From Bacilli bacterium (lineage in GTDB: Bacteria > Bacillota_I > Bacilli_A > RFN20 > CAG-826), in the NCBI GenBank assembly GCA_045597865.1, contig JAZLKX010000025.1, positions 256,001 through 320,000 of the forward strand: a stretch of DNA of 64,000 nt. Direction: 5' to 3'. The position numbers were made by a program, and so were the translations under genes. Within the stretch, counting starts at the first letter, position 1; every line of letters starts with the position of its first letter. The notes below the pieces were generated by a model. That model was not told the origin of the DNA. It made no database searches and saw only the letters and a list, made by a program, of their open reading frames with translations. Positions 1 to 64,000 of this stretch are shown here, in pieces.

Positions 1-1487
1 AAAAACTCGAAGGTGGCAAAAAAGTTCTTGAAGGTAAAGATGCCTTTATGCTTTACGATACATTTGGATTCCCACTTGATTTAACAAAAGATATTTGTAA
101 AGAAAGTGGCGTTACAGTAGATGAAGATGGCTTCAATAAAGAAATGGAAGCACAAAAGGAACGTGCTAGAAACGCAAGAAGCGGTGAACAAAGCATGCAC
201 AAACAATCAAAAGACCTTCTTGATTTCAAAGAACCATCAGAATTTATTTATGATCATGCTGAACTTGATGCAACAGTAATTGGCTTATTTAAAGATGGCG
301 TCAAAGTAGACGTCATAAATGACGAAGGTGAAGTTATACTTGACAAGACTAATTTCTACGCTGAAATGGGCGGCGAAGTAGCAGATACAGGTAAATTAAC
401 ATCTAAAGATGTTGAGCTTGAAGTTACTTCAACCCAAAAAGCTCCAAATAAACAACATTTACACTCAGTAAAAGTCATTAAAGGTTCAGTCAAAGTTGGT
501 GATAAACTTCATGTTTCATTAGATGCTGAAAAACGTAAACTTATCGAAAGAAACCACTCTGCAACACACTTACTTCAATCAGCCTTAGACAAAGTCTTAG
601 GCGATGGAATTAAACAAATGGGTTCTTTCGTTTGCGATGAATACATGAGATTCGACTTCAACCATTATGAGAAGATTTCAGATGAACAATTACATGAAAT
701 CGAGCGCCTCGTTAATGATATGATTGCTAAGGCAATCCCATCAGATATTAGAGTTATGTCTAAAGACGAAGCCTCTAAACTCGGCGCTAAAGCATTCTTC
801 TCTGAAAAGTATGGTGATGAAGTTAGAGTTGTTAGATTTGGTGATGAATCAATTGAATTCTGTGGTGGTTGCCATGTTGCAAATACTTCAGACATTGGTG
901 TTTTTGTAATTGAAAGTGAATCTTCAGTTGCAGCAGGTGTCAGAAGAATTCAAGGTAGATCATCCATTGGCGGATACAAGCTTCTCAAAGAGAAAGAAGA
1001 TGCTTTAATGGCAGTTTGTAAATCAATTGGATGCACAAACGCAAAAGATGCTCTCGCACGTACACATGACTTATTAAATAAGTTAAGTGAAGCAAACAAG
1101 AAACTTGATTCAATGATGGATAAGATTTCACATCAAAATGCTGCAAATGTTGAAGCAGAATTTATTGACTTTAAGGGTTATAAAGTTCTTGCAAAGCATT
1201 TTGAAAACAACACAATGGACAACATCAATTCCATTGGTGATGAATTAAAAGTTAAATTTAATGACTATGTCATTATGTTGGTGGGTGGACACGATGGTGA
1301 ACTCCCAATTGCTATTTTCGTTGGTGGTAAAGCCCTTGAAAATAACAAGGCTGGTGATTTAGTTAGAGAAGTCGCTAAAGTTTTAGGTGGAGGCGGTGGA
1401 GGACGTCCAAATATGGCTAATGGTCGTGGACGTTTACTTGCAAAACTTCCAGAAGCAATTGAAACATTTAAAGGACTTATTAAATGA
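1..1487 (+). CDS. alaS: alanine--tRNA ligase, C-terminal part (5' end outside window)
   Basis: LYDTFGFP, NHSATHLL editing motif, EFCGGCHV, C-terminal GGGGGRP DHHA1 domain; frame open from window start. Confidence 0.97.
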   Translation, partial: KLEGGKKVLEGKDAFMLYDTFGFPLDLTKDICKESGVTVDEDGFNKEMEAQKERARNARSGEQSMHKQSKDLLDFKEPSEFIYDHAELDATVIGLFKDGVKVDVINDEGEVILDKTNFYAEMGGEVADTGKLTSKDVELEVTSTQKAPNKQHLHSVKVIKGSVKVGDKLHVSLDAEKRKLIERNHSATHLLQSALDKVLGDGIKQMGSFVCDEYMRFDFNHYEKISDEQLHEIERLVNDMIAKAIPSDIRVMSKDEASKLGAKAFFSEKYGDEVRVVRFGDESIEFCGGCHVANTSDIGVFVIESESSVAAGVRRIQGRSSIGGYKLLKEKEDALMAVCKSIGCTNAKDALARTHDLLNKLSEANKKLDSMMDKISHQNAANVEAEFIDFKGYKVLAKHFENNTMDNINSIGDELKVKFNDYVIMLVGGHDGELPIAIFVGGKALENNKAGDLVREVAKVLGGGGGGRPNMANGRGRLLAKLPEAIETFKGLIK

Positions 1488-1918
1488 AGAAATATTTAGG
1501 TCTAGATTTAGGAACTACAACAGTTGGAATTGCTACAAATGATTCCTTAGGAATCAGTGTGCATCCAGTTGAAACTTTTAGATTTGAACCTGGAAATTTT
1601 AAAGCTGCAAGAGAACATGTTGTGGAACTTGCTCACAAAGAAGGAATCAAAGACATTGTCTTAGGAATGCCTTTATACCAATCTGGTGATTTGTCTCCAC
1701 ACGCTCAAAGTTGCATTCGTTTTAGAGATGATTTGCTAAAACTTGATCCATCATTAAACATTGAAATGGTGGATGAATCATTCTCTACAATCGAGGCTGA
1801 TGAAAAGCTAAAAGCAACCACAAATCTTAGTTACGACAAACGTAAAAGAATTATTGATGAACATGCAGCAGTCGTTATTTTAGAAAGATTTTTGTATTCA
1901 AAAGGAGAAATGAAATGA
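1484..1918 (+). CDS. ruvX: Holliday junction resolvase-like / pre-16S rRNA nuclease YqgF
   Basis: LGLDLGTTTVGIA, VDESFST and ID..AA..IL motifs; canonical position after alaS. Confidence 0.93.
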   Translation: MKKYLGLDLGTTTVGIATNDSLGISVHPVETFRFEPGNFKAAREHVVELAHKEGIKDIVLGMPLYQSGDLSPHAQSCIRFRDDLLKLDPSLNIEMVDESFSTIEADEKLKATTNLSYDKRKRIIDEHAAVVILERFLYSKGEMK

Positions 1919-2178
1919 TACTTGATGATGAAATGATTATCACCAATGAAAATGGTGAAGAAAAAGTAATGAAAATCTTGTTTACTTATGAAAGTGAACA
2001 ACGTAACAAATCATATGTTTTTCTCTATGAGAAAGATGACGAAGATAACATCATGGTTTTCGCTGTAAATGAGGAAGACCAATCACTTCAAGAAATTGAA
2101 GATGATGAAGAATATTCAGAGGCTGAAGAAGTCTTCAATGCCTACATGAATGATGAAAAAATCCAAGAAATAAAATAA
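1915..2178 (+). CDS. DUF1292 (YrzB-like) acidic protein
   Basis: ITNENGEE...ILFT...IEDDEEY..AEEVFN pattern; alaS-ruvX-DUF1292 synteny. Confidence 0.85.
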   Translation: MILDDEMIITNENGEEKVMKILFTYESEQRNKSYVFLYEKDDEDNIMVFAVNEEDQSLQEIEDDEEYSEAEEVFNAYMNDEKIQEIK

Positions 2179-2242
2179 ATATTAATTTACAAACATAAAG
2201 AGTATTGTTAAACTCTTTGTTGCTATTTAGGAGGATAAACCT

Positions 2243-2719
2243 ATGTCCATGAATAAAGTTGAACTTACAAAAGAAGGCGCTGAAAAACTTGAAAAAGAAC
2301 TCCGCCATTTAATTGATATTGATCGTCCAGAAGTCATCGAAGCTCTTCAAGCAGCTCGTGCTCAAGGCGACCTTTCAGAAAACGCCGATTACGATGCAGC
2401 AAGAAACAAACAAGCTGAAATCGAAGGTCGTATTAAAGAAATCGAAAACATTTTAGCAAATGTTAAGATCATTACTGAAAAAGCAAAAGCTACAAAAACA
2501 GTAGTTTTAGGCTCAACAGTCACTGTTAAAGATTTAAGTGATAACACAACCGCAACATACACAATTGTTGGCACTGTTGAAGCTAAACCAGTTGAAGGTT
2601 TAATTTCAAACGTTTCTCCACTTGGTAGAGCAATTGTTGACCACGCTGTTGGAGACGTTGTTGTTGTCCATGTTGCTCAAGAGTACAAAGTTGAAATTTT
2701 AAAGATTGAATCCAAATAA
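2243..2719 (+). CDS. greA: transcription elongation factor GreA
   Basis: ARAQGDLSENADYDAA and ISNVSPLGRA motifs; RBS aggagg. Confidence 0.97.
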   Translation: MSMNKVELTKEGAEKLEKELRHLIDIDRPEVIEALQAARAQGDLSENADYDAARNKQAEIEGRIKEIENILANVKIITEKAKATKTVVLGSTVTVKDLSDNTTATYTIVGTVEAKPVEGLISNVSPLGRAIVDHAVGDVVVVHVAQEYKVEILKIESK

Positions 2720-2732
2720 TTGGAATCGACTT

Positions 2733-2814
2733 AAAAAATAAAGAACCCTTCGGGGTTCTTTTTTAAATTTTTTATCGGATTTCCAAAAATCACTGTAAAT
2801 AGTAAGTGAGAGGA
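2733..2814 (+). repeat. copy 1 of an 82-bp terminator + putative promoter + RBS element; copy 2 at 60519-60600 on -
   Basis: 2733-2776 matches the reverse complement of 60557-60600 at 42/44; the next 38 nt match 24/38 ungapped, ending in GAGGA. Confidence 0.85.
2740..2764 (+). terminator. intrinsic terminator of greA
   Basis: aaagaaccc-ttcgg-ggttcttt hairpin followed by T tract. Confidence 0.85.
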
Positions 2815-2824
2815 GATTCGATTT

Positions 2825-3001
2825 ATGAAATATAAATTAAGTGAACAAGAAGCATCAAAAATTGTAACTGGAGAAGTTACTTTGACTGCTGTTTTAGCAA
2901 TATGCGCAATTGCAATTGCAGCAGTAATTGTTTACAAGATGTTCATGTCTAGTGAAGGAAGTTCAACCGTTCCAGGTGGTTGGAAATTTTCTTGGAAGTA
3001 A
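2825..3001 (+). CDS. 58-aa peptide with double-glycine-type leader and hydrophobic core: MKYKLSEQEASKIVTGEVTLTAVLAICAIAIAAVIVYKMFMSSEGSSTVPGGWKFSWK (not in ORF track)
   Basis: strong RBS gagaggag; stop overlaps radC start (TAATG); LSEQEASKIVTG resembles LSxxELxxIxGG. Confidence 0.8.
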   Translation: MKYKLSEQEASKIVTGEVTLTAVLAICAIAIAAVIVYKMFMSSEGSSTVPGGWKFSWK

Positions 3002-3672
3002 TGGCAATCAAAGATATTCCTATTGAATTACGCCCGCGAGAAAAGGCGATACATTTTGGAATTGAGGAATTGTCTGATTCTGAACTATTAGCTTTGCTAA
3101 TTGGTTCAGGATATAAAGGAAAATCTGCCATTGATGTAGCAAATGATTTATTATCCAGCTACTTCAATTCTATGTATTCTTTGAGTAATTCAAATTTAAC
3201 CTCATTAATGACTCACACTGGATTAAAAGAAGCGGTGGCCTTACGTCTTTTAGCAGCCTTTGAATTTCATCATAGGCTAAACTCCCCGCGTTATCAAAAA
3301 CAAGACTCAATTAAATCGGCAGGAGAAATTTACTTAAGATATCAGTATTTGGAAAATTATGATCAAGAAGTTTTGATAATAATTATGCTTGATTCAAAGA
3401 ACAGAATTAAACAAGAAAAACTGCTTTATAAAGGTACTTTTGATTCATTCCAAATTGATGTTAGACAAATACTCCAAGAGATAATATTAGCTAAAGCTAA
3501 ATCTTTTATTTTAATCCATAATCATCCTGATGAAGCTAGCTATGCGAGCGAAAACGATATTTTAGCAACACAAGTTATTGAAAAATCTGCTAAAAATCTC
3601 GGAATAAAATTAATTGACCACATAATTATTTATCGAGGAGGTTATTGCACAATTAAAGGAGAAAAAGGCTAG
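3001..3672 (+). CDS. radC: RadC family JAB-domain protein
   Basis: RPREK, LSDSELLALLIGSG, HNHP...D and IDHIII motifs; start moved to ATG 3001. Confidence 0.93.
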   Translation: MAIKDIPIELRPREKAIHFGIEELSDSELLALLIGSGYKGKSAIDVANDLLSSYFNSMYSLSNSNLTSLMTHTGLKEAVALRLLAAFEFHHRLNSPRYQKQDSIKSAGEIYLRYQYLENYDQEVLIIIMLDSKNRIKQEKLLYKGTFDSFQIDVRQILQEIILAKAKSFILIHNHPDEASYASENDILATQVIEKSAKNLGIKLIDHIIIYRGGYCTIKGEKG

Positions 3673-3760
3673 AAAAATATTATAAAAAATTTTCTGTTTT
3701 CTAGACGAGGTATATACAAATTGAAAATTTATTAATAATAAAGTATAATATTTGACAATT

Positions 3761-5158
3761 ATGGCTAAAAAACAAAATTCGAATATTAAAGCGAAAGTAG
3801 AAAATACTCGCACAAAACTTTTTAAACATAGAATGGTTGAACAAGATATCGCAAAAGGATTGATGATTTTTGCTGTTATCTTTTGTCATACTGTTCCATT
3901 ACCACAACTTGCAGACACAATTCTTAGATCTATCTTAGGAATGGTTATACCATTTTTCTTCTTTATTTCTGGCTACAACTACAAAGAACCTGAGTCTTTG
4001 CCAGATACATTCAAAGGAAAAGCAGGTCTTTATTGGCAAAGAGTTAAGAAAAGATTAAGACAAATTCTTGTTCCATTACTTTTCTGCTCCCTAATTTTAT
4101 TAGGAATTGGCGCTGGTTACTCATTTTTAACTCATGATCCAGTGGTTTCTCCACTTGATATGACTAAAGCATTTGCTGGTTTCTGGATTAGCGAGCCAAT
4201 TTCATCTGCTGTAGGTTTACCTACAATTGGAACTTTTGAAGGCATTGAAAGACTTTATGAACCAAACTGGTTTATTCTTCATATGACTCTTGCTTATGTC
4301 ATCTTCTATGCAGTTGTTGACTGGGCTTTATCAAATAAAAAACGTTACATTTCAGTAATGTTTGGTTTAATTGCGGTTTCATGTATCTTCAACTTCTTCC
4401 ACTTAAAAATGCCTTGGGGATTTGAAAATGCTGCTGCTTATGCAGCAATTATGCTTATGGGTTGTGGTGTTAAACACAAAAACCTATTCTCAGAAGAACG
4501 TTATTCAAAGAAATATTGGCCATGGATTAACTGTGCAGCCTGTTTCTTAATTTGTGTTGCTTTGGGTTTCCTTTGGCCAAGAGCTGGACAAATCTCTGGT
4601 AGTGGACAAATTACTAAAATTTTCAGTGAATTTGCAGATGCCGCAGGTCAACCAGCATTTGCAATTTTAGAGATTCCATACACTATTATATATAGTGTTA
4701 TCTCATCATATTTCTTAATCTGGTTCTGTAAATTACTTGCAAAAGTTAGACCAATTAAATTCTTCTATTCATACATGGGTAGAAACTCATTAATGATTTT
4801 AGTTTTCCATTTAGTCTTTGCATCAGTTGCAATCGCTTTATTAAATGTTATGTTCTATCAAGGTGTTCCAGCCGATGAAAAACTTAAGATGGCAACCCAA
4901 ATTGGTAAATACGCAGAAACTTTTGAACCAATTAGACTAGCTGTCTTTGCCTTAACTGTTGTATTCTCATTAATTTTCGTTACTTGTAACGTAGCTTGCA
5001 AAGAAAGATTCCGCAAACACAAGAAAATGAACCAACTTTGTAAGGAAAAACGTGAAGAATTATTAAAAGATTCTTCATTAACAGAAGAACAAATAAAAGC
5101 ACAAATAAAAGCATATAGATCAGAACTTAGAAAGACTATTAAGGTTCAGATTGCATAG
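3761..5158 (+). CDS. acyltransferase-3 family membrane O-acyltransferase
   Basis: DIAKGLMIFAVIFCH, PFFFFISGY, WFI and GRNSLMILVFH motifs; about 10 TM segments. Confidence 0.85.
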   Translation: MAKKQNSNIKAKVENTRTKLFKHRMVEQDIAKGLMIFAVIFCHTVPLPQLADTILRSILGMVIPFFFFISGYNYKEPESLPDTFKGKAGLYWQRVKKRLRQILVPLLFCSLILLGIGAGYSFLTHDPVVSPLDMTKAFAGFWISEPISSAVGLPTIGTFEGIERLYEPNWFILHMTLAYVIFYAVVDWALSNKKRYISVMFGLIAVSCIFNFFHLKMPWGFENAAAYAAIMLMGCGVKHKNLFSEERYSKKYWPWINCAACFLICVALGFLWPRAGQISGSGQITKIFSEFADAAGQPAFAILEIPYTIIYSVISSYFLIWFCKLLAKVRPIKFFYSYMGRNSLMILVFHLVFASVAIALLNVMFYQGVPADEKLKMATQIGKYAETFEPIRLAVFALTVVFSLIFVTCNVACKERFRKHKKMNQLCKEKREELLKDSSLTEEQIKAQIKAYRSELRKTIKVQIA

Positions 5159-5211
5159 TTTTCTTTGAAAAATTGCTTTACAAATAAATAAGATAATATT
5201 AATATTATAAA

Positions 5212-5292
5212 CGTTGTCGCCTCACGAGCTACAACCGCATAGAGAAGGTTCTCTAAGTTAATGCCTTTGGCATTACACCTTAATAGCGAGTC
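5212..5292 (+). ncRNA. ribosomal protein L21 leader
   Basis: gttgtcgc...gctacaaccgca...aaggt...acctt..gcgagtc pattern directly upstream of rplU. Confidence 0.75.
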
Positions 5293-5318
5293 CTTAGTGA
5301 GAAAGTAGAGGTATTTAA

Positions 5319-5627
5319 ATGTACGCTATAATTGAATCAGGTGGAAAACAAATCCGCGTTGAAGTCGGACAAAAGATTTTTGTCGAAAAATTAGATGTTA
5401 AGGAAAATTCAAAATACGTTTTTGATAAAGTCCTTCTCGTCGCAGACAAAGATGTCAAAGTTGGTACACCATACGTTGAAGGTGCTAAAGTATCTGCTAA
5501 AGTCGTTAAGAACGGACTCGGCAAAAAGATTCGCATCTACAAATACAAAGCTAAACACAACTCAGCACGTAGAACAATTGGTCATAGACAACCATATACA
5601 TGCTTAGTCGTTGAATCAATTGCCTAA
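5319..5627 (+). CDS. rplU: 50S ribosomal protein L21
   Basis: [18 protein letters not shown]. Confidence 0.98.
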
Positions 5628-5630
5628 TTT

Positions 5631-5942
5631 ATGATTAAAATTGAGGCAACTCGTAAAGACGGAAAGATAGTTAATCTAACCGTCAAAGGGCACGCAAATT
5701 CTGCTCCAAAAGGTGAAGATCTTATCTGCGCTGCAGTGAGTTCAATCCTATTCGGAGGATGTAATGCTCTATCTCAACCTAATTGCTTTGCAATTAAATT
5801 AGATAGTGGCGATGCATCAATTACAGAAATTAAACGTGCTAATGAACACGATTACGAAGTTCTTGAAACAATGATTATTCAATTCAAAACAGTTGAAGAA
5901 TCAAATGCCAAATTCCTTCAAGTAATCGAGAAAGGAAATTAG
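5631..5942 (+). CDS. prp: ribosomal-processing cysteine protease Prp (YsxB)
   Basis: GHA...G.DLICAAVS motif; between rplU and rpmA. Confidence 0.93.
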
Positions 5943-5944
5943 TT

Positions 5945-6226
5945 ATGTTATTTAAATTAGATCTACAACTCTTTGCTTCCAAAAAAGGTGTCGGTTCTAC
6001 CAAAAACGGACGTGATTCAGAATCCAAGAGATTAGGTGCTAAGTTATCTGATGGACAATTCTGTACAGCAGGTAGCATCATCTATCGTCAAAGAGGTACC
6101 AAAATTCTTCCAGGAGTTAACACCAAACGTGGTGGAGATGATACAATCTTCGCAACAATCGATGGTATTGTTAAATTCGAAAGAGTTGGTAAAAACAAAA
6201 CCCGCGCTTCAGTTTACGCAAAGTAA
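5945..6226 (+). CDS. rpmA: 50S ribosomal protein L27 with Prp-cleaved N-terminal extension
   Basis: LDLQLF|[15 protein letters not shown]. Confidence 0.98.
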
Positions 6227-6245
6227 GTTAAAGACGAAAATAATT

Positions 6246-6273
6246 AAGACCGCAATAAAATTGTGGTCTTTTT
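6246..6273 (+). terminator. terminator after rpmA
   Basis: aagaccgcaa-taaaa-ttgtggtctt plus T tract. Confidence 0.7.
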
Positions 6274-6301
6274 CATACTCGCGTGTGTATAATATAGATG
6301 T

Positions 6302-7573
6302 ATGTTTATCGATAAAGTTGTTGTAGAAGTTCGTTCTGGCAAGGGCGGCGATGGCATGATTGCTTTCTTAAGAGAAAAATGTATGCCAAAAGGTGGCCCA
6401 GCTGGTGGTAATGGCGGTCGTGGTGCTTCCATTATTTTTAAAGCTGTCAGAAACATTAACACTTTATTCAACTTTAGACACAGCAAAGTTTTTATCGGAC
6501 CAGATGGTGAAAAAGGTGGAACCAAAAACAAATACGGTCACAAAGCCGATGATGTAATCATCGAAGTACCATGTGGAACCGTAGTTTATGAAGAAAAGAA
6601 TCATAAATTCATCGGAGATTTATCCGAAGAAGGCCAAACTTTAGTAGTCGCTAAAGGCGGTCGTGGCGGAAGAGGCAATGCCGCTTTCAAAAACGATAGA
6701 AACAAATGTCCAAAAATTGCAGAAAATGGACTTCCAGGTGAAACAAAACGTCTCATTATGGAACTTAAACTTCTTGCAGATGTTGGTTTAGTTGGACTTC
6801 CAAATGCTGGAAAGTCAACACTTTTAAGTGTTGTATCTAACGCAAATCCTGTAATTGCTGATTATCCATTCACAACTTTAGAGCCAAATCTAGGTGTTGT
6901 TAATGTAAATAAAGATTCATCCTTTGTTATGGCAGATCTTCCAGGTCTTATTGAAGGTGCTAGCCAAGGCAAAGGCCTCGGACTTTCGTTCTTACGTCAT
7001 CTTGAAAGATGCCGCGTTATTATTCATTTAGTTTCTATGGAAGAAGAATCTCCATACGAAAACTATAAAATGATTCAAAAGGAACTCAAGTCATATGGAA
7101 TGGGCTTAGATAAACGCCCATTAATTGTTGTAGCAAGTAAAGTTGACTCTGAAGAGTCTGAAATTAAATTCAAAGAATTTAAAAAACACTTCAAAACACC
7201 AGTTTTAGCTTTATCCAGCCTTACTAATCAAGGCGTTAAGGAAATTGTAAGTAAGTGTCAAGAATTGCTTGCTAAAACAGAGAAATTCCCACTCTTCAGT
7301 AATGAAGAAAATCCAGAAGTTAAGGTTTATGATGCATATGCAAATGAAAAACCTGTATTTGAAGTTGTTCACGAAAAAGAGCATGTCTTTAGACTTGTTG
7401 GTGAATCAATTGAAAGAACTTATGGACTTATTAATATTTCTACAGATGAAGGTATGCTAAGATTGCTTAACTATCTTAAAAAGATAGATGTCGAATCTGC
7501 ACTTAAAGAGAAAGGCGCTCAAAATGGTGATTCTGTTTGGCTTTGCGATTTTGAGTTTGAATACTTAGAATAA
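6302..7573 (+). CDS. obgE: GTPase ObgE/CgtA
   Basis: Gly-rich Obg fold, GLPNAGKST, YPFTT, DLPG; C-terminal OCT domain. Confidence 0.97.
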   Translation: MFIDKVVVEVRSGKGGDGMIAFLREKCMPKGGPAGGNGGRGASIIFKAVRNINTLFNFRHSKVFIGPDGEKGGTKNKYGHKADDVIIEVPCGTVVYEEKNHKFIGDLSEEGQTLVVAKGGRGGRGNAAFKNDRNKCPKIAENGLPGETKRLIMELKLLADVGLVGLPNAGKSTLLSVVSNANPVIADYPFTTLEPNLGVVNVNKDSSFVMADLPGLIEGASQGKGLGLSFLRHLERCRVIIHLVSMEEESPYENYKMIQKELKSYGMGLDKRPLIVVASKVDSEESEIKFKEFKKHFKTPVLALSSLTNQGVKEIVSKCQELLAKTEKFPLFSNEENPEVKVYDAYANEKPVFEVVHEKEHVFRLVGESIERTYGLINISTDEGMLRLLNYLKKIDVESALKEKGAQNGDSVWLCDFEFEYLE

Positions 7574-7577
7574 CAAT

Positions 7578-8306
7578 ATGGAACTTAAAGAATATTTATC
7601 CGAAATTGAAAAATTTCTTCAAGATTATTTAGAAAAATCACACTGTAAATCATATGTTTTAGGTTTAAGCGGAGGTGTTGATTCTTCTTTAGTTGCAGCT
7701 ATTGCAAGAAAAGCTGTTGGAAAAGACAAACTTTATTGCTATGCAATAAGTATTGATTCAAATAAAGCTGATGTTAACGATGCAATCGAAGTTGCAAAAC
7801 AACTTGATTTAAATCTTGAAGTTATCGATTTAAGTAAAACTTACCACAAATTCTTAAAAGAACTTGGTGGCAAAGATTTTATTAGACTTACAAAGTCAAA
7901 TCTTAAAGTTAGAATGAGAATGTGTGCCTTATTCGCTTATGCTCAAGAGCATAATGGCTTAGTATTAGGCACAGACAACATGGATGAAAGATACGTTGGT
8001 TACTTCACAAAATATGGTGATGGCGCAGCAGATGTTCTTCCAATTGTTTATTTAACTAAGGCAGAAGTTAGAGAAGCTGCAGAGATTTATGGTGTTTCTA
8101 AAGCTTTAGCTTTAAGGGTTGCATCAGCAGGCTTATTTGAAGGCCAAACTGATGAAGGCGAAATGGGCGTAAGTTATGCCGATCTTGATGCCTTCCTTTT
8201 AGGCAAGGAAATTGCTCCTGAAGCAAAATCCAGAATCGAACACATGCATGCAGTAAGCGAACACAAGAGAATTGAGATTCCAACTCCAAAACCTTTTAAA
8301 CGTTAA
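7578..8306 (+). CDS. nadE: NH3-dependent NAD+ synthetase
   Basis: GLSGGVDS, GYFTKYGDG, GQTDE. Confidence 0.96.
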   Translation: MELKEYLSEIEKFLQDYLEKSHCKSYVLGLSGGVDSSLVAAIARKAVGKDKLYCYAISIDSNKADVNDAIEVAKQLDLNLEVIDLSKTYHKFLKELGGKDFIRLTKSNLKVRMRMCALFAYAQEHNGLVLGTDNMDERYVGYFTKYGDGAADVLPIVYLTKAEVREAAEIYGVSKALALRVASAGLFEGQTDEGEMGVSYADLDAFLLGKEIAPEAKSRIEHMHAVSEHKRIEIPTPKPFKR

Positions 8307-8329
8307 TCTTAAAAAATAATTAATAATTT

Positions 8330-8352
8330 ACTTCCTATTTAGGAAGTTTTTT
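8330..8352 (+). terminator. terminator after nadE
   Basis: acttcct-attt-aggaagt plus T tract. Confidence 0.7.
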
Positions 8353-8430
8353 ATTATAATAAAAAGTAACAAGAATAAGAAAGAAATATTCGCCTATTAG
8401 AATACATTAGTAGAGAAAGGCGGTATTTTT

Positions 8431-9006
8431 ATGCTTTATTCAATTAAAGGAAAAGTATCTTTTGTTGACAAACGTTTTATTGTTGTCGAAACAGGAGGAA
8501 TTGGCTATGAAATTTTAGTAGCCAATCCAGAATCATTTTTAGTGGGAGAAGATACGTTTTTATTTTTGCACCACGAAATCAAAGAATTTGATGAATATTT
8601 AGCAGGCTTTAGGTCTCAAGATGAAAAGGACGCATTCGACTTATTGCTTCATGTTAACGGTGTTGGACCAAAATCAGCTTTAACGATTTTATCAAATGTA
8701 AATTATCAAGATTTAATGGTGGCTATTTCTAACTCTGATCTTGGATTTATTACTAAAATTCCAGGTATAGGCCCAAGAGCTGCAAATCAAATTCTTTTAG
8801 ACTTGCAAGGTTTTATTGCTAGAAGCAATAGAGAAAATGTTAAACAGTATTCTGAAGTAAAAGCAGCATTAAAGGCTCTTAAATTTAAAGTCAAAGACAT
8901 CGATAAAGTTTTACCACAAATTTATATCCCAAACGGCACCAATGAAGAAATAATAAAAGAAGCATTAAAGAGGTTACATTATGCCGAGACTTTCGGACAA
9001 AAATAA
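8431..9006 (+). CDS. ruvA: Holliday junction branch migration protein RuvA
   Basis: GGIGYE, VNGVGPKSAL, IPGIGPRAA HhH motifs. Confidence 0.95.
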   Translation: MLYSIKGKVSFVDKRFIVVETGGIGYEILVANPESFLVGEDTFLFLHHEIKEFDEYLAGFRSQDEKDAFDLLLHVNGVGPKSALTILSNVNYQDLMVAISNSDLGFITKIPGIGPRAANQILLDLQGFIARSNRENVKQYSEVKAALKALKFKVKDIDKVLPQIYIPNGTNEEIIKEALKRLHYAETFGQK

Positions 9007-9985
9007 GAATTTAAAGGAAGAAGCAATTGAAGCTTCATTAAGACCTCAAACTTTGGATGATTATGTTGGACAAGATGATTTAAAGAACAATCTAAAAATT
9101 TTTATTGGTGCTGCAAGAGGAAGAAACGAAGTTCTTGATCATGTTTTGTTGTACGGTCCAGCTGGACTTGGAAAAACTTCTTTAGCTTACATTATTGCAA
9201 ATGAAATGCACGGCAACATTAAGTTGGTTAATGGACCAAGTGTCGAAAAACCAGGAGATTTAGCCGCTGTTTTATCAACTTTAGAAGCTGGAGATATCTT
9301 ATTTATCGATGAAATTCATCGATTACCACGCGTAGTTGAAGAAATTTTATATAGTGCAATGGAAGATTATAAATTGATAATTATGGTTTCTCGTGATGCT
9401 TCAACAGCATCTACAATTACAGTTGATCTTCCACCTTTTACTTTAGTAGGAGCTACAACTAGAGCTGGTGATTTATCTTCTCCATTAAGAGCAAGATTTG
9501 GAATATCAGAGAAAATTAACTATTACACCATAGAAGAACTTAAAAACATTGTACTTAGAACCGCAAATTATTTCGGAGCAACAATTGATGAAGTTTCTGC
9601 TACTGAAATCGCGAAACGCTCACGTGGTACTCCGCGTATTGCAAATCGTATTTTTAGAAGAGTTAGAGACTTCGCAAATTACGAGGAAAGAAATATCATC
9701 AGCATAAATGACGCAGAGAAAGCTTTAAAGGCTCTCAAAATTGACGAAAATGGGCTAGATGAAGTAGATATAAACTATTTGCAAACGATTAAAAATCGTT
9801 TTGGTGGTGGACCAGTCGGTTTAGAGACTATTGCGTCTGCTATTGGAGAAGAGACTTCAAACCTTGATGAAGTTTATGAACCATACCTTTTAAAAATGGG
9901 CTTTATCGACCGCACTCCGAAGGGAAGAATCTTAACCGAAAAAGGAAAGGGATATTTAAAAAAATATGAAACTACTAAGAATTAG
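8981..9985 (+). CDS. ruvB: Holliday junction helicase RuvB
   Basis: LRPQTLDDYVGQ, GPAGLGKT, FIDEIHRL, RGTPRIA. Confidence 0.98.
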   Translation: MPRLSDKNKNLKEEAIEASLRPQTLDDYVGQDDLKNNLKIFIGAARGRNEVLDHVLLYGPAGLGKTSLAYIIANEMHGNIKLVNGPSVEKPGDLAAVLSTLEAGDILFIDEIHRLPRVVEEILYSAMEDYKLIIMVSRDASTASTITVDLPPFTLVGATTRAGDLSSPLRARFGISEKINYYTIEELKNIVLRTANYFGATIDEVSATEIAKRSRGTPRIANRIFRRVRDFANYEERNIISINDAEKALKALKIDENGLDEVDINYLQTIKNRFGGGPVGLETIASAIGEETSNLDEVYEPYLLKMGFIDRTPKGRILTEKGKGYLKKYETTKN

Positions 9986-10325
9986 AAATGGTTATCTATA
10001 TAATAGTGATGATCCAAATGGATATCATGATTATTTGGCTTTTTATAATAAAGAAACAAAAAGCTATTTTCTAGTCCAATTAACTCATCTTTATGTATGG
10101 GATAAGAAAAGATATGTTCAAGTCAAAAGAGGAGATATTTTAGTTCAAAAATTTAAAGAATATGAAACACCTAGTGGAGTAAAGAAAGAAATTTACGAAA
10201 AAGATTTAAAGGGAAACAAAATTAGAATAAATCAAAATGACGAAATAAAGAAAATTTATAGGAATATTTCAATGAAACAAGAAAAAATAATCAAAGATTA
10301 TATTTTTAGCAAAAAGAAAACGTAA
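9966..10325 (+). CDS. orphan basic AT-rich protein, possibly toxin/RNase-like
   Basis: 119-aa ORF overlapping the ruvB 3' end; no recognised family. Confidence 0.65.
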   Translation: MKLLRIRNGYLYNSDDPNGYHDYLAFYNKETKSYFLVQLTHLYVWDKKRYVQVKRGDILVQKFKEYETPSGVKKEIYEKDLKGNKIRINQNDEIKKIYRNISMKQEKIIKDYIFSKKKT

Positions 10326-10361
10326 TCATCGAGGACTACGTTTGAGAATATTTTCTCGCTG
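10310..10361 (-). ncRNA. candidate ~50-nt small RNA convergent with the orphan ORF
   Basis: minus-strand TTGACA(10395-10390)-17 nt-TTTAAT(10372-10367) with TGn; two hairpins then TTTCTTTTT. Confidence 0.45.
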
Positions 10362-10589
10362 GAATTATTAAAACAAAGATTTCCTGCTTTGTCAATAAAA
10401 GAAAGCTTAAAAAAAGAAGTCATACAAAATTTTATATATTATGTCGCTATATAGTTCTTTCATTTATGAATTTTTACTATACTTTCCTAATCGTGAAAAC
10501 CATTATTTTCTTTACTTTATAAGTAAATCATAGTAAAATCTTACGCGGTCGAAAAATTGACACTATTTATTACATAAAGGAACAAGATT

Positions 10590-13253
10590 ATGCGTAGATT
10601 AATAGCTTACATCACAATGGCAATATCAATGCTCATTGCAATCGGAGTTGCAGCAACTCCAGTTTTAACAAAGTTAAATGGAGGACGTGAATTCAACTCT
10701 GGTAGAGAAATTGTATTCAATATCGATGCTAGAGATGGAGATCCAGCAGTTAGCAAAGAAACTGCCGACAAAGTCGTCGATGAGATGAGAACTCGTTTGG
10801 ATAACTGGCACATTGAAGATTATTCCATTAAAGTTCAAAGCAATAAAGCAGAAGAACCAACATATTCAGTTGCAGTATCATTTGACGTTGAAAAAGATAC
10901 ATTCAACTATGTTGCAAAATATCTTTGCTTCCAAGGTGAAAACTTTGCAATCTCTGCTGCAGACCCAACAACTTTAAAAGAAGATGTTCTTGATGTTGCT
11001 GAAGCAAGAATCGTTTATGAATCTGATGTTGTTCCTGTAATTGTTATTCCTGTAAAGGAAGATAAAAAAGCTGATCTTGAAAACCTTATTAAACAATTAA
11101 ATCCAGAAGAAGAAAATAGCGGTGAAACTAAAGCTATCACAAGAGATGGCGAAGTCGCACCATCCGAAGGTGGTGAAGGTGAAGAAGAACCTGCAAAAAC
11201 ACCAGATATCTTCTTATGGGCAAACTATGAAGAAGGCGATTTATACGAAAAATCAAACGTTAATCCATTAGTTAAGGATAAAATCCTTATGTCATTCTTC
11301 TCCACAGCAATATGGTATGAAAAATCAAGCGAAGAACATACAGAAGTTCAATTTATCTGTGGTTCAGCTGACCAAGAAGGTAATTACGATTTCACAAAAC
11401 TTAAAGATGCAAACGTTGTCGCAAATTATTATTTGAACATGCTTCATGCAAGTAAGTACGACGTAGAAGTTACATGCCCAACAAGAAATGTTTCTTCATC
11501 TGAAATTGATTACTACACAAATTCACAAGAAGTTAATCCATCAATGGAAAGCTTATTGTCCTATGGAAATAACGTCAATATTAAATTATCCGCAACTTTA
11601 ATTTCTTCATTAGTTGCTTTCGTAATAATTTCATTATTACTCATTGTTTATTATAGAATCAATGCTATTGCAATTATTGCAACAACACTTGGCTCATTAT
11701 TTATTACATTACTTTCATTCTCTTCAATGAATGTCTTATTTAACTTCCCAGCATTACTTGGTTTACTCATCTTAGCTGGCGGTTTGTTATTTGGACAAAT
11801 TGTCTATTGCAATAGATTCAGAGAAGAAGTTTACAAAGGACGTTCTTTAAAGAAAGCTAACCAAGAAGCAAGCAAGAAATCAAATCTTCTTACACTAGAT
11901 GCATCAGTTATTTTGGCATTTGCTGGTTTAATGATGTACGTCTTAGGCGGAACAGCCTTAAAACCAATGGGCGTTGTCTTATTCTTTGGTTCAATCTTTG
12001 GACTTTTAATGAATCTTATTGTTTTCAAAATTTTGATGCGTTTAGTTACAAATTCTACCAATTTACAAAGTAAATACTCTGTATTCAATATTGAAGGTAG
12101 CAAAGTTCCAAACTTAATGGATGCTGAAGAAAAAGAACCATATCAAGCAGCTTATGAAAAAGTTGATTTCACAAAGAAAAGAAAAGTTTCCTCAATTATT
12201 TTAGGAGCATTAACAATTGCAGCTGTTGCAGTTATTACTGTCTTTGGTGTTAAAAATGGTTCTCCATTAAACGTCACAAACGCAACAAAAAATACAACAG
12301 TTATTTATACTTCACTTAAATCAGAAAATGGTTTAATTAATGATGTTGAATCATTCAAAACTTATGCTCTTAGCGATGTTAAACTTGATGAATCTACTAA
12401 TGTAGCATCTGATAAATTTGATGTTGAAATGAAGAAAGTCAGCACTTATACATACATTGATGAATCAAGTGCACCAACTGAAGAATCCTATTACTTCATT
12501 GCAAAACTTGATAATGATTGTAACGCTGATCAAATCAAACAAATTCAAGATAGCATTGTAATCAAGTTAGAAGAAAACATTTCATCTGATAAATTTGCTA
12601 TTTCTGTTGAAAGCTCACAAGAACTTAATTACACACCTGATCAATCACTTGTTGCTTTAGCAACAGCAGTTACAATTGCAGGCGCTGCATTATATCTCGC
12701 ACTACGCTTCCGCCCATCGCGCGGACTAGCTGCACTTGTAGTCTCAGCTGGCTCAACAGCAATTGCTTATGGTTTATTTGTTGCAATTAGAGTTGGAACA
12801 AGTGCTGTTACATCTCTTGCAATGCCAGTCGTTGCAATATCAACACTTATTGCTTCAATGTTCTACTTTGCAACTGAAAAAGCAATGCTTAAAGAAAAAC
12901 ACTCCGAATTATCTTTCGAAGAAAGAAAAGAAATTATGGTTAAGGCACTTGCTAAATCAGCAGCTCCAATGCTTGTTCTTGTCCTTATCATGATTTACTT
13001 ATCAATTAACTATTTTGGATTCGGACTTAATGCAACCGCATTCTTATTTGCTTCAGCACTTGTTGGCCAAATCGTTGCAGTTATCGCAATGCTTACAATT
13101 ATGGGCCCACTCGCATGTATGTTTGGTAAATGGTTCAGTAGAATCAACATGCCAAAAGTTAAATTGTTTAAACACAAAGAAAACACTGGTGCTCTTCATA
13201 AACGTAATTCAAGCGAACCAGAAGAAACAATCTTCATTGGTATTAACGACTAA
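10590..13253 (+). CDS. secDF: divergent fused SecDF protein-export membrane protein
   Basis: two repeats of TM + large extracytoplasmic domain + 5 TM; RFREE motif; ruvAB...secDF-recJ...relA synteny. Confidence 0.75.
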   Translation: MRRLIAYITMAISMLIAIGVAATPVLTKLNGGREFNSGREIVFNIDARDGDPAVSKETADKVVDEMRTRLDNWHIEDYSIKVQSNKAEEPTYSVAVSFDVEKDTFNYVAKYLCFQGENFAISAADPTTLKEDVLDVAEARIVYESDVVPVIVIPVKEDKKADLENLIKQLNPEEENSGETKAITRDGEVAPSEGGEGEEEPAKTPDIFLWANYEEGDLYEKSNVNPLVKDKILMSFFSTAIWYEKSSEEHTEVQFICGSADQEGNYDFTKLKDANVVANYYLNMLHASKYDVEVTCPTRNVSSSEIDYYTNSQEVNPSMESLLSYGNNVNIKLSATLISSLVAFVIISLLLIVYYRINAIAIIATTLGSLFITLLSFSSMNVLFNFPALLGLLILAGGLLFGQIVYCNRFREEVYKGRSLKKANQEASKKSNLLTLDASVILAFAGLMMYVLGGTALKPMGVVLFFGSIFGLLMNLIVFKILMRLVTNSTNLQSKYSVFNIEGSKVPNLMDAEEKEPYQAAYEKVDFTKKRKVSSIILGALTIAAVAVITVFGVKNGSPLNVTNATKNTTVIYTSLKSENGLINDVESFKTYALSDVKLDESTNVASDKFDVEMKKVSTYTYIDESSAPTEESYYFIAKLDNDCNADQIKQIQDSIVIKLEENISSDKFAISVESSQELNYTPDQSLVALATAVTIAGAALYLALRFRPSRGLAALVVSAGSTAIAYGLFVAIRVGTSAVTSLAMPVVAISTLIASMFYFATEKAMLKEKHSELSFEERKEIMVKALAKSAAPMLVLVLIMIYLSINYFGFGLNATAFLFASALVGQIVAVIAMLTIMGPLACMFGKWFSRINMPKVKLFKHKENTGALHKRNSSEPEETIFIGIND

Positions 13254-13261
13254 TTTAATTT

Positions 13262-13284
13262 GGGCTACTTTGTAGCCCTTTTTT
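13262..13284 (+). terminator. terminator after secDF
   Basis: gggctac-ttt-gtagccc plus T tract. Confidence 0.7.
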
Positions 13285-13294
13285 GTACTTAAAT

Positions 13295-14854
13295 ATGGAT
13301 TTTAAACAAAAGCTATTAGACTATTTTCATCTAAACGAGACTGATTTTAGTGAGCTTAGTAAACCTCTTAATGAGATTAAACTACTTGATCCTAATTCGA
13401 TTGAATCAATGGGCAAAATCAGAGATCGTATTTTTAAAGCGATCCAAAATAACGAAAAAATTATTGTTTATGGTGATTATGATTGTGATGGTGTGAGCGC
13501 CACAACAATTGTAGTGAAAACATTTGAAAAACTTAACTATAAAGTAAGCTATTACTTACCAATTAGATACAGTGATGGTTATGGACTTAACGTTAAAAAC
13601 GTTATAAAGATAAAAGAGGCCGGTTTTAGCCTTATTATTACTGTTGATAATGGAATTGCCCAAGATGAAGCAATTAAGAAGGCTAATGAGCTCGGAATGG
13701 ACGTAATTGTAGTGGACCACCATGAAGCTCCAGAGATTCCAGTGCCAGCTTATGCTGTAATTCATCCAATTGTCTCACATATTTCAGACATCTATGGTTC
13801 TGGAGGATATATGTCTTTATTTTTATCTGCGGGACTACTTGGTTATTATGATGACTATTTAGTCACGATCGCTGGAATGTCTGTCATTTCAGATATGATG
13901 GAACTTAAAGGCTATAACCGCGATGTTGTTAGACTTGCAGTTGAAAACCTAAAAAAGAATCATTATTTGCCATTAATTTATCTTACTGATTCACCAATAA
14001 TTACCGAGAAAACTTTTGGCCTAGAAATTGCTCCAAAAATTAATGCGATTGGACGTCTTGTAGACGACAAAAACATCAATCTTTTGGTGAAATATTTAAT
14101 CAGTGAAGACGAAAAAGAAATTTACAAGATTTCTAACTGGATTAAAAACAATAATGAACTAAGAAAAACCCTCACAAAAGAGGCAGTTGAAGCACTTCCT
14201 CAAGATCAAATTAATGATGCAGGAATTGCCCTCAAATTAGATATCAAAGAAGGCCTTTTAGGGCTTATTGCGAATCGACTTTTGAACGGAAAAAATGTTC
14301 CAGTTATCATCTTCACAGAAGACTCAACTGATAAAACTTTCCTAAAAGGAAGTATTCGTTCAAAAGAAGGTTTTAATGTTCAAAAAGCATTTGAATCTTT
14401 AAATAAATATTTAGTTGCAGGTGGTGGTCACGCTATGGCTGGCGGTCTTACAATTAAAGCCTCGGATTTTAATGATTTTAAACGTGATTTTATTAAACTT
14501 TGCGAAGAGCACAAATTTACAAAAGAAGAACCACCTTCAATTGAACTTTCCGTCACTGAAATTAACAATCAAAACTATGAAATTTTAAGACAATTTTCTC
14601 CATTTGGAGTTGGTTTTCCAGAACCTGTTTTTTCACTTAGAAATTTACCAACAAAATCTCTTCAATTTATAAGCTTTGGAAAACATATTTCAACACCAAT
14701 TTCAATCAATTCAAAAATACTTGGATTTAACATGCCAGAAAGTGAGATTAGAAAATATAATTTTCTTGACTTATTTGGTAATTTAAATATGTCTAGTTTT
14801 AGAGATAGATTAACTCTAGAATTTAGAATTAGCGATTTTATCGCTAAAAACTAA
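13295..14854 (+). CDS. recJ: single-stranded-DNA exonuclease RecJ
   Basis: YGDYDCDG, TVDNGI, DHH, GGHAMAGG. Confidence 0.93.
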   Translation: MDFKQKLLDYFHLNETDFSELSKPLNEIKLLDPNSIESMGKIRDRIFKAIQNNEKIIVYGDYDCDGVSATTIVVKTFEKLNYKVSYYLPIRYSDGYGLNVKNVIKIKEAGFSLIITVDNGIAQDEAIKKANELGMDVIVVDHHEAPEIPVPAYAVIHPIVSHISDIYGSGGYMSLFLSAGLLGYYDDYLVTIAGMSVISDMMELKGYNRDVVRLAVENLKKNHYLPLIYLTDSPIITEKTFGLEIAPKINAIGRLVDDKNINLLVKYLISEDEKEIYKISNWIKNNNELRKTLTKEAVEALPQDQINDAGIALKLDIKEGLLGLIANRLLNGKNVPVIIFTEDSTDKTFLKGSIRSKEGFNVQKAFESLNKYLVAGGGHAMAGGLTIKASDFNDFKRDFIKLCEEHKFTKEEPPSIELSVTEINNQNYEILRQFSPFGVGFPEPVFSLRNLPTKSLQFISFGKHISTPISINSKILGFNMPESEIRKYNFLDLFGNLNMSSFRDRLTLEFRISDFIAKN

Positions 14855-14937
14855 TACATACACATTTGTGTGTATAAGTGCGCACAACTTTGTTAAAATA
14901 TATTAAATGAAGTTTCTAATAAAGTGGAGGCTCAATT

Positions 14938-17268
14938 ATGTTAAGTAAGAAAGCGAAAATCATTCTCATCTCCGTGGGAGGTGCTTTAGTCGTGGGTGGT
15001 GGTCTAGGTGTTGGCCTTGGCATTGGTTTAAGCAATAAACCACAAGACAAACCAGATGAACCAGATCCAATTATCATTCCAGACGAAGATCCATGTCCTG
15101 AAGGAACATGTGTCGACGAGAACCAAGATGGTGTCTGTGATGTTTGTGGCTACCCAGTTGATATCCAACATGGTGTTAGTGTTGGTGGTGACCCAAGTGC
15201 ACCATTCTACCTTAAGGTAGGAGAATCAAAAACTATTACTGCAAAACTCACTCCAAGTCCAGATAGAGATTCAGAAAAAACCTTTACTTGGAAAACTTCC
15301 AACAGTCGTATAGCAAGCGTTGCTGCAAAATCAGCATCTGCAAAAGCAGATATTGAAGGTTTAAGTGAAGGTAACGTCACATTTACTGCAACAAATGAAT
15401 ACAATCCAGCATTAGTTAGAAATTTCGAAGCAACTGTTATTAATTATGATGATGAAAACATGTATCTTTGGGAATATCAGACTTCAGATAGAGCAAAATT
15501 TGGTTACGTTAATGAAGATGGCAAAAAAGCCGGTGTCGCTGATGGAGTCGCAAATCTTGCAGGATTAGATTGGACATTCCATAGAAGTGAAGTTAAATCG
15601 CTTCAATCAAAACAAGGTGGTGTTGGCTTTGGAAAAGGCAGCGATCCTGAAAAATTAGTAACTTTAAAGAGCACAAACACAAGAGAAATTAAGAAAATTG
15701 TTATTGAAACTGCTTCAGCAAATTCACTTGCAAATATCACAGTAAAAGTTGGTGATAACGAAGTTATTAATAAAGCTACACCAAAATTTAGCTCTGCTGC
15801 AATCGGTTCAGTTAGCTACGTTGATAGCGAAGAAAATCCATCAAAATATTCTGGTGATATCTTAATTCAATTTGATACTCCAGCATTTGATGAATCAAAA
15901 TTAGAAGACGAATCTTATAGAGCTCCAGGTGCAGTTTATCTTAAATCTATTTGGATTGAATATTATGAAATCAACCTAGATTGGAAGACAAATGTTACTT
16001 ATGATTTAAATGCCAAATATTTAGAATCAAAAGATGCTGATTTTAAATCTGGTTATTTCACCGGATTAACTACAAGTGCTAAGCCATTATCAATTAATGA
16101 TGAAGAAAATGGTATTACAATTAATCTTGAAAAAATTAAACAATATGGTTCTAGCGATAATGTTAAGTTAATTGATCATGCTTTGACAAATGGCTATATT
16201 GACATCATTTTGAATAAACCAGATGAAGTTATTAAACAAGTCAAATTTGAATACATTAACGGCACAAATAAAACAACTTATACAGAGTATGCTTCTGTTT
16301 TTGGAGGCGCTCCATTTGTTAACACAATAGACTCAAGTAATACAGGACTTTGTGGCAAATTTATTTCAAGTGATAATGTTAATGCAATTAGATTTGTTCC
16401 TAAAGGAAACAATGTTGCAGTTCATTCAATCTCTGTTAAAACTATTGAAGGCGTACAACTTGAAATTGATTCATTGTCATTAAAAGAAGGTGCTGCTGCA
16501 AGTAAACTTTCCTATAAACAAGGAGAAGTTTTTGACCCAGAGGGACTTGAAGATATTTCTGTCTCATTTACTAATGATAATGTTAATCCAATAGACATTC
16601 CTTCAAACGAAATTACATGGTATGACGGTCCTTCTTATGAAGATCCAGCAGATCATTCAAATGCTTCTGAAATTCTAAAAGAAGGAACAACATACGTAAT
16701 AGGTGTACTAAATGGTCATACTGTTAAGTATGAAGGCATTGAAGTTGTTCTTGTAAAAATGTATCTTTCTTTAGTCAAAGATGCTTCGGACATCAATGAA
16801 ACTGACCGTTATTTAATTGCCTCTCCAAAAAATAGTGCAATTTGTTTAGGATCTTCTGGTTCAGACATGAACAAAGCTGATGGTTCTAAAGTTTTAGAAG
16901 GCTTTGAGTTTACCGATGACGTAAATCTTGCTGATTCATATGAAAATGACTTATTTAAGTTTGAAAAAGACCCAAATAGTGAAAAATACGCTATTGCAAA
17001 TTTTGATGGCGCTCATAGATTTACAGTAACAAAGAGTGGAACGTCAGCAGCAGGCACATCTAAAGATGGATGCCAACTTTATTCCATAACTATCAATAGC
17101 GAAAATGGTAATGCAACATTCACAATGGATTTCAATGATACAAAATATTATCTAATTCATACTGGCACTGCATTTGACTCAAAGAAAGATAATGGTTCAA
17201 TTGATAAAGCATCAATCAGAATTTATAAGCTTAACGAAATCGTTGACCCAAGACTTGTGACTGAATAA
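14938..17268 (+). CDS. membrane-anchored surface protein with Ig-like (Big_2-type) domains
   Basis: N-terminal TM, Pro/Asp linker, CVDENQDGVCDVCG motif, LKVGESKTITA...TWKTSN..IASV Ig-like signature, YKQGEVFDPEGL. Confidence 0.75.
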   Translation: MLSKKAKIILISVGGALVVGGGLGVGLGIGLSNKPQDKPDEPDPIIIPDEDPCPEGTCVDENQDGVCDVCGYPVDIQHGVSVGGDPSAPFYLKVGESKTITAKLTPSPDRDSEKTFTWKTSNSRIASVAAKSASAKADIEGLSEGNVTFTATNEYNPALVRNFEATVINYDDENMYLWEYQTSDRAKFGYVNEDGKKAGVADGVANLAGLDWTFHRSEVKSLQSKQGGVGFGKGSDPEKLVTLKSTNTREIKKIVIETASANSLANITVKVGDNEVINKATPKFSSAAIGSVSYVDSEENPSKYSGDILIQFDTPAFDESKLEDESYRAPGAVYLKSIWIEYYEINLDWKTNVTYDLNAKYLESKDADFKSGYFTGLTTSAKPLSINDEENGITINLEKIKQYGSSDNVKLIDHALTNGYIDIILNKPDEVIKQVKFEYINGTNKTTYTEYASVFGGAPFVNTIDSSNTGLCGKFISSDNVNAIRFVPKGNNVAVHSISVKTIEGVQLEIDSLSLKEGAAASKLSYKQGEVFDPEGLEDISVSFTNDNVNPIDIPSNEITWYDGPSYEDPADHSNASEILKEGTTYVIGVLNGHTVKYEGIEVVLVKMYLSLVKDASDINETDRYLIASPKNSAICLGSSGSDMNKADGSKVLEGFEFTDDVNLADSYENDLFKFEKDPNSEKYAIANFDGAHRFTVTKSGTSAAGTSKDGCQLYSITINSENGNATFTMDFNDTKYYLIHTGTAFDSKKDNGSIDKASIRIYKLNEIVDPRLVTE

Positions 17269-17290
17269 ATTTATTTACCAAACATATGAA

Positions 17291-17317
17291 AAGGTCCTGC
17301 TGTGCAGGACTTTTTTT
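17291..17317 (+). terminator. intrinsic terminator
   Basis: ggtcctgc-tgt-gcaggact plus T tract. Confidence 0.75.
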
Positions 17318-17431
17318 ATTTTAATTTTTTACTATTAAGTAATTGCTTATTGGGGTATAATCTTTAATAGTTAGAAGTGGAAAACGTACGATTCCATTCC
17401 TAGCGAAAAGTAATAGGAAAGGAGAAAATTA

Positions 17432-18058
17432 ATGAAAAAAAGATTATTCTTATTACCATTATTAGCAGGCTTGGCACTTTGTAGCTGTGGCGGTGGAGAT
17501 AATCCAGATGATCCAAAAGGCGAAGACTTTCCAGGTTTAACACTTGACATTGATACTTTAAAAGAAGAAAGTGGAGATGGAAAAGGCTATGCTGCTTTAG
17601 CAGATGTTGACGAAATCAATGGCGTTGGAGTCGGATTTGCTGAAGTTATGGTTAATGGTCTTAACAGTGAATCATTACCAAAATGGGATACACCAGATGA
17701 TGAAGTTGTTGATGTAATTCAATTCTCAAAAGTCGATGGTGAAAACGGAAGAGAAGGCGGATCAATTACCGTTCAAGGTAAAATTTCCAAATTAACTGTA
17801 AATGTCTATTCCTCACGTGAATGGTCAGATACAGGTTTCCCAAAAGTCACTTTTGATGGAAAAACAGTTAAAAAACCTTCAAAAGCAGCGCAAACGAAAG
17901 ATACTGAATACAAGAGCTGGAACTCAAAAGGTACTCAAGAATTCGATTTAAAGATCTTTACAGTCGAATATGCTGTTAATGCTGGAGACGAAGGCGAATT
18001 AGTCATTCACAACGCAAATACTTACGCTTTGTACTTTGATTCATTCATCTTAGAATAA
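17432..18058 (+). CDS. acidic lipoprotein of unknown function
   Basis: MKKR signal peptide, lipobox LCS|C; strong RBS. Confidence 0.8.
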   Translation: MKKRLFLLPLLAGLALCSCGGGDNPDDPKGEDFPGLTLDIDTLKEESGDGKGYAALADVDEINGVGVGFAEVMVNGLNSESLPKWDTPDDEVVDVIQFSKVDGENGREGGSITVQGKISKLTVNVYSSREWSDTGFPKVTFDGKTVKKPSKAAQTKDTEYKSWNSKGTQEFDLKIFTVEYAVNAGDEGELVIHNANTYALYFDSFILE

Positions 18059-18073
18059 ACCTATTACAAAATT

Positions 18074-18103
18074 AGACATTCACTTCGGTGGATGTCTTTT
18101 TTT
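18074..18103 (+). terminator. intrinsic terminator
   Basis: agacattcac-ttcg-gtggatgtct plus T tract. Confidence 0.8.
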
Positions 18104-18164
18104 AACTTTTTTATAGTAAAAATGTAAAAATTGCTCTACAATGTTTACACAAGAGGTATTAAAA

Positions 18165-18899
18165 ATGAATAAAAAAATTATGTTTCTTCCGCTCCTTGCT
18201 TTAGTAGGCGGAGTGCTTGTAAGCTGTGGCGGTGGCGATGAACCAGCTGATGATCAATTAGATAAATGTAAACTTGCACCAGCTGAATTTCTTGGTCACA
18301 AAAGAGCAACAGAACTCAAAGATGGCAAATCCTATTATTTAGGTGTTTGCAAATTCAATGAAGACGATGAAACCGAAAAAGAAATGATGTTTATTAACGG
18401 TGAACCACACTCTGATAAAGACGGAACTTATCCTTACTACTTATCAGAAACCGCTGTTGAAGTACAAAGCGACTTTGCTGATGTCGCAAAAGTAAAAGTT
18501 GATTATATCAACGATACAGAATTTACACTTCAAATTTTAAAAGATGGCGCAAGCTATGACGGAAAATACATCGGTGTTTACAAAGGCGATTCAAGCTACA
18601 GTAACTTTGTTTTCTCATATTATTGTGCTGATGAAGCTGGCGATGACGTTATGGAAGGCCGTGGTTATGAAGAAAAAGATGTTGGAAAAACATGTATTTA
18701 TAACTTCTCATGGTGTGAATCATACGAAGGCTATGCAATTAAAACCGCAGTTTTGATGATTGCTGATGAACGTAAAGAGGAAGAAGAACCACTTCCAAAA
18801 TTCATGGGAACTGACAATCAATATATTTCATTGGATTGCTGCCAAACTGAAAAAATGTTCGGAGAAACATATAACCTCGGTTATTTCTACGAGATTTAG
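18165..18899 (+). CDS. Cys-rich acidic lipoprotein of unknown function
   Basis: MNKK signal peptide, lipobox LVS|C; RBS gaggt upstream of ATG 18165. Confidence 0.8.
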   Translation: MNKKIMFLPLLALVGGVLVSCGGGDEPADDQLDKCKLAPAEFLGHKRATELKDGKSYYLGVCKFNEDDETEKEMMFINGEPHSDKDGTYPYYLSETAVEVQSDFADVAKVKVDYINDTEFTLQILKDGASYDGKYIGVYKGDSSYSNFVFSYYCADEAGDDVMEGRGYEEKDVGKTCIYNFSWCESYEGYAIKTAVLMIADERKEEEEPLPKFMGTDNQYISLDCCQTEKMFGETYNLGYFYEI

Positions 18900-18990
18900 T
18901 AAAAAATCTTCAAAAATCATAAAGGGTAACTTAATTGTTATCCTTTTTTCTTTAAAAGAAAGTAAAAGAGTGTATAATTAGTAAGCGCAT

Positions 18991-21192
18991 ATGGAAGAAA
19001 ATAAGTCAACTTCACAAAATAAACTTCATACCTTTGATGAACTCAAAGAGCTTTTTTATGTATACATAACTGATAAAAATGCTAGAGAAAAAATTGAAGA
19101 AGCTTATCATTTTGCAGAAGAAGCACACAAAGGACAATTTAGAAAATCTGGTGAACCTTACATTCATCATCTTATTGAAGTTGCTTATATTCTTGCTGAA
19201 ATTCAAACTGGGCCATCAACAATTATTTCAGGACTTCTTCATGATACAGTTGAAGATACAAATGTTTCCTTAGACGTTATTAAAGATAAATTCGGCGAAG
19301 ACGTTATGAATATTGTTGATTCTTTAACCAAAATCCAACGTTTAAAACTTTCTCATAGAAGTGAAGATGACTTTGTCGCTGAAGATCATCGTAAGATTTT
19401 CCTCGGCATGGCAAAAGATGTCCGTGTTATTTTAATTAAACTCGCGGATAGACTCCATAACATGAGAACATTAGATTCTTTATCTCCAGAAAGACAAAAA
19501 GTTCTTTCTAGAGAAACTCTAGAAGTCTTTGCACCAATCGCACATCGTCTTGGTATGAATACAGTTAAATCTGAACTTGAAGACTTGTGTCTTAAGTACC
19601 TAGAACCTGAAAAATACGAAGAAATTATTAAACTTGTTGAAGGCAAAATTAAAAATGGCCAAAAATCTCTTGATCAAATGGCCAAAAAGATTGCAGATGA
19701 CTTATTTGAAAAGAAGATTACCTTCCAAATGGAATCTAGAGTTAAATCAATTTATTCTATTTATAGAAAGATTTACGAAAAAGGTCGTAAATTCGAAGAA
19801 ATCTTTGATATTTTAGCTTTGCGTATTATTACTGAAACAGAACTTAACTGTTACGAAATTTTAGGTATTATTCACTCAACATATAAACCAGTTTTAGGTA
19901 GATTTAAAGATTACATTGCAATGCCAAAACCAAACATGTATCAGTCTTTACATACATGTATTCTTTCTGGCGACGGTAACACATTTGAAGTTCAAATTAG
20001 AACTAAACAAATGGATGAAATCGCTGAAGCAGGTGTTGCAGCTCACTGGGCTTATAAAGAAGGAACAAACTACAATCCTAAGAAAGAGCAACAAGAAATT
20101 GAGGAGCAATTGCATTGGCTTCGTGACTTTGTCAATATGTCAGAAGACAATCAAAATGCTAAAGAATACGTTGAGGCTCTTTCCCATGATATTTTCCAAG
20201 CAAACGTTTACGTTTTTACCCCAGCAGGTAAGGTTATCGAACTTCCAACTGGAGCAACCCCTATAGATTTTATCTATAAGATTCATACAGGGCTTGCTGA
20301 AAAGGCTGTTGGAGCAATCGTTAACAATGTTATGGTTCCACTTAATACCGAGCTTAAAACAGGCGATATTTGTGAAATTAAAACAAACGATAAATCTTCA
20401 GGACCAAATGAAGGTTGGCTTAATATTGCAACAACTAGCTTTGCTAAATCACACATTCGTAAATTCTTAGCAAAGAAAAATGCTGAATTTTTAAAACAAG
20501 ACAAAATTCAAAAAGGCAAAGAAACAATTATCGAAGCATTTAAACAAGTTGGAGTTGGAGAAAGTGATGCCCAAAAATATGTTGATAAAGCTGATGTTTG
20601 GGAACACTTTAATTGTTCAAGTTTAGATGATTTTTATATTGCAATTGTTGCAAAAAATCCTACAGCTGGAGCAGTCATTGATTACCTTAATTTAAAGAAA
20701 CCAGAAGACGCTGTTAAGTTAGGTAAAGTTCGCAAAAATGATGATGATGGATCACCTGTTTATGTTGCAAATGCAGGGGACATCGCAATTACTTTAGGAA
20801 ACTGTTGTACCCCAATCCCAGGAGACCCAATTATCGGTTATATTACCAAAGGTAAAGGTATTACAGTTCATAGAAAAGATTGTCCAAATATTATTAACGA
20901 AAAACGCCGTTTAATCGAAGTTTTTTGGAAAGAAAATCTTAAAGCTTCAACCTATCCAGTTGATTTAAAAATTGAATGTTATGAACGTGCAAATTTAGTC
21001 GTAGATATCATGGCAGTTTTATCACAAAAGAAGATTACAATTACTTCTCTTAATGCTGTCTTGCATGCACAACAAAACACATCAACCATTTCTGTGACAA
21101 TTTATGTTCAAAATGCTAACGTTTTACAAGACATTATTAATAACCTTTTAAACGTTAAAAATGTCTACGAAGTTACAAGAGCAACTCACTAA
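18991..21192 (+). CDS. relA: bifunctional (p)ppGpp synthetase/hydrolase Rel
   Basis: RKSGEPY, LHDTVED, KPNMYQSLH; TGS and ACT domains. Confidence 0.97.
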   Translation: MEENKSTSQNKLHTFDELKELFYVYITDKNAREKIEEAYHFAEEAHKGQFRKSGEPYIHHLIEVAYILAEIQTGPSTIISGLLHDTVEDTNVSLDVIKDKFGEDVMNIVDSLTKIQRLKLSHRSEDDFVAEDHRKIFLGMAKDVRVILIKLADRLHNMRTLDSLSPERQKVLSRETLEVFAPIAHRLGMNTVKSELEDLCLKYLEPEKYEEIIKLVEGKIKNGQKSLDQMAKKIADDLFEKKITFQMESRVKSIYSIYRKIYEKGRKFEEIFDILALRIITETELNCYEILGIIHSTYKPVLGRFKDYIAMPKPNMYQSLHTCILSGDGNTFEVQIRTKQMDEIAEAGVAAHWAYKEGTNYNPKKEQQEIEEQLHWLRDFVNMSEDNQNAKEYVEALSHDIFQANVYVFTPAGKVIELPTGATPIDFIYKIHTGLAEKAVGAIVNNVMVPLNTELKTGDICEIKTNDKSSGPNEGWLNIATTSFAKSHIRKFLAKKNAEFLKQDKIQKGKETIIEAFKQVGVGESDAQKYVDKADVWEHFNCSSLDDFYIAIVAKNPTAGAVIDYLNLKKPEDAVKLGKVRKNDDDGSPVYVANAGDIAITLGNCCTPIPGDPIIGYITKGKGITVHRKDCPNIINEKRRLIEVFWKENLKASTYPVDLKIECYERANLVVDIMAVLSQKKITITSLNAVLHAQQNTSTISVTIYVQNANVLQDIINNLLNVKNVYEVTRATH

Positions 21193-21286
21193 TTTTATAT
21201 AACTTTATAACTCCTTCTAATAATGTGTTGAACTTATAGTTAATATAAACTATAATATTCTCGATTAATAGAGGAGTTTTTTATTT

Positions 21287-22600
21287 ATGGAAATTAACCC
21301 AGTTAAAGGAACACACGATATAATCGGAGACGAAGCAGAGCTCTATAGGGAAATCGAACAAAGATGCGTTTACATCGCTGATCTTTTTGCCTATAAAGAA
21401 ATTCGTACTCCTATTATCGAACACACACCTCTCTTCTTAAGAAGTGTTGGTGAATCCAGCGACATTGTCACTAAAGAAATGTATACATTTGATGACAAAG
21501 GCGGAAGAAGTTTAACCCTTCGTCCAGAAATGACAGCAGGAGCTATGCGAAGCATTGTTTCAAATAAACTTTACGCAAATGCTGACTTACCACTTAAGTA
21601 TTTCTATCTCGGCCCATGCTTTAGATACGAAAGACCACAAGCTGGTAGATATCGTCAATTCCATCAATTTGGTATTGAAGCAGTTGGCGCTCCAAGTTTC
21701 TATCAAGATGCTGAAGTTATTTCCATTGGTCATAGAATTTTATTAACCCTTGGATTAAAAAATGTAAAAGTATTAATTAACTCCCTTGGAGATGAAGAAT
21801 CTAGAGCCGCCTACAAAGTAGCTCTTAAAGAATATTTCTCAAAACACATCGACAAAATGTGTCCAGACTGCAAACGCAGACTAGAAATTAATCCACTTAG
21901 AATTCTTGATTGCAAAGTTCCAGAAGACATCGAAATTGTTAAAGGCGCTCCAAGAATGACTGATTATCTTACAGATTCAGCAAAAGATTACTTAAATAGA
22001 GTTATCCACGCTCTTGAATCCGTTGGAATCGAAGTTGAAATTGACACAAATCTTGTTAGAGGTCTCGACTATTATACGGGCGTTGTATTTGAATACCATG
22101 CAGTCCCTACCGAAGGTATGGCTGATGTTGGAGCCTTAGGTGGTGGCGGCCACTATGCAAATTTACTTGCAGAAGTTGGCGGTCCACAAATGGAAGGAAT
22201 TGGTCTTGCAATGGGAATTGAAAGACTTGCTTATGTTGTTTCACAAACTATCAAAGAAAATCCATTAAGCGGCCCAGATTTCTACCTTATGGGAATGAGT
22301 GATGAAATCATCGAAAAGAACTTTGCTTTAGCAGAATTACTTAGATCAACTGGTTTAGTCATTGATACAAATTATCAAGTTAAATCAATTTCATCCCTTA
22401 TTAAAGTCGCACTTCGCAAAAAAGCAAAATTTGCCATTATCATCGGTGAAGATGAAATGACCAAAAAAGAAGTCACAGTCAAAAATTTAATGTCCCAAGA
22501 ACAAACATTAGTTAAATTTGATGACTTAGAAACTGTCTTACATTCATTGTTAAATGAATACATATCAAAACTCGCCAAACTTGACGAAGAGGAGGAATAA
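21287..22600 (+). CDS. hisS: histidine--tRNA ligase
   Basis: LRPEMTA, FRYERPQAGRYRQF, LVRGLDYY. Confidence 0.98.
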   Translation: MEINPVKGTHDIIGDEAELYREIEQRCVYIADLFAYKEIRTPIIEHTPLFLRSVGESSDIVTKEMYTFDDKGGRSLTLRPEMTAGAMRSIVSNKLYANADLPLKYFYLGPCFRYERPQAGRYRQFHQFGIEAVGAPSFYQDAEVISIGHRILLTLGLKNVKVLINSLGDEESRAAYKVALKEYFSKHIDKMCPDCKRRLEINPLRILDCKVPEDIEIVKGAPRMTDYLTDSAKDYLNRVIHALESVGIEVEIDTNLVRGLDYYTGVVFEYHAVPTEGMADVGALGGGGHYANLLAEVGGPQMEGIGLAMGIERLAYVVSQTIKENPLSGPDFYLMGMSDEIIEKNFALAELLRSTGLVIDTNYQVKSISSLIKVALRKKAKFAIIIGEDEMTKKEVTVKNLMSQEQTLVKFDDLETVLHSLLNEYISKLAKLDEEEE

Positions 22601-22602
22601 AT

Positions 22603-24327
22603 ATGTTAAGAAGTTCATATAACACAGATTTAGGCCTTAAAGACGTCGGCAAAGAAGTCTTACTTGTAGGCTGGGTAGCCAAGAAAAGAAACCTTGGTTC
22701 CTTAGTTTTCATTGATCTTCGTGACAGAAGCGGAATTATCCAACTTACTGTAAACGAAGGCGTTGAAATTCCTGATATTCGTAATGAATACGTTATCCAA
22801 GCAAAAGGAAAAGTTAGCAAGAAAGAAGTTGCCAACAAAAATTTAAAAACTGGCGAAATTGAAGTTATTGTTAGCGAAATCAAAGTTCTTAGCAAAGCTA
22901 AAACTACCCCAATGATTATTGCTGATGAAACAGATGCTCTTGAAGATTTGCGTTTAAAATATCGTTATCTTGATTTACGTAGACCTTGCTTACAAGAAAA
23001 TCTTAAGAAGAGAGCAAAAATTGTCCATTGTGCTTATGAATACTTTGACGAAAATGGATTTATTGAAGTCGAAACCCCATGTTTAACTTTATCAACTCCA
23101 GAAGGTGCTCGTGACTACATTGTCCCATCAAGAATTACACATGGAGCATTTTATGCTCTTCCTCAATCTCCACAATTATTTAAACAACTTTTAATGATTG
23201 GTGGAATGGAAAGATATTATCAAATTGCTCGTTGTTTTAGAGATGAAGACTTAAGACAAGATAGACAACCTGAGTTTACTCAGATTGATATGGAAATGTC
23301 ATTCCTTGATCAAGATGAAATTCTTACAATAATGGAAGGTTTCTTAAAGAAAACATTTAAAGAAACAATTGGAGTGGACATTAAAACTCCACTTAGAAGA
23401 ATGGATTATGCTGAAGCTGTTGATGTTTACGGCTCAGATAAACCAGATACAAGATTTGGATTACATCTTATTGATGTAACTAATGTACTTAAAGCTACTG
23501 AATTTAACGGCTATAAAGATGCAGCATGTATCAAAGCTATGGTTTGCCCAGGTTGTGCCGCTGAAACAAGTAGAAAAGTTATTGACTCATTAACTCTCGA
23601 AGCCAAAAAATTTGGATTTGGAGGTATTGGTGTTTATAAAGTTATGGAAAGTGGTGTTGAATCATCTCTCCTTAAGTTTATGAATGAAGCCCAAGTCAAA
23701 GACTTAGTTAGCAAGACCGAAGCCAAAGTTGGTGATTTAATCTTAGTCTTAGCTGGTAAGCATGACTCAGTTTGCTTTGCAATGGGTGCTTTACGTAGCC
23801 AATACGCTCGTAAACTCGGTTACATTAAGCCAAATACTTATGACTTACTTTGGGTCGTTAATTTCCCATTATTTGAATATAGTGAAACTGAGGGACGTTA
23901 CAAAGCCTTACATCACCCATTCACAAGACCAACTCCAGAAACTGAAAAATACTTAGACACTGATCCAAGTAAAGTTCTTTCTGCAGCTTATGACATTGTC
24001 ATTAATGGTTACGAAGCTGGTGGTGGTTCACTTAGAATTTATGACCAAGATATGCAAAAGAAGATATTTAATATCTTAGGTTTCTCTGACGAAGACATTG
24101 TCCGTAAATTCGGTTACTTTGTTAAAGCCTTTGAATACGGCACACCTCCACATGGCGGAATTGCTTTCGGACTTGAAAGATTATCTATGATAATTTGTGG
24201 TACAGACAACATTCGTGATGTTATTGCATTCCCAAAAAATCTTAGAGCAGCATGTCCAATGAGCAATGCTCCTCAAGGAGTTGACCAAGATCAATTAAAA
24301 GATCTCGGCATCAAAATTGAAGAATAA
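22603..24327 (+). CDS. aspS: aspartate--tRNA ligase
   Basis: FIDLRDRSG, LPQSPQLFKQ, PPHGGIAFGLER. Confidence 0.98.
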   Translation: MLRSSYNTDLGLKDVGKEVLLVGWVAKKRNLGSLVFIDLRDRSGIIQLTVNEGVEIPDIRNEYVIQAKGKVSKKEVANKNLKTGEIEVIVSEIKVLSKAKTTPMIIADETDALEDLRLKYRYLDLRRPCLQENLKKRAKIVHCAYEYFDENGFIEVETPCLTLSTPEGARDYIVPSRITHGAFYALPQSPQLFKQLLMIGGMERYYQIARCFRDEDLRQDRQPEFTQIDMEMSFLDQDEILTIMEGFLKKTFKETIGVDIKTPLRRMDYAEAVDVYGSDKPDTRFGLHLIDVTNVLKATEFNGYKDAACIKAMVCPGCAAETSRKVIDSLTLEAKKFGFGGIGVYKVMESGVESSLLKFMNEAQVKDLVSKTEAKVGDLILVLAGKHDSVCFAMGALRSQYARKLGYIKPNTYDLLWVVNFPLFEYSETEGRYKALHHPFTRPTPETEKYLDTDPSKVLSAAYDIVINGYEAGGGSLRIYDQDMQKKIFNILGFSDEDIVRKFGYFVKAFEYGTPPHGGIAFGLERLSMIICGTDNIRDVIAFPKNLRAACPMSNAPQGVDQDQLKDLGIKIEE

Positions 24328-24354
24328 TTAATTTATTAATTAAGGAGAAAATAT

Positions 24355-26325
24355 ATGAATCAAAAAGAATTAGATAAACTTTCTGTTAGCGCAATCAGAT
24401 CGATGTGTATCGATGTTGTTAACAAAGCAAAAAGCGGACACCCAGGAATGGCTCTTGGCAGTGCACCAATTCTTTATACTTTGTTTACAAAACATTTAGT
24501 CGCTAACCCAAAAGATCCAATGTGGTTTAATAGAGACCGTTTTGTTCTCTCAGCAGGCCACGCAAGTTCTTTACTTTACACAATGCTCCACGTTTCAGGA
24601 TACAATGTATCCTTAGATGACCTCAAGAATTTCCGTCAACTCGGAAGTTTAACTCCAGGACATCCAGAATGGAAACATACTCAAGGCGTTGACGCAACAA
24701 GCGGACCTTTAGGTCAAGGCATTGCTCAAGCTGTCGGTATGGCCATGGCTGAACGTGCAGTTAAAGCACAATACCCACAAGGAAAAGCTGTTTGTGACCA
24801 TTATACTTATGTATTATGTGGTGATGGATGCCTTCACGAAGGTATTTCTCAAGAAGCAATCTCGCTCGCTGGACACCATAAGTTAAATAAACTTATTCTT
24901 TTCTATGATTCAAACGAAATTACACTCGATGGTGGTTTAGGTCTTAGCTTCTCTGAAAATGTTAAGATGAGATTTAAAGCCTCAGAATGGAATGTTTTAG
25001 AAGTAGCTGATGGAAATGACGTTGATGCAATCGATGCAGCTATTAGCAAAGCTAAAACAAGCAAATCTAAGCCAACATTAATCATTGTCCACACCATTAT
25101 TGGTTATGGCAGTGAAAAACAAGGCACTTGCAAAGTCCACGGAAGCCCACTCGGTGAAGAAGATGGTGCAAAGGCAAAAGCCTTCTATGGATACGATTAT
25201 CCAGCATTCACAATTCCTGATGAAGTTTATAAACACTTCCAAGACACATTTGCAAAACGTGGTGAAGAAGCTTATAAAGCTTACCAAGCAAACTTCAAAG
25301 CTTGGGAAGAGGGCCACGCTGGTGCTGCAAAGAAACTTCACAATGCTTTAAATGAAGATTTATCTTCATATTTCAAGAAAGAACCAGCATTTGCTGCTGA
25401 TAATAACGACTCATCAAGAGTTGCATCAGGCAAAGCTTTAAACGAAAACTACAACAAGATTCCATTTTTAATGGGTGGATCTGCTGACGTTGCTGGTTCA
25501 GTTATGACCAAGATTACTGATGGCGTCAATTTTGAGCCAAAATCACCAAAAGGTCGCAACGTTAACTGGGGCATTAGAGAATTTGCAATGGCAGCCGCTC
25601 AAAACGGTATGTTATTACATGGAGGTCTAAAGACCTACGTTGGTTGTTTCTGTGTCTTCGCAGACTACATGAAGCCAGCTATTAGAATGGCTGCACTTTC
25701 TAAACTTTCAGCAATTTATCTTTTCTCACATGACTCAATCGCAGTTGGTGAAGATGGTCCAACCCATCAACCAATTGAACAATTAGCTATGCTAAGAAGT
25801 ATTCCAAATTGCGATGTTATTCGTCCATGTGATGCACGTGAAACCTACGCTGCATGGGAAATTGCTTTAAGAAGCGTTGATCACCCAACAGCTTTAGTTT
25901 TATCAAGACAAAATCTTCCTTTACTTACTAGTAAGTATAAAGAAGTTTCAAAAGGTGCTTATGTCATTTCAAAAGAACATAAACACTTAGATGCAACTGT
26001 TGTTGCAACCGGCTCAGAAGTCTCTTTAGCAGTTGCTGCTCAAAAAGTTCTTCTCGAAGAAGGTATTGATGTTCGTGTTGTTTCAATGCCATCATGGTTT
26101 GCATTTGAAAAACAAGATGAACAATATAAATCTGATGTATTTGGCGTAAGTAAGGACAAAGTCTTTGCTGTTGAAATGCTTTCCAGCTTTGGATGGCATA
26201 AATACGCTGATCATATTATGAGCGTTGATTCATTTGGTACAAGCGCTCCAGCAAAAGAAGCAATCAAAGCTTTCCATTTCCTCCCAGAGGATGTGGTGGC
26301 ATTTGTTAAGAAAGGACTTGCCTAA
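24355..26325 (+). CDS. tkt: transketolase
   Basis: SGHPG, RDRFVLSAGH, GDG TPP motif, GEDGPTHQPIE. Confidence 0.98.
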   Translation: MNQKELDKLSVSAIRSMCIDVVNKAKSGHPGMALGSAPILYTLFTKHLVANPKDPMWFNRDRFVLSAGHASSLLYTMLHVSGYNVSLDDLKNFRQLGSLTPGHPEWKHTQGVDATSGPLGQGIAQAVGMAMAERAVKAQYPQGKAVCDHYTYVLCGDGCLHEGISQEAISLAGHHKLNKLILFYDSNEITLDGGLGLSFSENVKMRFKASEWNVLEVADGNDVDAIDAAISKAKTSKSKPTLIIVHTIIGYGSEKQGTCKVHGSPLGEEDGAKAKAFYGYDYPAFTIPDEVYKHFQDTFAKRGEEAYKAYQANFKAWEEGHAGAAKKLHNALNEDLSSYFKKEPAFAADNNDSSRVASGKALNENYNKIPFLMGGSADVAGSVMTKITDGVNFEPKSPKGRNVNWGIREFAMAAAQNGMLLHGGLKTYVGCFCVFADYMKPAIRMAALSKLSAIYLFSHDSIAVGEDGPTHQPIEQLAMLRSIPNCDVIRPCDARETYAAWEIALRSVDHPTALVLSRQNLPLLTSKYKEVSKGAYVISKEHKHLDATVVATGSEVSLAVAAQKVLLEEGIDVRVVSMPSWFAFEKQDEQYKSDVFGVSKDKVFAVEMLSSFGWHKYADHIMSVDSFGTSAPAKEAIKAFHFLPEDVVAFVKKGLA

Positions 26326-26327
26326 TA

Positions 26328-26654
26328 ATGGCAAACTACTTAAAAATTAACGAGCATACCACTAAAAGTGGTGAACTTGCCATTTCTGACAAGGTGTTTG
26401 AACGTATTGCAACTAATGCCGCAAATAAGGTGATGAAAAAGCATCCTGACGATGTCAGAATGCCTTCACCAGTCAAAGTCTCCTTCAAAGGAGAAAACCA
26501 AGTCACAATTAAAGTGAGCATTTCTATCAGAAAGGGCGTTAAACTCTCAAGTATTTCTTATGAAATACAAACAGAAATCGCTCGTGCCTTGGAAGTTTAT
26601 GTTGAATCAGTACCATTCGACATTGACGTGTCAATTGTAGAGTTTAAAAAATAA
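26328..26654 (+). CDS. Asp23/Gls24 family (YqhY-like) protein
   Basis: GELAISDKVFERIA pattern; position upstream of nusB. Confidence 0.7.
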   Translation: MANYLKINEHTTKSGELAISDKVFERIATNAANKVMKKHPDDVRMPSPVKVSFKGENQVTIKVSISIRKGVKLSSISYEIQTEIARALEVYVESVPFDIDVSIVEFKK

Positions 26655-26656
26655 TT

Positions 26657-27067
26657 ATGGAAGCCGTTTTTCTAAGTCGTAACAAAGAACATGAACTTGC
26701 TATGATAAGCATCTATGATGCTTTGACTTATTCAGCAATGAATGAAGAATTTTCTCTTGAGGATATCATGGCAAATGTTTTTGATATGCCTTACGAAGAA
26801 ATTCCTTTATTCTCAAAAACCTTAATTATTAAAACTCTCGCTCACATTAATGAAATTAAACCTATTTTCCAAGAGAAGATGCCAAAATGGAATTTTGATA
26901 GATTAAATCTATTAGAACAAGCAATCTTACTCATGAGTTACACTCATGCTAAAGAGGAAAAAGGCGATAAGCATGTCATTATTGATGTAGCAATTCGTTT
27001 AGCGAAAAAGTATCTAGACAAAGACGATTACAAGTTCGTAAACGCAGTATTGGATAACATTCTATGA
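26657..27067 (+). CDS. nusB: transcription antitermination factor NusB
   Basis: WNFDRL, AIRLAKKY, KFVNAVLD. Confidence 0.92.
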   Translation: MEAVFLSRNKEHELAMISIYDALTYSAMNEEFSLEDIMANVFDMPYEEIPLFSKTLIIKTLAHINEIKPIFQEKMPKWNFDRLNLLEQAILLMSYTHAKEEKGDKHVIIDVAIRLAKKYLDKDDYKFVNAVLDNIL

Positions 27068-28269
27068 TGGAGAAAGATCTATTTTCTGTAAGTTCATTAA
27101 ATAGGTACATCAAACAATTGTTTGATAGAGATTTTACTTTAAAAGGTCTACGCCTTAAAGGCGAAATCTCAAACTTCAAACGTTATCCAAGCGGACACAT
27201 TTATTTCACACTTAAGGATGAAGAATCATCCATTAAGGCTGTAATGTTCTATGAATATACAAAATTCATACCAAACACCATCAAAGATGGTGATGAAGTA
27301 ATCATTACAGGATACGTATCTGTTTACCCAGCTAGAGGCGAGTATCAGGTATACGCGCAAGCAATGGAACTCTTTGGAGAAGGGGCTCAGCTCTTAGAGT
27401 TAGAACTTCTTAAGAAGAAACTTGCTGCAGAAGGATTATTTGATGCCTCTAGGAAAAGAAAGATAAATATCTTTCCAAAAGCAATAGGGGTCATAAGCGC
27501 ACCTGGAAGCGCGGCTCTTGCGGATATTAAAACTAACCTTCTTAGAAGAAATCCGCTAATAGAGGTCAAAATATTCCCGTCCCTTGTCCAAGGTGCTGAC
27601 GCCCCAAAAGAGCTCTTAAAAGCGCTAAAAAAGGCCAAAGAAGAGCAAATTGACACTCTCATCATCGGTCGAGGTGGCGGTGCAAGTGAAGATCTCTCTG
27701 CATTTAACGATGAAACTCTAGTAAGAGAAGCTGCCAACTTCCCAGTGCCGATTATATCGGCAGTAGGACACGAGATAGATTTCACACTTATCGATTACGT
27801 TGCGGATGCGCGTGCGTCAACACCAACAGGTGCAGCCGAGCTTGCAACAATAGACAAACGTGAGATCTATGAACTACTTGCTAACAAACAAGTGGAACTA
27901 GATGAGATAATTACTGATAAAATCAGTAACTATAGACATAAACTTGATTTATTGAAGATTAATTCATTCTTCGAAAATCCAAAAGTTATGTACGAGAACA
28001 CCTTGGTAGAAGTTGAAAACACCAAGAAGAGATTAGATGCCTACATGGCCCATCTCCTAGAGATGAAGGAAGAAAAAGTTCATTCATTATCCAAACAACT
28101 TCATTCAATTTCTGTAGATGCAACCCTACAAAGAGGATTCGCTATCATGGAAAATGAACAAGGAAAGATCGTAAAAGACATTAAAGACGTTGAAATTAAC
28201 CAAATGGTTAAAACAAGATTAAAAGGCGGTACAGTGTCCGCTAAAGTAGTAAGCAAGGAGGCTAACTAA
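27064..28269 (+). CDS. xseA: exodeoxyribonuclease VII large subunit
   Basis: GEISNFK..SGHIYFTLKD, RGGG, SAVGHEID. Confidence 0.97.
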   Translation: MMEKDLFSVSSLNRYIKQLFDRDFTLKGLRLKGEISNFKRYPSGHIYFTLKDEESSIKAVMFYEYTKFIPNTIKDGDEVIITGYVSVYPARGEYQVYAQAMELFGEGAQLLELELLKKKLAAEGLFDASRKRKINIFPKAIGVISAPGSAALADIKTNLLRRNPLIEVKIFPSLVQGADAPKELLKALKKAKEEQIDTLIIGRGGGASEDLSAFNDETLVREAANFPVPIISAVGHEIDFTLIDYVADARASTPTGAAELATIDKREIYELLANKQVELDEIITDKISNYRHKLDLLKINSFFENPKVMYENTLVEVENTKKRLDAYMAHLLEMKEEKVHSLSKQLHSISVDATLQRGFAIMENEQGKIVKDIKDVEINQMVKTRLKGGTVSAKVVSKEAN

Positions 28270-28270
28270 A

Positions 28271-28459
28271 ATGGCAGAAGAAAAAATTGACTTTGAAAAG
28301 TCTCTAAAGAGACTTGAAGAAATCGTTTCTAAAGTTGAATCAGAAACACTCGCTTTAGAAGAATCTTTAAAGCTTTATGAAGAAGGTAAGAAGCTTATTG
28401 CTTCTTTAGAAAAAACTCTCAAAGAAGCTGAAAGAAAAGTAGAGGAATTACAAAAGTAA
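28271..28459 (+). CDS. xseB: exodeoxyribonuclease VII small subunit
   Basis: FEKSLKRLEEIV...LEESLKLYEEG. Confidence 0.95.
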   Translation: MAEEKIDFEKSLKRLEEIVSKVESETLALEESLKLYEEGKKLIASLEKTLKEAERKVEELQK

Positions 28460-28477
28460 CAAAGTTAATAATTCTAT

Positions 28478-28500
28478 TTTAGTATTAAATTAGTAGTTTT
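28478..28500 (+). repeat. degenerate copy (19/23) of the TTTAGTAGATATTTAGTAGTTTT motif
   Basis: tttagtattaaattagtagtttt. Confidence 0.45.
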
Positions 28501-28507
28501 ATAGTAT

Positions 28508-30379
28508 ATGAGCAAGAAAGATATTAACAAAGTTAATCACATTGATTTAGATTCTATTAAGGATCCAAAGTTTTTAGCTACCTTAAATTACGAGGAACTT
28601 GATGTTTTAGCTTCTGACATAAGAGATGAAATACTAAAAGTTACTAGTAACTTAGGCGGCCATCTTTCAAGCAACCTCGGTGTTGTAGAACTTACTATAG
28701 CCTTACATCGAGTCTTTGATTTATCAAAGGATAAATTAATATTCGATGTTGGACATCAATGCTATACACATAAAATTTTAACAGGTCGTAAGTTAAATAA
28801 CTTAAGACAAGAAAATGGAGTCTCAGGATTCCAAAAAATGGAAGAATCGCCATACGATGTTTATGAAGCAGGGCACTCATCAACAAGTATAAGTGCCGCA
28901 AATGGCTTTGCCATTGCTCGTGATTTAAATAAAGAAAAATTTAACGTAATCGCATTTATTGGCGATGGCGCAATAAATTCTGGCCTTGCTCTAGAAGGAT
29001 TGAATAACATTGGCCACTCAGATCATAAAGTAATTATTGTCTTAAATGACAATGGTATGTCAATTTCTAAACCTGTCGGGGGACTTTCTAAGTTCTTTGC
29101 AAACATCTCGACATCCAGAAGTTATAACCGTATGAAACACGGCTATCAAAAAGTTTTTAGTAGAACTAAATTTGGCAGATGGATTCTTCATATTTCATCA
29201 AAATTCAAAAACTGGATTAAACGTGTATTAACAAGCGGAAACATTTTTACTGCTTTAGGCTTTGCCTATATTGGTCCAGTTGATGGAAACAACATTAAAA
29301 AAATTGAAAAAGCATTACTTAGAGCTAAAAACACAAAGAAATCAGTTATTATTCATGCAAATACCTTAAAAGGTAAAGGCTACAAATATTCTGAAGAAGA
29401 TGAAACAGGATACTGGCATGGTGTTTCTCCATTTGATTTAGAAAGTGGACAACCAAAAAATAAACATGAAGGCATGGTTTCTTGGTCACATGTCTATTCA
29501 GACATTACAGCTTTAGAACTCGAAGAACACAAAGATGCAGTTTTAATTTCACCAGCCACAATTAAAGGTGCTGGTCTTGATTGCTTAGACAAGAAATTTG
29601 CTAACAGAATTATCGATGTCGGCATAGCCGAAGAACACGCAGCCACGCTTGCTAGCGGCTTATCTTTAGGCGGACATCATCCAATTATATCTGTGTATTC
29701 GACATTCCTACAACGTGCCTATGACGAAGTTAGCCACGATCTCGCACGTATGAAGTGTGATGCAACTTTCTTGGTTGATAGAGCTGGTTTAGTTGGTGCA
29801 GATGGCGAAACACACCAAGGCATCTATGATGAGGCTTATTTATCAAGCATTCCTGGAACAGTAATTACTATGGCTTCAAATATCGATGAAGCTAAGCTTT
29901 TATACGATGAATCATTTAAAAACCACGGTCCATTCTTTATTAGACTTCCAAGAACATTAACTTGTAAACAAGATAGTTTCAATAAAATTGAACATTCGTT
30001 TGGCAAGTGGATGAAAGTCATGGAAACTTCAAAGAATACTGTCGTAATTTCATGCGGCCCATTATTACGTGTACTCGAACGTGCATTAATAGACAACAAC
30101 GTCGAATGCACTCTTATAAACGCACTTTACATCAAACCAATCGACAAATCGATGTTTGACGAGATTCTTGAAGCTAAGAAAATCGTCATTTATGACCCTT
30201 ATTCAACCCGTGGAGGCCTTGTAGACTCTACGATGGCATATTTACTTGAGAAAAAGTTTAAGGGGTCTATTTCAGCCTATTTCGTACCTGATGAGTTTGT
30301 AAAGCAGGGAACAATAGAACAACAACTCGCTAGATATAAGATCCGCGTCGAAGACGTTATCGAAGAACTTAAAAATTAA
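28508..30379 (+). CDS. dxs: 1-deoxy-D-xylulose-5-phosphate synthase
   Basis: GGHLSSNLG, DVGHQCY, GHSSTS, DRAGLVGADGETH. Confidence 0.97.
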   Translation: MSKKDINKVNHIDLDSIKDPKFLATLNYEELDVLASDIRDEILKVTSNLGGHLSSNLGVVELTIALHRVFDLSKDKLIFDVGHQCYTHKILTGRKLNNLRQENGVSGFQKMEESPYDVYEAGHSSTSISAANGFAIARDLNKEKFNVIAFIGDGAINSGLALEGLNNIGHSDHKVIIVLNDNGMSISKPVGGLSKFFANISTSRSYNRMKHGYQKVFSRTKFGRWILHISSKFKNWIKRVLTSGNIFTALGFAYIGPVDGNNIKKIEKALLRAKNTKKSVIIHANTLKGKGYKYSEEDETGYWHGVSPFDLESGQPKNKHEGMVSWSHVYSDITALELEEHKDAVLISPATIKGAGLDCLDKKFANRIIDVGIAEEHAATLASGLSLGGHHPIISVYSTFLQRAYDEVSHDLARMKCDATFLVDRAGLVGADGETHQGIYDEAYLSSIPGTVITMASNIDEAKLLYDESFKNHGPFFIRLPRTLTCKQDSFNKIEHSFGKWMKVMETSKNTVVISCGPLLRVLERALIDNNVECTLINALYIKPIDKSMFDEILEAKKIVIYDPYSTRGGLVDSTMAYLLEKKFKGSISAYFVPDEFVKQGTIEQQLARYKIRVEDVIEELKN

Positions 30380-30466
30380 GGAATGAGGCGATTGCCTCTT
30401 TTCTTTTTACTAACTTTGGTTAACATAATATTGCTATTCCCACTCGATTTCTATAAAATAGAAGTG

Positions 30467-31666
30467 ATGAGCAAGATTATCCTTCACATAGATTTGAACG
30501 CCTTCTTCGTTAGATGCGAAGAGCTTTTAGATCAATCACTTGAAGGTAAGCCAGTTATCATTGGTCATAGTGGACGTGGTGGCATTGTTTCAACATGCAG
30601 CTATGCTGCGAGAAAATACGGAGTCAAATCTGGAATGCCAACTTATAAGGCATTGCAACTTTGTAAGAATGCCATCATGATCTACGGGCACTTTGATCTT
30701 TACCAAAAGAAGTCAAAAGAGTTTATTAACTTTGTTAAAAGGTATTCAAACATTATCGAACAAGCTTCAATTGATGAATGCTATGTCGACATGACAAAGG
30801 TTCTTCAAAATGAGAAGAATCCATTGAACTTTGTTAAAGAAATGCAAGCAAATCTCCTTAAGGAGTCTGGTTTAAAATGTTCAATCGGAATCGCACCAAC
30901 TAAGTTTTTAGCAAAGATGGGTTCTGACATGAAAAAGCCAATGGGAATAACAGTCATTCGTCGTAAGGATGTTAGAAAAATGTTAGACCCTCTTCCAATT
31001 GAAGATTTCTTTGGAATCGGTAAGAAAACATCACCAAAACTTAGAGAAATGGGCATAAACACCATAGGTGATTTAGCAAAACTAATTAATTCAGATGACC
31101 AAGACATCAAAAGATTCTTGGGTAAATTTTACTTTGGCATTAAAGAATGGATTAATGGCTATGGTTCAGATACAGTTGATACTGAACCTTGGGATCCAAA
31201 GCAAATTGGACACTCAACAACTTTGCCAAGAGATGCGGAAGATGCTGACGAAATTAAGATTTATCTTAAACAAATGGCAGAAGAAGTTTCGAAGGATGCA
31301 AAAGCCGAAAATAAAGTTGGAAGTTCAGTTCAATTAATTCTAAAAGATAACGAGTTTAAAGTTATCAATAGGTCAAAACGTATTAAAGATAAAACCAATG
31401 AATTCAATGTAATTTATGAGGAAGGTCTTAAACTTTTAGCAGCCAATTATGATGGTAGACCAATTCGTTTAGTGGGAATAACTTTGCAAAATCTTGTAAA
31501 TAAAGATGAAATTGTTGAACAGTTATCAATATTTGATAATTATGAAGAAGTTAAAGAAGCAAATGCTGTTAGACTTTTAATTGCAGAACTAAATCGTCAA
31601 ATCAAAGGTGCAGATTTTAAAACTGCTAGTGACTACTTAAGGGAGAAGAAAAATGGAACTCGTTGA
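30467..31666 (+). CDS. dinB: DNA polymerase IV (Y family)
   Basis: HIDLNAFF, SYAARKYGV, SIDECY; start moved to ATG 30467. Confidence 0.95.
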   Translation: MSKIILHIDLNAFFVRCEELLDQSLEGKPVIIGHSGRGGIVSTCSYAARKYGVKSGMPTYKALQLCKNAIMIYGHFDLYQKKSKEFINFVKRYSNIIEQASIDECYVDMTKVLQNEKNPLNFVKEMQANLLKESGLKCSIGIAPTKFLAKMGSDMKKPMGITVIRRKDVRKMLDPLPIEDFFGIGKKTSPKLREMGINTIGDLAKLINSDDQDIKRFLGKFYFGIKEWINGYGSDTVDTEPWDPKQIGHSTTLPRDAEDADEIKIYLKQMAEEVSKDAKAENKVGSSVQLILKDNEFKVINRSKRIKDKTNEFNVIYEEGLKLLAANYDGRPIRLVGITLQNLVNKDEIVEQLSIFDNYEEVKEANAVRLLIAELNRQIKGADFKTASDYLREKKNGTR

Positions 31667-32531
31667 TGCTGTTGATTTATATTTCCAATACCTCAGAGTA
31701 GAAAAAGGTGTTTCAAATGAAACAATCAAAAATTATTACTACGATTTGAAGTTCTTTTTCGAGACTTTAGACAAACACACAACAGATGACTTTATGCCAA
31801 CAGACATCCAAGACTTTGTAAGAATCCAGTCTAAAGAAATGCTTTCGGTTCCAACGATTCTCAGAAGAATTTCTTCAACCAAAAACTTTTATCTTTTCTT
31901 GGAAAAAGAACACATAATTGACACTCAACTAAAGAAATTTGATAAACCAAAAGGCGCTAAAAAACTTCCTGTTTGTATTTCGATTGAAGAAGTCGAAGCT
32001 TTGCTTGATGCTCCAAATATCGAAAAACCAGAGGGCTTAAGAGACCGCGCAATGCTTGAAGTTATGTACTCGTCTGGCCTTCGCGTTTCAGAACTCCTTG
32101 GTTTAAAAATAAATCAAATCAATTTTGAAAAAGGAATTATCAAAATTATTGGTAAAGGGTCAAAAGAAAGACACGTTCCAATCGGAGATTATGCCTTGGA
32201 ATACTTAAATAAGTATATCGAAGGTCCTAGACGTAAAAATCCGGGAAGAAATACTGGATTCGCATTCCTAAATCGATACGGAATGCCACTTAGTAGACAG
32301 TATTTCTTCTTGCAGATAAAAAAGTATGCTGAGCAAGCTGGCATTAAGGAGGAAATTTCTCCTCATACTTTGCGCCATTGCTTTGCAACACACATGCTTG
32401 AGAATGGCGCAGAACTACGTGCAGTGCAAGAAATGCTTGGCCACACAAACATTGCAACCACACAAATCTACACGAACATCTCAAGCAAGCGCATTTTGAG
32501 CGCATATGATTTGTATAGCAAACGAAAATAG
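31653..32531 (+). CDS. xerD: tyrosine recombinase XerD (RipX-type)
   Basis: GLRVSEL, GKGSKER, HTLRH, LGH, TQIY catalytic residues; xerD-deoB synteny as in Bacilli. Confidence 0.9.
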   Translation: MELVDAVDLYFQYLRVEKGVSNETIKNYYYDLKFFFETLDKHTTDDFMPTDIQDFVRIQSKEMLSVPTILRRISSTKNFYLFLEKEHIIDTQLKKFDKPKGAKKLPVCISIEEVEALLDAPNIEKPEGLRDRAMLEVMYSSGLRVSELLGLKINQINFEKGIIKIIGKGSKERHVPIGDYALEYLNKYIEGPRRKNPGRNTGFAFLNRYGMPLSRQYFFLQIKKYAEQAGIKEEISPHTLRHCFATHMLENGAELRAVQEMLGHTNIATTQIYTNISSKRILSAYDLYSKRK

Positions 32532-32563
32532 AGTAAAATACAACTCGGAATTGGAGATAAACC

Positions 32564-33760
32564 ATGAAAAAATTTAAAAGAATATTCGTAATTGTTGCTG
32601 ACTCAGTTGGTATTGGTGAAGAACCAGATGCAGCTAAGTTTGGTGATGTTGGAACAAATACATTTGTTCACACAGCAGAAAAATGCGGTGGACTTAATGT
32701 TCCAGTCATGAACTCACTTGGCCTTGGAGATCTCGCTGACATCAAAGGAACAAGCAAAGTTAGCCACCCACACGCTTATTGTGCAAGACTTCGCGAAGCC
32801 TCAAACGGTAAAGACACAATGACAGGTCACTGGGAAATGATGGGTATTTATACAACAAAACCATTTGTTACATTTACAGACACTGGTTTCCCAGATGTTC
32901 TCATTAAAGAACTCGAAGAAAAAACTGGTCACAAAGTTATTGGAAACTATGCAGCAAGTGGAACTGAGATTCTTAAAGAATTAGGTGAAGAACAAATGAG
33001 AGATAATTCCCTCATTGTCTACACATCCGCAGACAGCGTACTTCAAATCGCTGCACACGAAGAAGTTACAGGTGTACAAGAATTATACAGATGCTGTGAA
33101 ATCGCTCGTGAAATCTGTTTGAGACCAGAATATTACGTTGGTAGAGTTATCGCTCGTCCATACGTTGGAAAAGACAAAGACAGCTTCAAGAGAACTCCAA
33201 ATAGACATGACTTAGCAGTCTCTCCAAGCGGAATTACAACTATGGACATTCTCAAAGAGAATGGTTATATGGTTTCATGCGTTGGTAAGATCGGAGACAT
33301 TTTCAACCAAGTTGGTGTTGTAAAAACTCAAAAGACAGTTTCTAACATGGATGGAATGGATAAGACAATTGAAGAAGCTAAGAATCATGACTTTGAAGGT
33401 TTATGCTTTGTCAACTTAGTTGAATTCGATTCAGAATTCGGCCACAGACGTAACGCACTCGGCTATGGCAAAGCTCTTGAAGAATTCGACGTCCGTTTAG
33501 GTGAATTACTTGATGTTGTAAAAGATAATGACTTAGTCATCGTTACAGCAGACCACGGTAATGATCCAACCCACACAGGCACAGACCACACAAGAGAAAA
33601 AGTACCATTCCTTGCTTATAGCAAATCATTCAAAAACGGTAAATACCTTGAAGAAAGAGAATGCTTTGCAGACATTGGTGCAACAGTCTTAGAAAACTTT
33701 GGATTAAAAAAGAGTCCAAATCAAATTGGGAAACCAATTGATGAACTCTTAAACGATTAA
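32564..33760 (+). CDS. deoB: phosphopentomutase
   Basis: [29 protein letters not shown]. Confidence 0.96.
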
Positions 33761-34347
33761 TCTATTAAATCAATTTGATGAAGGGAACGTTTAATAACGT
33801 TCTCTTTTTCTAACTTAGTTAGAAGTCTTGATAATGTTTCTCTTTGAAGATGCAAAATACCTGCAAGTTCAGAGACTGATTTAAATTCAATTTTTCCATC
33901 GTGGTTAAATAAATAGAAGCGTAATCTTTCTTCAGCGGATGAATAAGATAAAAGTTTAATGGTGGAGTTAAGCTTTTTGCTGAAGTTTGATTGAGCATTC
34001 AAATAAGAAATCATAAACTCTTTATTACTTTGTAATAGTGAGATTAAATTATTACGCTTTATTACAACAATTGTTGAATCTTTTGTCGCAATAACATCGC
34101 CTTTATAGAACGGATCATCAGAGAAAATTAAGTTATTTCCAAAAACATCATTTTTGTGAAGAACATTATAAATTAGTTCTTGGCCTTCAAATGAAGTGGT
34201 TGAGATTTTAACTTCTCCTGAAACAACAATAGAAACTGATTCACATTTTTCATCTTCTCTATAGAGAATTTCATTTTTCTTAAGTGTTTTAACTTCTAGA
34301 AGTTTTTTCTCATCTCTAGATAAATTTAGTAAAATATTATTTTCCAT
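33757..34347 (-). CDS. Crp/Fnr family transcriptional regulator
   Basis: cNMP-binding-like beta domain plus C-terminal HTH ([17 protein letters not shown]). Confidence 0.9.
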
Positions 34348-34354
34348 ACAAATC

Positions 34355-34370
34355 CGTGATTTAAATCACA
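34355..34370. promoter_or_regulatory. Crp/Fnr-type operator
   Basis: CGTGA-TTTAAA-TCACA (1 mismatch to TGTGA-N6-TCACA; perfect 14-bp palindrome) between the divergent crp and ABC genes. Confidence 0.75.
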
Positions 34371-34422
34371 TACTTATTATCGAATATTTTATATTATATG
34401 TCCACCAGAATTGGTAAAGATT

Positions 34423-35346
34423 ATGAAAAAGACATGGTTATTATTACTTGCATCAATAACACTTACAGGATGTTCTTCAATTGAAGAAAGTTCAAATTTA
34501 AGAATTGTTTCTCCAACTGGAGCACCTGCAGTAGCTTTTTACAATTACTCAACAAGTGATAATTTTCAAACCAATTCCGATCCATCAAATATTATTCCAA
34601 TGATGCTTAACGAAACTGTTGATGTTGCAGTTTTACCAACAAATGCAGGAATCCAAGCAATTGTTGGAAAGAACGTAAATTATAAGATTGCTGCAACAAT
34701 TACCTTTGGTAATATATTTATTGGAGCAACAGGAAATGATGAAGATGGCGTTATGGACGCAGATGATTACATCGTTTCGTTCCAACAAGGCGCTGTTCCA
34801 GATAAAATCTTCCATTACGTTTACGGAAACACTTATGACAATGCTTTGCATTACGTTTCTAACGGCCAAGAAGCCGCGAAATGTTTGAAGACGGGTAAAA
34901 ACCTTGCCGAAGATGGAAAAGCGGTGGATTACGTTGTTTTAGCTGAGCCAGCTCTAACTACAGTAATTTCATCAACTCCAGGAAGAACTGTTTATGCAAA
35001 TCTTCAAGAGCTTTACAAAGTAAAAAGTGGAAATTTGCAAATTTTCCAAGCCTCATTATTTGTAAACAATAAGTTAGAAAGAAATGTAGTTGATAAATTT
35101 TTAGAAGACCTTGAAAAAGATATAAATGCTGGAATAACAAATCCAGAAATCATTCAACAAGGATTAGCAGCAAACTCTGCAGCCGAAGCTTTATACGGAA
35201 TTAAACCTGAGCAAGCAAAGGCTGTAACAGCAAATAATAATGGAATGGGTTTAGGTTTTGCTAAAGCAAAGGAAAATAAAGAAGCAATAGATTTATTCTT
35301 ATCATTGTTCGGAATAGGAGCAACAAATGAAGAAATTTATTACTAA
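34423..35346 (+). CDS. ABC transporter substrate-binding lipoprotein (NitT/TauT/SsuA-like)
   Basis: lipobox LTG|C; PTGAPA, D.AVLPTN and VLAEP motifs. Confidence 0.82.
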   Translation: MKKTWLLLLASITLTGCSSIEESSNLRIVSPTGAPAVAFYNYSTSDNFQTNSDPSNIIPMMLNETVDVAVLPTNAGIQAIVGKNVNYKIAATITFGNIFIGATGNDEDGVMDADDYIVSFQQGAVPDKIFHYVYGNTYDNALHYVSNGQEAAKCLKTGKNLAEDGKAVDYVVLAEPALTTVISSTPGRTVYANLQELYKVKSGNLQIFQASLFVNNKLERNVVDKFLEDLEKDINAGITNPEIIQQGLAANSAAEALYGIKPEQAKAVTANNNGMGLGFAKAKENKEAIDLFLSLFGIGATNEEIYY

Positions 35347-36115
35347 CAAAGCAGTTTTATACATTCTTGGATTCTTATTCCTTGTAGGACTTTGGTTCAT
35401 TGTTTCAGCATGTATCGATAAGAACTCAATGATTTTTCCTGACCCAATTACAACATTTGGAAGGATGTTTCAACTCCTTGGAGTAGGCGACACTTATCGT
35501 TATTTAGGGTTCTCAATCTTAAGACTTTTGATTGGTTTCGTTATTTCATTTGTTGTTGCATTCCTTTTAGGAATGTTAGTTAACAATAATGAACATTTAT
35601 ATAATTTCTTTACGCCTTTAATGACATTCTTTAAGGCTGCGCCAACGGCAACATTTGTCTTTTTGTTTATCATTCTTATAGGCGCAAAGAACGCTCCAAT
35701 ATTTGTTGTCTTTACTGTAACAATGCCAATCCTTTATGAATCGATTGTTGGAGCATTTAGAAACACTGATAAAGCTGTTTTAGCTGCAGCCCAAATTGAT
35801 GGAGCAAACAAATTTAAAACAATGATTAAAGTTCAAATACCTTTAGGTATTCCTCTAATTTCTGTTGGTGTTGCATCAACATTTGCAATGGCATTTAAGA
35901 TTGAAATCATGGCAGAAATTATTACAGGATTTACAAATGGTGGTCTTGGATCAATGATCCATAACTCACAAGTTGTAAACCCAACAGACCTTACAGACAT
36001 GTTTGCATACAGCTTGATGGCCATTATTTTGGTTCTATTAATCACGATTTTAGCTTCATTTTTAAAGAAGAAAAACATGCCAAGAAAGCTTCACAGACGT
36101 GAGTATAGTGCATAA
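35327..36115 (+). CDS. ABC transporter permease (NitT/TauT/SsuC-like)
   Basis: 6 TM; FPDP, EAA-like loop (AAQIDGA), IMAE. Confidence 0.88.
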   Translation: MKKFITNKAVLYILGFLFLVGLWFIVSACIDKNSMIFPDPITTFGRMFQLLGVGDTYRYLGFSILRLLIGFVISFVVAFLLGMLVNNNEHLYNFFTPLMTFFKAAPTATFVFLFIILIGAKNAPIFVVFTVTMPILYESIVGAFRNTDKAVLAAAQIDGANKFKTMIKVQIPLGIPLISVGVASTFAMAFKIEIMAEIITGFTNGGLGSMIHNSQVVNPTDLTDMFAYSLMAIILVLLITILASFLKKKNMPRKLHRREYSA

Positions 36116-36117
36116 TA

Positions 36118-36140
36118 TTTAGTAGATATTTAGTAGTTTT
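36118..36140 (+). repeat. 23-bp motif TTTAGTAGATATTTAGTAGTTTT, identical to 44624-44646
   Basis: exact match read from sequence; internal 11-bp period (ATATTTAGTAG x2). Confidence 0.8.
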
Positions 36141-36148
36141 GATTTGTG

Positions 36149-36179
36149 GGAAACTCACGATTTTGTGGGTTTTCTTTTT
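36149..36179 (+). terminator. terminator after ABC permease
   Basis: ggaaactcac...gtgggttttc hairpin with G-U pairs plus T tract. Confidence 0.6.
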
Positions 36180-36250
36180 ATTTAAATTGAGAAGTTTATA
36201 GATTTTGAGAAAATAAAAAGTCCGAATTAATCGAACTTTTCTATATATTT

Positions 36251-36278
36251 GGTTAACATAATAGCCATTATGCGAAGT
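36251..36278 (-). other. dif: dif chromosome dimer resolution site
   Basis: minus strand ACTTCGCATAA-TGGCTA-TTATGTTAACC, matching the E. coli/B. subtilis dif arms; at the gene-orientation switch. Confidence 0.9.
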
Positions 36279-36306
36279 TATCTATATTTTCGGCTTTCCA
36301 CAAAAC

Positions 36307-37401
36307 TTACTTAAGATACTGAGCAAAACATTCATCAGTTAATTTATTTGTAATATCTTTGTTATGTGAGAGTAAATATTTTTTGTTATCTTCTAAGGTT
36401 GTTAAGAATCCAATTTTCCAGTTTTTCATACAGGCATCAATAAGCCAAGTTGAATCAAATTCTCTGGTTGGCTCAATTTTATCGCATGCGTATACGACCA
36501 TTCCAAGCGCGGACATGTTCGCTTTGCCTGTGCAATGGAACTTAATTGCGTCCAAGATTTCTGGATCATTAATTCCAAAATCTCTATGAGCAAGGAATTC
36601 ACCAATAAATTGGTGATACGCAAAAGGTGGCAAATCCAAATAATCTGGATAATGTTCCTTCATTAATGAAATCATGTCTTCACCATCGTTTTTGTATGTT
36701 TTTCCAAGGTCATGGAACAAAGCTGCATAAAAATATTTTTCAATTGGTTCAAGATTATTAACTTTTGCAACCTTATAGGTTAAGTTAGCAACCTCAATTG
36801 AATGATTTAATCTCTTCTCAGGAAGATATTTAGCAAGTTTCTTTACGTAGTAAAGACGATTGCGCTCAATGTAATCTAAAACGTCAAATGGAAGATCAAT
36901 CGATTTCATCTCGCGGATTGAAGATGAACTAACTTCACCGCTTTCATAAAATTCCAAGTCCACCATTTCATATTCTTCAATAACTTTGTTATTGAGTTCA
37001 ATGCCTGGACGGTTTACAAAGCAAATCTTGGCGAGTTTGCTTAATTCTTTAGCGTCTTTCCAATCACCAAATTTATTAACTTGATCAGCACCAATTAAGA
37101 AATAAAGGGTGTCATTCGGGTGAATACTGATTAAATATTTGACTGTGTCAATTGAGTAATTGACTTCGTCTTTGGAATTTAATTCATATTCACAGATTTC
37201 ATAGTTAAAACTTGCATCTTTTAATGCAATTTTTAACATTTCTAATCTTTGATTAGAGGTTTCTTCTGGTGATTTCCATCTTGGGGATTTTGCTGGAACA
37301 AAAATAAGAGAAGCATTTAGCTTCTTTGAAGCTGCTTCACTTATTCTTAAATGACCGTTATGGATTGGATCAAAAGTTCCACCAAAAATTACAAGATTCA
37401 T
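36307..37401 (-). CDS. nadD: nicotinate-nucleotide adenylyltransferase fused to YqeK HD domain
   Basis: FGGTFDPIHNGH, IGADQ, SSS.IR, then RLNHS...HDLGK...H...DKIEP HD domain. Confidence 0.93.
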   Translation of the reverse strand: MNLVIFGGTFDPIHNGHLRISEAASKKLNASLIFVPAKSPRWKSPEETSNQRLEMLKIALKDASFNYEICEYELNSKDEVNYSIDTVKYLISIHPNDTLYFLIGADQVNKFGDWKDAKELSKLAKICFVNRPGIELNNKVIEEYEMVDLEFYESGEVSSSSIREMKSIDLPFDVLDYIERNRLYYVKKLAKYLPEKRLNHSIEVANLTYKVAKVNNLEPIEKYFYAALFHDLGKTYKNDGEDMISLMKEHYPDYLDLPPFAYHQFIGEFLAHRDFGINDPEILDAIKFHCTGKANMSALGMVVYACDKIEPTREFDSTWLIDACMKNWKIGFLTTLEDNKKYLLSHNKDITNKLTDECFAQYLK

Positions 37402-37403
37402 AA

Positions 37404-38552
37404 TTAATCGTTTTTGACTTTTGGTCTAGATGTATAAATTGCGACACCTTTTGGAACGTAGATACGTAATTTTTGGTTTGTTGAGTTAATTGTAACCCAT
37501 CCTAAACCTGCAAATCCGATATCTCTTGGGATTGGTTTCTTATTTTGGAATGTAATATCAAAGATTTCCATATCTTTAGTAGACTTAATTCTATTAAGAG
37601 ATGGATTTAATTGACCTCTTGAGTTCAAAGAGATGAATTTCTTCTCTACATCAGTGATGTGAGACTTACGTAATTGTACATTATCGTGGAAATAGCATGT
37701 AAATGTGGCTCTATCGCCTTCTAATACTTCGATGATGCCTAATCCACCAATGAATAAAGATTGATGCTCAGAAATGGACATTTCACGAGCTTCAACTGGT
37801 TTAGTAAGATAAATTGATTTCAAAGTCTTTGCGTCAAGACCAAATAAAATTGAGTTGGTAATTGAAATACCTGGAGTTTCATACATTGATGAACGATTGT
37901 TTAAAGGAATTTCCATTACTTTAAGATTTGTATTTTTATATTCATGAGTCATGATATTTCCGTTTGAAAGATTTGAATAAATCTTTAAGAATGCGGAAAT
38001 AAGAGCAGTTTTACCTGAATCGGATTGACCAATAATGAAGACATCTTTGCCATTCTTTAATTCGAAAATACGAGTTAAAGTTTCTTGGATTGAATCATCA
38101 TCTTGTTTAGTTGTGATCATTACGTCTTCAGCTTTAATCTTTAAGCCTGCGACTCTAAATCTATGTGCAACGTATTCGGAAGTGTCATAAAGACTTGTTC
38201 CTTCTGGAAGAAGGTCAAACTTAGTACCAACAACTAAAATATTAGCATCACTTATAAGTTCAGTAAGTTCTTTGGAGAATGAGGTTTCGAATGAGAACAA
38301 GTTTACTACGTAAACAATTAAACAACCTTTTTCTTTAGCTTGTTTAATTACTTCGATGAATTCTTCATCGATGTATGGTTCATTAGAAACTGATGAAAAA
38401 CGTTCTGCTTCAAAACATCTATTGCAGAACAAAAAGTTCTGAGTAGGATTTTCTAAAACTTCTTTGTTAACGTAGCCTTCTTTAGAAGGATCATCACATT
38501 GAAGTGTTGCACCACAGCTGTAGCACTTTCTAATTTTCTTAATTTGTTCCAT
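37404..38552 (-). CDS. yqeH: ribosome biogenesis GTPase YqeH
   Basis: N-terminal CxxC...CxRC Zn finger, TKFDLLP, GxxxxGKT, TPG; yqeG-yqeH-nadD synteny. Confidence 0.9.
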   Translation of the reverse strand: MEQIKKIRKCYSCGATLQCDDPSKEGYVNKEVLENPTQNFLFCNRCFEAERFSSVSNEPYIDEEFIEVIKQAKEKGCLIVYVVNLFSFETSFSKELTELISDANILVVGTKFDLLPEGTSLYDTSEYVAHRFRVAGLKIKAEDVMITTKQDDDSIQETLTRIFELKNGKDVFIIGQSDSGKTALISAFLKIYSNLSNGNIMTHEYKNTNLKVMEIPLNNRSSMYETPGISITNSILFGLDAKTLKSIYLTKPVEAREMSISEHQSLFIGGLGIIEVLEGDRATFTCYFHDNVQLRKSHITDVEKKFISLNSRGQLNPSLNRIKSTKDMEIFDITFQNKKPIPRDIGFAGLGWVTINSTNQKLRIYVPKGVAIYTSRPKVKND

Positions 38553-39072
38553 TGATTTCTCTCCAATCTTTAAGCAAATGCTTTTTATTTAGTTTTCTTC
38601 TTAACGGATTATCGAATAAACGATTGAATCTTGTTGTTGGCTGATCTTCTTCCACTAATTTCTCAGTCAACACACTTCTAATTCCTGCTCCATTAGCACA
38701 GCTAATGTCAGTGACAATTTGATCACCAATTAAGATAACCTCATGTCTGTAGATTTTTAATCCTTTAAGCTTTCTAAGTAATTTCTTAGAAAAAGGTTTT
38801 GCAAGCTTTGACATAAATCTAACGCCAAGAGCTCTAGCATATTTTGTGACCCTTTTTCCGGTGTTGTTTGATGTGATAATTAACTCGATTCCTTCCATTA
38901 ATAAATCCTCTTTGAGATCTATTACTCTTTTTGAAGGTGTTGCAGTCTTGTAAGAATCAAGCGTATTATCAAGGTCAACCAAGATGAATTTTACGCCTAA
39001 ATTTTTATAAAACGAAACATCGATTTCAAAAATCGATTGAGCATGTGCGAAAGGAATCAAGCGTTTCCACAT
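38539..39072 (-). CDS. yqeG: HAD IIIA phosphatase YqeG
   Basis: DLDNTL, SNN, KP, IGDQIVTDI. Confidence 0.93.
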   Translation of the reverse strand: MWKRLIPFAHAQSIFEIDVSFYKNLGVKFILVDLDNTLDSYKTATPSKRVIDLKEDLLMEGIELIITSNNTGKRVTKYARALGVRFMSKLAKPFSKKLLRKLKGLKIYRHEVILIGDQIVTDISCANGAGIRSVLTEKLVEEDQPTTRFNRLFDNPLRRKLNKKHLLKDWREINGTN

Positions 39073-39140
39073 AGTCAAAATTATACACTATTTTTAGAAA
39101 AATAATAGTTTTCTAACAAGTAATATAAATCGCGTATATG

Positions 39141-39169
39141 AAAAAAGCGCCCGATTTGAGCGCTTTTTT
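39141..39169 (-). terminator. terminator after parC
   Basis: aaaaaagcgc...gcgcttttt hairpin. Confidence 0.75.
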
Positions 39170-39182
39170 GATGAAATTTTAA

Positions 39183-41810
39183 CTAAGCTTCATCATCGTC
39201 ATCGAAGATGGAGATTTGGGTGTAACCATTTACTGGTTCATCCTCTTCTTCCTTCGCAGAAGGAACTTGTCCGACAACTTCCTCTTCTTTTACCTTCTCT
39301 TCTTCTGGAATAATTCTAGCGTGAGATTCGGTATTTGCGAGGATTCTATCATGGCCTTCAATAAAGGCAATTTCGAGTCTATTTTTCTTACCAATATTTA
39401 CGGATTCATGGCAATAGTAATCCATTGGAGTTAAATGATAATCATTAACTTCAATGTCTTGGATTGCTTTCATATTTGTTAAGAAATGGAGCAAATTCTT
39501 TTCAATTGAAGTATCAAGTTTGAATGCATAGACAAGTTTATGCTCATCAGATTTGAATGTTTTGAAGACCTGACTTGGCTTGCCTAAACGGTTCACAAAA
39601 TTGGTCTTATTTGGATCATAAATTCTGATACAAGCTTTATCGGTAATTAAACAAATTTTTCCTTCAACCTTATCCTTAGGATAAGCAACGATATTAACAA
39701 TCTCTGCTGAACCAAGTTTTGAAATGCCTTTTACACCACCGCTTCTCATGCCTGCTGCAGGAAGTTCATTTTCATTGTAGAATGTTGCATTTCCGTCACT
39801 TGTGAAAATCATTAAATTGCTGTCTCCATCAGTGAAAGCTACATCTGCAAGTTCATCATCAGAAAGTAATTTCATACAAATGAGTGGTTTTGAATAACGA
39901 ACGACAGAGAAATCCTGTAACGATAAACGTTTAATTTGACCACGTTTTGAAATCAATACGAAGAATAAATCTTCTCTAAATTTTTCAATTACGTATGCAC
40001 GCACAATTTTTTCATTAGGATTTAAGTTAATTAAGTAGTTAATGTGACTACCTTCTTCTTTCCATTTGCATGATTTAACTTCATAAACTGGAATATAGAG
40101 GAAGTTTCCTAAATTTGTAAAACAAATTAGGAAGTCAGTAGTCATTGCGTTACCACTATAAACACAAACATCGCCATCTTTCATACCAGGAAGAGGATTA
40201 TCACCACTTGATTTGTATGATTTGATTGATGATTGTTTGATGTATCCGTCACGAGTAACTGCGAGTACAACTTCTTCTTTTGCAATGAGGTCACGAACAT
40301 CAATTTGTTGGTTGCCATCTTTCTCAATAATTTGAGTTTTTCTTTCGTGGCCATAAGCGTTAGAAATCTTTCTCAAATCAGAGACCAAAAGTCTATTAAG
40401 TTTGTTTCTATCTTCAAGGATTCCGTTTAAGAATTCGATGTTAGCTTCTAAGTCTCTCTTTTCGTTCTCTAATATAGTAATATCAGTGTTAGACAACTTA
40501 TAAAGTTGTAACATAACGATAGCTTCACTTTGAGCATCATTAAATCCGAACTTATTTTGGATGTTAATTTTAGCATCTTGTTTATCTTTTGAAGCACGAA
40601 TTGTATCAACAACTTGATCCAAAATTGAGATAGCTTTTATTAAGCCGTTTACGATGTCCAAACGTGATTTTGATTTGTTCAAATCGTGGGTTGAACGACG
40701 TGTAATAACATCGACTTGGTGATCAATGTAGCAATCAACAAAATCAAGTAAGTTCATTGTCTTTGGTGTGCCATTTACAATGGCCACCATATTTGCAGAA
40801 TATGATGCTTTAAGACCTGATTTTGTCATCAAATATTTGTAGATAACATCAATTTTTGCTTCTTTTTTAACTTCAATTACGATTCTAATGCCGTTTCTAT
40901 CAGATTCATCACGAACTTCTGCAATACCTGGTAAGACATTATTATGTCTTAACATATCAATTTCGTGGACTAAGTCAATCTTAACTGCTTTAAATGGAAT
41001 TTCTGTAACAATAATTGCTTTTTCTTTTGGTGTATCAACAATTTCAGCTTTAGCTGCAATCTCAATTCTTCCACGTCCTTGAGTGTACATTTCAGTAAGT
41101 CCGTTTGAAGAATAGATAATTCCACCACCTGGGAAATCAGGACCTTTGATAAATTGCATCAAATCTAAAGGTTCAACTCTTTGGTGATTGATACGATAAA
41201 TAATTGCATCAATAACCTCTTTGAGGTTATGTGTTGGAATATCAGTTGCCATACCAACAGCAATACCTTCGGTACCATTAACGAGTAAGTTAGGGAATCT
41301 TGATGGTAAAACTACTGGTTCAAAGTCCTTATCATCGAATGTTAAAGCCATATCAACTGTGTCTTTATCGATGTCACGAACCATTTCTTCTGCAATTTGT
41401 GAAAGTCTTGATTCCGTATAACGATAAGCAGCTGGGCCATCACCATCTATAGAACCATTATTTCCCTGAAAGGAAATAAGAGGATTGTTATTTTTCCAAT
41501 CTTGAGACATTCTAACGAGTGCTTCGTAGATTGAGGAGTCACCATGAGGGTGATAATCACCCATAACTTTACCAACTGTATGTGCACATTTTACTGTTGG
41601 ACGTGAGAAAATATTGCCAGCTTTATACATGGCAAAAATGATACGTCTTTGAACTGGTTTTAATCCGTCACGAGCATCTGGAATTGCACGATCTTGAATG
41701 ACATATTTTGCGTAAGTTGCAAAGCGGTCACCCATGATTTCTTCAAGAGTTTCGCTATGAATATTTTCGACGATTTCTTCTTCAACAATTTGATTAGATT
41801 TTCTTGCCAT
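39183..41810 (-). CDS. parC: DNA topoisomerase IV subunit A
   Basis: [34 protein letters not shown]; plsY-parE-parC synteny. Confidence 0.93.
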
Positions 41811-41811
41811 A

Positions 41812-43755
41812 TTACTTCACCTCGTCTATAAATGAATCGACCTCGTTGAAGTTGATATTTTCTTCAATCCAACTACGTCTTTGTGATGGGTCATTACCCA
41901 TAAGGGTAATAAGTCTTTGTTCAGCGAGTACTGAGTCTTCAATTGTAACCTTCAAAAGTTGTCTTGTTTTTGGGTCCATTGTGGACTCTTTTAATTGGTC
42001 ATCATTCATCTCGCCGAGACCCTTATATCTATTAACTCTTGGGGTTCCGCCAAGCTCTTTTTTAGCTTCTGCAAGGCCTTCATCATCCCAAGCATATTTG
42101 TAAATTTCTTTGCCCTTAACTTCTCTACTTGCACGGTATAAAGGAGGAAGCGCAACAAACACTTTTCCTTTGAGAATTAATGGTCTCATAAAGTTGTAGA
42201 AAAATGTAATAAGTAAGGTTTGAATATGTGCTCCATCTGTATCAGCATCTGTCATAAAAATGATCTTTCCATAATGTGAGTTATCTGGATTACAATTCTC
42301 CAAAACACCACATCCAATGGTGTTTATGAGTGTTGCACATTCTTCATTTTTAAGAACTTTATCTAAACCTAAGCCAAAAGTGTTAAGTGGTTTACCACGA
42401 AGTGGTAAGATTGCTTGATGCATTCTATCACGTGACTTTTTGGCTGTTCCACCAGCAGAATCGCCTTCAACAATGAAAAGTTCGTTTTTATCATAATCTT
42501 TGCTTGCTGCTGGGGTTAATTTATCAGACAAAACAATGTCTTGTTTTACTGTTTTTTTACTACGTGCTTCATCTCTAGCTTTTCTAGCTGCAACACGAGC
42601 AGTCATGGAATCTTGACATTTCTTGATCAAATTGACTGCAAACTCTTTATGTTCAGCAAGATAATAACTAAAGTTATTATAAATAAAGTTAGAAATGATT
42701 GGTAAAGCTTCTGGAGTACCTAATTTTTGCTTAGTTTGTCCTTCATATTCGAGCTTTTCTTCAGGTATTTTTAATGAAATAATTGCAGTTAAACCTTCAC
42801 GAATGTCATTACCTTCAAGTTTTTGCTTATTTCTAAGCAATCCATTTTCTTCAGCATAATCATTAACTGCTTTTGTTAAACCTTGACGGAATCCTTGTTC
42901 ATGGGTTCCACCATCTCTGGTTCTAACATTGTTTGCATATGAGTAAATATTTTCGGAATAATCTTCATAAGCATATTGCATTGCTATATCTATAGATATA
43001 GAATCGTCGATTCCTTCGAATGCAACGATCTCACCGAGAACCTTTTTGTTTGTCTCAAGTGAACCTATATACTCCTTAATACCTTCGTTATAGCAAAACT
43101 CAACTTTTTCTCCTGTTCTTTCGTCAGAGAGTACGAATTTTACACCTTTTAAAAGGAAGGCGCTTTCTTGAATATGGTTTGCAATAATGTCGTATTTGAA
43201 ATCAACAGTTGAGAAGATTCTTGGATCAGGTTTGAAACGGACAAGTGTGCCCTTTTTCTTGGTATTACCAAGAACCTCGATTGGGGTAACAAGTTTTCCA
43301 CCATCTTCAAAACGGATGTGATGAATTTTTCCACCTTTGAAAACAGTGACATCGCAATATTCAGACAAGGCATTGGTGACCGCAGAACCAACCCCGTGTA
43401 AGCCAGCACTTGATGTGTAAGCCTTATTTGAAAACTTACCACCTGAGTGTAATGTTGTGAAGATTAATTGGACTGCTGGCATGCCAGTCTGTTGATGTAT
43501 ATCAACAGGAATTCCTCTTCCTTCGTCTTCAACACCTAAAGAACCATCTTTGAAAATGGTGATTTTTATTGTATTTCCGTATCCACTTAAAGCCTCGTCA
43601 ACAGCGTTATCAACGATTTCCCAAACAAGGTGATGGACACCTGTTAAGTTAGTAGAACCGATGTACATTGCAGGACGTTTTCTGACGCCAGCAAGGCCTT
43701 CTAAAAGGTCAATATCTTTTGCGGAATAGTCTGATTTTGCGATATTATTTGCCAT
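41812..43755 (-). CDS. parE: DNA topoisomerase IV subunit B
   Basis: VRKRPAMYIG, EGDSAGG, PLRGK, MTDADTDG. Confidence 0.93.
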   Translation of the reverse strand: MANNIAKSDYSAKDIDLLEGLAGVRKRPAMYIGSTNLTGVHHLVWEIVDNAVDEALSGYGNTIKITIFKDGSLGVEDEGRGIPVDIHQQTGMPAVQLIFTTLHSGGKFSNKAYTSSAGLHGVGSAVTNALSEYCDVTVFKGGKIHHIRFEDGGKLVTPIEVLGNTKKKGTLVRFKPDPRIFSTVDFKYDIIANHIQESAFLLKGVKFVLSDERTGEKVEFCYNEGIKEYIGSLETNKKVLGEIVAFEGIDDSISIDIAMQYAYEDYSENIYSYANNVRTRDGGTHEQGFRQGLTKAVNDYAEENGLLRNKQKLEGNDIREGLTAIISLKIPEEKLEYEGQTKQKLGTPEALPIISNFIYNNFSYYLAEHKEFAVNLIKKCQDSMTARVAARKARDEARSKKTVKQDIVLSDKLTPAASKDYDKNELFIVEGDSAGGTAKKSRDRMHQAILPLRGKPLNTFGLGLDKVLKNEECATLINTIGCGVLENCNPDNSHYGKIIFMTDADTDGAHIQTLLITFFYNFMRPLILKGKVFVALPPLYRASREVKGKEIYKYAWDDEGLAEAKKELGGTPRVNRYKGLGEMNDDQLKESTMDPKTRQLLKVTIEDSVLAEQRLITLMGNDPSQRRSWIEENINFNEVDSFIDEVK

Positions 43756-43861
43756 TTTTCTTATTACCTTTCTCAATTTCTAAAAATTGATTATAACAAA
43801 ATAAAGGTTGAAAATATAAGCACTTTTTTCTATCATAATTTAGGATTTTGGAGGATTTAAA

Positions 43862-44611
43862 ATGGATATTATTTTATATAATATAATCGCAATTTTGTTG
43901 TCATTAATTTTTGGATATTTTTTCGGTTCAATACCTACTGGAGTCATACTTTGTAGACTCTTTTATGGTAAAGATCCACGCAATTTTGGGTCAAAAAACT
44001 CTGGTGGAACCAATGTTGGACGAGTTTTTGGCATGAAAATGGGTGCAGCAACCATAATTTTAGATGCTTTTAAGACCATTTTTCCGATGATTATTGTGTA
44101 TATTATCCTTAAATTTGCTAATTTGAACGACATTTTCTTAAACAATTTTGGCGAAAATCTCTTCCATAATGGTTTAACAATGTTAATTGTTGCTCCTTTA
44201 GGAGCAACCTTTGGACACTGCTGGCCAATATTTGCTCAATTTAAAGGCGGAAAAGCTGTCGCAAGTTTTGCTGGTTTTGCCATTGCTACTTGCTGGTTAA
44301 CATTTGGACTTAGCTTAATTGCCTTCCTAATTACCCTCAAAATTTCAAAACACGTTTCTCTTTCTTCAATAATCGGATCGTTAGTTGCCATGCTTGGTGC
44401 CTGGATCTTGTTTATCCTTTCAAATTTTGTCCCAAGTTTTAACACCAATTTTGCTTTTTGGGGATTCGGACAAGAGCCATTTTGGGTTGTTGCAAGTCTA
44501 GAGTTTGCAATCGCCTCAACCTTAATTGCCGTCGTTCTTGTAATTAGACACATTTCGAATATAAAAAGACTCGCGTCGCACACCGAATCAAAAATTAAGT
44601 GGATGAAGTAA
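43862..44611 (+). CDS. plsY: glycerol-3-phosphate acyltransferase PlsY
   Basis: GSIPTG, GSKNSGGTN, GHCWP..FKGGKAVA, RHISNI. Confidence 0.95.
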   Translation: MDIILYNIIAILLSLIFGYFFGSIPTGVILCRLFYGKDPRNFGSKNSGGTNVGRVFGMKMGAATIILDAFKTIFPMIIVYIILKFANLNDIFLNNFGENLFHNGLTMLIVAPLGATFGHCWPIFAQFKGGKAVASFAGFAIATCWLTFGLSLIAFLITLKISKHVSLSSIIGSLVAMLGAWILFILSNFVPSFNTNFAFWGFGQEPFWVVASLEFAIASTLIAVVLVIRHISNIKRLASHTESKIKWMK

Positions 44612-44623
44612 TTTTCCATATTT

Positions 44624-44646
44624 TTTAGTAGATATTTAGTAGTTTT
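44624..44646 (+). repeat. second exact copy of TTTAGTAGATATTTAGTAGTTTT
   Basis: identical to 36118-36140. Confidence 0.8.
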
Positions 44647-44805
44647 TTAAACTGTGAATTAATAAAAGACTCCATTGTGGAAACACCAAAAAGTTTCGAT
44701 GAAATGGAGTTTTTTAATTGACGATTTTTTAATTTACACTTCTCCACTACTACTGCAACCCACTTCAATTTATGCGCTATTAAAAAACAGGCGATTTTAG
44801 GCACG

Positions 44806-44831
44806 AAAAAAGCACCTCCGGAGAGATGCTT
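44806..44831 (-). terminator. terminator after yneF
   Basis: minus strand aagcatctc-tccg-gaggtgctttttt. Confidence 0.75.
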
Positions 44832-44851
44832 CATCAATAGTAATTTCGGGC

Positions 44852-45067
44852 TTATTTGCTGTTTCTCATTTGATTCATAACAGCACGAATTTGAGCCTCA
44901 CTTGGCTTACGTCCCATCTGCATGAACATAGCACGAATCATGTTTTCACTAATAGGTGGATTCTTTTGCAATTCGCGTTTGAAGAACCAACGAGAAGCGA
45001 CGAATCCGACGATTAAACCAACAAAGAATAATCCGATAATTAAGCCAATTGCTACACCTGTTTCCAT
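44852..45067 (-). CDS. yneF: UPF0154 (YneF) membrane protein
   Basis: TM followed by NPPISENMIRAMFMQMGRKPSEAQI. Confidence 0.93.
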   Translation of the reverse strand: METGVAIGLIIGLFFVGLIVGFVASRWFFKRELQKNPPISENMIRAMFMQMGRKPSEAQIRAVMNQMRNSK

Positions 45068-45078
45068 ATTTTTGCCTC

Positions 45079-45633
45079 CTATGCACGTCCAGCGTATTCG
45101 CCGGTATCTGTTTTAATCATAATTTTTTCGCCTTCGTTAATAAACATAGGAACTCTAAGTTTATAACCTGTTTCAAGAACACAGTTCTTTAAGGCTTTAT
45201 TAATTGTATCACCACGAACTGACAATTCACATTCAGTGACTGTAAGTGCTACAGCTGGTGGTAATGCAATTCCGAGGATTTCCTCTTCATAGAAGAGGAT
45301 ATCAATCTCAACATTTGAAGTTAGGAAGTTTAATTCCCATTCCAATTTTGATTTTGGAAGTTCAATTTGATCAAATGTTTCATTGTTCATGAAGACTAAT
45401 GTTTCTCCAGAATCATATAGATATGCCATTTTCTTCTTGTTTAATTGAACTCTTTCGACATCATAGCCAGAATTACGTGCTAAATCTGTGATTGCGCCTG
45501 TACGCATGTTTTTGGCTTTAACTTTGGCAACCATCTTTCGCATGGCGGTCTTATTTAATAAGATGTCCACTGCTAAATAAAGATTTCCTTCATCTAAGAA
45601 GTAATAGCCTGGTCTTAATTCAGTAACGTTCAT
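45079..45633 (-). CDS. efp: elongation factor P
   Basis: YLYDSGE..FMN.ETFDQ, RGDT, LETG...VPMFI.EG, TGEY..RA. Confidence 0.92.
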   Translation of the reverse strand: MNVTELRPGYYFLDEGNLYLAVDILLNKTAMRKMVAKVKAKNMRTGAITDLARNSGYDVERVQLNKKKMAYLYDSGETLVFMNNETFDQIELPKSKLEWELNFLTSNVEIDILFYEEEILGIALPPAVALTVTECELSVRGDTINKALKNCVLETGYKLRVPMFINEGEKIMIKTDTGEYAGRA

Positions 45634-45670
45634 GCTAATCCTCCAAAATCATTTAGATTATATCTAAAAA

Positions 45671-46315
45671 CTAGATATTATTCAAATAAGTATTGTACTT
45701 CTTCTCTCTATCCAAATCTGTTAAAGCGCCGTGTCCTGGATAGACTTTAACTCCATCAGGAAGGTCTTTAAGTTTTTTAAGAGATGATTCAACAGTTCTT
45801 TGAGAACCTGTTGGTAAATCTGTACGACCTATGGTCGTAAAGAATAAAGTATCTCCAGTGAAAAGAATTTTTTCATTTTCGATATAGTAGCAGCAACTTC
45901 CTTTCGTATGAAATGGAGTTGCAATTACTTTAATATCAAATCCGGCGACATTTATAATGTCACCATCATCCAAAAGTTTTACCTTTTTAGGCATGAAAGA
46001 TAGCGGAACTATATCATATTCACCCCAATTTACATCAGTTAAATTTAAACTTGGATCAGTTAAAAATTCAATTTCATCCCTTAAAATGTAAACTTTTGCA
46101 TGCTTATAGATGTCTAAAACATCTTTTAAAGCATAAATATGGTCATAATGACCATGAGTAATAAATATTGCTTTAATATCTTTATTTAATTTTTTGATAT
46201 GGTCGATAAGTCCGTTATTCAAAGAATAACCTGGATCGACTAAAAAAGCTTCATCATTTTCGTTATACATGATGTAGCAGTTACAAGCTACTCTACTATA
46301 ATAAATATCGACCAT
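45671..46315 (-). CDS. MBL-fold metallo-hydrolase (YqgX/GloB-like)
   Basis: THGHYDH, TPFHT, FTGDTLF, PGHG. Confidence 0.9.
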   Translation of the reverse strand: MVDIYYSRVACNCYIMYNENDEAFLVDPGYSLNNGLIDHIKKLNKDIKAIFITHGHYDHIYALKDVLDIYKHAKVYILRDEIEFLTDPSLNLTDVNWGEYDIVPLSFMPKKVKLLDDGDIINVAGFDIKVIATPFHTKGSCCYYIENEKILFTGDTLFFTTIGRTDLPTGSQRTVESSLKKLKDLPDGVKVYPGHGALTDLDREKKYNTYLNNI

Positions 46316-46340
46316 AATCAAAAAAATAAGGATATAATCC

Positions 46341-46493
46341 TTACTTTTTCTCCTTGTGCACTGTGTGCTTTTTGCATTTCCAGCAGTATTTCTTGGTTTC
46401 TAATCTGTCCGGATGCTCTTTTTTATTTTTGTTTGTGATGTAGTTTTCTTCACCACAGACTGTGCACTTAAGTGTAATATTATCTCTTGGCAT
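46341..46493 (-). CDS. rpmG: 50S ribosomal protein L33, Zn-binding form (not in ORF track)
   Basis: translates [50 protein letters not shown]; RBS aaggag. Confidence 0.97.
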
Positions 46494-46583
46494 AGGTTTA
46501 TCTCCTTTGCAATTTGCTCAAAAATAATAGCACAAAGAATAAAATATATCTACAAGATATTTAATCTTTGTTATAATCTACAT

Positions 46584-47642
46584 ATGAAATCTATGCCAAG
46601 AGTTAATACTAAAAGCATTAAAATCAGTAATATTACCATTGGTGGATCAAATAAAGTTTTGATTCAATCCATGTGTAATATTAAAACATCAAACGTTGAT
46701 GCTGTTGTTAAACAAATAAACGAATGCGCCTTATTAGGCGCAGATTTAATGCGTGTCTCAGTTTTAGACATGGATGACGCTAAAGCAATCAAGGAAATTG
46801 TTAAACAAATTTCCGTTCCACTTATCGCCGATATTCACTTCGATTACAGGCTTGCAATCGAATCCATAAATTCAGGTGTAAACGCAATTAGACTGAATCC
46901 AGGAAATATCGGCAGCCCAGATAATGTCAAAAAAGTCGTTGATTTGTGTAAAGAAAAACACATTCCAATTAGAATTGGAGTTAACTCTGGTTCTATCGAT
47001 AAAGAAGTCAATAATGACACTCAAATTGTCAAGGCTAAGGAATTAGTTGAATCTGCTGCAAAAACAGTTAAGATGCTCGAAAAAATGGGATTTTATGACA
47101 TAGTCATATCTCTCAAAGGTTCACATGTCTTAGAAACTGTTGAAGCTTATAGACTTGCATCCAAAAAATTCAAATATCCACTCCATTTAGGAATCACTGA
47201 AGCTGGTCCAAAAGATATCGGAATGATTAGATCCACCGCTGGACTTGCACCAATCTTACTTGAAGGTATTGGAGACACAATCAGAATTTCACTTTCTGAT
47301 GAACCACAAGAAGAAGTTAGAGCTTGCAGAAGACTTCTTAAAGATTTAGAAATTAGAAATGATTACCCTACTTTAATTTCTTGTCCAACATGCGGAAGAA
47401 CTCAAGTTAATTTAGTTCCACTTGCAAAGCAAGTGTTAAAGTTCCTAGAAGATAACAAGATCAACAAAACTGTTGCTGTTATGGGTTGTATTGTTAATGG
47501 ACCAGGCGAAGCTAAACGTGCAGACATTGGATGCGCAGGCGGCAAAGGCCAATGGGTCATCTTCAAAAAAGAAGAAATTATAAAAACAGTCCCTGAAGAT
47601 AAAATCTTCGAAGAACTGTGTAACGAAATCAAAAAGTTATAA
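46584..47642 (+). CDS. ispG: HMBPP synthase IspG
   Basis: IQSM, ADIHFD, RLNPGNIG, SCPTCGR, VMGCIVNGPGE; start moved to 46584. Confidence 0.96.
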   Translation: MKSMPRVNTKSIKISNITIGGSNKVLIQSMCNIKTSNVDAVVKQINECALLGADLMRVSVLDMDDAKAIKEIVKQISVPLIADIHFDYRLAIESINSGVNAIRLNPGNIGSPDNVKKVVDLCKEKHIPIRIGVNSGSIDKEVNNDTQIVKAKELVESAAKTVKMLEKMGFYDIVISLKGSHVLETVEAYRLASKKFKYPLHLGITEAGPKDIGMIRSTAGLAPILLEGIGDTIRISLSDEPQEEVRACRRLLKDLEIRNDYPTLISCPTCGRTQVNLVPLAKQVLKFLEDNKINKTVAVMGCIVNGPGEAKRADIGCAGGKGQWVIFKKEEIIKTVPEDKIFEELCNEIKKL

Positions 47643-47667
47643 AAAAAGAGAGATTAATCTCTCTTTT
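47641..47667. terminator. bidirectional terminator between ispG and nfo
   Basis: aaaaaagagaga-ttaa-tctctctttt. Confidence 0.7.
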
Positions 47668-48541
47668 ATTTTCTCCAATCATTGAACTTGCTTGCCTTGA
47701 ACATGGCAATTTCTTCTTTATACGGAGCTTGGTCATTAACATAAGGAGTTTCAAGAATTTTTGGAACTCCAGGAATTCTTGGATTATGGACCACCGCATT
47801 TAATGCATCAAATCCAATAAAACCATAACCAATGTTTTCATGTCTGTCTTTGTGAGCTCCAACATCATTCTTAGAATCATTAACGTGAATGACATAAAGC
47901 TTGTCTAATCCCACAGTTTTTTCAACATTGTCTAAGATGCTATCAAAATTATGAATATCATAATTATTGTCACTAACGTGACAAGTATCAAGACAAATTC
48001 CAACTCTTTCTGGATGTTTTACCTTTGAAATAATTTCAGCCATTTGCTCGAAACTTGTACCCATTTCAGAGCCTTTTCCAGCCATTGTTTCAAGTGCAAT
48101 TCTAACGTCAGTTCCATCTTTATCAAGAACTTCATCCAGTGCTTTTACAATTGAGTCAATTCCGTTTTCTACACCTGTATTTACGTGGCTGCCTGGGTGC
48201 AAAACTAATGTCTTACAACCGAATGCTGCGGTTCTCTTAACTTCGTTAAGAAGAACTGATTTAGCCATTCCATAATTAACTTCGTTTAATTGATTTGCGA
48301 TGTTAATAATGTATGGAGCATGAACAATAATTTTATCTTCATTAAAGCCATTTGCTCTTAATAGAGCACGGCCTTCTTCAATCATAAGTTTTTCAAGTGG
48401 AAGTCTAAATGAATTTTGTGGAGCACCTGTATAAAACATTAAAGTGTTCGCTCCATAAGAGATAGCTTCTTCAACTGAACCTAAATAATATTTAGGTGAG
48501 GACATTGAAACATGTGATCCAATATAAAGTTCTTTATCCAT
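47666..48541 (-). CDS. nfo: endonuclease IV
   Basis: IGSHVS, HAPYIIN, HPGSH, LETMAGKG, DTCH, DRHENIG. Confidence 0.96.
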   Translation of the reverse strand: MDKELYIGSHVSMSSPKYYLGSVEEAISYGANTLMFYTGAPQNSFRLPLEKLMIEEGRALLRANGFNEDKIIVHAPYIINIANQLNEVNYGMAKSVLLNEVKRTAAFGCKTLVLHPGSHVNTGVENGIDSIVKALDEVLDKDGTDVRIALETMAGKGSEMGTSFEQMAEIISKVKHPERVGICLDTCHVSDNNYDIHNFDSILDNVEKTVGLDKLYVIHVNDSKNDVGAHKDRHENIGYGFIGFDALNAVVHNPRIPGVPKILETPYVNDQAPYKEEIAMFKASKFNDWRK

Positions 48542-49883
48542 TTTGGTTCTCCCTCTTATAACGTTCAACTCGTTGACGTCTTATGTCTTTACGAATGATT
48601 TCGCGTCTATGTTTTTGCTTTGCTTTTGCAATAGCTTCTTTTTGTTTTTTCTTGTAGCCAGGTTTAACCTTTTTGTTACGTCCACCTTGCGCTTTAATTT
48701 TGCTAATTTCCTTTTGAAGTTCCTCGTCAACTTTTCTCTTGTTTGGATGAGTTTTTTCAATTGGGTGTCCTGGTGCCAATTCACTATCTTTAAGTATTAA
48801 ATACTTAAATTGAACGCCATTTTTAACTAATGCAAGTGGTTTTGCGGTCTTATCATTGTTGTAGAATGTGTAGCAATTTCCAGACTTGTTAAAACGTCCA
48901 GTTCTACCCGCTCTATGGTAATAAAATTCAAGGTTGTTTGGTAGATCAACATTAATGACATCTGTAACATCTGGAATATCTAAACCACGAGCAGCCATAT
49001 CAGAGCAAACTAAAATATAAATCTCATCATTTTTAACTTGTCTCAAGACAGATTTTCTTTCTCTAGCATTTAAATCACCAGTTAATAAACCAGCTTTATA
49101 TTTCTTTGCTCTAAGAGCAGCATAAATCTCGTTTGCAGTTTCTTTTTTAGATGCAAAAACAAGCAAAAGATAAGGTTTAATTATATCAATAATGTTTTCT
49201 AATGATGTTACAACATCATTGTGTCTAATATCAACCAAATAATGAGTTACTTTTGAAGCAGTCATTGTTTCTTCGTTAATAACTGGAACATTTGGTCCAA
49301 TATACTTTTCAAGTTCGTGTGCTAAATTACTTTCGAGGGTTGCTGAATAAACTAAAAATCTTGGTTTATTTGTTTTATCAACAACTTTATCAATTTCTCC
49401 AAAGAAGCCTTCTCTTAAAAGCATATCAGCTTCATCTAATACAATAGTATTAACAAATCTTAATGATAAGTTTTTGCCTAAAATATCTGCAAGTCTTCCA
49501 GGAGTTCCAATAATAATGTGAGGAGGAACAGATAAACCTTTTTCGGTTTCTTCTCTTTCAACTCCAGACTTAAATAATTTAATTTTTAAACCTGGGAATT
49601 CTTGCATGAACGGAACTGCAAAGTCATAAATTTGTTTTGCGAGTTCTCTTGTAGGTGCAATGATAATTGATTGAACATTTTGATTTTTTAAATCAATTTG
49701 GTCAATAATTGGAATTAAAAAGCATAAAGTTTTACCAGTTCCTGTAGCACTTTGAACCATTAAAGTTTCACCTTTAAGTGCTTTAGGAATTGCTCTTAGT
49801 TGAATCTCTGAAGGCTCACTAAAACCTTGTCTATTTAGAGACTTGATCATTGATTCAGATAAATTAATTGCTTTAAACGACAT
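48534..49883 (-). CDS. cshB: DEAD-box RNA helicase (CshB-like)
   Basis: ATGTGKT, PTRELA, DEAD, SAT, HRAGRTGR, VKPGYKKK tail; upstream of nfo. Confidence 0.88.
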   Translation of the reverse strand: MSFKAINLSESMIKSLNRQGFSEPSEIQLRAIPKALKGETLMVQSATGTGKTLCFLIPIIDQIDLKNQNVQSIIIAPTRELAKQIYDFAVPFMQEFPGLKIKLFKSGVEREETEKGLSVPPHIIIGTPGRLADILGKNLSLRFVNTIVLDEADMLLREGFFGEIDKVVDKTNKPRFLVYSATLESNLAHELEKYIGPNVPVINEETMTASKVTHYLVDIRHNDVVTSLENIIDIIKPYLLLVFASKKETANEIYAALRAKKYKAGLLTGDLNARERKSVLRQVKNDEIYILVCSDMAARGLDIPDVTDVINVDLPNNLEFYYHRAGRTGRFNKSGNCYTFYNNDKTAKPLALVKNGVQFKYLILKDSELAPGHPIEKTHPNKRKVDEELQKEISKIKAQGGRNKKVKPGYKKKQKEAIAKAKQKHRREIIRKDIRRQRVERYKRENQNG

Positions 49884-49940
49884 AATTTTTCCCGCGCTTT
49901 ATTATACACGTAAAATTATAAATGTGCTATTATAGAAACC

Positions 49941-50804
49941 ATGAGAGTTACTGTTTTAGAACCTTCAGGTTACTGTGCAGGCGTTGATCTTGCTATAAAC
50001 TTAGCAATCAAAACAAAAGAAGAAAACAAGTCAAAAAACGTTGTTGTTTTAGGTATGCTTGTCCATAACCAAGACTCCTTAAAAACTCTCGAAAAACACG
50101 GAATAAAGACCATTTATAAAGAAAATTCGTCTTTAGACGAACTGATTGATGAAATTAAAGAACCTTCAATAGTCATTTTGACTGCTCATGGTCACTCTAA
50201 AAGTATTGAAAATAAACTTCTAAAAAACGGCCACCAAATCGTAGATACAACCTGCCCATTTGTTAAAAAATCAATGGAAGAAATTTCTAATGAATTAGCT
50301 AACAACAACTCTGTTTTCTATATTGGTGTTAAAAACCATCCTGAAGCAAACGCGGCACTTTCATTAGGGGAAAAAGTTTATTTAATCGACTTTAAAAGTC
50401 CGATTATTCCTTTAGTAAATTCCGATTCACCTTTGGTGATTTGTCAAACAACACTCTCAGAATCTGAAATTAGCGGAGCAATTTCTCTCATAAAAAATAA
50501 ATACAAAAATGCTAAATTTATTAAAGGAATTTGCAATGCCTCAACCCTTAGACAAACTGCTATCTTATCATTAGATAACACTGTTGATATGATTTATGTT
50601 GTTGGTGGAGCTAATTCAAACAACTCAAAAACATTATTTAATTTAGCAAAGTCCCACTACCCAAATATCAAAGTTCAATTAATTCAAAATGTTGATGATA
50701 TAAAAGAAAAAGACCTTATAGGTCTTTCTCATATAGCAATTTCTTCAGGAGCATCAACTCCAAAGGAAATTATTGAACAAATCAAAAATAAATTACTTAA
50801 TTAA
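49941..50804 (+). CDS. ispH: HMBPP reductase IspH
   Basis: GYCAGV, VHN, AHG, DTTCP, HPE, GASTP. Confidence 0.93.
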   Translation: MRVTVLEPSGYCAGVDLAINLAIKTKEENKSKNVVVLGMLVHNQDSLKTLEKHGIKTIYKENSSLDELIDEIKEPSIVILTAHGHSKSIENKLLKNGHQIVDTTCPFVKKSMEEISNELANNNSVFYIGVKNHPEANAALSLGEKVYLIDFKSPIIPLVNSDSPLVICQTTLSESEISGAISLIKNKYKNAKFIKGICNASTLRQTAILSLDNTVDMIYVVGGANSNNSKTLFNLAKSHYPNIKVQLIQNVDDIKEKDLIGLSHIAISSGASTPKEIIEQIKNKLLN

Positions 50805-51566
50805 TTCTGGAAGTTCTTCATGATCGACAATTTCAACATTTAATGTTGGATCGATACGTTGAAGAATTTTTTTCATAGTTGGCATAAAGATTCTTTCAAT
50901 TTCATGAGAACAATCCAAGAAATTATAATGATTAGAGATTACGTCCCTTCTTGCATGATGTGGAATGTCGCCCGAAATGTAAATATCATAGCCTTCTTTT
51001 TGAGCAAGTGGAAATTCTCTAGAACCACCGCCACCTATAATTGCAACACTCTTAATTGTCTTTGTGCCAGCAGAAATCAAGTGGGAATAGCTTAATCCTA
51101 AGCATTTATTTGCATACAATGCAAACTCATGGATTTCCATTGGCTCTCTCAACTCTCCACCGCGCGCCATTGCACATTTTTCAAGTGGACGAATATTTTT
51201 AAGTTTTAAGGCATTTGCCAATGCGTCATTCATACCACCTTTTCCTGTATCAAAGTTTGTGTGCATTGAATAAACAGGAACGCCTAATTTGTCAATTTCC
51301 TCACAAACAAAACGTTTTGCATCATTATGCATTAAAACTTTCTTTCTTGGACCATAAATAAATGGGTGATGAGTTAAAATAACATCAGGTTTTTTATCCA
51401 TTTTCTTAACAAAGTTAAGAACTGTTTCGTCAAAATCTAAACAAAGTAAAATCGACTTAATGTCATCTGGGAGTCTTCCGGTCATTAAACCGACTCTATC
51501 TCCGCGGCTTTTAATTGTTTTAGGAAATTGTTTAGATAATTTTCTAAAAAGTTTAATTTTGTCCAT
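50793..51566 (-). CDS. Nif3-like dinuclear metal centre protein
   Basis: THHPFIY, HTNFD..GGMNDALA, GDIPHH. Confidence 0.9.
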   Translation of the reverse strand: MDKIKLFRKLSKQFPKTIKSRGDRVGLMTGRLPDDIKSILLCLDFDETVLNFVKKMDKKPDVILTHHPFIYGPRKKVLMHNDAKRFVCEEIDKLGVPVYSMHTNFDTGKGGMNDALANALKLKNIRPLEKCAMARGGELREPMEIHEFALYANKCLGLSYSHLISAGTKTIKSVAIIGGGGSREFPLAQKEGYDIYISGDIPHHARRDVISNHYNFLDCSHEIERIFMPTMKKILQRIDPTLNVEIVDHEELPELIK

Positions 51567-52218
51567 AAGATTCAAATCTCCTTATTTCTTCATCAATTAA
51601 CTTAGAATCTTCAAAATGTTTTTTGCTTTTCATAAGATTTTTCTTAATTGTCAAAAGCTTAGAAATTGTTCGTTTTTTATAACCTTCAAATAAAGGATCT
51701 AAAAACAAATTATAGCCATATTCAATTTGTTCGGATGTATAATTTATCTTATTCTCATTTCTTATAAAAGAAATGATATTATAATAATGATTTCTCTCAA
51801 ACACTAATTTTTCGCATTCAATATTAAATCCGAAACCAATGATAGCTTCTCTTACTTTTGGAATAAATGAGTGAGCATCAACAATTATTTTTTTAACATT
51901 TTTTAATTTGTTTTTATTTCTTGAAATAATTTCAATAATTGTATCTCCGCCCATTCCAGCTAAAACGATTGTATCGTATTCAGAAGTGACTTGATTTAAA
52001 CCATCACTATGAGAAACATCAACATTTTTCAAACAACAAACTGCAGAACGTAAAGCAGACAATGGCCCCTCTTTATTTTCAACAGCTAAAATATGATAGT
52101 TCTCTAAATGAAGAACAAAGTATTGCTCTAAAAGACCATGATCGGCTCCAATATCTGCGATATATGAACCATCAGGTATCAAATCTCCAATTACTTGTAA
52201 TCGTTTTGGAATTTGCAT
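51553..52218 (-). CDS. trmK: tRNA (adenine22-N1)-methyltransferase
   Basis: ADIGADHG, GP, SDGL, AGMGG; follows sigA. Confidence 0.9.
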   Translation of the reverse strand: MQIPKRLQVIGDLIPDGSYIADIGADHGLLEQYFVLHLENYHILAVENKEGPLSALRSAVCCLKNVDVSHSDGLNQVTSEYDTIVLAGMGGDTIIEIISRNKNKLKNVKKIIVDAHSFIPKVREAIIGFGFNIECEKLVFERNHYYNIISFIRNENKINYTSEQIEYGYNLFLDPLFEGYKKRTISKLLTIKKNLMKSKKHFEDSKLIDEEIRRFESYGQN

Positions 52219-53561
52219 TAGTTTTTAACTTCTCTATAGTCACCTAAACGAGAAACACGTTTACGTGATCTTAATTTTTTAATAGCTTTTGCTTCAATTT
52301 GACGAATACGTTCACGAGTAACACCAAATTCTTTACCAACTTCTTCAAGTGTTCTTGGGTGATTATCAAGTAATCCGTAACGGAGTTCAAGAACTCTAGC
52401 TTCACGATCTGTTAACTCTTTCATAACATCATAAAGTTCATCTTTAAGAAGTGATTTTGTAGTATATTCACTTGGTGATTCAACTTCCTTATCTTCAAGG
52501 AAATCGCCTAAGTGTGAATCATCCTCTTCACCAATAGGAGTCTCTAAAGAGACTGGTTCTTGGTTAATACGTTGAATTTCTCTAATACGAGCAGCACTTA
52601 AAGATCCTTCTAACTTATCGGAAATTTCTTCTGCAGTTGGATCTCTGCCTAACTCTTGGACAAGTTGACGTTGTGCTCTTGTAATTTTATTAATTGTTTC
52701 AACCATGTGAACTGGAATACGGATTGTACGAGCTTGGTCTGCGATTGCACGTGTGATTGCTTGTCTAATCCACCATGTTGCATAAGTTGAAAACTTAAAT
52801 CCTTTTGTATAATCGAATTTTTCAACAGCTTTAATTAAGCCCATGTTACCTTCTTGAATTAAATCAAGGAATGGCATGCCGCGGCCTGCATAACGTTTTG
52901 CAATAGAAATAACTAAACGTAAGTTTGCATTAATTAAATCTTGTTTTGCATCGTCATCGCCAGCAACAATACGCTTTGCTAGTTCAATTTCTTGTTGAGC
53001 ATTTAAAAGAGGAACTTTTCCGATTTCTTTAAGATAAATCTTAACAGAGTCATTAACTTTGACATCACCAACAACTAATTTGGAAATATCTTGAAGTTCT
53101 TTTTCATCAGGAACATCGCCCTCATCAAGATCCATAGCTGCTTCGTCTTCATCAAATTCTAGTTCTTCTAAACCTTCCTCATCAGAATCGGAAATAACAT
53201 TAATTTTATTGGATCTAAAAAATTCGATAAGACCAGCAACATCTTCATCAGATAAATCTAAAAATGAAACTGCTTCATCAATTTCGGCTTGTTCAATTTC
53301 GCCACCATCAGCTTTCGCTTTTTTAAGTAAGCGTTTCTTAATGGAGTCTAAAGACTCGACTGCTTCATCACCATCAATTTCATCAATATCATCTTTTGCT
53401 TTTGAAACTTTCTTTGTTGGTTTCTTTGCAGCTGGTTTTTCTTTCTTAGCGGCTGGTTTAACTGCTTTTGCTGCAGGTTTAGCGGCCTTTGCAACTTTTT
53501 TAGCAGCTGGTTTTGCTGCTTTTGGAGCCTTCTTTTCCTTCTTTTCTACTTCCTTAGCCAT
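52218..53561 (-). CDS. sigA: primary sigma factor SigA/RpoD with Lys/Ala/Pro-rich N-terminus
   Basis: [39 protein letters not shown]. Confidence 0.98.
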
Positions 53562-53588
53562 TTAATCGTCCTCCTTCAATTTGACGTC

Positions 53589-55397
53589 TTAATTGTTCTT
53601 TTTCTTTGAAAGATAGTCCGCAATAATTTTTGCTCTTTCTTCAGGAGTTAATCCTTCAAGAGCATCGCTGACTTTCTTTTTCTCGTATAAACGAGTTCTT
53701 TCTTCATTTATTACTTTAGAGATCTCCTCTAAAGAATTTTTCGATAATTTAACTTTGCTTTCATTGCTTGTAATGGCACTAACAGTGGAAATAACCTTCT
53801 CTTTATTTTTAACTTCACTTAGTTCCATTTCAGTAATTAAAGAACTTGGATCAATTTCACCATTTGTTTTAACTTGTTCAATCAAGAAATTTGCAATCGA
53901 ACGATAAATTTCATCAGTGAAATATTTAATGTTTGTTTCATAAAAAGCAATTGCTTCTTTTGATTCAAACATCATGTCGAGCATTGTTCTTTCAGCAAGA
54001 GTTAGTCTTCTAACATCTTTTGAAACTGACTTTAAGTCAGTTGTAGAACCAAAATCAGCATTAACATTTAATACTGAATCATTATTGCTACCACGTTTTG
54101 ACATAAAGTCACGCAAATAATTGTTTATTGCGCCACTTGAGAATCCAGTTGCATCAGCGAGTTTGTAAATATAATCATCGCGAACGAGTTTTTCTCTTAT
54201 AGATGCAATCATTGGCATAAAGTGTTTAATTACTTTCTTCTTGTCATCAATTGTTCCTAATGGAGATGTGTTTTTGTAATAATTTAATGCGAATTGGAAT
54301 GGATCCACTAAGGTGTTTACAAATTTTTGAAGCGTTTCTTCACCATCTTGTTTTAAGATTTCATCAGGATCACGAATTTCTCCTGGAAGCGAAACTAAAC
54401 GATATGGAAGATGAGCCTCATCAAGTTGAGACATAAGTTTCATCATTGCTGTTTGTCCTGGTTTATCACCATCAAGACAAACTCTAACTTCAACTCCAAG
54501 TCTTCTAATTAATTCAATATGTTGTTTTGTAAGTTTTGTAGACATCAATGCTACACAAGATGTAATTCCAATGGAATCAAGTGCAAAAACATCCATAAAA
54601 CCTTCAACTACATAAATGTAGCCATCATGTTTTGCAGTTTGTTTTGCTTGCCAGTAATTATATAAAATATTACCTTTGGTAAAAATTACAGTTTCTGGCG
54701 AATTTACATACTTTGGTGCGTCAGGATCTTCTACAATTTTACGGGCTGAGAAACCACATACTTGACCATTTGCATCTTTGATTGGGAAGATTAATCTTCC
54801 TTGGTTGTTATCACACATTCCTGAGGTTTGTGCTAGAGCAATACCTGTGTTCTCAATATTCTTTAAAGAGAAGCCTTTTGCTTTCAAATATTCAATGGTC
54901 ATCTTTCCATCTTTTAAGGCATAGCCTAAACCAAATTTCTTTGCTTGTGCATCAGAAAGATGACGTTTTGCAAGATAATCTCTAGCGACTTGTCCTTCTT
55001 CTGTTGCTAAAGCATAGACGTAATATTTTTGAAGCTCATTAATGCAGTTATAAACTGGAATTAAATTTTCATCAACCTTTGGTTGATATGTTTGCTTGTG
55101 AAGTCTTGGGTCATCGAACCCAATAATGTCACAAACTTTTAAAATTGCATCGTTAAAACTGCATTTTTCATATTCTTTTACAAACTCAATTACATCACCG
55201 CCGGTTTGGCAAACGAAACAATGGAAAGTTTGTTTATCTTTGCTGATTTGCATTGATGGATCGTGGTCATCGTGAAAAGGACAAACAGCCACATAGCCTT
55301 TGCCTTTCTTTTGAACACTCGGAAGATAATATGAAATAACGTCGACTATGTCGGCACGTTGTTTTATTTCCTTAATTAAATCTGCATCAAATGCCAT
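53589..55397 (-). CDS. dnaG: DNA primase
   Basis: CPFHDD..PS Zn finger, KYVNSPET, VEGFMD, DGDKPG. Confidence 0.97.
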   Translation of the reverse strand: MAFDADLIKEIKQRADIVDVISYYLPSVQKKGKGYVAVCPFHDDHDPSMQISKDKQTFHCFVCQTGGDVIEFVKEYEKCSFNDAILKVCDIIGFDDPRLHKQTYQPKVDENLIPVYNCINELQKYYVYALATEEGQVARDYLAKRHLSDAQAKKFGLGYALKDGKMTIEYLKAKGFSLKNIENTGIALAQTSGMCDNNQGRLIFPIKDANGQVCGFSARKIVEDPDAPKYVNSPETVIFTKGNILYNYWQAKQTAKHDGYIYVVEGFMDVFALDSIGITSCVALMSTKLTKQHIELIRRLGVEVRVCLDGDKPGQTAMMKLMSQLDEAHLPYRLVSLPGEIRDPDEILKQDGEETLQKFVNTLVDPFQFALNYYKNTSPLGTIDDKKKVIKHFMPMIASIREKLVRDDYIYKLADATGFSSGAINNYLRDFMSKRGSNNDSVLNVNADFGSTTDLKSVSKDVRRLTLAERTMLDMMFESKEAIAFYETNIKYFTDEIYRSIANFLIEQVKTNGEIDPSSLITEMELSEVKNKEKVISTVSAITSNESKVKLSKNSLEEISKVINEERTRLYEKKKVSDALEGLTPEERAKIIADYLSKKKNN

Positions 55398-55406
55398 ATA
55401 ACAAAG

Positions 55407-56777
55407 TTATTCCTCTAATTGTTTTTCTAAGTAAGCACGAACTTCACTAATTGGAAGTCTGATTTGTTCCATTGTGTCTCTATTACGAATTGTGACGCTC
55501 TTATCATTTGGAGTATCAAAGTCAACTGTAATACAAAATGGAGTTCCGATAGCGTCTTGTCTACGATATCTCTTACCAATTGAGGCAGTTTCATCATAGG
55601 AAACACTAAAGTGTTTTGCTAAATCGAGTTGTAATTCTCTTGCGAATTCTCTTTGCTCTTTAGAGAGTGGTAAAACTGTTGCTAAATATGGAGCAAGTTT
55701 TGGAGCAAAATGCATTACAATTCTGCTATCGTTTTCTAATTGTTCAACATCGTATGCTTCGCATGCAACCATTAGGAAGATACGATCAACACCCATAGAT
55801 GGTTCGATACAATATGGGATGTATTTTTCGTTTGTCTCTGGATCAAGGTATTCAAGTGATTGCTTTGAAGCATCCATATGACGTTTAAGGTCATAGTCAG
55901 TTCTATCAGCAACACCTAAAATTTCACCCCATCCAATTCCTGGGAATAAGTACTCAACGTCACATGTTCCTTTGGAATAGAATGCTAATTCTTCTGGTTC
56001 GTGGTCTCTATAACGTAAATTCTTTTCACCAATTCCGAGTGATTCAAGGAATTTTAAGCTATAATCTTTCCAGTATTTGAACCATTCAAGGTCTGTTCCT
56101 GGTTTACAGAAGAATTCACATTCCATTTGTTCGAATTCACGAACACGGAAGATAAAGTTACCTGGTGTAATTTCATTACGGAAGGATTTTCCGATAGCGC
56201 AAATACCAAATGGTATTTTCTTTCTGCTTGAACGCTGAACGTTCTTAAAGTTAACGAACATACCTTGGGCTGTTTCTGGACGTAAGTAAACTAAAGATTC
56301 ACTTGCTTCAGTAACACCAATGTGTGTTCTAAACATCATGTTAAATTGTCTAATGTCTGTGAAATCTGATTTACCACAAACTGGACATTTAACTTTGTTA
56401 TCTCTGATAAATTCCATCATTTGTTCTTGGGTCATACCATGAACATCAACATCTGGGAATTGTTCTTCAATTAAATTGTCAGCTCTATGTCTTGCGTGAC
56501 ATGACTTGCAGTCAATTAATGGATCTGAGAAAGTTGCAACGTGTCCTGTTGCTTTCCAAACTCCTGGATTCATTAAAATAGCAGCATCAATACCAACATT
56601 TGTTGGAGATTCTTGAACGAATTTCTTCCAATAAGCTTTCTTAATGTTGTTTTTCAATTCAACACCTAATGGACCGTAGTCCCATGAGTTAGATAGTCCA
56701 CCATAGATTTCTGAATCTGGGTAAACAAATCCACTTGTGATTAAGTGATTCACTATTTCATCAAATTTCTTTTCCAT
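55407..56777 (-). CDS. glyQS: glycine--tRNA ligase, homodimeric (alpha2) type
   Basis: WDYGPLG, LRPETAQG, FRNEITP, IEPSMG, IGKRYRRQD. Confidence 0.96.
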   Translation of the reverse strand: MEKKFDEIVNHLITSGFVYPDSEIYGGLSNSWDYGPLGVELKNNIKKAYWKKFVQESPTNVGIDAAILMNPGVWKATGHVATFSDPLIDCKSCHARHRADNLIEEQFPDVDVHGMTQEQMMEFIRDNKVKCPVCGKSDFTDIRQFNMMFRTHIGVTEASESLVYLRPETAQGMFVNFKNVQRSSRKKIPFGICAIGKSFRNEITPGNFIFRVREFEQMECEFFCKPGTDLEWFKYWKDYSLKFLESLGIGEKNLRYRDHEPEELAFYSKGTCDVEYLFPGIGWGEILGVADRTDYDLKRHMDASKQSLEYLDPETNEKYIPYCIEPSMGVDRIFLMVACEAYDVEQLENDSRIVMHFAPKLAPYLATVLPLSKEQREFARELQLDLAKHFSVSYDETASIGKRYRRQDAIGTPFCITVDFDTPNDKSVTIRNRDTMEQIRLPISEVRAYLEKQLEE

Positions 56778-56859
56778 ATATTATGAACCTCATTTAAAAA
56801 TGATAGCGATAAATATCTACCTTTTCAACTAAATTGTCAACCTATTTTAAGTGTACTTC

Positions 56860-57576
56860 TTAAATTTGGCTTAACAAAGTTAAAGATTTAAATCTAATTT
56901 GAGATGTCCAATCAAGGAAATCAGCTAATTCGAAAATTATATTTTTTATTTCTTCTTTACCAAAGGTAACTCTTGTAAAATTATCTAAATCTACTTTAAA
57001 GATATAACGCATTATTTTAAGCTTTCTGACATCAGTTTTTGTGTGTTTAGATTCATCAAAACAATTTTCACAAATAAATCCGCCGTCTTTATAAGAAAGC
57101 GATATTATTGATGAAGTTTTTCCACAAACGGCACATTTATCAACGTTTAAACCATAACCCGCAACAACCAAAACATGAGCAAAATAGATTGCGAGAGCTG
57201 TCCAAGCATCAAAACCGCCATTCAAACTTTCAAGAGTTTTGCTTAAATAATCATAAATATTTTCAGCGTCATTTGATTCAAGCAAAGTATTAGTTAATTC
57301 TGACACAAAATCTAGAATTGCAAGTTTTTCTAAATCGCCACTAATATTTGGAAATGAGTCAATAACTTCACCCACTCTAAGCCAGTCTCCTTCTTTGCCA
57401 TGAAAGACCTGTAATCTAGACTTTGTGAATAAATTCACACTTGGAGCATTTTTGGAGGTCATTTTTAAAACACCTTTTGCCAAAAACGAACGTATTCCGT
57501 CTTTAGTTAAAACAGTTATCATTGCTGCACCTTCTTTAAAAGTTGTGCGTTTAATAACTATGCCTTCAAATTCCAT
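56860..57576 (-). CDS. recO: DNA repair protein RecO
   Basis: N-terminal OB fold; CAVCG...GGFICENC Zn site; era-recO synteny. Confidence 0.9.
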   Translation of the reverse strand: MEFEGIVIKRTTFKEGAAMITVLTKDGIRSFLAKGVLKMTSKNAPSVNLFTKSRLQVFHGKEGDWLRVGEVIDSFPNISGDLEKLAILDFVSELTNTLLESNDAENIYDYLSKTLESLNGGFDAWTALAIYFAHVLVVAGYGLNVDKCAVCGKTSSIISLSYKDGGFICENCFDESKHTKTDVRKLKIMRYIFKVDLDNFTRVTFGKEEIKNIIFELADFLDWTSQIRFKSLTLLSQI

Positions 57577-58448
57577 TATTTGTAGCCTAATTCTTTTAAA
57601 ATTCTTGGATTATTCAACCAGTCTTCTTTAACTGAGACAAATAACTCAAGGAAAATTCTCTTATTATAGTATTCTTCAAGATCGGTTCTAGCTTTCATGC
57701 CGATAGCTTTAATGCGTTTTCCGCCTTTGCCAATAACAATGCCTTTGTGTGATTCTTTATCTACGATAATAGTAGCGCGAATATAAACTGCTTCGCTCTT
57801 TGATTTTATTTCATCAACACGAACTGCTAAATCGTGAGGCACTTCGTCCTTTAGAAGCTTTAATAACTTCTCGCGAATTACTTCGCTAATCATAAAGTTA
57901 GAATCTTTATCTGTAACTTGGTCTTCGGCAAAGTATCTTGGGCCTTCTTGAATGACTTCCTTAACTTTGTTAAGAAGAGTATCAATACCAAAGTTTTCAA
58001 TTGCTGATGCTTCAATAAGTTCAGCGTGAGGATAAGCTTCTTGATACTTAGCTTTAATTGCTTGCACTTCATTAATTCTCTTCAAGTCAATTTTATTGAT
58101 GACAATGAATAAAGGAATGTTTTTAGGAAGAGATTCATTAATGAATTCATCTCCAGCATCAAATTTTCTAGAGGCATCCACCACTAAAATATTTGCATCA
58201 ACATCTTTTGCACTATCAAGAGCTTCTTTATTCATAAAGTTGCCAAGTTCATGGTTTGCTTTATGAATTCCTGGAGTATCAATAAAGATAATTTGATATT
58301 CTCCATCATCGTAAATTCCTTTAATGGAATTACGTGTTGTTTGAGCCTTTTCAGTGACAATTGAAAGCTTACGCTCTAAAAGAGCGTTAATAATTGTAGA
58401 CTTACCTGCATTTGGTCTACCAACAATTGACACGAATCCGCTTTTCAT
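57576..58448 (-). CDS. era: GTPase Era
   Basis: GRPNAGKST, QTTR, DTPG, NKID, KH domain. Confidence 0.98.
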   Translation of the reverse strand: MKSGFVSIVGRPNAGKSTIINALLERKLSIVTEKAQTTRNSIKGIYDDGEYQIIFIDTPGIHKANHELGNFMNKEALDSAKDVDANILVVDASRKFDAGDEFINESLPKNIPLFIVINKIDLKRINEVQAIKAKYQEAYPHAELIEASAIENFGIDTLLNKVKEVIQEGPRYFAEDQVTDKDSNFMISEVIREKLLKLLKDEVPHDLAVRVDEIKSKSEAVYIRATIIVDKESHKGIVIGKGGKRIKAIGMKARTDLEEYYNKRIFLELFVSVKEDWLNNPRILKELGYK

Positions 58449-58849
58449 TATTTTAAATCGTCTGCTGAGAATGCAAATGGAAGAAGCTCAACAATGTTGG
58501 TTTCTTGAACTGCACCCTTTAAGTTTGCCATGTAAATAGGAGCATCTTTTGGGAAAAGTTCACTAATGACTTGTCTGCAAGCTCCGCATGGTGAACACGG
58601 TTCATCTGTATCAGCAATTAATGCTAATGCCACCATATCTTCTTTCTTAACGCCATTCATTTTTGCATTATAAAGTGCATTTCTTTCAGCACACATGCAA
58701 AGTGGGTATGAAGAATTTTCGACATTTGCGCCAAGATAAACTTTTCCGTCTTTACATAGTAAAGCTGCACCAACTGCAAAGTGTGAGTATGGTGAGTAAG
58801 AAAGTTTTCTAGCTTCTTTTGCTTTTTCAATAAGTTCTTCTGGTTTCAT
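58448..58849 (-). CDS. cdd: cytidine deaminase
   Basis: YSPYS, CAERNA, PCGACRQ. Confidence 0.97.
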   Translation of the reverse strand: MKPEELIEKAKEARKLSYSPYSHFAVGAALLCKDGKVYLGANVENSSYPLCMCAERNALYNAKMNGVKKEDMVALALIADTDEPCSPCGACRQVISELFPKDAPIYMANLKGAVQETNIVELLPFAFSADDLK

Positions 58850-59295
58850 TATTTGAGTCCTCCCAAAATTTCATCCTGTAATTTAAACATTACAATTTCA
58901 TCTTCTTTTTTCATGTGATCATAACCGAGTAAATGAAGCATGCCGTGTGTAAATAAGAACGACATTTCTCTTAAAAGAGAATGCCCATATTCTTTTGCTT
59001 GCTCCTCGGCTTTTTCAAACGAAATGATGATTTCACCCAAAGAAATTGGTCCGCCTTTAAGCTTTTTCTCTGATTCTTCATCTTGGAAAGCAAAGCTTAT
59101 GACGTCAGTTGGTCGATCTACAAATCGATAATATTTGTTGATTACATGAATATCTGCATTGTTCATAATTGTAACATCAGTCATGTATTCGCCTTTTAGA
59201 CCAAGATGCTTAAAGATTTTAACGTACAATTCGTTAAATACTTTCTCGTAAGAATCAAATTCTTTTGGTCCGTGATTTGTAAATTCCAATACCAT
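58849..59295 (-). CDS. ybeY: rRNA maturation endoribonuclease YbeY
   Basis: PTDVISF, HGMLHLLGYDH. Confidence 0.97.
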   Translation of the reverse strand: MVLEFTNHGPKEFDSYEKVFNELYVKIFKHLGLKGEYMTDVTIMNNADIHVINKYYRFVDRPTDVISFAFQDEESEKKLKGGPISLGEIIISFEKAEEQAKEYGHSLLREMSFLFTHGMLHLLGYDHMKKEDEIVMFKLQDEILGGLK

Positions 59296-59338
59296 AATTC
59301 TTGGGAAAGTATTATAACATACTTTATTGTTAATTCAT

Positions 59339-60511
59339 CTATAAATTACATTTATCAAAGAAGACGCACTCGGATTTATACATTTCTTTCCTGTTGGAAA
59401 GACCCTCAATTAATTGTGAATAAGAACTGAAACCAACGTAATAGAGTCCGAAGTGGAATATTACGTAATTACAGCCGCTTGCGCCAGTTAAAAACATCAT
59501 CGTTAAAGCAAACGCAAATGCAAGTACAATATAAACAATTTGTTTTAACTTATTTGTAATTGCTGTTTCATTTGCAAGGCTATTTGCTTTATAAGCATAA
59601 TCAGCGCACATCTCTTTAGTTTCAAAACATTTTTCTTCGTATCTACCAATTTTATAACGTTTATCCTCAAACGATTTTGAAAATAAAGTCATTTCTAATA
59701 TTTTGACAAGAACTAGAGCAATTAAAGCAAACACATTTCTAAAATCATTTAAGCAAAGCAAAAATGTAATCATAAAAGCAACTAAAACTGAGCTTAATAA
59801 ACTACGAGAAGTTGAGAAATAATTTTGCTTAAAACCGATGTATTCCAAATAGCTTAATTTTGTTTGATTTGAACGCCTTGAAAAATATGGGTCAATATAT
59901 TCATTATCAAAGAAATTTATTTCTTTGTTAATTATAATATTCTCTATAATTTGAGTGCCCATAAATAAGAACAAAAATAGCAACGAAAAAATGGCATTTT
60001 CTTGATTGTTTAGTAAGTAAAAAGTTGCTATTAAAATTGCAGAAGAAAACACGGAAGTAATGGTTTCTAATACTTTTAGTTTTGTAGGCAAAATTGAACG
60101 ACGAATTTTGCTAATTTCACCCATGCAATCAGTTGAATCTACTTCTATTATGATTCTTGTCCAAATCGCGAAAAATTCATCTTTCTTTAATTTAGTTACT
60201 CCAAATTCTGGATCAAGAAAAACAATTCTTTTCTTAGTAACTTTCTTAATCATTACGACGTGATTCCCACGTATTAGTGTTAAAGATGGTGTTTTTAGTT
60301 GATCATAATAATCATCTTCACAACTGTAGGACGATAGTTTCAATCCATGCAAAGCAGCTTCTTTACAAATATCATCTACTGTAAAAGCTCCTTTTCTTTT
60401 AATCTTCTTTACATATAAATAGGATTTGTCCTTACTTAGATGCGCCATCAACATCTTTAAACTGGTAAAGCCACAATCATGGTCATTACCTTGGAAAATA
60501 AAATATTTCAT
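59339..60511 (-). CDS. C39 peptidase fused to a membrane domain, without ABC ATPase domain
   Basis: QGNDHDCG (Q..C), NHVV (H), FLDP (D) triad; about 5-6 TM helices; no Walker A/B. Confidence 0.82.
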   Translation of the reverse strand: MKYFIFQGNDHDCGFTSLKMLMAHLSKDKSYLYVKKIKRKGAFTVDDICKEAALHGLKLSSYSCEDDYYDQLKTPSLTLIRGNHVVMIKKVTKKRIVFLDPEFGVTKLKKDEFFAIWTRIIIEVDSTDCMGEISKIRRSILPTKLKVLETITSVFSSAILIATFYLLNNQENAIFSLLFLFLFMGTQIIENIIINKEINFFDNEYIDPYFSRRSNQTKLSYLEYIGFKQNYFSTSRSLLSSVLVAFMITFLLCLNDFRNVFALIALVLVKILEMTLFSKSFEDKRYKIGRYEEKCFETKEMCADYAYKANSLANETAITNKLKQIVYIVLAFAFALTMMFLTGASGCNYVIFHFGLYYVGFSSYSQLIEGLSNRKEMYKSECVFFDKCNL

Positions 60512-60518
60512 TAAAAAA

Positions 60519-60600
60519 TCCTCCTAATTATAATTTCCGGAGAATTTTACAAAAGTGATAAAAAATTTAAAAAAGAACCCATAAGGGTTCTTTATTTTTT
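60519..60600 (-). repeat. copy 2 of the 82-bp element (rpsU terminator + putative promoter + RBS of the C39 gene)
   Basis: reverse complement matches 2733-2814 at 66/82 ungapped. Confidence 0.85.
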
Positions 60601-60606
60601 TGCTAA

Positions 60607-60780
60607 TTAATAAGCTTTACGACGAGCCATCTCAGATTTGATTTTTCTCTTTAAACCTTTTTTGAGATAGAATTCTCTTTTACGTGCTTCAAGAAGAACG
60701 CCTGATTTGTTGACTTGTCTTTTAAAGCGACGAAGAGCTTCGTCTAATTGTTCATTTTCGCGAACGACAATTTTTGGCAT
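60607..60780 (-). CDS. rpsU: 30S ribosomal protein S21 (not in ORF track)
   Basis: translates [57 protein letters not shown]. Confidence 0.97.
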
Positions 60781-60820
60781 ATTTTTTCACTTCCTTTCGT
60801 ACGTAACGGCAGTAAATATA

Positions 60821-61465
60821 TTACTCGCCTTTAACAATTGCAACCCCGCATGATGCGCCAATACGGCTAGCACCTGCGTCAATCATGGCTTGAGCTTCTT
60901 CCTTGGAATGAATTCCACCTGAAGCTTTTACACCAATTTCTGGGCCAACAGCTTTTCTCATTAATTCAACTGCGTGTGTAGTTGCTCCACCTTTTGAGAA
61001 TCCAGTGGATGTTTTAACATAGTCAGCACCACCACGAACGCATGCTTTTGAGCATTCGACGATTTCATCGTCAGTTAATAAACATGTTTCAAGAATTACT
61101 TTGAGTAAAACTTTCTTACAAGCTTTCTTAACAAGTCTAACTTCTTTTTCAATGTAATCATAGTTGTGCTCTTTAGCCATAGAGTCATTTAAGACCATAT
61201 CAACTTCTGTTGCACCAGCTTTGATTGCAAGTTTTGCTTCGTAAGCTTTGCTTTCTGGTAATGTAGCACCTAATGGGAAACCAACGACTGTACAGACTTT
61301 TACATCGCTGCCTTTAAGTTCTTTTGCAGCAACTGGAACAAAGCCTGGGTTAACGCATACGGATGCAAAATGAAATTCTTTTGCTTCTTCACATAATTTT
61401 ACAATAGCTTCTGTTGAAGCGTCTTGTTTGAGAAGAGTGTGATCAATCATCTTTGCGATTTCCAT
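60821..61465 (-). CDS. deoC: deoxyribose-phosphate aldolase
   Basis: [27 protein letters not shown]. Confidence 0.97.
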
Positions 61466-61492
61466 AAGTTTCTCCTTTAATTAAATAGAAAA

Positions 61493-61687
61493 CTATTTAT
61501 CTTCCTTATCTGCTTTTTTTGCAACGACATTTTTGCCATTGTAATAACCGCATTTTGGACAAACGTTGTGTGATTTAATCATTGCACCACAGTTTGGGCA
61601 TTTGACTAATCCTTTAACAGCTAATTTGAAGTGTGTTCTTCTTAATCTTTTTGCTGTTTTTGATGTTCTTCTTTGTGGGACTGCCAT
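61493..61687 (-). CDS. rpmF: 50S ribosomal protein L32
   Basis: [15 protein letters not shown]...[10 protein letters not shown]; RBS aaggagg. Confidence 0.97.
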
Positions 61688-61789
61688 AGAGATTTCCTCC
61701 TTGTTTAACGACAAAGATTATACGTTAATAAATATATTAATCAATAAATTTTCATACTATGTACAAAAATTAATTAAATTGTTTCGATT

Positions 61790-63037
61790 TTATCGCACTT
61801 TTATTTTGTGAATTTTTCCAATGTATTCGTCAGGCAAATCTGCCTCTAATTTAATATAATTAGATGTAAAGCCTGACAGCAAACCACTATTTTTGTTTCT
61901 CTCTTCGAGAATAACTTCAAGCTCTTGGTTTTTGAATTTTTCGATATATTCTTTTTGAAGTTTATTTGATAACTCTATAAGAGAATTGACTCTTTCACTT
62001 TTAATTTCAGGTTTAACTTGGTCAGGCATCGAGAAAGCTTTTGTTCCTTCTCTTGCTGAAAATGGGAATACGTGTAATTCTGCAAAGTTAACTTCTTTAA
62101 TAAAACTATATGTTTCTTCAAACTCTTCTTTTGTTTCACCTGGAAATCCCACAATTACGTCTGTTGTAATTGCAATATTTGGTCTAACTTCTCTAATCAT
62201 ATTAACTTTGTTAATAAAATCATTGACATTATATTTTCTGCACATACGTTTTAGCACTGATCGAGAGCCACTTTGTAAAGGCATGTGAAGATGATCTGCG
62301 ATTTGGGGATACTTACTCAGTAAAGAAATAAACTTAGCATCAATTTCACTTTCTTCAATTGATGAAATACGAAGTCTATAAAGTCCAGGAATATTACAAA
62401 TTTCTTCGACTAAATCGGAGAAAGAACACTCTTTGTTATCTAAACCATAATGTGCTGTATGAATTCCAGTCAAAACGATTTCTTTAAAACCATGGTTAAC
62501 TAAAGTTGTGATTTCTTCAATAACTTCTGCTTTTGGCCTAGAACGAGCTACACCTCGAGTATATGGGATTGTGCAATAAGAACAGAAATTGTTACAACCA
62601 TCCTCTACTTTTACATAGGCTCTAGTTGAGTTTGGAATAGCAATTGTTCCGAAAGATTCATATTTAAATTTACGAGGGTTATTCCCAATTGAAATTATTG
62701 GTTTCTTTTCTTTTAAGAAAAGTTGCACCATTTCTACAAGTCTATTCCTATTCGACGTTCCAACAATAATATCTGCACCGCATTCCTTTTTTGCGTATTC
62801 AGAATTCTTTTGGGTATAGCAACCCATAACTACGATAATTGCGTCTTTATTGTTACGTTTTTCTCTACGAATAATTTGTCTAGATTTTTGATCTGCGACT
62901 GCAGTTACTGAGCAAGTGTTAATAACAACAATGTCTGGTTTACAGTTTTCATCAAATCCATTTTTTAAAAATAGCTCTTTAAGAGCATTTGATTCATATG
63001 AATTAACCTTGCAACCAAGGGAAATAAATTTTAACAT
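61790..63037 (-). CDS. mtaB: tRNA methylthiotransferase MtaB
   Basis: LGCKVN, NTCSVT, CNNFCSYC radical SAM motif; follows rsmE. Confidence 0.93.
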   Translation of the reverse strand: MLKFISLGCKVNSYESNALKELFLKNGFDENCKPDIVVINTCSVTAVADQKSRQIIRREKRNNKDAIIVVMGCYTQKNSEYAKKECGADIIVGTSNRNRLVEMVQLFLKEKKPIISIGNNPRKFKYESFGTIAIPNSTRAYVKVEDGCNNFCSYCTIPYTRGVARSRPKAEVIEEITTLVNHGFKEIVLTGIHTAHYGLDNKECSFSDLVEEICNIPGLYRLRISSIEESEIDAKFISLLSKYPQIADHLHMPLQSGSRSVLKRMCRKYNVNDFINKVNMIREVRPNIAITTDVIVGFPGETKEEFEETYSFIKEVNFAELHVFPFSAREGTKAFSMPDQVKPEIKSERVNSLIELSNKLQKEYIEKFKNQELEVILEERNKNSGLLSGFTSNYIKLEADLPDEYIGKIHKIKVR

Positions 63038-63759
63038 TATTTTCTTTCCAAATGATTTGAGATTACGCTTAAAGCGTAAAATGATGCAGTTTCAGCACGT
63101 AAAATACGTTTTCCTAAACTGACACGTTTATAACCAGCAGCAACTGCCATATCAACTTCATGTTCGCTGAAACCACCTTCTGGTCCAACAACAATTGCAA
63201 CTTTTTGTTTATCTTTGATAGATCTAATAATTGAGTTAAATGATTCGGTTGCGCCGCTTTCTTCTTCGTATGCAATCATTTTTACTTGAGCATCAACATC
63301 GCCAAGTTGTTTCATATCAATAACTCGATAAAGCATAGGAATCTTAGTTCTCTTGCATTGTTCCGCAGCTTCTTTGAGAATTCGTCTGTATCGTTCTAAT
63401 TTGAGGTCTTTTTCAGCAGGTTTAATCTTAACAATAGTTCTTTCTGTTTGAAGCAAAATGATTTCGCCAACTCCAAGTTCAGTTGCTTTTTGTAAAACAA
63501 AGTCCATTTTTTCGCCTTTAATCAAAGCTGCAATTAGGATGACATGATTCTTAAGTTCATGATTTTCTTTAATTTGTCTAACAACATCGATTTCGATATG
63601 TGGTTTTAATTGAGAAACTTTGCACAAGAAAACTTTTTCGTTTGAGACTACTTCAATTTCATCTCCAACTCTAGCACGCATGACTTTAGTCAAATGAAAA
63701 ATATCGTCATCTCCAAGTAAAACTTGGTCTGTGATAATTTGTCCAAAATATCTTTGCAT
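63037..63759 (-). CDS. rsmE: 16S rRNA m3U1498 methyltransferase
   Basis: MQRYF, QKATELGV, EAAEQC, GPEGGFS, LGKRILRAETA. Confidence 0.97.
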   Translation of the reverse strand: MQRYFGQIITDQVLLGDDDIFHLTKVMRARVGDEIEVVSNEKVFLCKVSQLKPHIEIDVVRQIKENHELKNHVILIAALIKGEKMDFVLQKATELGVGEIILLQTERTIVKIKPAEKDLKLERYRRILKEAAEQCKRTKIPMLYRVIDMKQLGDVDAQVKMIAYEEESGATESFNSIIRSIKDKQKVAIVVGPEGGFSEHEVDMAVAAGYKRVSLGKRILRAETASFYALSVISNHLERK

Positions 63760-64000
63760 TATTTTAAAAATGCTCCAGAACTATCAGTAATACTGCGTGA
63801 AACTAAGTAATGGACGCCAACACCAATCATGATAGCTTCCAAAACGAAATAGAAAATTAAGTAAGCAAAAGGACTATTCCATTTTGCAACAAAATAAATT
63901 AATGAACCTAATCCGGCAATTGAAAAAACAGAAATTGCCAAAGCAATAAAACCCTTTTTCTTAAATCCTAAGTAAAAAGAGTTTGCTCCAAAAATGCCTA
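63759..64000 (-). CDS. membrane protein, C-terminal part (5' end outside window)
   Basis: hydrophobic ORF whose stop overlaps the rsmE start; frame continues to window edge. Confidence 0.6.
   Translation of the reverse strand, partial: GIFGANSFYLGFKKKGFIALAISVFSIAGLGSLIYFVAKWNSPFAYLIFYFVLEAIMIGVGVHYLVSRSITDSSGAFLK

Follow-up and report, generated by a model that had tools for sequence, protein, structure and literature searches.

Two genes near opposite ends of a 64,000-nucleotide stretch of a Bacilli genome (the window) are preceded by almost the same sequence. One encodes a small peptide and is followed by radC, the other encodes a C39 peptidase. Is the shared element just a copied terminator, or does it tie peptide and protease to one process, and if so, to which?

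A repeated element and its promoter-like motif

Positions 2733-2776 and the reverse complement of 60557-60600 share 42 of 44 bases, with the two mismatches located in the hairpin loop, and the adjoining 38 bases agree at 24 positions without gaps. Recomputation gave exactly the identities of the first-pass annotation. Its remark on the register also held: GAGGA of both ribosome-binding sites is aligned and ATG AAA TAT opens both genes. Copy 1 follows the housekeeping gene greA (2243..2719, + strand; Pfam GreA_GreB_N and GreA_GreB), and its hairpin (2740..2761, +; 9-bp stem with a T-run behind) is the greA terminator. Copy 2 has the same stem (60572..60593, - strand) and follows a 57-aa ORF (60607..60780, -) which we take to be rpsU. 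The earlier statement that the hairpins end greA and rpsU was borne out by Pfam for greA, whereas rpsU is a reading of the ORF from its sequence. The feature limits were amended: the 58-aa peptide ORF begins at 2825 and radC at 3001, overlapping the peptide stop. Because the GC skew switches sign near 36 kb, the two genes are on opposite replichores, as had been proposed; both are encoded on the leading strand.

In the 1.74-Mb assembly the 44-mer was present in only these two copies, with up to 13 mismatches allowed. With two hairpin copies in the genome, a DNA-uptake sequence was ruled out. An Rfam scan returned 6 matches, every one far under the gathering score. A generic terminator copied in front of two unrelated genes would agree with the identical stretch, which is mostly A/T-rich terminator, and with the relatives, only some of which have a hairpin common to both loci (G074 and G141 do; G045, G129, G115 and G150 do not). 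This is hardly credible, however, because the hairpin is limited to two genome copies, a motif runs 43 nt past it and picks out competence genes, and leader and protease co-vary (see below). The look-alike after 18074, which had been flagged earlier, lacks the promoter motif (matrix score -14.8). That hairpins at ribosome-binding sites compensate for a missing terminator was unsupported (0.82 versus 0.74 paired, p=0.095).

The downstream half of the element is a promoter-like motif of 43 nt with 13 sites in the genome, i.e. the two loci and 11 more. These scored 40.7-51.9 and the next-best site 15.7; leave-one-out scores were 32.9-48.7 compared to best scores of 10.6-20.4 in 10 shuffled strands. 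Copy 1 (2765..2807, +) scored 51.1 (leave-one-out 47.7). Its putative -35 part lies at about 2772-2779 and its putative -10 part at 2793-2800 (+), and the ribosome-binding site of the peptide gene, as read from the sequence, at 2808..2815 (+). Copy 2 (60526..60568, -) scored 44.2 (leave-one-out 37.8). A palindrome occupies the hairpin position in 10 of the 13 promoters. As the first-pass annotation had envisaged, the motif precedes recA, dprA and comEA-comEC; further targets are a Tad-type pilus operon with a TadA-type ATPase, two genes for ABC-FtsX fusions and one for a thioredoxin-like protein that weakly matches PedC/BrcD. About half of the sites precede genes without a known competence role. 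The genome scan found no motif upstream of ssb; comFC, coiA and radA were not found in scans with short protein motifs, a weak test. The targets, together with an architecture kept in relatives, support the earlier proposal that both genes share a promoter type read by an alternative sigma factor of the competence kind. The notion of a two-gene regulon had to be given up as the element marks a whole competence regulon.

The exact sequence is not conserved in relatives; its spelling drifts by lineage. G074 has a differently spelled motif before the peptide gene, the C39 gene, comEA, dprA and the tad operon, which make up 5 of its 8 matches (at most one mismatch). Within a genome, the upstream regions of the peptide and C39 genes resembled each other more than they did across genomes (p=1.5e-4, n=10), and acpP upstream controls had no such excess (p=0.35 and 0.48). 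In the metatranscriptome assembly of one related strain, flanking housekeeping genes had depths of 141-447 and peptide-radC of 0-2.6, contigs of this kind being unsuited to expression levels or start sites; two raw-read runs gave 1 and 0 reads.

Very probably, then, the element combines a terminator hairpin with a promoter belonging to the late competence regulon, to which a sigma factor would bind. Its most likely reader is a fast-evolving, SigH-type sigma encoded after cysS-rlmB. At this locus the gene order is cysS-rlmB-X with nusG two genes further, and in all 30 loci the gene behind rlmB encodes 171-220 aa. According to PMC3364868 and PMC3486894, sigH sits at the cysS-nusG locus and com genes are under SigH control. 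SigH models were among the best matches for five of six scanned products, with E-values of 1e-8 to 1e-12, all far below the cut-off. The product of the present genome matched no NCBIfam model at 1e-4, and TIGR02937 and PF08281 did not detect its gene, which was located via G074. The reader is probably a divergent SigH-like sigma, encoded where sigH is canonically found. A PF04542 search of the genome yielded only sigma A and one sigma factor on contig C52, the neighbouring genes of which resemble a large phage. ComK was not found in the regulator search. The ribosome-binding site of the sigma gene is buried in a hairpin in 20 of 21 scored cases. Its upstream region lacks the motif (score -4.0), i.e. 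there is no feedback loop.

A leader peptide and its probable protease

The peptide gene (2825..3001, +) encodes a 58-aa precursor with a leader (residues 1-16; 2825-2872), a hydrophobic helix at about 17-41 and a basic beta-hairpin ending in PGGWKFSWK. The start codon of radC (3001..3672, +; Pfam RadC and UPF0758_N) overlaps its stop, and radC is directly 3' of it in 79 of 80 loci. The peptide was present in 148 of 151 family genomes and in all 51 genomes of the order, as a single-copy gene at a fixed chromosomal position. The leader was aligned in 76 of the 80 loci (4 could not be anchored): position -12 is L or M in 76/76, -8 is E in 66/76 and -7 is M, L or C in 66/76, with Ala at -7 in the present genome. 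Gly-1 is invariant (24/24 leaders). Gly is found at -2 in only 8/76, and distant members have GG. Positions -12, -8 and -7 follow the double-glycine leader consensus of PMC6363468, L(-12)-X3-E(-8)-L(-7). Judged by this recognition motif the leader is of the double-glycine type. Conservation is 64-70% in the mature part and 38% in the leader, and the last 21 residues carry a net charge of +2 to +4 in 74/80.

The second gene (59339..60511, -) encodes a 390-aa protein consisting of a C39 peptidase (PF03412, E 4.9e-17) and a membrane domain of the ABC-exporter type. Residues Q7, C13, H84 and D100 are invariant in 24/24 sequences, and the protein was found in 138 of 151 family genomes. The structural model had a pLDDT of 88.6 and PCAT1 entries were its top fold matches (best E 1.3e-13, TM 0.63 over the query). 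A C-terminal nucleotide-binding domain is missing: the protein stops at 390 aa, orthologues have 386-402 aa, and the next gene is ybeY (58849..59295, -), a landmark for the protease gene, whose position is conserved in relatives. The protein descends from a peptide exporter and has lost the ATPase domain; it is not a PCAT and would work like the protease half of one. In none of 80 loci was the protease gene within 6 kb of the peptide gene. This genome has one leader-bearing substrate and one C39 protein.

The pairing was examined in 141 Erysipelotrichaceae genomes. There, C39 is a stand-alone protein of 111-128 aa and the membrane domain is gone. All 18 genomes with a leader peptide had this orthologous short C39 before ybeY, among them 6 that had not been used to build the profile; none of the 29 with leaderless forms of 34-44 aa had it. 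This co-variation supports the earlier claim that protease and peptide are an enzyme-substrate pair, a link which on comparative grounds is well supported. On the RadC tree the leader/protease states need 5 changes, of which strongly supported branches force only 1; one clade was rejected (p=0.019, a result that long branches may affect). Losses of leader and protease may thus be fewer than 29 genomes suggest. In genome G551 the short C39 is present without a peptide match. The peptide turned up in no more than 47 of the 141 genomes and so is no universal uptake component.

What might the processed peptide do?

The overall reading that we favor, with a probability of about 0.55, comprises a competence promoter, C39 cleavage and a membrane peptide serving uptake. 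On the strength of the comparative evidence, the induced C39 protein would very likely cut its sole substrate after Gly16 at the cytoplasmic side. The leader would merely stop helix insertion until the protease is present, and lineages that shed the leader have also shed the protease. The 42-aa product would then not be pumped out. On balance it may stay in the membrane and serve a ComEC-dependent uptake step, as a single helix bearing a basic, aromatic beta-hairpin which, by charge alone, would point to the cytoplasm. It could, for example, form small oligomers that scaffold or tether incoming DNA together with its processing proteins. The missing ATPase domain, the stand-alone C39 of Erysipelotrichaceae and the leaderless forms speak against export. 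Since relatives can do without the export parts and without the leader, the peptide probably acts as a membrane component inside the competent cell rather than as a pheromone.

The signalling role proposed earlier is set back by the same losses, of the ATPase domain here and of membrane domain and leader in relatives. A quorum-sensing pheromone, processed and exported like streptococcal ComC by ComAB, would fit leader type and protease family, and a distant Atlas neighbour cluster has a ComC family on 30% of its members (score 0.83, a lead only). Yet the product, at 42 aa, contains a full membrane helix, strain-level diversification was not seen, the sigma gene without its own motif provides no feedback, and a LytTR regulator and a histidine-kinase G-box were not found in scans with short motifs, a weak test. 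We regard a pheromone as very improbable.

Alternatively, a competence-linked killing peptide, for which pneumococcal CibAB or a self-lysis peptide are models, would be kept harmless by its leader before protease induction, and DNA would be freed when sibling cells or a fraction of the population lyse. The double-glycine-type leader and the hydrophobic, cationic core would suit this, ABC-FtsX fusions and the thioredoxin-like protein could be immunity and maturation factors, and single members weakly matched class II bacteriocin models (best E 0.012-0.022), with the peptide of this genome unmatched. The gene, however, is single-copy and fixed in 51/51 genomes of the order, its core is conserved above the leader, radC and not an immunity gene is its neighbour, no match was present among 50,697 phage and 72,556 plasmid records, and leaderless forms persist unguarded. 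This renders killing unlikely.

A Tad pilin was our initial reading of the peptide. The A24 prepilin peptidase (PF01478) was found in only 4 of 151 genomes and was absent from 147, yet the Tad ATPase is present in 128. The C39 protease might have taken over from prepilin peptidase, with the peptide as main subunit of a DNA-uptake filament. Peptide and C39 genes have the promoter type of the tad operon, some relatives have an A24-like gene at the position of the peptide gene, and the second-best local match of its profile is a small gene of the tad operon (E 0.46). The reading was downgraded by the 23 genomes without Tad ATPase, three whole genera included: 22 have the peptide, 20 have C39, and peptide, C39 and ComEC are all kept in 19 of them and in a 0.6-Mb genome. 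Similarly, 16 of the 47 Erysipelotrichaceae genomes with the peptide have no full-length Tad-type match. Moreover, the tad operon encodes its own pilin-like gene, and the Flp motif G/XXXXEY (PMC4322843) is missing from the peptide. A filament subunit of this kind is quite improbable.

Within the favored membrane-peptide reading, a more specific structural role is tentative and the odds are against it. The peptide might be a protease-gated membrane subunit, assembled next to ComEC as a ring or a short filament and standing in for a pilus, in the DNA-uptake machine of wall-less and reduced Bacilli, recruited from a bacteriocin export system. The transporter would have decayed from full exporter to a form without ATPase and to a bare protease, until leader and protease were gone. 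A four-copy complex prediction of the mature peptide scored 0.08 and was disregarded; a fold search with the peptide model was uninformative (best Z 3.3) and a PDB sequence search returned only membrane-helix matches.

Neither the literature (supplements excepted) nor family databases yielded a family or paper describing the peptide; annotation misses this conserved 58-aa gene. For an order of uncultured gut Bacilli, the competence regulon is now defined and has a candidate master sigma factor. Double-glycine processing appears uncoupled from export, and a natural loss series points to the enzyme-substrate pair. Peptide and protease point to an overlooked part of natural transformation and may bear on DNA uptake in bacteria that have neither comG nor a prepilin peptidase and often lack a wall. 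Proteins annotated in Dielma fastidiosa and Traorella massiliensis are identical to the leader-bearing form, which can thus be tested in named species.

Comparison with known systems

Competence-induced bacteriocins such as CibAB have a competence promoter, a double-glycine-type leader and a protease encoded elsewhere. Here, in contrast, a single gene without adjacent immunity gene is conserved order-wide, a working exporter is absent and natural leaderless forms exist. With PCAT1, ComA and LahT (PMC6363468) the system shares a C39 domain with Gln, Cys, His and Asp, the exporter-type membrane domain and a leader with L-12, E-8 and a hydrophobic -7. Unlike in PCATs described there, the ATPase domain is missing, in Erysipelotrichaceae the membrane domain too, the protease gene is never within 6 kb of its substrate, Gly-2 is mostly replaced and the substrate is a conserved core gene. 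Flp/Tad-dependent transformation in Micrococcus luteus similarly uses a tadA-tadB-tadC-like operon with comEA/comEC instead of comG, and according to PMC4322843 a TadV peptidase is required there, whereas here 147/151 genomes have no prepilin peptidase and the peptide is no Flp pilin. Further parallels are the SigH regulons of Staphylococcus aureus and Lactobacillus sakei and that of streptococcal ComX. According to PMC3486894 and PMC3364868, the sigma gene is at the cysS-nusG locus, promoters precede comEA-comEC, dprA and recA, and in S. aureus the ribosome-binding site of sigH is reported to be hidden in a hairpin. Compared with these accounts, a Tad-type operon here replaces comG, most genomes are without prepilin peptidase, the promoter spelling varies from genus to genus, and the peptide-protease pair is extra.

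A probable shared promoter and its competence regulon

The first-pass annotation had claimed that one element precedes two distant genes, and this was borne out. Copy 1 (window 2733-2776) and copy 2 (60557-60600, opposite strand) are identical at 42/44 positions, the next 38 nt match at 24/38 without gaps, and the ribosome-binding sites stand in register before genes which both start ATG AAA TAT. Downstream of copy 1 is the 58-aa peptide ORF (2825-3001), its stop codon overlapping the start of radC; downstream of copy 2 is a 390-aa C39 protein (60511-59339). A third copy of the 44-mer was absent at ≤13 mismatches from the 1.74-Mb, 58-contig assembly of the window's genome, which speaks against a generic terminator repeat.

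A motif matrix, seeded with nothing but the two copies, was built on the 43 nt that follow the hairpin, leaving out the ribosome-binding site. It converged on 13 genomic sites scoring 40.7-51.9 (leave-one-out, 32.9-48.7); the next-ranked site scored 15.7, and the top scores of ten block-shuffled control strands were 10.6-20.4. Judged by its sequence, the promoter-like motif is most likely the promoter of a regulon. The competence genes expected to carry it did so in part: sites precede recA, dprA and comEA-comEC, but matrix scoring placed none before ssb, nor before the candidate sigma gene described below. Sites also precede peptide-radC, the C39 gene, an 8-gene operon with a TadA-type ATPase, a thioredoxin-like gene followed by a UvrD-type helicase, a YhcG nuclease, two ABC-FtsX fusions, two DUF4160/DUF2442 pairs (one split by an IS605-type element) and two genes without known identity.

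Some of these loci have peculiarities of their own. The Tad-type operon (L006:1079-5614; G000:C57:57678-62216) starts with a gene of the MG284/MPN403 family, above cut-off. The DUF4160 and DUF2442-HTH pairs (L009:1158-1867 and L007:6819-7543) are toxin-antitoxin-like, and the IS605-family element, with a TnpB-type gene, sits immediately behind a competence promoter (L007:7715-8860, contig G000:C39). A strong promoter site at G000:C25:98971 (minus strand; L005) has no long ORF in the roughly 260 nt behind it, which contain a hairpin and are possibly a competence-induced small RNA or leader.

Conservation in relatives held for the promoter layout, whereas the motif spelling drifts. Another genome, G074, has eight matches at ≤1 mismatch, five of them before peptide, C39, comEA, dprA and the tad operon; at two mismatches a reversed control pattern gave 17 matches vs 21 for the motif, therefore only the top matches count. 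Peptide and C39 upstream regions are more alike within than between genomes (own partner first in 8/20, permutation p=5e-5, with 14 genomes dropped whose start was not extractable). The same test in 11 Erysipelotrichaceae gave p=4.5e-4, and acpP upstream controls had no such effect.

A candidate sigma factor and upstream structures

Standard profiles found neither a second host sigma nor ComK in the window's genome. A weak match in G074 pointed to a gene of 202 aa behind cysS-rlmB; it shares only 29% identity with the corresponding gene of the window's genome (C28:49744-50352). A gene of 171-220 aa follows rlmB in 30/30 loci. SigH models matched five of six scanned candidates, with E values of 1e-8 to 1e-12 that fall short of the cut-off; that of the window's genome matched no scanned model at 1e-4. 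PMC3364868 names cysS-nusG as the locus of sigH, with competence genes activated, and PMC3486894 places comG and comE under SigH control and has a 5' inverted repeat lower sigH expression. Here, the ribosome-binding site of the sigma gene was paired in 20/21 scored loci (7/28 had no scorable site). Likely, the SigH-like protein reads the competence motif. Across one family the sigH-like genes (L425-L454, L242) share just 12-24% identity, and the spelling of the promoter shifts along; these fast-diverging genes and promoters are a natural resource for work on how sigma factors and promoters co-evolve.

G079, a genus of the same family, retains several Mur ligases, has many additional sigma factors and lacks the Tad ATPase. 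No Mur ligase was found in the window's genome or G074; PMC10868615 predicts wall-less families in RFN20, the order to which the window's genome belongs. Contig G000:C52 (266 kb; L041) encodes a sigma factor of its own alongside phage-like genes and resembles a large phage that was binned together with the genome.

At 10/13 sites the motif is preceded by a perfect 7-14-bp palindrome that ends at a fixed place, with several differing stem sequences among the sites; a stem of at least 6 occurred anywhere in 79/323 control windows. The palindromes (e.g. window 2740-2761) are flanked by A-tracts, keep a fixed distance to the promoter and are found in G074, too. Since they often lack a T-run, they are not always terminators. 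Upstream of the peptide gene (L072-L151), 67/70 distinct 5' regions have the ribosome-binding site paired with a preceding arm that overlaps the putative -10 element; ribosome-binding sites of ordinary genes in the window's genome were paired in 99/236. At the peptide gene such pairing would silence read-through transcripts, but not those from the competence promoter. Certain genera have, roughly 100 nt ahead of the start of the peptide or protease gene, a long 5' hairpin whose loop is rich in pyrimidines (L026, L029, L030, L033, L049, L059); it separates the promoter from the ribosome-binding site and is possibly a regulatory RNA.

The peptide, its leader and the C39 protease

The peptide is present in 148/151 family genomes and 51/51 genomes of the order; 7/347 other Bacilli scored had a match, and the six of these that were inspected are real homologues. 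Its nearest named relative is in Candidatus Fiminaster equi (88%; Bacilli incertae sedis at NCBI). Pfam and NCBIfam hold no family for it and the closest Atlas clusters are unnamed. Counted back from the putative cut, leaders have L/M at -12 in 76/76, E at -8 in 66/76, M/L/C at -7 in 66/76 and Gly at -2 in only 8/76; the consensus in PMC6363468 is Leu-12, Glu-8 and Leu-7, then a double-Gly motif. The mature peptide, conserved at 64% and 70% vs 38% for the leader, consists of a 22-residue helix and a hairpin of two strands and has a basic end. Directly after the peptide gene is radC in 79/80 loci, and a C39 gene lies within 6 kb in 0/80. The window's genome has this one leader match and one C39 protein.

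In a single-query search the C39 protein was found in 138/151 family genomes. Its gene is nearly always single copy, encodes about 390-400 aa and precedes ybeY; Q7, C13, H84 and D100 are invariant. The structure model matched best the peptidase-containing ABC transporter PCAT1, and the protein stops before the ATPase domain.

Among 141 genomes assigned to Erysipelotrichaceae by source names the peptide profile matched 50, and 47 remained after dropping three weak matches within long frames. Eighteen of these carry a leader, with peptides of 50-59 aa, and 29 have leaderless forms of 34-44 aa, i.e. 10 vs 17 at the genus level; G263 was counted leaderless by its second Met, agreeing with its congener G228. 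The short-C39 profile comprised 13 stand-alone C39 proteins (homology to the window's C39 domain, probability 98.9). A short C39 was present in 18/18 leader genomes vs 0/29 leaderless ones, counts in which related genomes are not independent. Six leader genomes outside the profile also match, their short C39 immediately before ybeY; G551 has a short C39 and no peptide match. The RadC tree (45 rows) has five leader-state changes (bootstrap 5-6), of which strongly supported branches force one only; a single leaderless clade was rejected (p=0.019). Outside Erysipelotrichaceae the leader form is accompanied by a C39 exporter of at least 633 aa (G352), and a 0.6-Mb genome (G165) has kept leader form, C39 gene and comEC.

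Function of the peptide

These states form a series: a full exporter, an exporter without ATPase, a bare protease, and finally the absence of both leader and protease. The series indicates that export is not needed and that the ~40-aa core is the working product.

ComEC is present in 144/151 family genomes, the Tad ATPase in 128/151. The peptide tracks ComEC more closely than the pilus. Peptide, protease and ComEC are all kept in 19/23 genomes without Tad ATPase (PF00437 over cut-off in 0/23; this search also missed G063, which carries the gene), and all four are absent from G036 (91% complete). Among Erysipelotrichaceae, 31/47 peptide genomes vs 26/94 others had a full-length Tad-type match. 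The 19 genomes argue against the peptide being a pilin, as does the pilin-like gene which the tad operon itself contains; even with an A24 prepilin peptidase in just 4/151 family genomes, which speaks for it, we consider a pilin unlikely. The pilin-like genes of the Tad-type operon have 6-residue leaders, yet an A24 peptidase was not found in 147/151 genomes.

Because export appears dispensable, ComEC is tracked more closely than the pilus and a pilin-like gene is already part of the tad operon, we favor a membrane-resident accessory of DNA uptake (probability roughly 0.55), which may have its role at ComEC. A killing peptide is doubtful, if less so than a pilin; a pheromone is very improbable.

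Literature searches, mainly outside subscription journals and at title and abstract level, found no description of this peptide family or of the export-free protease private to it. The competence regulon itself is a further example of an already known type.
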